From: Candidatus Nanohaloarchaea archaeon
GTDB taxonomy: Archaea; Nanohalarchaeota; Nanosalinia; Nanosalinales; Nanosalinaceae
Direction: 5' to 3'
Length of the DNA: 20,543 bases
NCBI GenBank assembly: GCA_046539225.1
Contig: JBKHHG010000012.1
Span: forward strand, 1 to 20,543
This document shows positions 1 to 20,543 of the stretch, piece after piece. The notes beneath the pieces were generated by a model, which was given only the letters and a program-made list of their open reading frames with translations, was not told the origin of the DNA and ran no database searches. Position 1 is the first letter of the stretch, and each line of letters starts with the position of its first letter. Position numbers and translations under genes: made by a program.

Positions 1-305
1 TCCATTAATTCGATTTCGATGTCGAGGCCTTCCGGTACGTGTACTCTCATGACCTGTCTCAATGCTCGTTCGGAGTCTTCTATGTCGATAAGTCTTTTGT
101 GGACATGCATCTCGTATCTTTCGATTGTGCTTGATCCTTCTCCGTCAGGTGCTTTCCTCGTGGTGATCTTCATGTTTTTGGTTGGAAGCGGTACAGGCCC
201 TGAAACGCTGGCGTTGTACTCGTCTCCGATCTCCAGTATTTCATCTGAAAGTTCATCCACTTTCTCCTGACTGGTGCTTCTGAGCTTTACACGTGCCTTC
301 TGCAT
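1..305 (-). CDS. rps10: 30S ribosomal protein uS10 (3' end runs off the window)
   Basis: Not in the ORF track. Manual translation from ATG at 305 gives MQKARVKLRSTSQEKVDELSDEILEIGDEYNASVSGPVPLPTKNMKITTRKAPDGEGSSTIERYEMHVHKRLIDI..., with the uS10 motifs GPVPLPT and HKRLID. Lies downstream of EF-1alpha. Confidence 0.95.
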   Translation of the reverse strand, partial: MQKARVKLRSTSQEKVDELSDEILEIGDEYNASVSGPVPLPTKNMKITTRKAPDGEGSSTIERYEMHVHKRLIDIEDSERALRQVMRVHVPEGLDIEIELM

Positions 306-327
306 ACAAACCTGATATAGGTTAACT

Positions 328-335
328 ATTATAAA
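328..335 (-). promoter_or_regulatory. Putative TATA box (TTTATAAT) for a leaderless rps10 transcript
   Basis: Minus-strand TTTATAAT centred about 26 nt upstream of the ATG at 305, with no SD motif. Confidence 0.55.
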
Positions 336-341
336 TGGTGT

Positions 342-737
342 TTAGATATCCGGCATCAGCATTCTGGCCTTCACTTCATCGCCGATTACTTGGTACATCT
401 CGGCAAAGGCCTGATCCACCAATACAGGAAAGCCGTTTACTTCTTCTGTTTCGGTGAAATCAATGTATTTGTTGCCGTAGATAACTTCCAACTCCTCTCC
501 GTGTACCTGATATACATCCACGTCCGAAGTCGGGCCATCACCAACTTCAATGGTCTCAACCAGTTTGTCGGAGAGCACTTCTCTCAGTTGTTCAGCATTC
601 CGGTCAGTGGTCCAGATATCCACGTCATCAGGATCCACATCCCGGCCCTTCAACTTCAGGCCCATACTCCCGAACACAAACCATCCCTGGTTTAAATGAG
701 TAGAGACTTCTTCCAGAACCTTGATCTTGGAGTCCAT
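342..737 (-). CDS. Small Pol-beta-superfamily nucleotidyltransferase-like protein (131 aa)
   Basis: WFVFGSMGL...DPDDVDIW matches the hG[S]-x-DxD catalytic signature, and the acidic composition matches the host proteins. Confidence 0.7.
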   Translation of the reverse strand: MDSKIKVLEEVSTHLNQGWFVFGSMGLKLKGRDVDPDDVDIWTTDRNAEQLREVLSDKLVETIEVGDGPTSDVDVYQVHGEELEVIYGNKYIDFTETEEVNGFPVLVDQAFAEMYQVIGDEVKARMLMPDI

Positions 738-832
738 CGTTGAATTGGTTAAGGACGGTATTCTTTAACTTTGTTTTTGATTGAGGTCTTTGTGAACTGA
801 TGTTTGATTAATTCAGGATAAAGAGAGTTTTT

Positions 833-875
833 GGAAAGAAGAATAGGAAAGGATATGTAGGCCTATTTTAGGCCT
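833..875 (-). terminator. Putative terminator: paired AGGCCT-N5-AGGCCT hairpin plus pyrimidine tract after EF-1alpha
   Basis: AGGCCT at 870-875 and 859-864 directly after the TAA, then CATATCCTTTCCTATTCTTCTTTCC on the minus strand. Confidence 0.5.
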
Positions 876-2141
876 TTATTTTTCGTTGACTTCGAGGGCT
901 TGTCCGGCTCCGACTGTCTGTCCCATGTCTCTGATCGCGAATCTTGCTAACTGAGGGATTTCGTCGTTCTCCTCGATTACGAGCGGCTGCTGAGGCCTGA
1001 TTGTGACCTTTGCTGCCTGACCCTGTTTGATGTAGTCTGGGTCTTCGTCGAGTGTCTCTCCCGTCTTTGGATTCATCGTGGAGTGGAGTTCCTCGAATGT
1101 ACAGCTTACCTGTGCCGTGTTGACGTGGAAAACAGGCGTATAACCTTCGGAAATGACGTTTGGATGGTTGAGGACGATTACCTGTGCCCTGAATGTTTCC
1201 GCGACTGTTGGCGGGTTGTCAGAAGGTCCTGCGACGTCTCCTTTCTGGATGTCGTCTGTTCCGACTCCTCTTGTGTTCCATCCGATGTTGTCTCCTGGTT
1301 CTGCTGCGTCGACTTCTTCGTGGTGCATTTCGATTGTCTTGACTTCTCCGCCGACTCCTGCAGGCTCAAATACTATGTCGTCGCCTGGGTTGATCTCTCC
1401 TGTCTCTACTCTTCCGACGGATACTGCTCCGATTCCGGAGATGGAGTATACGTCCTGGATTGGGATTCTGAGCGGTAGGTCGATCGCCTTTTCAGGTTCT
1501 TCGAAGTCGTCCAGAGCCTCTACAAGTGTTGGACCGTCGTACCATCCCATGTCGTCGGACTCATCTACTACGTTGTCTCCTTCGAAGCTTGAGACCGGTA
1601 CGAAGTTGATGTCGCTTGGATTGAAGCCTACTCCCTGGATCAGTTCGGAGACTTCTTCTTTGATTCCGCTGTACGCGTCCTCTGAGAAGTCTTCAAGATC
1701 CATCTTGTTGACTGCAACAGCTAACTGGTCGATTCCCAGCGTCTTTGCAAGGTATGCATGCTCTTTTGTCTGAGGCTGGATTCCGTCGTCAGCCGCGACG
1801 ACGAGTACTGCTGCGTCTGCCTGGGAAGCTCCTGTAATCATGTTTTTAATGAAGTCGCGGTGTCCTGGTGCGTCGATGATCGTGAAGTGGTAGTCGTCTG
1901 TGTCGAACTCCTGGTGAGCCAGGTCGATTGTGACGCCTCTCTCCCTTTCTTCTTCAAGGGAGTCCATCGCGAACGCGAAGTTGAAGCTTTCCTTACCTGC
2001 TTCTTCAGCAGCTTCTTCAAGCTTACGCATCTCTTCTTCTGGAAGGTTTTCAGTGTCCCAAAGCAATCTCCCGATTGTGGTGGACTTTCCGTGGTCTACG
2101 TGACCGATGAATACTAGGTTAATGTGTGGTTTGTCAGCCAT
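876..2141 (-). CDS. tuf: Translation elongation factor EF-1alpha (aEF1A)
   Basis: [29 protein letters not shown] and [11 protein letters not shown] motifs; 421 aa. Confidence 0.99.
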
Positions 2142-2150
2142 TTTTAATTT

Positions 2151-2156
2151 TCACCT
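2151..2156 (-). promoter_or_regulatory. Shine-Dalgarno AGGTGA for tuf
   Basis: Archaeal-type AGGTGA 9 nt upstream of the ATG at 2141. Confidence 0.7.
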
Positions 2157-2221
2157 ATACAGCGTATAATCAACAGTAAACTCTTAAAACTTTAAAAAGG
2201 AGCAGACCTCCACAAAAAACA

Positions 2222-2229
2222 CTTAAGTA
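2222..2229 (+). promoter_or_regulatory. Putative TATA box (CTTAAGTA) with A-rich BRE for the 2251 ORF
   Basis: Centred about 25 nt before ATG 2251 and preceded by AAAAAA, which is typical halophile leaderless promoter geometry. Confidence 0.5.
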
Positions 2230-2250
2230 GTTACTTTACAGTGGTGATGT

Positions 2251-2679
2251 ATGAGTGTTTTTGAAGATACTTACAGCCAGGTACGAGAAGAGGCCTCAGA
2301 ACTCTACAGGAAGACTGACCCTGTAAAGGCCTCGATATGTATAGGATCGGTAGGAGCTGCTCTATACGCCCTGAACGATCCCTCAGCGGCGGAATGGGTC
2401 GATAACGCGGGACATATGGCGACCGGCACCTTCGGATCTTCACTCGCCGACTTAGCATACGATCATCTGGAGCCGGATGATAAGATAGAGAAGACGCGTA
2501 AACCTGCTATGATTCTCTCAGGCCTTGCAACCGGAAACGCTGGACAGGCAGCCCAAGGCCTCGATCTTGTCTCCGGAGGTTACGACTTGAGAAGCGTTGG
2601 AGAGGCCGGAGTTGCAGCGACCGCTAACGCACTTGGCACCGAAAAATACCCGGAAGAACTGGAGAGCAGAAATATCTGA
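2251..2679 (+). CDS. Hypothetical protein (142 aa), Ala/Gly-rich, inserted in opposite orientation between EF-2 and EF-1alpha
   Basis: Fills the intergenic gap, is acidic, has its own TATA-like box and host-like AGGCCT content. No confident family. Confidence 0.75.
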   Translation: MSVFEDTYSQVREEASELYRKTDPVKASICIGSVGAALYALNDPSAAEWVDNAGHMATGTFGSSLADLAYDHLEPDDKIEKTRKPAMILSGLATGNAGQAAQGLDLVSGGYDLRSVGEAGVAATANALGTEKYPEELESRNI

Positions 2680-2725
2680 TGGAAAAGTAAGAAGATAGGA
2701 TGGTTTGAAGGCCTCGAAGAGGCCT
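2680..2725 (-). terminator. Putative terminator: AGGCCT-N5-AGGCCT hairpin plus pyrimidine tract after EF-2
   Basis: AGGCCT at 2720-2725 and 2709-2714, then CCATCCTATCTTCTTACTTTTCC on the minus strand, between convergent genes. Confidence 0.5.
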
Positions 2726-2732
2726 CCAGTTT

Positions 2733-4916
2733 TTATTCCTCGAGGCTTGGCAATTCCTGTTTCATGCCTTTTCTGTCGCGGATCTCCAGGATTTTTTCTT
2801 CCTGAAGGTTTCTGCTTAACGGTTCGAAGATGATGTCGATCAACGAGAAGAATCCTTTTCCGTTGGTCGCGGACTTTAACGCTGCTTCGAAGCCGAAGAG
2901 TTCTTCTACAGGGAGTTTGCAGCGGATGATCGCTGAGTCTCCTTCTTCGTCCATGTCGATGATGTCTCCTCTCCTGTTGTTGACCTCTGTCATTGCATCT
3001 CCCATCGTGTCGCTTGGCGTATCAATTCTCATCTTCTGTTTTGGCTCTATGAGTCTTGGAGTAGCCTGTAGGAAGCCGCGTTTCATCGCGTCTTTCGTTG
3101 CTGGGATCATCTGGGCTGGGCCTCTGTGGATCGCGTCTTCGTGCAGCTTGGCGTCGTGAAGCTTGACTTTGAGGCCTATCACCGGTTCATTTGAGAGCGG
3201 TCCTTCGTCGCAGAACTCTTGGAACGCGTCAACCAGGTATTCCTGGATCTCTCTCAGGTTTTTGATTCCTCTTGATGAGTTGATCAGCAGGTTTTCCTCA
3301 TAGGCCTCCATGATGTCGTCGGCTTCGTCCTGGTCCATTCCTGCTTCGACGAGCGCGTCTCTTACTTCTGTCTCGTCGTCTGCCTGCATCTTTAGTTCTT
3401 TGTAGTCTTCTTTGAGGAACTTTCTGACTGATTCGTCGATCGGTTCGACGCTCATAACCAGTTGGTTGTGCCGGTTAGGCGACTTTCCTGTTACTTCAGG
3501 CGATTCTTCGTCGATGCCCTCCCTGAATACGACGATAGGTTCGGAGACGTTGATGTCGATTCCCTGCTCGTCAAGGTACCTCTCTACTTTCGCCTCGATG
3601 TGCAGCTCTCCAAGGCCTGATACCAGGGTTTCTCCTGTTTCTTCATCGATCTCTACTTCGATGGTGTTGTCCTCTTTGGCTCGTTTCCTCAAGGCCTCGA
3701 TAAGTTTTGGTAAGTCGCTTGTGCGTTTTGGTTCGATGCTTTTGGTTACAACAGGTTCGAATACGTGTTCGATCTGTTCAAACGGCTGGATCTCTTCTTC
3801 TCCTTCAAGTATGAAAGTTTCTCCTGTTGAGAAGTCCGGTCCTGTGATTGCGGCAATGTTTCCGCAGGGTACTTCGTCGACCGTCAGCTTTCGAGGCCCT
3901 GAATAAATTCCGACTTGCTGGGCTCTCTCCGTTTTTTGAGATCCGATGCCGTAGAGCTCGTCTCCTTCTCTAACTGTTCCGGAGAACAGTCGTGCTGTGG
4001 CGATTGTTCCTGCGTGTTCGTCGTCCTCTACGTTTGTGACGACTCCGACCAGTCTTCCGTCTTTGTCGTGCTTCATCATGTCCTCTCCGACTTCGCTTTC
4101 TACGTCGCCTGGCCATACTGCCGGGATTCTCCATTCTGCTGATTTCTGCGGGTTGATGAGGTGGCCGACTACCATGTCGAGTGTGACTTCTTCGATCGGT
4201 GCGTCTTCTCTGAGGCCTTCGTGGTCTCCGTCGTTTACCCTGTCAATTATATCTCCGAAAGTGATGCCTGTTTTCTGCATGTAGGGTGCGGAGATAGCCC
4301 AGTTTTTCAGTGCGCTTCCGAACGCAACTGTTCCATCGTTTACGCTCATCTTCCATTTCTCGGCGGTTTCATCGTCCGCGTACTTTCTTAATGCGGTGTT
4401 GACTTCTCTGATGATCTTTGTGAACCTTTCCTGCATTTCCTCGGGTGTTAGCTGCATCTCTTCGATCAGTCTGTCGACTTTGTTGATGAAGAGGATTGGC
4501 TTGACGCCTTCGTTCAAGGCCTGTTTCATAACTGTCTCTGTCTGAGGCATTACGCCGTCGACAGCGTCCACAAGCACGAGAACTCCATCGACCGCACGCA
4601 TCGCCCGGGTAACGTCTCCACCGAAGTCGACGTGGCCTGGTGTATCGATAAGATTGATGAGGTAGTCGTCTCCTTCGTGTTCGTGGACCATTGAAACGTT
4701 TGCGGAGTAGATAGTGATTCCTCTTTCCGCTTCCTGATCATCAAAGTCCATGAACCGCTGGTCTCCTGCCAGCTTCTCCGAGATCATTCCTGCTCTCGCA
4801 AGCAGGTTGTCTGTTAGAGTTGTTTTTCCGTGGTCGATGTGTGCAGCGATTGCGATGTTCCTGATGTGCTCAGGATCGTTAATCACTTCTTTAATTGCGT
4901 CAAGCTCGTCAGACAT
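2733..4916 (-). CDS. fusA: Translation elongation factor EF-2 (aEF2)
   Basis: AHIDHGKTT, ERGITI, DTPGHVDF and NKVD motifs; diphthamide loop LHEDAIHRGPAQ; 727 aa. Confidence 0.99.
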   Translation of the reverse strand: MSDELDAIKEVINDPEHIRNIAIAAHIDHGKTTLTDNLLARAGMISEKLAGDQRFMDFDDQEAERGITIYSANVSMVHEHEGDDYLINLIDTPGHVDFGGDVTRAMRAVDGVLVLVDAVDGVMPQTETVMKQALNEGVKPILFINKVDRLIEEMQLTPEEMQERFTKIIREVNTALRKYADDETAEKWKMSVNDGTVAFGSALKNWAISAPYMQKTGITFGDIIDRVNDGDHEGLREDAPIEEVTLDMVVGHLINPQKSAEWRIPAVWPGDVESEVGEDMMKHDKDGRLVGVVTNVEDDEHAGTIATARLFSGTVREGDELYGIGSQKTERAQQVGIYSGPRKLTVDEVPCGNIAAITGPDFSTGETFILEGEEEIQPFEQIEHVFEPVVTKSIEPKRTSDLPKLIEALRKRAKEDNTIEVEIDEETGETLVSGLGELHIEAKVERYLDEQGIDINVSEPIVVFREGIDEESPEVTGKSPNRHNQLVMSVEPIDESVRKFLKEDYKELKMQADDETEVRDALVEAGMDQDEADDIMEAYEENLLINSSRGIKNLREIQEYLVDAFQEFCDEGPLSNEPVIGLKVKLHDAKLHEDAIHRGPAQMIPATKDAMKRGFLQATPRLIEPKQKMRIDTPSDTMGDAMTEVNNRRGDIIDMDEEGDSAIIRCKLPVEELFGFEAALKSATNGKGFFSLIDIIFEPLSRNLQEEKILEIRDRKGMKQELPSLEE

Positions 4917-4994
4917 TGTAGTATTACACCAAGTTTATACCTCAAGATTCTTTACAAGCTTTAAAAATGGATTCCGGAGTTTTTCCCCGGGAAA

Positions 4995-5108
4995 TTAGCT
5001 TGCTGTCAGATGTGCGAAAGTAACAAGTGTTAGAGAGATAATGAAAAGAGAGGAATGGATGTTGCCGTACTTTGAGGCCTGTATCAAGGCCTGGGTCAGT
5101 TTTTTCAT
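4995..5108 (-). CDS. Candidate 37-aa hydrophobic micro-protein
   Basis: ATG 1 nt after the rps7 stop. Translation MKKLTQALIQASKYGNIHSSLFIISLTLVTFAHLTAS*, with a basic N-terminus and hydrophobic C-terminus. Confidence 0.3.
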   Translation of the reverse strand: MKKLTQALIQASKYGNIHSSLFIISLTLVTFAHLTAS

Positions 5109-5109
5109 C

Positions 5110-5739
5110 TTACCGGGCGCCTTCTGCTTCCCGCTCCTTTCTTTCACGGGTCATAACGGCTCTCACACTGTTGTCGTTGTTGTGTGCGCCGACTAACTCG
5201 TTTTTCAAGGCCTCGACCGCGTCTTCCGAGGATGCGAGCCGGTTTTCGTAGGCTCCCTGCACCAGAAGTCTTATTGCAAGGTCGACCCTTCTCTGAGGTG
5301 AGACGATGACAGCTTTTCTTGCTCTTGCGCCTCCTCTCTGGTAGGTGACGACCTCTTCGACAGGTGCGGAGTTCTCGATCGCGTTGACGAGCACCTGGAT
5401 AGGGTTCTCATCAGTCTCCTCTTCTATTTTTTCGAATGTTTCTTCAATTATCTTCCAGAGCTTTGCTTTTTGGCCGGTGTTCCTTCCGGATGTGAGCAAG
5501 TGTTTGTTGCCGCGGTGTCCTGCGACGTACATCCTGTTGAGAAGCCTTTCGACGACCGGCACATCTGCCTTGTAGAACTGTTTGTCGGTGTGACGGCCTT
5601 TGCTCCGTGGCTCCATGATGTTTTCAAGGTTGACGTATCTTACAAGGCCGTCGTCCTCTACCTCTACCTCTTTTGCATCCCATCTTCCAAATGTAAGGAT
5701 CTCATCGTCTTCAATGTTGATTGTAGCAGCGTTACTCAC
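5110..5739 (-). CDS. rps7: 30S ribosomal protein uS7 (GTG start)
   Basis: VVERLLNRM, NPIQVLVNAIENSAPVEE and VSPQRRVDLAIR motifs; between rps12 and EF-2. Confidence 0.97.
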   Translation of the reverse strand: MSNAATINIEDDEILTFGRWDAKEVEVEDDGLVRYVNLENIMEPRSKGRHTDKQFYKADVPVVERLLNRMYVAGHRGNKHLLTSGRNTGQKAKLWKIIEETFEKIEEETDENPIQVLVNAIENSAPVEEVVTYQRGGARARKAVIVSPQRRVDLAIRLLVQGAYENRLASSEDAVEALKNELVGAHNNDNSVRAVMTRERKEREAEGAR

Positions 5740-5801
5740 TCGGGAACACCTCTGGTGTTTTCTGCGTGATCAAGAAAATCATCTGTATTTTCGTTGTCCA
5801 T
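5736..5801 (-). other. 21-codon upstream ORF made largely of the double-hairpin element; its stop overlaps the rps7 start (GTGA)
   Basis: SD-like GGTGAT at the rps12 stop and ATG at 5801. Translation MDNENTDDFLDHAENTRGVPE*. TGA 5738-5736 overlaps GTG 5739-5737. Confidence 0.5.
5741..5793. repeat. Double-hairpin palindromic element, copy A
   Basis: c-GGGAACACC tct GGTGTTTTC-tgcgtgatcaa-GAAAAT catctgt ATTTTC-g; same architecture as the three copies in asnB-dph6. Confidence 0.7.
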
Positions 5802-5809
5802 TTTTTTGA

Positions 5810-6232
5810 TCACCGTGTTGGTTTCTCCTGCTCTCCCGCAACAAGTTCCTCGAGAGAGATACCGTTTACCTTGATTACCTTGTACCTGACAGTTGGAATA
5901 TCTCCTTTAGGCCCGGAGTCCGCTCCACCGATCCCTTCGATCAGGACCTCGTCGTGCTCATCGATATACTCTATGGCTCCGTCGCCAGGTACAAAAGCTG
6001 TCAACTGTTTACCGTTTTTCAAAAGCTGTACACGCACGCACTTTCTCAACGCGGAGTTAGGCTGCTTTGCTTCGATTATCCTCTTCTCAAGTACGATTCC
6101 TCTTCCCTGGGGTGAACCTTCGAGAGGATCCGCTTTTTCCCTGAGATTCAGCATTCTTCTCTTGTAATCTTTATCGCTCCAGCGGTGCTCCTGCCTCTTC
6201 TTCTTGATCTTACGCGCGCTGTACATTCCCAT
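5810..6232 (-). CDS. rps12: 30S ribosomal protein uS12
   Basis: [24 protein letters not shown] and [10 protein letters not shown] motifs. Confidence 0.99.
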
Positions 6233-6254
6233 ATCACAACACTGAAAACCAAAC

Positions 6255-6262
6255 TTTTTATA
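6255..6262 (-). promoter_or_regulatory. Putative TATA box (TATAAAAA) for leaderless rps12
   Basis: Centred about 26 nt upstream of ATG 6232, with a purine-rich BRE-like GAAAGGGG before it. Confidence 0.6.
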
Positions 6263-6268
6263 CCCCTT

Positions 6269-7828
6269 TCAGTCCCGGCTGTACAGGTATAGGCCTCCGA
6301 AAAGCTCCGCCAACCCGAGCAAGAACAGAGGCGGGTAGAGAGGCGAGGCTGCGAACACCAGGCCTGAAGAAACCACGAGTCCTGAGGGAAGAAGCTTGAT
6401 ATTCACGGAGCTTTCATCGACTTCAGGGCCTCTTTCCTGGGTTAGCTTGTTGTTTATCTTGGTAGGCAGCTTTGTGAGCAATTCTTTGTTCTTTATGAGA
6501 TCGACCGCGAATCCCTCCGCCATCTCTTCAGGCCTGTTCTGCTGCTTCAATGCGTCTTCAACTACTTCTTCATAGCTTTCCTGAATCCTGAAGTCAGGGT
6601 AGATCGTTAACGCGATACCCTCTATCGTCACAAGGTTTTTCCCAAGCAGCGCAAGGTTGGAAGGCATTCTAAGGCCTCTATCCGATATCTGGACGAAGAG
6701 ATCGAAAAGCTCCTGCGTGATACTTGTCTGTTCAAGTGAACTGTTTTTCAGGATCAGGACTTTCTCTTCCACAACCTCCGCGATCTGCTGGCGTTCGTAG
6801 CCTTCTTTTTTGGTCCCGAGGTCTTCGAGGCAGTCGATGATACTTTCAACATCCTCCCTGATAAGGTAGATCAGTAAGAGGCCTAACTTTTCGCCTGTGT
6901 TCTTGCTGACCTTCCCCATCATTCCGAAATCCATGTAGATTATCTTTGAGTCCTCTGTAAGCAGAAAGTTTGATGGATGCGGGTCCGCGTGGAAAAAACC
7001 GTCGATAACTGACTGTTTAATACCGGCTCTTAGAGCATTCTCCGCGATCTTTTCGGCGTCGACATCCATCTCTTCGAGTTTTTCCTTATCCGTGCATTTG
7101 ACCCCTTCGACGTACTCCATCACCAGGACTTTCTCCGTGTTCAGCTCCGGGTATATCTTAGGGACTTTCAGGTTTTCCTCTTCCTCAAGGTTTTCCCGGA
7201 AGATCTGGGCGTTCAGGCCTTCCTGCTTGAGATCGAGCTCTTCCTTTGTCCATTTTGAGAACTGCTCTACAAACTTGAGCGCGTCAGCGTTTTTCACAAT
7301 GGAGGAGTGTTTCTCGGCCTTTTCAGTGAAAAACTTCAGGATTTCAAGATCCTTCCCGACTTTTTCATCTATTCCAGGCCTCTTCACCTTGACAACGACT
7401 TCCTCCCCGTCTTTTAGCTTTGCCCGGTGAACCTGTGCGATCGAGGCCGCGGCGACTGGTTCTTCTTCTATATCCTCGAAGTTTTCAAGGCCTACCTCTT
7501 CTTCAATTATCTTTTCGGCCGTGTTCCATTCAAACTTGTGTACGTTGTCTTCGAGTTTTTCAAGTTCGTTGCAGTATTTCCTGGGTAGAATATCCGGGCG
7601 TTGCGCAAGTATCTGGCCGAACTTTACGTAGATGCTGCCGAGTTCTTCCAGTGTTTCCCTCAATCTTTCGGGTCCAGGCCTTTCATGCGTCTTTATCTTC
7701 AGTCTTTCTGTGAAGGGTAGATGGTGGGCGAGGCCTGTCTTTTCTATGAGGTAGCCCATCTCGTTTTCGACAAGGATCTTCAGTATCTCGTCGAATCTCT
7801 TGACATCTCCGATTTTCTCCTGAATCAT
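6269..7828 (-). CDS. ABC1/AarF/UbiB-family atypical protein kinase with C-terminal transmembrane segments
   Basis: YVKFGQILAQRPD, AAASIAQVHRA, VVVKV, FFHADPHPSN and DFGMMG motifs; hydrophobic C-terminal ~40 aa. Confidence 0.93.
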   Translation of the reverse strand: MIQEKIGDVKRFDEILKILVENEMGYLIEKTGLAHHLPFTERLKIKTHERPGPERLRETLEELGSIYVKFGQILAQRPDILPRKYCNELEKLEDNVHKFEWNTAEKIIEEEVGLENFEDIEEEPVAAASIAQVHRAKLKDGEEVVVKVKRPGIDEKVGKDLEILKFFTEKAEKHSSIVKNADALKFVEQFSKWTKEELDLKQEGLNAQIFRENLEEEENLKVPKIYPELNTEKVLVMEYVEGVKCTDKEKLEEMDVDAEKIAENALRAGIKQSVIDGFFHADPHPSNFLLTEDSKIIYMDFGMMGKVSKNTGEKLGLLLIYLIREDVESIIDCLEDLGTKKEGYERQQIAEVVEEKVLILKNSSLEQTSITQELFDLFVQISDRGLRMPSNLALLGKNLVTIEGIALTIYPDFRIQESYEEVVEDALKQQNRPEEMAEGFAVDLIKNKELLTKLPTKINNKLTQERGPEVDESSVNIKLLPSGLVVSSGLVFAASPLYPPLFLLGLAELFGGLYLYSRD

Positions 7829-7869
7829 GTGAACAAATTTGTTAAGTTGGAATAAGAAAGATTGAGTTG

Positions 7870-7959
7870 TTACAGTAAAATAGGTAGAGTATAGATAAGG
7901 CCTAAAAGAACTATGATTACAGCAGTTATCTGGTTTTCTCCTCTTTGAGCCTCAACCAT
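7870..7959 (-). CDS. Candidate 29-aa single-TM micro-protein
   Basis: MVEAQRGENQITAVIIVLLGLIYTLPILL*, with a 19-residue uncharged, mostly hydrophobic stretch; co-oriented between nusA and the ABC1 kinase. Confidence 0.4.
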   Translation of the reverse strand: MVEAQRGENQITAVIIVLLGLIYTLPILL

Positions 7960-8063
7960 TCTAGATAGATTTGACCTATCTGGGCTTCTCAGGCCTTTCG
8001 TCGGATCCTTATCCTGTAAGGGCTGTTCCCTCGTCTGAAGGCTCAGCGGATAAGAAGCTTGGT

Positions 8064-8486
8064 CTACTCTACCTTGACTTCGTCGACGTTGTGTGTTCTT
8101 CCCAGGACTTCTCTGATGGTTTCGATTCTTTCTCCTTCTCTTCCAAGGACTTTGCCCTTGTTGGAGTTGGGTACGTTGATCGATACTTTTTTCTGACCGT
8201 TTTCGTTGTCTACTGTTACTCCTCTGATGTCGCCGGGCACAAGATTGTTGACGAATGCTCCTACGTTGTCGTGGTATTCGTAGATCTTCACTGTTTTTCC
8301 GAGCTGGTCCTGGACTTTCTGGACTACTTTTCCTCCTTTCCCGATGGCCATTCCGGCTTTTCCTTCGGGGACTATAAAGTAGGCCTCGTCGTCGTTGATT
8401 ATGCAGTCCCTGGCTTCGACATCTGTAAGAGATTCGAACATGTTGAGGGTCCTGATCATCTGGGTGTCGTACGTTGCTGTTACCAT
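8064..8486 (-). CDS. nusA: Archaeal NusA (two KH domains)
   Basis: GMAIGKGG and GKVLGREG KH GxxG loops; 140 aa; follows rpoA''. Confidence 0.95.
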   Translation of the reverse strand: MVTATYDTQMIRTLNMFESLTDVEARDCIINDDEAYFIVPEGKAGMAIGKGGKVVQKVQDQLGKTVKIYEYHDNVGAFVNNLVPGDIRGVTVDNENGQKKVSINVPNSNKGKVLGREGERIETIREVLGRTHNVDEVKVE

Positions 8487-8536
8487 TCTATCACTTAGAA
8501 ACGTGTTTTACGTGTAATCATTAATAGGCCCCCAAC

Positions 8537-8544
8537 TTTTATAA
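8537..8544 (-). promoter_or_regulatory. Putative TATA box (TTATAAAA) upstream of nusA
   Basis: In the 67-bp rpoA''-nusA gap, about 50 nt upstream of the ATG. Confidence 0.4.
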
Positions 8545-8553
8545 GCAGAGTGA

Positions 8554-9663
8554 TCAGTCGATATTGAAGCTTGGTTTCAGGTCGACTATGCCTGTTCCTA
8601 CAGGCACGGGCTGACCCGTTACAATGTTTTCAACTACTCCTTCCAGCGGATCTTCTTCCCCGCTCAGGGTTCCCTCTCTCAGGTGTTTCTTGGTTTCCTC
8701 GAAGACGGATCTTGCGATCATGGAGTGCTTGTCCCCGACAATTCCATACCGGGTTGTTCCTCTGAGGTCTCCTTCACGTGTCATCATATCCGCGAGAAGC
8801 ATGATGTGCCTGTCGTCGATGCTGATTCCCTGGGCCCCGAGAGTCTCGTTTGTCTCGACTATGATTCTCTGCCTCAAGGCCTCGACTCCGAGCACACGTT
8901 TAACCTCGAAGAGATGGTTGGAGAAGGTCCTGTTGGGATCGACTTCCTCAATCTTCAAAGTCTTTCTTAAAGCGGTTCCAGCGGTCTGAAGCTGCCATTC
9001 GCCGTCTTCCTCGTTGATTACAACCTGTTCGATTCCCTTGAGGCCTTTGATCCTTGCGTCTTCAGTATCGTTCTTCAGGTCTTTCAGGTCTCTGAGGTCG
9101 TAGTCGTCTTCCTGCGATGTTAGGGTGATAGTGTTGTCATCTATCTCGAGCTTTGCCTTCTTGACATCGTCTTTCACCCTTGACCTGACATCCTCCATGT
9201 CGATCTCGTAGTCTTCAAGCAGGTCTGGGTTGAGCTCGTACTCTACCTCGAGCTGCATGATGTCGATCGTGTCTTTCCTTACAAGGTCCTCGAACTTTAC
9301 CTCTCTGAGTTTTCTTGCAAGTTTTTTGGCGTCTTCTTTCGAGTTGTACTCTTCTTTGAGGTATACGTCCATTGCCGGGGTCTTTGGCTCTCTTCTTGCG
9401 TCCACGATCTCGATCAATCGAGGCAGACCGGCGGTCAGCGAAACCTGCGCTCCTCCTGCCTGGTGGTACGTCTCCATCGTCAGCTGTGTAGCAGGTTCTG
9501 CAAGGCTCTGCGCCGCCACGATCCCGATGGATTCGCCGGGCTCGTACTGCATCTGCCTGTATCTCTCCTCGAGGGTCTTTCTCTGCTCCTCTGTCAGGTC
9601 AAGCGTCTGGTGTTTTTCGGGGAGTTGCTGTGCTCTGTCTTTCCAGTGTAGTTCTTCGCTCAT
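8554..9663 (-). CDS. rpoA2: RNA polymerase subunit A'' (Rpo1C)
   Basis: [45 protein letters not shown] and [14 protein letters not shown] motifs. Start placed at ATG 9663 behind SD GAGGTGAT rather than GTG 9672. Confidence 0.97.
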
Positions 9664-9668
9664 TTTGA

Positions 9669-12137
9669 TCACCTCTCGATCTCCGTGGAGATAAGGCCTC
9701 TATCTGATTTCTGTGGGTCGACTCCGTCCTCTCCGGCTCTGAACTGTACGATCTCTCCCTGCGCGTTTCTGACGGTCTGGTCGTACTCCACTCTCAGGTC
9801 CTGTAGAGCGTTTGAGATACGACGGTACATGTATCCGGAGGTCTTCGTGTTAAGGGATTTGTCCGCCAGAGCCTTTCTCTGGCTCATCTGGTGGAAGAAC
9901 ATCTCCTGTGCGTCGAGGCCTTCCAGGATTGACGAGCTTACGAATCCTTTGGATTTTGGACTCATCTCTCCTTTCTTGAAATGTGACAGGGTTCTCTCCT
10001 TGTATCCTCTTACGATTCTCGTGTCCCGGACGGAGTTCTGTCCAAGCATTCCAGCCATCGTCGTAACGTTTTGCATCGATCCTCGAGCTCCTGAGTCTGC
10101 CATGACATAGGCGGAGGAGCTTTCGTCGAACTGGTCCGCGATAATGTCTCCGATCTCTGTAAAGGCCTCGTTCAGTTTTTTGGTTACACGGATCTCACGG
10201 GATTCCTCGATAGTTTTCCCTGTGATTGCTTCCATTTTTCCTTCCTCGTATTCCTGAAGCAGTTCCTCTGTATCTTCTACTGAGGCCTCGATTATCTCCT
10301 TGATTCTCTCTGTTGCCTCGTCAGGTACTTCAAGGTCTTCAAGGCCTATGCTGAATCCTCTCTTTGTGAGGAAGATTGCTCCGACCCTGGAGACACGGTT
10401 GAGGAACTCTGCTACCATGTCGCTGCCGTATTCAATGTCGAGCTGCTGGATAATTTCTCCTCCGTAGTCTCCGAGCGCGTCCTCGTCCAGTACTCCCTTG
10501 ACAAGTTCACCGTCTTCGATCACTACTTCGTCGTCCTCTCCCTCGTTGATAGTCAGGGAGATATCTTCCGGTATGAATATGCTTACAAGGTCTCTTCCGG
10601 ATACTTTCTCTCCTTCAGGCAGGTCTTTCTCGTGTTCTCCTGCTTCCGCGAGAATGTTGAAGGCCTTTTCTCTGTCCAGTTCCTTGTCTTCCTGTGTCAA
10701 CAGGTAGAGGCCTGAAACATAGTCCTGAAGCATGCCAACGATTGGTCCTCCCATTTTCGGGGATTTGACGTGTTCCTGGACCTTCATCAGTTCCTCTGCT
10801 TCTGCACGGGCTTCTTCTGTCTGCGGTACGTGCAGGTTCATCTCGTCTCCGTCGAAGTCTGCGTTGTAAGGTGCACAGACGTTCAGGTTCAATCTGAATG
10901 TTCTGTACGGTAGTACTCGGACTTCGTGCGCCATGATCGACATTCGGTGCAGCGAGGGCTGCCTGTTGAACAGTACTGTATCTTCATCTTTCAGGTGTCT
11001 CTCGACCGTCCAGCCTTCTCCAGGCTCTACGGCCTCTACAAGGTCTTCGATGTTTTCCTCTGTCACTCTTCTTCTTGAGCCGTCGGGCTGGAACACGTAA
11101 TTGACTCCTGGGTGTGTGTCAGGCCCGTTTTCAAGCCATTCCATGCACTTTTCGTAGTTTCTCTCGGTGACTTTGACAGGGATGGTCAGCTTCTTGGCTA
11201 TTATCTGCGGAACCCCTACCTCGTTGATCCCTATGTTGGGATCCGGGGAGATTACTGTACGTGCGGAGAAGTTGACTCTCTTTCCGATCAGGTTTTCACG
11301 GAACCTTCCCTCTTTGCCCTGTACTCTTTCAATTAAGGATTTTAATGATCTTCCGGAGCGGTGTCTTGCTGGTGGCACGCTGCTCATGTCGTTGTAGAAA
11401 AGCGTTGCGACGTGGTACTGGAGCAGCTCCCAGAGATCATCGATGATGAAGTCCGGAGCTTCAATTTCAATATTGTTCTGCAGCCGTTTGTTGATCCGGA
11501 TGACATCGACGAGTTTATGCGTGATATCGTCTTCTGATCTCTCTCCTGTCTCCAGTGTAATTGAAGGCCTTATCGTAACCGGTGGAACGGGGATCTTTGT
11601 CAGTATCAAGTCTTCAGGCCTTCCACCCTCTATATCGATTTTTTCCGCTACTTCATCCGGGATCTCCTTGAACCGTTCCCTTATCTCTGACGGAGTCAGT
11701 TTCTCTCCTTCCTCGTAGAACGTATAAGGCTTGTCAAGCTTGATGTCCTCGATTTCGTGGCCGCACTCTGGGCATTCGTTCATCATGTTGGATTTTCTGA
11801 AGGGTTTGTCCTCGTCCTTGATCGCGAGGTTGTGACACTCTTTACACGCGAACCGGAGAAGATCTCTAACCTTTTTGGCGTAGAGCACGTGAACGACAGG
11901 CCTTGAAAGCGTGATCTGTCCGAAGTGGCCGTTACATTCTCTGATTCTTCCGCCACAGGTCTGGCATGTCATCCCTGGGTCGATTACGCCGAGCGCAGGA
12001 TCCATTACTCCGTCCTCGACAGGGTAGCCGTCTGCGTCGTAGACTTCGGCCTTGTCGATCTCCTTTACAGCCATGTTGTCGAGTTTTTCTGCGCTTACAA
12101 CTCCGAATTCAAGTTTGTCAATGTTCTTTGTCTCCAT
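9669..12137 (-). CDS. rpoA1: RNA polymerase subunit A' (Rpo1N)
   Basis: Catalytic [11 protein letters not shown], Zn clamp CQTC...[18 protein letters not shown] and [15 protein letters not shown] upstream. Confidence 0.99.
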
Positions 12138-12139
12138 CT

Positions 12140-13936
12140 TTAATCCTCCTCCAGTTCAAGCTCTGTATCCATCATCATGGATTTTAGCTCGTTCATCAGC
12201 AACAGGAAGGCGTGCGGTATCTCTGTCTTGTCGAGATCGCCTGAGTCGCATGCAGGACAGTAATGCTTGTTTTCCTCGCGGTCGTAGACGCCTATCTCGC
12301 CGCAGTGCTCGCATACCTCGATCTCTGTCGAGTCAGCTCCGAACCGTTCTTTAAGCAGGAGCGATGCGCCATGTCCGACGAACACATCCTTTTCCATCTC
12401 TCCGAGTCGTAGGCCTCCTTCCTGGCTTCTTCCCTCTGTCGGCTGTTTCGTGAGCAGTGTGACCGGTCCTCTTCCACGTGCGTGGACCTTGTCCCCGACC
12501 ATGTGGCTCAGCTTGAGGTAGTATCCAGGCCCGATAAGGATTTCGGCCTCCATCTCTTCTCCTGTCACCCCGTTGTACATCGTCTCTTTTCCGGAGCTCT
12601 GGAATCCGAGTTCTTCAAGCTGTTCCTTGATCTCTTCTTTTGACTCGTTGTGGTAGGCGGATCCATCTACAGTCTCTCCTCGAAGGGCTCCAGCCTTTCC
12701 ACCCATTATCTCGATTATCTGTGATACTGTCATACGGCTTGGGATGGCGTGTGTCGAAAGAATGATGTCGGGTGTTATTCCCTGATTTGTGAAAGGCATG
12801 TTCTCCTCGGGGGAGATCATTCCGATAACTCCTTTCTGTCCGTGCCTGGTCGCAAACTTGTCACCAAGCTCTGGAATACGGTACTCACGCATCTTAACCT
12901 TCAATAGTTTGTCGCCGTCACCGGTTTCGGAAATCATAACTTTATCGATCTTTCCCTGTTCTCCGTGCCTTACGGTCAGGGAGGTCTCTCTTCTGTCCGC
13001 GAGACCCATCTGGATCTCCTCCCCCTCGCTTCCGAGGAACTTTGGAGGCGAAGTCTTTCCGATCAGTACGTCGTCGGACTCAACCTCTGTCTCCGGGTTG
13101 ATTATACCGTCTTCATCTAAATGGTTGTAGGCCTCCTCTCTTCGGTAGCCGCGGACGTCTTTGTCAGGGATTCCGATCCTGTCCTGCTGGCCTCCCCAGA
13201 AACGCTGGGCCTCTGTCTGGTAAGTCCTCATGTATGTGGTTCTTGCGAGGCCTCTTTCTATGCTCGCCTTGTTCATGATCACCGCATCCTCAATATTGTA
13301 TCCATCGAACGAGGCTAATGCGACTATCATGTTCTGGCCGATAGGGTGGTCGCCTACAAGAGTATCGTAAGTATTTGTATCGACTATAGGCCTTTGAGGG
13401 TAGCTCATGATGTTGCCCCTGGTCGGGAACTTCTGGTGGAAGTCTCGTGTCGGAAGCCCGAGGCCTTGTCCCGCCATCTTTGCACCGAAGTTTACACGGT
13501 CTCCACGGTTGTGCTCGGGATAGACTGTCAGCGACGCGGAAAGGCCGTTAATGATCTCCGGGTCGATCTCCAGGTGGGTATGTTCCTCAGTTACTTCCTC
13601 GTAGTCCATGGCGACGTAAGCGTTCTCTTCTTCCTCGGCGTCCATGAACTCGATTTCGCCTTCTTCCTCAAGCTCCTGAAGCGTGATCTCTCCTTCTTCA
13701 AGCGCTTCGATGTCTTCCTTGGATACCTGCGGTTCTCCTTCTTCTACTACGATGACAGGCCTGAGTACTCTTCCTGCATCGCTGTTGATCCTTAATTCGT
13801 CTTTGTCTTCGCTGTAGTAGACTGAGACCTCTTTGTCAATCAGGCCTTCCCTGCGTTTTTCAATAAGGTTTTCTCTGACTTCTTCAGCCGAGTCAATATC
13901 TCCCAAGATTTCGCCGTCAAGAAATACATCTGTCAT
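12140..13936 (-). CDS. rpoB1: RNA polymerase subunit B' (Rpo2C)
   Basis: GYNIEDA, GDKFATRHGQKG, HAIPSRMT, GGLRLGEMEKD and a C-terminal CxxC...CxxC Zn ribbon. Confidence 0.99.
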   Translation of the reverse strand: MTDVFLDGEILGDIDSAEEVRENLIEKRREGLIDKEVSVYYSEDKDELRINSDAGRVLRPVIVVEEGEPQVSKEDIEALEEGEITLQELEEEGEIEFMDAEEEENAYVAMDYEEVTEEHTHLEIDPEIINGLSASLTVYPEHNRGDRVNFGAKMAGQGLGLPTRDFHQKFPTRGNIMSYPQRPIVDTNTYDTLVGDHPIGQNMIVALASFDGYNIEDAVIMNKASIERGLARTTYMRTYQTEAQRFWGGQQDRIGIPDKDVRGYRREEAYNHLDEDGIINPETEVESDDVLIGKTSPPKFLGSEGEEIQMGLADRRETSLTVRHGEQGKIDKVMISETGDGDKLLKVKMREYRIPELGDKFATRHGQKGVIGMISPEENMPFTNQGITPDIILSTHAIPSRMTVSQIIEIMGGKAGALRGETVDGSAYHNESKEEIKEQLEELGFQSSGKETMYNGVTGEEMEAEILIGPGYYLKLSHMVGDKVHARGRGPVTLLTKQPTEGRSQEGGLRLGEMEKDVFVGHGASLLLKERFGADSTEIEVCEHCGEIGVYDREENKHYCPACDSGDLDKTEIPHAFLLLMNELKSMMMDTELELEED

Positions 13937-13939
13937 TTT

Positions 13940-15397
13940 TTACTCTACCTCGATTCCCTCCTGCTCCAAAGTGGTTTTCAAAGCGTTCTTCTCCATATCG
14001 TTCATACCTGTCGAGACATCGGCGCACATCGCAAGATGGGTTCTCAACCCGATGTTCATACCTTCAGGCGTCTTGATCGGGCATATACGTCCCCAGTGCG
14101 TCGGATGAAGATCACGGGCCTCAAAGTGCTGCCTGTCGGAACTCAAAGGAGAAACAATATTCCTCAGGTGTGAAAGTGTCTTGATCCGGTTGTTTCTCTC
14201 CAGAGTCTGGCATACGCCGGTTCTGCCGCCCACCCAGTTGCCTGTAGCCATCGCTCCCATGATCTGCTTCGTAAGAGTGTCGGAAACCACTGTCGACTGT
14301 AGAGAAGGCAGCCGGCCTCTCTTCGCTGATTTCTGGAAGTTGTACTTCATCCTCGCAACCAGACCCCATTTTCCGAGGAAGACGCTTCTGAACTGCATCT
14401 CCAGCAGCTCTCCCGCCAGGTTCAGCCTCTTGTTGGCGTAGTGGTCGATGTCATCAGGTGTTACATCTCCTTTGCCGAGTGCTATAGTATTCCTTATCAT
14501 GTTCGCGAGGAACTTCGCCTTCTCAGGCCTTGCATCTTCTTCCTGTCCAAGATGCGGAAGAAGGTAATCATCCAAGATGCTGGAGACTCTTTCCTCCACG
14601 TCGCTTGTTACTCCTGCCCTGTTGGCGATGTACTCGAAGGCCTCTTCCTGGTTCGAGGCGTCGACCTCGTAGAGATTGAGGTAGACATCTGAGGAGTACT
14701 CTTCGCCGATCTCTTCAATTATCTCTTTATCGGTTTCATATCCCAAGGCTCTGATCAAGGCGACAGCAGGAGTATTTTTGACGTTGGCAAATGAGATCTC
14801 CACTATATCGTCATCCCTTTCAAGCACGTGTCTCTGTACGTAACCCGAGTTCTCGGAGTTGACACGGCACTTCTGCTCATCATCGTCCTGAAGGTATACA
14901 GGCTTGTTGTTCGCGAGCTCTTCCATCGCGATAATCGTCTTCTCCGAACCGTTGATCAGGAAGTAGCCTCCCGGATCCTTGGGGTCAAGCCCGTTCTCAC
15001 GCATCTCTTCATCATCCCACTCAGAGGTCCAGCACAGATCCGAACCAACCATAACCGGGATCTCCCCGATCGTAACTTCTTCGACTTCCTGCTTCACACC
15101 TTCAAAGATCGGAGCCATCTCCACCTTAATCTCGCTCGAATACGTCAAATTCCTCATCCGGGCCTCCCGCGGCGTTATATCCCTGACCGAACCATCCGCT
15201 TCATTGATCTCAGGCCTCTCAATCTCAACATCCACAATTTTGATTACAAGCTCCTCTCCATCAGGGAGCTCCGGCTCAATGCTTCCAACCTCGTTGAGAA
15301 TAGCCTGGATCCTGTCCTCAACAAACCGGTTGTAGCTCTCGATCTGGTGTTTTACAACGTTACGGTCTATCAACTGGCTTAAAAACTCTTCATTCAT
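13940..15397 (-). CDS. rpoB2: RNA polymerase subunit B'' (Rpo2N)
   Basis: HQIESYNRF, PREARMRNLTY, DPGGYFLINGSE, DDIDHYANKRL and ARDLHPTHWGRICP motifs. Confidence 0.98.
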   Translation of the reverse strand: MNEEFLSQLIDRNVVKHQIESYNRFVEDRIQAILNEVGSIEPELPDGEELVIKIVDVEIERPEINEADGSVRDITPREARMRNLTYSSEIKVEMAPIFEGVKQEVEEVTIGEIPVMVGSDLCWTSEWDDEEMRENGLDPKDPGGYFLINGSEKTIIAMEELANNKPVYLQDDDEQKCRVNSENSGYVQRHVLERDDDIVEISFANVKNTPAVALIRALGYETDKEIIEEIGEEYSSDVYLNLYEVDASNQEEAFEYIANRAGVTSDVEERVSSILDDYLLPHLGQEEDARPEKAKFLANMIRNTIALGKGDVTPDDIDHYANKRLNLAGELLEMQFRSVFLGKWGLVARMKYNFQKSAKRGRLPSLQSTVVSDTLTKQIMGAMATGNWVGGRTGVCQTLERNNRIKTLSHLRNIVSPLSSDRQHFEARDLHPTHWGRICPIKTPEGMNIGLRTHLAMCADVSTGMNDMEKNALKTTLEQEGIEVE

Positions 15398-15402
15398 CTT
15401 TT

Positions 15403-15639
15403 TTACCTGTCAACTACAACTCTGTAATAAGTGGTTTTTCCGGCAGTAGGGCTTTCACGCTCGATACGGATCACATCCCCCTCCTCAACATCCATCTGCT
15501 TCAAAGCCGCGTCAGTCCTCTCGATCTTCGGCAGCTTATACTTCTCAGTATCAAACTTCTCAAGAAGATCCTCGACTTCATCTTCATCTATTTTTTCATG
15601 CTTCGGAACGGCCTCGTGGTCACGTACATCGATCGCCAT
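15403..15639 (-). CDS. rpoH: RNA polymerase subunit H (Rpo5)
   Basis: HEAVPKHE, LPKIERTD and GDVIRIERESPTAGKTTYYRVV motifs; first gene of the RNAP operon. Confidence 0.98.
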   Translation of the reverse strand: MAIDVRDHEAVPKHEKIDEDEVEDLLEKFDTEKYKLPKIERTDAALKQMDVEEGDVIRIERESPTAGKTTYYRVVVDR

Positions 15640-15730
15640 TGTTTTTTGCCCTCGGAGAAAGTTACAGATAGAGATACCCCTGTAAACTTTAAATAGGTGG
15701 TGAGATCAGGCGAAAAGTATTTAAACAGGC

Positions 15731-16393
15731 CTACCATATATCCGTCGATCTACGCATACTCCGGACCTCCTCGCCAACAACCACGTGATCCAGAAGCTCA
15801 AGGCCTAAACTCTCCCCAAGATCAGCTAAATCATCGGTAAACCTTTTATCCTGATCCGTAGGCCTTGACTTCCCCGAAGGATGATTATGAGCCAGTACAA
15901 AAGCAGAGGCATCCTTCTTTAAACCTTCAGCAAGCAGCTCCCGCTCCTCAGTTCTAACACTTGCCACAGAACCCTCGAACTCCTTCTCAGCCACCACTTC
16001 ATTCCCAGAATTAAGGTAGAAGACTCTGAGAACCTCCGAAGACTTGAAACGCAGATCTTCTACCCTGGCCTTCACATCCGAAAGATTTTCAATCTTTTCT
16101 CGTTCCTCACGTTGAAGCCTCAGGCCTAACTCACCGATTGCCTTCAACTGTCCCGCCTTCACCCGCGAAATACCCTCCAACTGCTTTAAATCCTCCAAAG
16201 AGGCCTCAGAGAGTTTTTCCAGGGAAAACTCCTCCAGCACCTCGTAACTCAGCTCCTTCACATTCTTACCCTGAATCCCGGTTCTCAGTAAAATCGCGAG
16301 AAGCTCCGCATCGCTCAAAGCCTCAACACCTTTCTCCTCCAGTTTTTCCCGAGGCCTCTCGCTTTCAGGCATATCATGGATCGTATAATCCAT
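15731..16393 (-). CDS. radC: RadC / UPF0758 JAB-domain protein
   Basis: ERPREKL...ALSDAELLAILLRTG N-terminus, HhH GISRVKA, and JAB AHNHPSG...D...LLDHVVV. Confidence 0.93.
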   Translation of the reverse strand: MDYTIHDMPESERPREKLEEKGVEALSDAELLAILLRTGIQGKNVKELSYEVLEEFSLEKLSEASLEDLKQLEGISRVKAGQLKAIGELGLRLQREEREKIENLSDVKARVEDLRFKSSEVLRVFYLNSGNEVVAEKEFEGSVASVRTEERELLAEGLKKDASAFVLAHNHPSGKSRPTDQDKRFTDDLADLGESLGLELLDHVVVGEEVRSMRRSTDIW

Positions 16394-16455
16394 ATTTTCT
16401 TTTTGCCAAGGCCTGTAAAAATAGTTTTTTGAGAATTTGTGTTTAAATATTAGAT

Positions 16456-16908
16456 ATGAAAAAGCAGGGGCTGCTTCATCTTCACGGCCTTTTACACCAG
16501 TTCAAGGAGCACTATGAAGAAGCAGAGGGAGAGGAGCTGGATCTGCTGGAGTACGATGAGAGAGGGGTAGGTCCGACCTCAATCCATGCATCAAAAAGTG
16601 AGCATAAAGAGGCTGTTTTCGATCTCGGCAGTTCTCTTCAGGAAGAGCTGAATGATTACAGTCCTGATGTTGAGACGGAAGAACTTTATGAAAATGTTTT
16701 GGAGAAAGCGGCGGAGCTTTACAGGCCTGAGCATGATGACGAAGTGTTTTTGAACCTTGAGCATGTAGGCCTCACCCTTAGAGATGCCAGAGTACTGTCA
16801 TCGGAGACCCCAGCAGAACACAGATCGGTTTTCGGGCGTTCAGGCCTTGTTGTCCCGGCGTATGAGGTTGAGGAATGGTCGCGGGAGACGGTTGAGCAGC
16901 CGGGATAA
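16456..16908 (+). CDS. UPF0058-family protein with C-terminal extension, copy 1
   Basis: MKKQGLLHLHGLL...Y.ERGVGPTSIHASKSEHKEAVFDL is the UPF0058 signature. Confidence 0.85.
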   Translation: MKKQGLLHLHGLLHQFKEHYEEAEGEELDLLEYDERGVGPTSIHASKSEHKEAVFDLGSSLQEELNDYSPDVETEELYENVLEKAAELYRPEHDDEVFLNLEHVGLTLRDARVLSSETPAEHRSVFGRSGLVVPAYEVEEWSRETVEQPG

Positions 16909-16950
16909 ACGACCGATAAATAAAGATTCTCTAAGTATTGGCCCCTTGGG

Positions 16951-16988
16951 AAAAATCAGGCCATAAGCCCCTGATATTTTTTACTTTT
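16951..16988 (+). terminator. Imperfect hairpin plus T-tract between the UPF0058 paralogues
   Basis: AAAAATCAGG-ccataagcc-CCTGATATTTT followed by TTACTTTT. Confidence 0.35.
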
Positions 16989-17006
16989 TGGACTTATTTT
17001 ATCTCT

Positions 17007-17480
17007 ATGAGGAAGCAGGAGTTGGTTCATATTCATGGGCTATTGGATAGTGTTCGGAAGCACTATGATCAGGAATCAGATCAAACTATAGGGCCTTCAA
17101 AGTATATTGAGAGAGGGGTTTTGCCTACATCCTTACATAAGTCTAAGACAGATCACAAAGACGCAGTCCTAGAACTTGGAAACTCCATTGTTCAAGAAAT
17201 CAATAAGCCAGGATCAACTGAAGCCAGTTTAGATACGTTGTATAATGCCGTTTTAGACGCGGTGGTTGACCAATACGAAAGAACATACATAGATCAACAA
17301 TCAGAGGAAATCTCTGTGAGTCTTGGATTAACCCGATTAACTGAGGAACAGGCTAAGCGCCTAGATAGTGAGACTTCTGTAGATTACGAAAAATATTCTA
17401 CAGGAGGTTCTCGTCTAAAAGTCAATAGAGAAGAAGCAGAGGAATGGGCTGAAGAAACAATCGGACAACTTAATAACTGA
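17007..17480 (+). CDS. UPF0058-family protein with C-terminal extension, copy 2 (157 aa)
   Basis: MRKQELVHIHGLL...ERGVLPTSLHKSKTDHKDAVLEL. Start set to ATG 17007 by alignment with copy 1. Confidence 0.85.
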   Translation: MRKQELVHIHGLLDSVRKHYDQESDQTIGPSKYIERGVLPTSLHKSKTDHKDAVLELGNSIVQEINKPGSTEASLDTLYNAVLDAVVDQYERTYIDQQSEEISVSLGLTRLTEEQAKRLDSETSVDYEKYSTGGSRLKVNREEAEEWAEETIGQLNN

Positions 17481-17523
17481 AATTTGGACCAATTAATAAT
17501 TTTATGGGAGCTAACTTTGGGAT

Positions 17524-18306
17524 ATGGAAAAACTGATGCAAAATCCTGATTTCGAGGAGGCCTCTGAAATACTGAAGGAGTACCTCTCGAGAGAATACAC
17601 CGTCCAGGTCAACGGGCTCTGTACTGTGAATTATACGGGCCGAGCTAGTTCAAAACTGGACCGGGGTGAGAGACTGGTTATCAAGAAGCAGGACTCCGCG
17701 ATTCTCGTACACGGCCCGGAGAACTATCAGCCTAAGAACTGGCAGCCGGAAGTGGATTCTTACAGCGTTGAGGTAAGGGATGAGGCCTTGGTTTTGGAGG
17801 CGATGAGAAGGGATCCTGACGAGGTTGTTGAGATTTATTTCGACAGTATCTCTCTTGTAGCAGTGGATCGGATGGTGGACAAGTCCGAGCTGAAGATTGC
17901 GGGCCACGAAGTCGATATACACGAGGCTATAGAGGAAAGGCCTGAAATGGTTGAAGAAGGCCTCAAAGTCGTGGAACGTGAGAAAGAGACTCCAGCCGGA
18001 TTCATCGACCTCTTCGCCCGCGACGAACAGGATCGATACACTGTTATCGAGGTAAAGCGGAATCCTGACTACAACACCGTCCTCCAGCTTCAGAGATACG
18101 TCGAAGAGATAGAGGACGAGTTCAACTCCGATATAAGAGGAATTCTGGTTGCGCCGAAGATGACTGACAAAGTCCTCGACTACCTGGAGGATCGAGGCCT
18201 CGAGTTTGTGGAAGTTGAGATGGAGGAAGTAATACCAAGCTATGAAGCCGTCGACAACAGCCAGAAAGGCCTCAGCGACTTCTCCCCGGATTATGAAGTA
18301 AAATAA
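17524..18306 (+). CDS. nucS: Mismatch-specific endonuclease NucS/EndoMS
   Basis: CTVNYTGRASSKL, K.DSAILVH...PKNWQP, IDLFARD...IEVKR (PD-D/ExK) and QLQRY motifs. Confidence 0.95.
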   Translation: MEKLMQNPDFEEASEILKEYLSREYTVQVNGLCTVNYTGRASSKLDRGERLVIKKQDSAILVHGPENYQPKNWQPEVDSYSVEVRDEALVLEAMRRDPDEVVEIYFDSISLVAVDRMVDKSELKIAGHEVDIHEAIEERPEMVEEGLKVVEREKETPAGFIDLFARDEQDRYTVIEVKRNPDYNTVLQLQRYVEEIEDEFNSDIRGILVAPKMTDKVLDYLEDRGLEFVEVEMEEVIPSYEAVDNSQKGLSDFSPDYEVK

Positions 18307-18330
18307 GAAAGGAATAGGAAAAGATTTTTG

Positions 18331-18531
18331 TTAGAAGTCTTCGTGGATCCAGTAACGCTCGACTTTCTCCGCGTTGAACCAGTGTGTCTCGTCTTCTCCA
18401 CCGACTTGGATAATCGGTTCCTCCAGGAACTCTGTGTTGTGCTTGTGAAGCTCAGCTTCCTTACCTGAATCAAACTGGATCATAACTTCTCCATTCTTCT
18501 CTACCGAATCCTTCAACTTTTCATACATCAT
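18331..18531 (-). CDS. Small acidic hypothetical protein (65-66 aa)
   Basis: Fills the nucS-asnB gap, has host-like acidic composition, and is followed by a pyrimidine tract (18301-18330) on the minus strand. Confidence 0.7.
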   Translation of the reverse strand: MMYEKLKDSVEKNGEVMIQFDSGKEAELHKHNTEFLEEPIIQVGGEDETHWFNAEKVERYWIHEDF

Positions 18532-18596
18532 ATGATTCGCCTATTAGAAAAATGAATCCAAACTCCGATAAAAGGTTCGGTTCCATACCAGTAACC

Positions 18597-20147
18597 ATGT
18601 GCGGTATCGCAGGAGCCAAAAACCAGGAAAAAGCAGAACAACTTCTGGAACTCCAGAGCCACAGAGGCCAGAGCCGCGATACTCTCAAAACAGGAAAATT
18701 CTCTCTCGGCAACAACCTGCACTCAGTCGTCGGCAACGTACAACAGCCTCTCAAAGAAGGAGGAGTACTGACGGCGAACTGCGAAATATACAACTGGCGC
18801 GAATTAAACAAGAAATACGGCTGGGAGACGGAAAACGACGCAGAAACACTGCTGAAACTACTGGACAAAAAAGGAAATGAAGCACTGGAAGAACTGGACG
18901 GCATCTACGCCTTTGCATACATACGCGACAACCAAGTTATGGTGGCGCGGGACAGGCTCGGCGTTAACCCGGTCTGGTACACAGAAAAGGATGGAGGGTT
19001 CGCTTTCGCATCCGAAAGACAGGCTCTGGAGAAAGCAGGGTACGAAGCCCGGGAACTACACCCCAGAAAAATACTGAAGTACAACCTTGAAACAGAAGAG
19101 ATCGAGTTCGAGCACCGAGAATTCTTCGAGATCGATGTCCCGAAGAACTCAGCCAGTTCTTCTGAAAACCAGAAAACTCCGGAAGAGTTTTCGGATGAGG
19201 ACAAAGATATAGAGGAGGCCGCAGAAGAAATCAAGGACAAGTTCCTGGAATCAGTTGAGAAAAGAGTTCCGGAAGGCGAAGTAGGGCTTTTATTCTCCGG
19301 CGGTGTCGATTCTACGATGATTGTAGCAGCACTACAGGAATTAGGTAAAGATTTCACTGCCTACACTGCTGGCATCCAGCATGGAAACGTGGATGCACCT
19401 CGAGACATGGATTGGGCGGAAGAAGTCGCGGAAGAAATGGGTATAGAACTGGAGAGCTACGAAGCCGATTTAGAGGAGGTCGAGGAAGTTCTTCCCGAGT
19501 TGACGGACTGGATCTCATCGACAAGCGTCGTTAAAAACGGTGTCGCCCTGCCGTTCCACTTCTCTCTCCGAGGAACTGCAAGTTCCGAAGGTCCAGAAGA
19601 CTCACAGTCTTCGTCTGAAAAAGTCGTCTTCTCAGGGCTGGGAAGCGAGCAGCTCTACGCAGGCTACAGTCGAATGGAGAAATACTTGAACAAGGAATGT
19701 CTCTCCGGGTTAAGAAAACTGTTTGAACGCGACTTGTACCGGGACAACGTTGTCAGCTTCCGCAACAGCCGCGAGCTCCGTGTTCCGTTCCTGGATCATG
19801 GCTTGATTGAGCATGCTTTGACGATTCCGGGCGAATTCAAGAAGAAAGATGATTACAGGAAGTACGTTCTCAGAAAAGCTGCGGAAAAGCTTGGCGTACC
19901 GGAGAAAGTCGCCTGGAGAGGTAAGACCGCGGCCCAGTACGGCAGCAACTTCGACAAAGCGATCTCCCGCCTCGCCAAGGACAAAGGCTTTAATCACAAG
20001 CAGGAATACTTGAACTCGTTACGAGGCGACGAAAATCGGAGATTTTCTGAGCAGCAGAAGATCTCTGATCTTCAACTGCCAAACAAGAAGTTGGCGGCCC
20101 TTACCTCGGGTGGCAAGGATTCGAACGCTGCGCTTTACAGGATGTAA
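18597..20147 (+). CDS. asnB: Asparagine synthetase B-like glutamine amidotransferase, N-terminal part of an AsnB-Dph6 fusion ending at a premature TAA
   Basis: MCGIAG (Ntn Cys, start 18597), HRG, NCEIYN, ARDRLGVNP, FASE, PP-loop LFSGGVDS, RVPFLD and KYVLRKAA. A second PP-loop, TSGGKDS, lies just before the stop. Confidence 0.88.
   Translation: MCGIAGAKNQEKAEQLLELQSHRGQSRDTLKTGKFSLGNNLHSVVGNVQQPLKEGGVLTANCEIYNWRELNKKYGWETENDAETLLKLLDKKGNEALEELDGIYAFAYIRDNQVMVARDRLGVNPVWYTEKDGGFAFASERQALEKAGYEARELHPRKILKYNLETEEIEFEHREFFEIDVPKNSASSSENQKTPEEFSDEDKDIEEAAEEIKDKFLESVEKRVPEGEVGLLFSGGVDSTMIVAALQELGKDFTAYTAGIQHGNVDAPRDMDWAEEVAEEMGIELESYEADLEEVEEVLPELTDWISSTSVVKNGVALPFHFSLRGTASSEGPEDSQSSSEKVVFSGLGSEQLYAGYSRMEKYLNKECLSGLRKLFERDLYRDNVVSFRNSRELRVPFLDHGLIEHALTIPGEFKKKDDYRKYVLRKAAEKLGVPEKVAWRGKTAAQYGSNFDKAISRLAKDKGFNHKQEYLNSLRGDENRRFSEQQKISDLQLPNKKLAALTSGGKDSNAALYRM
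19141..19193. repeat. Double-hairpin palindromic element, copy B (in-frame in asnB)
   Basis: c-GAAGAACT cagcc AGTTCTTC-tgaaaacca-GAAAACTC cggaa GAGTTTTC-g; encodes PKNSASSSENQKTPEEFS. Confidence 0.85.
19569..19613. repeat. Double-hairpin palindromic element, copy C (in-frame in asnB)
   Basis: cga-GGAACT gca AGTTCC-gaaggtcca-GAAGACT cac AGTCTTC-g; encodes RGTASSEGPEDSQSS. Confidence 0.8.
20030..20074. repeat. Double-hairpin palindromic element, copy D (in-frame in the AsnB-Dph6 linker)
   Basis: c-GAAAATC gga GATTTTC-tgagcagca-GAAGATC tct GATCTTC-a; encodes ENRRFSEQQKISDL. Confidence 0.85.
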
Positions 20148-20543
20148 CGCAGGAACAATGAGATCTCGTGTCTGGTGACTCTGCGGTCGGAGAACAGGGA
20201 TAGTTACATGTTTGATTCGAAGAAGTCGGAGAAAGACCTGGAATGGCAGAGCGAGCAGCTGGGAGTTCCGTTACTGGTTCAGGAGACTGAGGGTGAGAAA
20301 GAGGAAGAACTGGATGATTTAGAAAAAGCGATGAACCGGGCGCGGAAGGAGTACGGTGTGGAAGGCGTTGTCGCCGGCGCCCTCGCATCAACCTACCAGC
20401 GCGACCGCGTTGACAGGGTGGCGGAGAAAGCCGGTCTGAAAGTTTTCGCTCCGCTCTGGCGCGAGGATCAGGAACGCTACATGAAATGGTTGATACGTGA
20501 AGGCTTCGAAGTCGAGATTACCGATGTGGCGGCGCGAGGCCTC
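20085..20543 (+). pseudogene. dph6: Diphthine-ammonia ligase (Dph6, PP-loop ATPase) domain interrupted by in-frame TAA at 20145-20147; runs off the window
   Basis: The same frame reads KLAALTSGGKDSNAALYRM*RRNNEISCLVTLRSENRDSYMF...GEKEEELDDL...GVVAGALASTYQRDRVDRVAEKAGLKVFAPLW...LIREGFEVEITDVAARGL. The frame is open for 132 codons after the stop. Confidence 0.85.

Follow-up and report, generated by a model that had tools for sequence, protein, structure and literature searches.

What drives a single hexamer, AGGCCT, to such abundance in the DNA of a nanohaloarchaeon, a tiny halophilic symbiont? The window analysed here, a stretch of 20,543 nt, contains exactly 72 copies, the first at position 25 and the last at 20537-20542. 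This is 14.4 times the uniform expectation (72/(20543/4096)) and agrees with the preliminary description, which had counted about 72 copies at about 14-fold; the runner-up 6-bp palindrome has 14. Ten of the 72 lie outside called genes, and the other 62 encode R-P (15), [KEQ]-A-x (17) or x-G-L (30). In 500 synonymous shuffles of the window genes, which were called with our own hexamer-model ORF caller, AGGCCT appeared on average 8.4 times and at most 17 times, against the 62 observed.

Enrichment of AGGCCT across the genome

The enrichment is not restricted to the window. The whole 607-kb source genome (G000) holds 2,850 copies, about one per 210 bases (~4.7 per kb), and all 38 contigs carry the word at 1.7-5.8 per kb; the window, at 3.5 per kb, is under the genome average. 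Coding copies number 2,557 (446, 932 and 1,179 in the three reading frames) vs 448 +/- 21 when genes are shuffled with amino acids and codons kept (5.7x), and intergenic copies number 279 vs 7.6 expected (37x). Over-representation in G000 is 20x against base composition (order-0), 16x at order-1 and 5.9x at order-2, the last against an expectation that AGGCCT itself inflates. The word thus reaches the genome-wide over-representation of at least 15-fold by which highly iterated palindromes (HIPs) are recognised, and like them it occurs in every frame as well as in non-coding DNA. The earlier proposal of a HIP1-like, frame-independent signal at the DNA level is borne out, and its survival of codon-preserving shuffles holds for window and genome alike.

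AGGCCT is a DNA-level word of which the whole hexamer is required. Its flanks are loose, the commonest 8-mer being GAGGCCTC, and 75-85% of synonymous opportunities in G000 are written as AGGCCT. The odds ratio over codon usage is 36.5 in G000, 34.3 and 10.2 in two other high genomes, G005 (first 800 kb) and G034 (a single contig; first 400 kb), and 0.6 in G024, a low or negative relative. In the cores of divergent spacers, at distances above 40 bp from either start, there are 23 sites vs 0.5 expected in G000 and 52 vs 1.2 in G005. Sites are also dense just 3' of stop codons: the first 10 bp have 12.6 per kb. Features of the window and one candidate gene elsewhere in the genome are listed in Table 1.

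Table 1. Positions of AGGCCT features in the window and of a candidate gene in G000.
Feature	Position	Strand	Remark
AGGCCT set, 72 dispersed copies	25..20542	.	Exact count; part of 2,850 genome-wide
Non-coding tandem site pair, 11 bp apart, 3' end of EF-1-alpha-like gene	859..875	.	Example of the 11-12 bp spacer peak
Intergenic tandem site pair, 11 bp apart, between convergent genes	2709..2725	.	
Intergenic tandem site pair, 12 bp apart, between S7-like and EF-2-like genes	5075..5092	.	Names from inspecting translations
RpoA' gene	9669..12137	-	10/11 synonymous opportunities are AGGCCT; tree marker and site matrix, 50 genomes
Motif-free stretch of ~2.27 kb over asparagine-synthase gene	18273..20536	.	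0/5 opportunities used
RHH-like candidate binder gene	G000:C6:152-541		

Distribution among related genomes

Twelve of the 50 family genomes are high in AGGCCT, G005 with 3.9 sites per kb among them, and a quick tree search with RpoA' from the 50 genomes shows that the state switches between sister species. At 81-84% nucleotide identity, 12 of 14 RpoA' sites are shared between G005 and G025, both high, vs 2 of 14 kept between G005 and the low genome G067 and 3 of 14 between G002 and the weak genome G003. Further high-high pairs keep 10 of 12 and 3 of 4 sites, again at the RpoA' locus only, so that the conservation in orthologous genes suggested earlier as a check is seen here between enriched relatives. 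Active purging of GGCC by genomes that lost the word is rejected for G003 and G067, where TGGCCG stands at 1.3x and 1.0x control; it is low only in G020, G021 and G024 among the genomes inspected. Among the strain differences listed, 0 of 40 touch or create AGGCCT (482 more exist), a sample without power.

Beyond the family, 78 loci among the matches listed from other prokaryotes contained no dispersed AGGCCT enrichment, which does not imply absence, and three pattern scans (at least 238 loci of 3 kb or more) gave no AGGCCT-rich, acidic viral locus among the matches listed. The open-access literature yielded no report of the word in archaea; k-mer tables in supplements could hold one. A check on rRNA found none in the genome DNA examined.

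Because the state flips between sister species with genomes of 1 Mb, a causal gene should in principle be findable by subtraction. We compared the 727 genes called in G000 with those of the whole of G024 and of two further high genomes, G005 (first 800 kb of 1,046) and G034 (first 400 kb of 916); by our estimate, a gene shared by all enriched genomes has a ~77% chance of detection in two of three partial sets. Candidates were dropped when present in low genomes or missing from a single-contig high genome, namely DnaG (36/50), a membrane Mrr, a Cdc6 paralogue, a 419-aa coiled protein, PolB2, a winged-helix protein, ThiI, an Hjc-like protein, a 144-aa unknown, an AlkA-like protein and a SWIM protein. 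Besides these, the subtraction left about 50 shared accessory genes. Proteins found only in G024 numbered 319, and Pfam scans of 199 of the 216 G005-only proteins (E<=1e-7) gave no new candidate.

Effect on proteins

AGGCCT appears to alter protein sequence. Peptides compatible with the word (R-P, G-L and [KEQ]-A-[FLSYCW]) are 1.5-2.1x commoner in G000 than in aligned G024 orthologues (RP 373 vs 174, [KEQ]A[FLSYCW] 852 vs 405, GL 1107 vs 738), an excess of ~1,000 over 135,000 aligned residues, while six control peptide classes give ratios of 0.87-1.19. Opportunities unique to one genome number 806 in G000, 626 in G005 and 212 in G024, and their turnover is therefore largely lineage-specific. 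This peptide shift bears on phylogeny and on the interpretation of halophilic adaptation in nanohaloarchaeal proteomes.

Spacing of sites

AGGCCT sites exclude one another below ~30 bp. For pairs of opportunities, the both-used to one-used factor is 0.12 at 8-10 bp, 0.45 at 11-13, 0.51 at 14-17, 0.59-0.77 at 18-29 and ~0.94 beyond 30 bp, compared with 0.83-1.22 when generic GC-rich 6-mers are repeated, directly or inverted, at 6-30 bp. This exclusion sets the physical scale for which every mechanism has to account. Pairs not within a single gene number 21 at 11-12 bp vs ~4 per distance elsewhere, a peak picked up after inspecting many distances. By hand count, the stem is extended in 12 of the 26 pairs listed at 11-13 bp, and RNA hairpins are a possible reading of the 11-12 bp pairs. 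No periodicity was found at 10-11 bp or at 5-120 kb: on partial chromosomes, and with a method other than that of Xu et al., Fourier power reached 6.1 in 800 kb of G005, where the 95% permutation maximum was 7.7, and 5.6 in 400 kb of G034, where it was 7.2. The longer range takes in the 10-90 kb periods associated with HIPs.

What maintains the word

Our preferred reading, held tentatively and with somewhat less than even confidence, is that AGGCCT is maintained by selection for binding by a putative site-specific protein. A small, dimeric, sequence-specific DNA-binding protein would bind AGGCCT, each bound site bringing a slight fitness or fixation advantage, and it is likely because of this advantage that the word fills most available places. 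A second site within the footprint would contribute little, neighbours one helical turn apart could be co-occupied, and the force would come or go as the binder is lost, replaced or altered in specificity. The near-saturation, the equally enriched promoter-side spacers, the sites kept between enriched sisters, the extra compatible peptides, the exclusion below 30 bp, the 11-12 bp spacer peak and the lack of a common methylase are all consistent with such a binder. The preliminary description had likewise offered a site for a chromosome-organising protein; this remains our tentative reading and would agree with the short-range exclusion, though no periodicity turned up in the partial chromosomes searched.

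The exclusion below ~30 bp is also predicted by a neutral repair ratchet, which we consider rather unlikely, in which short-patch mismatch repair or gene conversion favours the AGGCCT strand, and sites are fixed and protected without benefit, as in the HIP model of Elhai with a ~30-nt patch and no methyl mark. Such a drive ignores frame and changes peptides, and in PMC4390886 the Elhai model saturates at one site per repair tract, so that a short patch would yield exclusion. The on/off state between sister species, the NucS gene within the window and a near-universal Hjc-like nuclease also fit. However, a directed converter should drain specific one-mismatch neighbours, and these show no overall depletion (1.13-1.71x); transition neighbours are instead enriched, and the few transversion classes that are low differ among genomes. 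Nor does a repair enzyme co-occur with the word: the AlkA-like orthologue is absent from G010, PolB2 is also found in negatives, and the Hjc-like protein occurs in 45 of the 50 genomes, the 23 aligned copies having no diagnostic residue. The ratchet also leaves the 11-12 bp spacer peak unexplained.

The preliminary description had further suggested a methylation-driven ratchet on a GGCC core. This finds no support: GGCC shows no enrichment within other flanks (TGGCCA, CGGCCG and GGGCCC at 0.3-0.8x order-1; TGGCCG 200 vs 255 for its control), and the search it called for, of GGCC- or AGGCCT-specific methyltransferases, found no family common to the enriched genomes. PF00145 occurs in 1 of 11 of these, PF02086 in 0 of 11, PF01555 strongly in 1 of 11 and PF02384 strongly in 2 of 5; the single contig of G034 had no convincing match in four DNA-methylase families, and a methylase motif scan across G000 proteins was empty. 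The cognate methyltransferase that a HIP-bearing genome is expected to encode was thus not detected by profiles.

A methylase could instead come from the haloarchaeal host via cell contact, belong to a mobile element or be too divergent for profiles, with patchiness following changes of host or element; we judge a methylation-linked HIP of this kind improbable. It would account for the lack of a cleanly co-occurring symbiont gene, cyanobacterial alternate HIPs are accompanied by a matching methylase (PMC4390886), AGGCCT-methylating systems are known (Alcanivorax, PMC12128166) and trans-cellular methylation has already been proposed for a nanohaloarchaeon and its host (PMC11001535). However, the transfer reported there goes from symbiont to host, not the reverse, and the sole nanohaloarchaeal methylome found has only GDGCHC. 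Both family genomes with an NgoPII-type restriction gene (GGCC specificity) avoid AGGCCT (73 and 97 copies). A ratchet step would still be required.

An uptake or recombination signal, resembling DUS or a HIP1-type transformation role and favouring exchange among AGGCCT-rich lineages, seems quite improbable. Transformation efficiency is reported to rise with HIP1 (bioRxiv 10.1101/2024.09.10.611283), HIP1 is reported to correlate with T4SS genes (PMC13756078), and several genes are 72-92% alike between G005 and G034, which belong to different genera, vs ~61% overall. Against this, ComEC (PF03772) was detected in 0 of 50 genomes vs 10 of 14 controls, the TraG/VirB4 profile matched 7 of 50, every one low, a once-per-fragment signal should saturate at the kilobase scale and not at 30 bp, and motif-free genes persist in G000. 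The self-recognition tag raised earlier is likewise weak, given the missing ComEC and the tolerance of motif-free, apparently imported genes. Codon, amino-acid or RNA-level bias, to which we assign almost no weight, suits a word that fits common codons and is dense directly past stop codons, but it is refuted as main cause by the excess over synonymous shuffles in three frames, the 37x excess in spacers, the equally rich divergent-spacer cores and the relatives with similar proteins that lack AGGCCT.

A candidate binding protein

For the binding-protein reading, we found one candidate, a ribbon-helix-helix (RHH)-like protein of 125-130 aa, whose identification as the AGGCCT binder is doubtful. 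Of four enriched genomes tested, 3 have it, and it is absent from three weak or negative ones: full-length matches occur in G010 and G022, G003 and G067 have no match, and an HMM search found none in all of G024. G004 (97% complete, 70 contigs) lacks a match though high in AGGCCT, and G005 has a different RHH-like gene in the corresponding slot; in the 800 kb searched of its 1,046 kb, no member of the family turned up. RHH proteins are dimers of strand-helix-helix units with alternating DNA-facing residues on the strand. Neither Pfam nor PDB sequences nor fold comparison gave a match to the family, so that its RHH assignment is based on the strand pattern K/T-x-T/S-F-R, a coil-helix-helix model (coil 1-9, helices 10-21 and 30-45, pLDDT 87) and Atlas leads to CopG and RHH_11 at 0.83-0.86, below 0.9. 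No viral relative was found. All six nanohaloarchaeal-type metagenome loci with the family have 2.4-4.9 AGGCCT per kb, and three of three loci with a divergent relative have 0 sites in 16.6 kb; the six are pairs of near-identical contigs (~3 species) close to genera g1 and g7, and so are not independent.

It is conceivable, at long range, that a nanohaloarchaeal clade adopted a ribbon-helix-helix regulator of haloarchaeal type as a chromatin protein with sequence specificity, whose 6-bp site was then written every ~200 bases, rewriting ~1 residue context per 130 amino acids. If so, AGGCCT would count as a HIP that needs no methylase and whose reader is identified, part of a genome-wide, sequence-specific chromatin of a kind undescribed in prokaryotes, and would offer a first handle on how HIP-type words rise and disappear.

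Comparison with known words

HIP1 (GCGATCGC) and AGGCCT are both dispersed palindromes, very frequent in all frames and in spacers (PMC4390886, PMC5861425 and PMC13756078), kept between relatives and patchily distributed over the tree. HIP1 is described as confined to cyanobacteria (PMC5861425), with 0.2-2.73 copies per kb (PMC5861425) vs up to 4.7 for AGGCCT. The present word differs from HIP1 proper in sequence and host, being archaeal, 6 bp long, without a shared methylase and without ComEC or TraG; its host is recognised as a nanohaloarchaeon from acidic archaeal proteins and named homologues. No periodicity at kilobase scale emerged from the 800 kb of G005 analysed, while sites closer than 30 bp measurably exclude each other and compatible peptides are about twofold more numerous. 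The preliminary description named HIP1 as the known exception to palindrome avoidance, which is incomplete, as PMC5861425 and PMC13756078 report alternate HIPs including CAGGCCTG. The latter, from Synechococcus sp. PCC 6312, is the closest case: it contains the identical hexamer and is likewise enriched where palindromes are ordinarily avoided. It occurs at 0.37 per kb with an O/E of 14.7, ascribed to a methylated GGCC core, whereas AGGCCT here has loose flanks, is about ten times denser and comes without favour for GGCC alone. HIP1 has stayed unexplained for three decades; the present case is archaeal, denser and without the methylases central to the main HIP model.

AGGCCT is also the recognition sequence of a StuI-type type II restriction-modification system in Alcanivorax, where the 1,674 sites carry methylation and their distribution is close to random (PMC12128166). 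Type II sites are usually avoided, not amplified, and the matching enzyme pair was not found in the present genomes. DNA uptake sequences (Neisseriaceae, Pasteurellaceae) and Chi are non-palindromic, 8-12 bp long and tied to competence or RecBCD-type enzymes. Like AGGCCT, they are short words pushed into coding DNA by substitution and can bias peptides; AGGCCT differs in being palindromic and in genomes where no ComEC was found.

The asparagine-synthase gene of the window, free of the word in G000, has orthologues with 9 sites in G005 and 6 in G034. Recent acquisition from a negative relative, or else a misjoin, likely accounts for the motif-free stretch.

Abundance and spacing of AGGCCT

Between 25 and 20542 the window holds exactly 72 AGGCCT copies, a 14.4-fold excess over uniform expectation, in agreement with the roughly 72 copies and 14-fold excess of the preliminary description; the runner-up 6-bp palindrome reaches 14 copies. 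By inspection, the window encodes acidic archaeal core proteins, including RNA polymerase subunits, S12, S7, EF-2 and EF-1-alpha, and the named homologues of a protein on a neighbouring contig are nanohaloarchaeal. Within the source assembly (G000; 607 kb, 82% complete), of which the window is contig C12, 2,850 copies are spread over 38/38 contigs, 20 times the order-0 and 16 times the order-1 expectation, and AGGCCT is the top hexamer, 2.5-fold ahead of the next. Codon bias alone had been judged an unlikely cause, and this holds genome-wide: the 727 genes of our own gene calls carry 2,557 coding copies versus 448 +/- 21 after synonymous shuffling. The occurrence in intergenic DNA was likewise borne out, with 279 copies in G000 spacers where 7.6 were expected. 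Among peptide positions that synonymous codons can write as AGGCCT (hereafter opportunities), those so written in G000 were 446/522 for R-P, 1,179/1,494 for x-G-L and 912/1,213 for [KEQ]-A-[FLSYCW].

The target is the entire hexamer. TGGCCA, CGGCCG and GGGCCC stand at 0.3-0.8 of the order-1 expectation in G000 and single mismatches of AGGCCT at 0.7-1.6, the flanking sequence is loose, and TGGCCG is close to control level in enriched genomes. The force operates on DNA, since the cores of divergent spacers (>40 bp from either start codon) are AGGCCT-rich, with 23 sites versus 0.5 expected in G000 and 52 versus 1.2 in the enriched genome G005. The odds ratio over codon usage outside opportunities was 36.5 in G000, 34.3 in G005, 10.2 in G034 and 0.6 in G024, our AGGCCT-poor comparison genome. 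Separately, CTAG is 16-fold depleted in G000 (133 copies, 0.06x); this is independent of AGGCCT, because the enriched congeners G002 and G004 lack the depletion.

At short range, sites exclude one another. When coding opportunity pairs from three genomes were pooled, both-used over one-used pairs, scaled to independence, came to 0.12 (0.05-0.26) at 8-10 bp, 0.45 at 11-13, 0.51 at 14-17, 0.59-0.77 at 18-29 and ~0.94 at >=30 bp. General hairpin avoidance accounts for little of this, as the score is 0.83-1.22 for other GC-rich 6-mers that recur, directly or inverted, at 6-30 bp. Site pairs not within one gene number 21 at 11-12 bp, a peak picked out after many distances had been inspected, and about 4 per distance elsewhere; the window holds three of the 11-12 bp pairs, and a second, smaller peak lies at 29 bp. 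Neither a 10-11 bp nor a 5-120 kb periodicity of sites was found.

Possible causes

The force behind the word acts at the DNA level, is specific to the hexamer and switchable, and amounts to about 36-fold odds, with saturation inside about 30 bp. Selection for protein binding of AGGCCT is our leading, though tentative, explanation: the palindrome would be read by a dimeric protein, a second AGGCCT within its footprint would contribute little, and sites one helical turn apart would be tolerated or favoured. A short-patch repair or conversion ratchet is rather unlikely, and selection and drive fit the present data alike; one-mismatch neighbours resemble decay products and not drained precursors, because they lie above expectation (1.1-1.7x), transitions foremost.

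Profile searches (PF00145, PF02086, PF01555, PF02384, PF01170) found no DNA methyltransferase common to the enriched genomes: PF00145 matched 1/11 (G004), PF02086 0/11 and PF01555 strongly 1/11 (G022), PF02384 was strong in 2/5 genomes tested, PF01170 matches the AGGCCT-poor G024 as well, and the single-contig genome G034 has weak methylase matches only. A methylase supplied by a host or mobile element is improbable. Methylation in one nanohaloarchaeon is GDGCHC only in the consulted sections of two reports (PMC11001535, PMC10266531). AGGCCT works like the cyanobacterial palindrome HIP1 but has no shared methylase in these searches, and it is not HIP1. The nearest published word in the sections consulted is CAGGCCTG of Synechococcus PCC 6312, at 0.37 per kb and O/E 14.7 (PMC5861425, PMC13756078); PMC12128166 and a bioRxiv HIP1 preprint also served for comparison. 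The main text of PMC4390886, as far as consulted, mentions neither archaea nor AGGCCT, and we found no account of the word in archaea in the open-access literature consulted, supplements aside. An uptake signal is very improbable; ComEC was found in 0/50 family genomes and the TraG profile in 7/50, every one AGGCCT-poor.

Eleven candidate genes from gene subtraction all failed as the cause. One lead remains, a putative ribbon-helix-helix (RHH) gene, whose product is matched over its full length in G010 and G022; searches of G003, G067, G004 and the complete G024 genome gave no match. Nine metagenome loci were confirmed out of 176 pattern matches: six, of nanohaloarchaeal type, carry 2.4-4.9 AGGCCT per kb, and three with a divergent relative carry 0 in 16.6 kb. 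However, the same slot in the AGGCCT-rich G005 holds an unrelated RHH-like gene, the likewise rich G004 gave no match, the six loci represent about three species near the query genera, and the RHH fold is a prediction; the co-occurrence may be plain ancestry. Judging by Atlas names and our reading of the sequences, distant relatives of the candidate protein resemble CopG-type regulators of haloarchaea. The slot adjoining the L10e-like gene is possibly a hot spot of regulator replacement.

Genomic features in the window and in family genomes
Feature	Location	Remarks
RadC-like JAB protein	window 15731-16393	adjoins RNA polymerase operon; AGGCCT-rich (5/7)
UPF0058-family genes, two in tandem	window 16456-17480	
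NucS/EndoMS mismatch nuclease	window 17524-18306	adjoins RNA polymerase operon; AGGCCT-rich (6/6)
Asparagine-synthase region	window 18552-20543	ORF stops at TAA 20145-20147, within apparent start of second PP-loop domain
Candidate binder gene, RHH-like, 129 aa	G000:C6:152-541	between L10e-like gene and nucleotide-sugar cluster, near histone-like gene
RHH-like genes in slot adjoining L10e-like gene	L714, L715, L716, L106:4908-5312, L211:8667-9089	three mutually unalignable genes across genera
C5 methylase and NgoPII-family nuclease	L207:488-2386 (G024); L001 (G020)	2/50 genomes
Cdc6 paralogue adjoining PolB2-type cassette	G000:C22:2921-7384; L179:5001-9336	in high and low genomes alike
Hjc-like nuclease, 159 aa	L124:1186-1665 (G005)	45/50 family genomes; 71-92% conserved in nearly all, unusual for its size; neighbours HerA-like and Hef-like genes (by inspection)

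The stop codon in the asparagine-synthase ORF is read through in contigs of both well-covered runs. Read depth over this region is 2-5x that of the remainder and several contigs stop at 18631. This probably means that a second population also carries the gene or that the contig end is chimeric.

Effect on proteins

Opportunities number 2,205 in G000 and 1,164 in G024 across 488 orthologue pairs with 134,923 aligned residues (G000/G024 by class: RP 373/174, [KEQ]A[FLSYCW] 852/405, GL 1107/738), whereas reversed and related control peptides give ratios of 0.87-1.19. G005 and G034 show the same excess, more weakly, and in three-way orthologues the opportunities found in one genome alone number 806 in G000, 626 in G005 and 212 in G024. 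Losses in G024 may account for some of this contrast, since that genome avoids GGCC (O/E 0.41) and encodes a C5 methylase adjoining an NgoPII-family nuclease; ACGT is also avoided there (0.32). The two genomes with this pair, G020 and G024, rank among the three lowest in AGGCCT, and G021 is equally poor without an NgoPII-family nuclease match. DnaG provides an independent though small check, with 5.1 opportunities per gene in 10 AGGCCT-rich genomes versus 2.6 and 2.9 in groups of 5 and 16 poor ones; the highly conserved RpoA' shows no difference for the same grouping (9.3, 9.4 and 8.7).

Distribution across the family

Among 50 Nanosalinaceae genomes, 12 carry about 2 to 4.7 AGGCCT per kb and 37 stand at <= ~0.7 per kb, with G003 in between (762 copies); enrichment was found in 0/24 genomes from outside the family. 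A quick tree search with RpoA' as the single marker, too weak to order gains versus losses, places all 13 enriched genomes, along with 13 low ones, in one 26-genome clade (SH-aLRT 100); genus g2 mixes 2 high species with 4 low ones, and the high G002 is sister to G003. The RpoA' of G003 keeps 11 opportunities and 1 site only; opportunities kept with sites mostly gone suggest that the trait was lost recently. At 81-84% nucleotide identity, sites are kept at 12/14 between G005 and G025, 2/14 between G005 and G067 and 3/14 between G002 and G003.

Several G005 and G034 genes are 72-92% identical across two genera (overall ~61%), and one gene is 85% identical to G022 and 57% to its congener G034; these identities suggest recent exchange among AGGCCT-rich lineages. 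Three non-halophilic-looking viral contigs of low acidic content (L521, L525, L555) carry 2.8-4 AGGCCT per kb; tandem repeats or eukaryote-like DNA could account for this.

Follow-up and report, generated by a model that had tools for sequence, protein, structure and literature searches.

In-frame copies of a two-hairpin, probably mobile repeat of about 50 bases in a nanohaloarchaeal AsnB-Dph6 gene

The window analysed here, the whole 20,543-nucleotide stretch of contig C12 from nanohaloarchaeal genome G000 (607 kb, 82% complete), carries a gene for an AsnB-Dph6 fusion protein with three short in-frame inserts. Judging from alignment with orthologues these are true insertions, and each consists of two hairpins separated by a short spacer. 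It is very probable that they represent a mobile element and are translated. The fuller reading, that the inserts are copies of a likely mobile repeat of about 50 bases, brought in by an enzyme from outside the resident genes and loosely looped when translated, is one we hold to be reasonably probable. Integration by a transient transposase-type enzyme in particular is put forward more tentatively, as a possibility rated just short of probable.

The host gene starts at 18597 on the plus strand and its product joins GATase, Asn_synthase and Dph6 domains. The AsnB-like part (GATase_7 and Asn_synthase), followed by the beginning of the Dph6 domain, spans 18597 to 20144, a TAA codon interrupts the fused Dph6 domain at 20145-20147, and the remainder of this domain (diphthamide synthase, PF01902) continues in the same frame from 20148 to 20543, where the contig end truncates it. 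The TAA is found in this assembly only and orthologues read through. Either an assembly error or a nonsense change confined to this strain is the likely cause, since contigs of runs X1 and X2 have sense codons at 20145-20147 at full depth, with three of the four bases at 20144-20147 differing in both runs. On the protein tree, the allele at 18597-20144 lies apart from its congeners G001 and G004, a placement that hints at allele exchange, which might be a route by which the three inserts came together in one gene. Elsewhere in the window, two UPF0058 genes lie in tandem at 16456-17480, flanked by radC and nucS.

Insert 1 (19140..19193, plus strand), with 54 nt encoding the 18 residues PKNSASSSENQKTPEEFS, is located in frame at the junction of the glutaminase and synthetase domains and has its hairpins at 19142-19162 and 19172-19192. 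Insert 2 (19569..19613, plus strand; 45 nt, RGTASSEGPEDSQSS) lies in frame directly 5′ of the VVFSG motif with hairpins at 19572-19586 and 19596-19612. It is the most eroded of the three and, being itself a training sequence, matches the covariance model described below with an E-value of 3.4e-4. Insert 3 (20028..20075, plus strand; net 48 nt), also in frame, occupies the synthetase-Dph6 linker, with hairpins at 20031-20047 and 20057-20073 or, as an alternative fold, a single long hairpin. The hairpin pairs are perfect in all three (stems of 8+8, 6+7 and 7+7) and the 9-nt spacers end in CA, as a previous model-generated reading of the same DNA (the sequence-only reading) had described at these places. 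Its boundaries required adjustment, insert 1 being 54 and not 53 nt long and insert 3 giving a net 48 nt, and its description of the peptides as Ser-rich suits inserts 1 and 2 but not insert 3, which has just two Ser residues. It made no mention of the TAA in the Dph6 domain. Folding z-scores against dinucleotide shuffles were -3.2, -1.7 and -5.4 for inserts 1, 2 and 3 respectively; the alternative long hairpin that had been suggested is indeed the preferred fold of insert 3.

Alignment with orthologues (taken without locus L022) revealed the empty sites, and most orthologues lack the inserted peptide segments. Empty alleles exist at all four window sites, these being the three inserts and a fourth copy discussed below, and the earlier claim of a non-autonomous repeated micro-element inserted in frame is upheld. 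Site 1 is filled in two of 29 sequences (the window gene and 28 orthologues), the only other carrier being G004. Site 2 is filled in four of the 29, three other genomes holding different sequences there, and site 3 in five of the 28 sequences that reach it, including four other genomes. At least one insert was present in 11 of 66 distinct AsnB-Dph6 sequences, metagenome loci included (two of the 66 being distant homologues), and none was found in 39 further, more distant homologues. About eight distinct insert types have entered this gene, in both orientations and all with the frame kept, and stop codons are absent from the interior of every family-level match. The gene is a hot spot, all three coding copies of G000 falling within it. 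Insert 1 and its counterpart in G004 differ at eight positions, all of them unpaired in loops and spacer (8 of 19 unpaired against 0 of 32 paired positions). At site 1 of the asnB-dph6 gene in G021 (L018), a run of 12 bases matches the beginning of insert 1 exactly and may be what a lost copy left behind.

The carriers of inserts are scattered on the protein tree, which was built with insert columns removed from 55 rows of at least 560 residues. The distribution of site 3 requires four changes on this tree, at least three of them forced by well-supported branches. A filled and an empty sequence (L164 and L165) are sisters, and gain, precise loss or allele exchange is therefore ongoing on an evolutionary scale.

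An AlphaFold model of the host protein has a mean pLDDT of 84.5, with the inserts forming low-confidence loops: values are about 57-59 for insert 1 (residues 181-200) and below 50 for residues 330-337 (insert 2) and 482-497 (insert 3). Insert 1 aligns to the inter-domain region of human ASNS. Frame and model together suggest that the inserts are likely read as three loose protein loops. Removal from the mRNA as bulge-helix-bulge (BHB) introns, akin to this genome's tRNA introns, themselves rich in hairpins, is considered very improbable. Introns were called in 16 of 27 G000 tRNAs, some containing the same hairpins, and one strict BHB geometry does span insert 1 (control rate 4/250). However, strict BHB is absent at inserts 2 and 3, leaving one site of three, where the geometry competes with hairpin 2 and excision would remove 63 nt, three codons in excess. 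Furthermore, splicing would need no frame keeping, yet about eight insert types are in frame, the chance of which is approximately (1/3)^8 for eight independent insertions.

The fourth copy lies on the minus strand in the junction between rpS12 (5810-6232) and rpS7 (5110..5739, minus strand), which is 61-64 bp longer than in four congeners in a comparison where eight of 30 loci gave results. Here a mini-ORF of 21 codons (5736..5801, minus strand) starts at the original rpS7 ATG (5801), encloses both hairpins and an SD-like GAGGTG, and has its stop in a GTGA overlap with the new rpS7 GTG start (5739). The spacer of this copy measures 11 nt, and its predicted fold is not more stable than that of shuffled sequences (z -0.4). 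On sequence comparison it is nevertheless a real insertion, one of the start-codon class rather than the in-frame class.

The element consists of an NC-GAAA...TTTC hairpin, a spacer of 8-11 nt usually ending in CA, a second hairpin and RAN. Its core measures 41-55 nt, frames and orientations vary, and the encoded peptides are unrelated. A scan of G000 for this layout returned 17 hits at a score of at least 17, against 0, 1, 0 and 0 in four order-5 Markov genomes. With a covariance model built from 33 copies, 15 distinct loci were found in G000 at E < 0.001, 12 of these being training sequences, and within the order 53 of 70 genomes had matches, as did 40 of 49 within the family, so that the further copies anticipated from the window do exist (at least 15 in G000). 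Between 0 and 74 matches were obtained per genome, with both strands counted and at most 84 candidates scored in each. Two weak model hits, C23:4989 and C18:5737, were noted, of which the former was rejected as it aligns to G034 without a gap. Double hairpins of whatever type are absent from the 651 kb of genome G020 (roughly 1 Mb in all) that were read, against a density of 1.8-6.5 per 100 kb in four other genomes. None of the copies is matched in Rfam at the gathering score or at E-values up to 0.1.

Conservation of structure over sequence, a further claim of the sequence-only reading, is borne out at sites occupied in two genomes. In 11 disjoint comparisons, 124 stem pairs stay the same, 26 are changed on both sides and four are broken, such that 26 of 30 stem differences are compensatory. 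Divergence in these comparisons is 18% of positions in stems, 27% in loops and 21% in spacers, and some of them may set side by side copies that entered a single hot spot independently. Stem pairing in the rows of the model is 93% compared with 79% when shuffled, a difference that is partly circular because the rows had been chosen as hairpins. Copies within G000 are at most 75% alike, and the within-genome maximum spans 75-91% among genomes.

Seventeen records were found with the element pattern, eight from Nanohaloarchaea/Nanohalobium, three from 'uncultured archaeon' and six labelled as bacteria, three of the last having a model score of only 21-26 bits. Together with the acidic proteins, these labels suggest that G000 is nanohaloarchaeal. 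Pattern scans of IMG/VR gave 0, 4, 0 and 20 stretches, the best viral model score being about 21 bits from partial hits, and no viral copy or autonomous partner was found in them. Outside the nanohaloarchaea, the model has matches in a second archaeal phylum, where 15 of 151 genomes carry them; among these are all nine of one genus, which is a methanogen by its MTD gene. There the hairpins form intergenic arrays of 2-11 (L416-L435; genera g43 and g60). Five hairpins of 17 bases are identical between these arrays and the nanohaloarchaeal element, although some likeness is expected because the methanogen loci were picked by the model. No description of the two-hairpin element was found in the literature searched, a set in which most subscription papers were not covered; a nanohaloarchaeal genome paper mentions tRNA introns and two-hairpin ncRNAs, with no such repeat in the available part of its text (PMC10266531).

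Automatic sorting of 106 distinct copies, a sample enriched for asnB loci in which insert 3 of the window was missed, placed 42 at start codons, 17 next to tRNAs, 12 in coding regions and 35 elsewhere. The addition of peptide segments to archaeal proteins, to which the sequence-only reading had given prominence, does occur but as a side outcome, start-codon and tRNA-end copies outnumbering coding ones. Hits inside coding regions number 0 of 25 in the complete genome G034, 3 of 17 in G000 (all in AsnB-Dph6) and 1 of 15 in 338 kb of G063, with one start-codon copy dropped. A second protein host is the tail of an HhH-GPD glycosylase in G004, with a homologous site in G063.

Copies at start codons create a mini-ORF of 15-23 codons from the old ATG, which is mostly coupled to the next gene. 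The distance from its stop to the new start is -1, -4 or 0 in 30 of the 42 copies, whatever the frame, and an SD-like GGTG, complementary to the 16S 3′ end, is present in hairpin 2 of 33 of the 42 compared to 3 of 64 other copies. Start-codon targets in G000 are the genes for S4 (C4:3763), S15, S7, L24, PheRS beta and a transketolase-type subunit. Other copies are nested in other repeats and in tRNA introns, and one lies inside an RT locus of G063. At L287:15191-15606 (G034) a copy takes the place of a short loop in archaeal RNase P RNA, of which G022 has the short form. Copies were also identified in the left-end palindrome of an IS605 element of G063 and at a tnpB 3′ end; with 2 of 19 scan hits in 338 kb of G063, such ends are not a main target overall.

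Comparison of filled and empty alleles provides an insertion signature. The net gain equals the core plus eight bases in 13 of 41 pairs, and in 9 of 19 with flank identity of at least 80%, a mode which fits a target duplication of three bases. Five element bases with a 3-base repeat were found in 31 of 106 copies, against a mean of 15.8 and a maximum of 24 in 200 swaps of the flanks, and nine of the 31 duplications are ATG. Totals of four and six flanking bases are likewise above controls. Three pairs are particularly clean: at the IS605 left end, G063 exceeds G064 by 57 bp, equal to the core of 49, five bases and a repeated TTT; the paralogues in contigs C78 and C75 of G063 differ by 54 bp, with a TTG repeat containing one mismatch; and at rpS7, in G034 versus G022, the ATG is repeated. 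Direct repeats of 8-19 bases that overlap the outer arm flank 11 of 94 copies, compared with 1.4 expected. As a rule for the family long repeats were rejected, being limited to those 11, two of which (at L080 and G034:676577) are still core plus eight against the empty allele and therefore look like scars of earlier copies. From these repeats and the totals of four and six, the ends of the element are judged to be fairly but not perfectly fixed.

The window itself displays no target duplication at the three insert sites, where sizes are core plus 3, an eroded site and core plus 5; the values of 3 and 5 may reflect later trimming to keep the frame. The absence of a duplication, as originally reported, thus holds for the three window sites and fails for the family as a whole. 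Recent activity was not seen, copies in G000 being no more alike than given above and no contig from runs X1-X3 skipping any of five tested copies (the three inserts and two others), although contigs drop rare variants.

The sequence-only reading had looked to HUH enzymes (RAYT/TnpA) for mobilisation, and a resident enzyme of this type is not borne out. The Y1 HUH domain PF01797 is present in only four of the order's 70 genomes. Single-contig genomes that have 26-45 matches all lack it, as do the nine genomes examined from the methanogen genus with the same hairpins. One of six PF01797 loci has an adjoining copy, and this is a passenger in the IS605 end, for which G064 has the empty allele. 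Samples of five genomes gave Cas1 in one, and DDE_Tnp_1 (over cut-off), IS110 and DDE_Tnp_1_4 in none. Integrase and TnpB do not track the element in such samples either, both being present in the zero-copy genome G020, and the 28 candidates from a Pfam scan of G034 proteins absent from G020 (651 kb read) include no transposase. Self-comparison of G034 and part of G063 revealed no enzyme sharing the ends of the element, in a search that was non-exhaustive. Reverse transcriptase (RVT_1) was detected in seven of 70 genomes of the order. Five of the seven RT loci we take to be diversity-generating-retroelement-like, and that of G034 has a template repeat and a variable repeat. Among the retroelement-like RT loci L304, L315, L316, L317 and L321, two have extra double hairpins just 3′ of the template repeat. 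At the RT locus of G063, the target gene ends in codons contributed by the copy, and the template repeat is seemingly lost.

The size mode and the 3-base repeats are the reason for preferring a structure-reading enzyme that passes through lineages. Five of the eight gained bases would belong to the element and three to a target duplication, which would imply a short staggered cut with stems rather than loops being read. Copies would then persist at harmless sites: in proteins where the frame is kept and the position is in a loop or linker; on start codons, where the duplicated ATG, the GGTG of hairpin 2 and a stop overlapping the new start would hand translation on; and at tRNA ends, where the duplication would restore the gene. 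After insertion the arms would likely stay complementary through template-switch repair, and copies may be lost precisely, between the short duplications. The main rival, which we rate as doubtful but deserving of attention, dispenses with a dedicated transposase and has host replication and repair copying hairpin DNA or RNA by microhomology-primed template switching into nicks or stalled forks; the duplications would then vary in length, and target sequence would make up the outer arms. It would accommodate the excess of 8-19-base repeats overlapping the outer arm, the copy in contig C22 of G000 in which one arm matches the first codons of the target gene, the compensatory stem changes, and the complete genome G034, which has 34 matches and no transposase among the tested families and the 28 candidate proteins; template-switch correction of inverted repeats is also supported in proteobacteria by the portion of PMC5941160 available. 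However, the sharp mode at core plus eight is more like an enzyme with fixed ends, the long repeats at L080 and G034:676577 keep that same gain, and G020 possesses the core machinery without any copies in the part read.

Less credit is given to readings in which RNA is the source or the target of selection. Retro-insertion of a small structured RNA, reverse transcribed by an enzyme such as that of a diversity-generating retroelement and primed at the target, would explain a bias to highly expressed sites, and ribosomal protein starts, tRNA ends, RNase P RNA and the RNA of an RT locus are indeed among the targets; genomes with RT also tend to have more matches (Mann-Whitney p 0.055 for 30 family genomes, kin not being independent), and one copy is in the RT locus of G063. 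Nevertheless we consider it distinctly unlikely, as an RVT_1 match is absent from 12 of the 17 genomes with at least 15 matches, both orientations occur within one gene, and inspection of the stems made no adenine-directed pattern evident. Equally improbable in our estimation is that these are old regulatory RNA structures under selection, acting in translation pausing between domains or in coupling control in ribosomal operons, with the patchiness due to loss and allele exchange more than movement. Occupation of the same start codons across several genera, the confinement of all three coding copies of G000 to domain borders or loops of one gene, and the restriction of changes between insert 1 and its G004 counterpart to unpaired bases speak for it; against it are the copies in an IS605 end, a tnpB 3′ end and other repeats, the near-complete genomes without copies, and the different sequence types found at one site. 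A regulatory role can hold alongside mobility, as a later use. A broader proposal, which seems unlikely on present evidence, is an archaea-wide two-hairpin superfamily of nanohaloarchaea and methanogens, moved from RNA or ssDNA by host enzymes without a transposase. If true, it would mean copying into highly transcribed sites and a single 50-base design with three rescues of its target, these being an in-frame loop, an SD with a coupled mini-ORF and a restored tRNA end, and it would be a source of new introns in tRNAs and new loops in proteins.

Phenomena of this type are already known from bacteria, and the element would appear to be an archaeal counterpart of the RPE, MIRU and REP-like micro-elements that is missing defining features of each. 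The Rickettsia palindromic elements (RPEs), named in the sequence-only reading, are a fair analogue: they are about 150 bp long, encode a conserved peptide and in nearly half of cases lie within ORFs, according to passages of PMC10969869, and like the present element they are palindromic, inserted in frame in unrelated protein genes, presumably translated and without an enzyme of their own. In contrast, the element is around 50 bp, has no shared peptide, varies in frame and orientation and occupies mostly non-coding sites. With the mycobacterial MIRUs, as portrayed in the section of PMC12548453 drawn upon, it shares insertion at the start codon, an internal ORF coupled to the host gene and the -4 spacing; MIRU coupling spares host-gene expression (PMC12548453, same section). 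It differs from them by description in being archaeal, with two hairpins, GGTG in hairpin 2 and spacings of -1, -4 and 0, and in also entering proteins, tRNA ends and non-coding RNAs. REP, REPIN and BIME sequences are likewise short hairpin dimers folding separately or as one long hairpin, and some intragenic REP dimers encode 20-30 residues (both from excerpts of PMC3733652); arrays like those of REPs are seen in the methanogen relatives. However, the GTAG/CGTC tag is absent, the flank composition of 94 copies being N-(A/C/T)-C (left) and G-A (right), stems are AT-rich with a spacer of 8-11 nt, and no Y1 tyrosine transposase tracks the family.

Transposase-free repeats of halophilic archaea include SMR-A and the PATEs of Haloquadratum walsbyi, and one copy here resembles SMR-A in its insertion into a near-terminal IS605 palindrome. 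In the available extract of PMC3119063, SMR-A is about 110 bp and over 95% conserved, PATEs are derived from IS605 ends, and both are given as lacking target duplication. By description the element is set apart from SMR-A by its length of about 50 bp, a within-genome likeness of at most 75-91% and the presence of duplications, and from PATEs by the modal core plus eight with 3-base repeats and by an IS605 end that is interrupted and not resembled. Consensus ends of TCGAAA...TTTCGA recall MITEs, but these are the hairpin arms, the duplication length ranges from 0 to 19, and no cognate transposase sharing the ends was found with the families tried, which were non-exhaustive.

The question of how transposase-free micro-repeats such as RPEs, MIRUs, CGTC REPs and haloarchaeal SMRs move becomes testable with the present family, which is small, offers defined filled and empty alleles, ranges between zero and dozens of copies in related genomes and belongs to a phylum that has cultured members. 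It also points to streamlined symbiont genomes repeatedly gaining protein loops at the same three sites of one enzyme, and it affects annotation through shifted gene starts and mini-ORFs of 15-23 codons in ribosomal operons.

Several further loci are worth mentioning. A variant copy lies about 36 bases upstream of the 16S rRNA start in G000 (C30:4173-4227, L037). At C22:1866-1917 (L048) of the same genome, 55 bp have entered a small conserved gene out of frame at codon 6, and one arm of this insertion mirrors the target sequence; the gene is apparently rescued by an ATG in the hairpin loop, predicted to recreate nearly the same N-terminus. Nested, multiply stacked hairpin insertions occur at ribosomal operon junctions of G063 (C12:92970-93080 and 93490-93610, L322), the genes downstream presumably being L22 and S3-like. 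G000 also has another element, about 90-130 bp long, in which both a non-palindromic head and a hairpin at the terminus are conserved (C13:7700-7810, C4:11030-11110, C27:1006-1160, C27:4790-4900, C2:555-707 and C10:7343-7491). It is found where tRNA 3′ ends are duplicated, ahead of the 5′ ends of tRNAs and as introns within them, and two-hairpin copies are nested within it.
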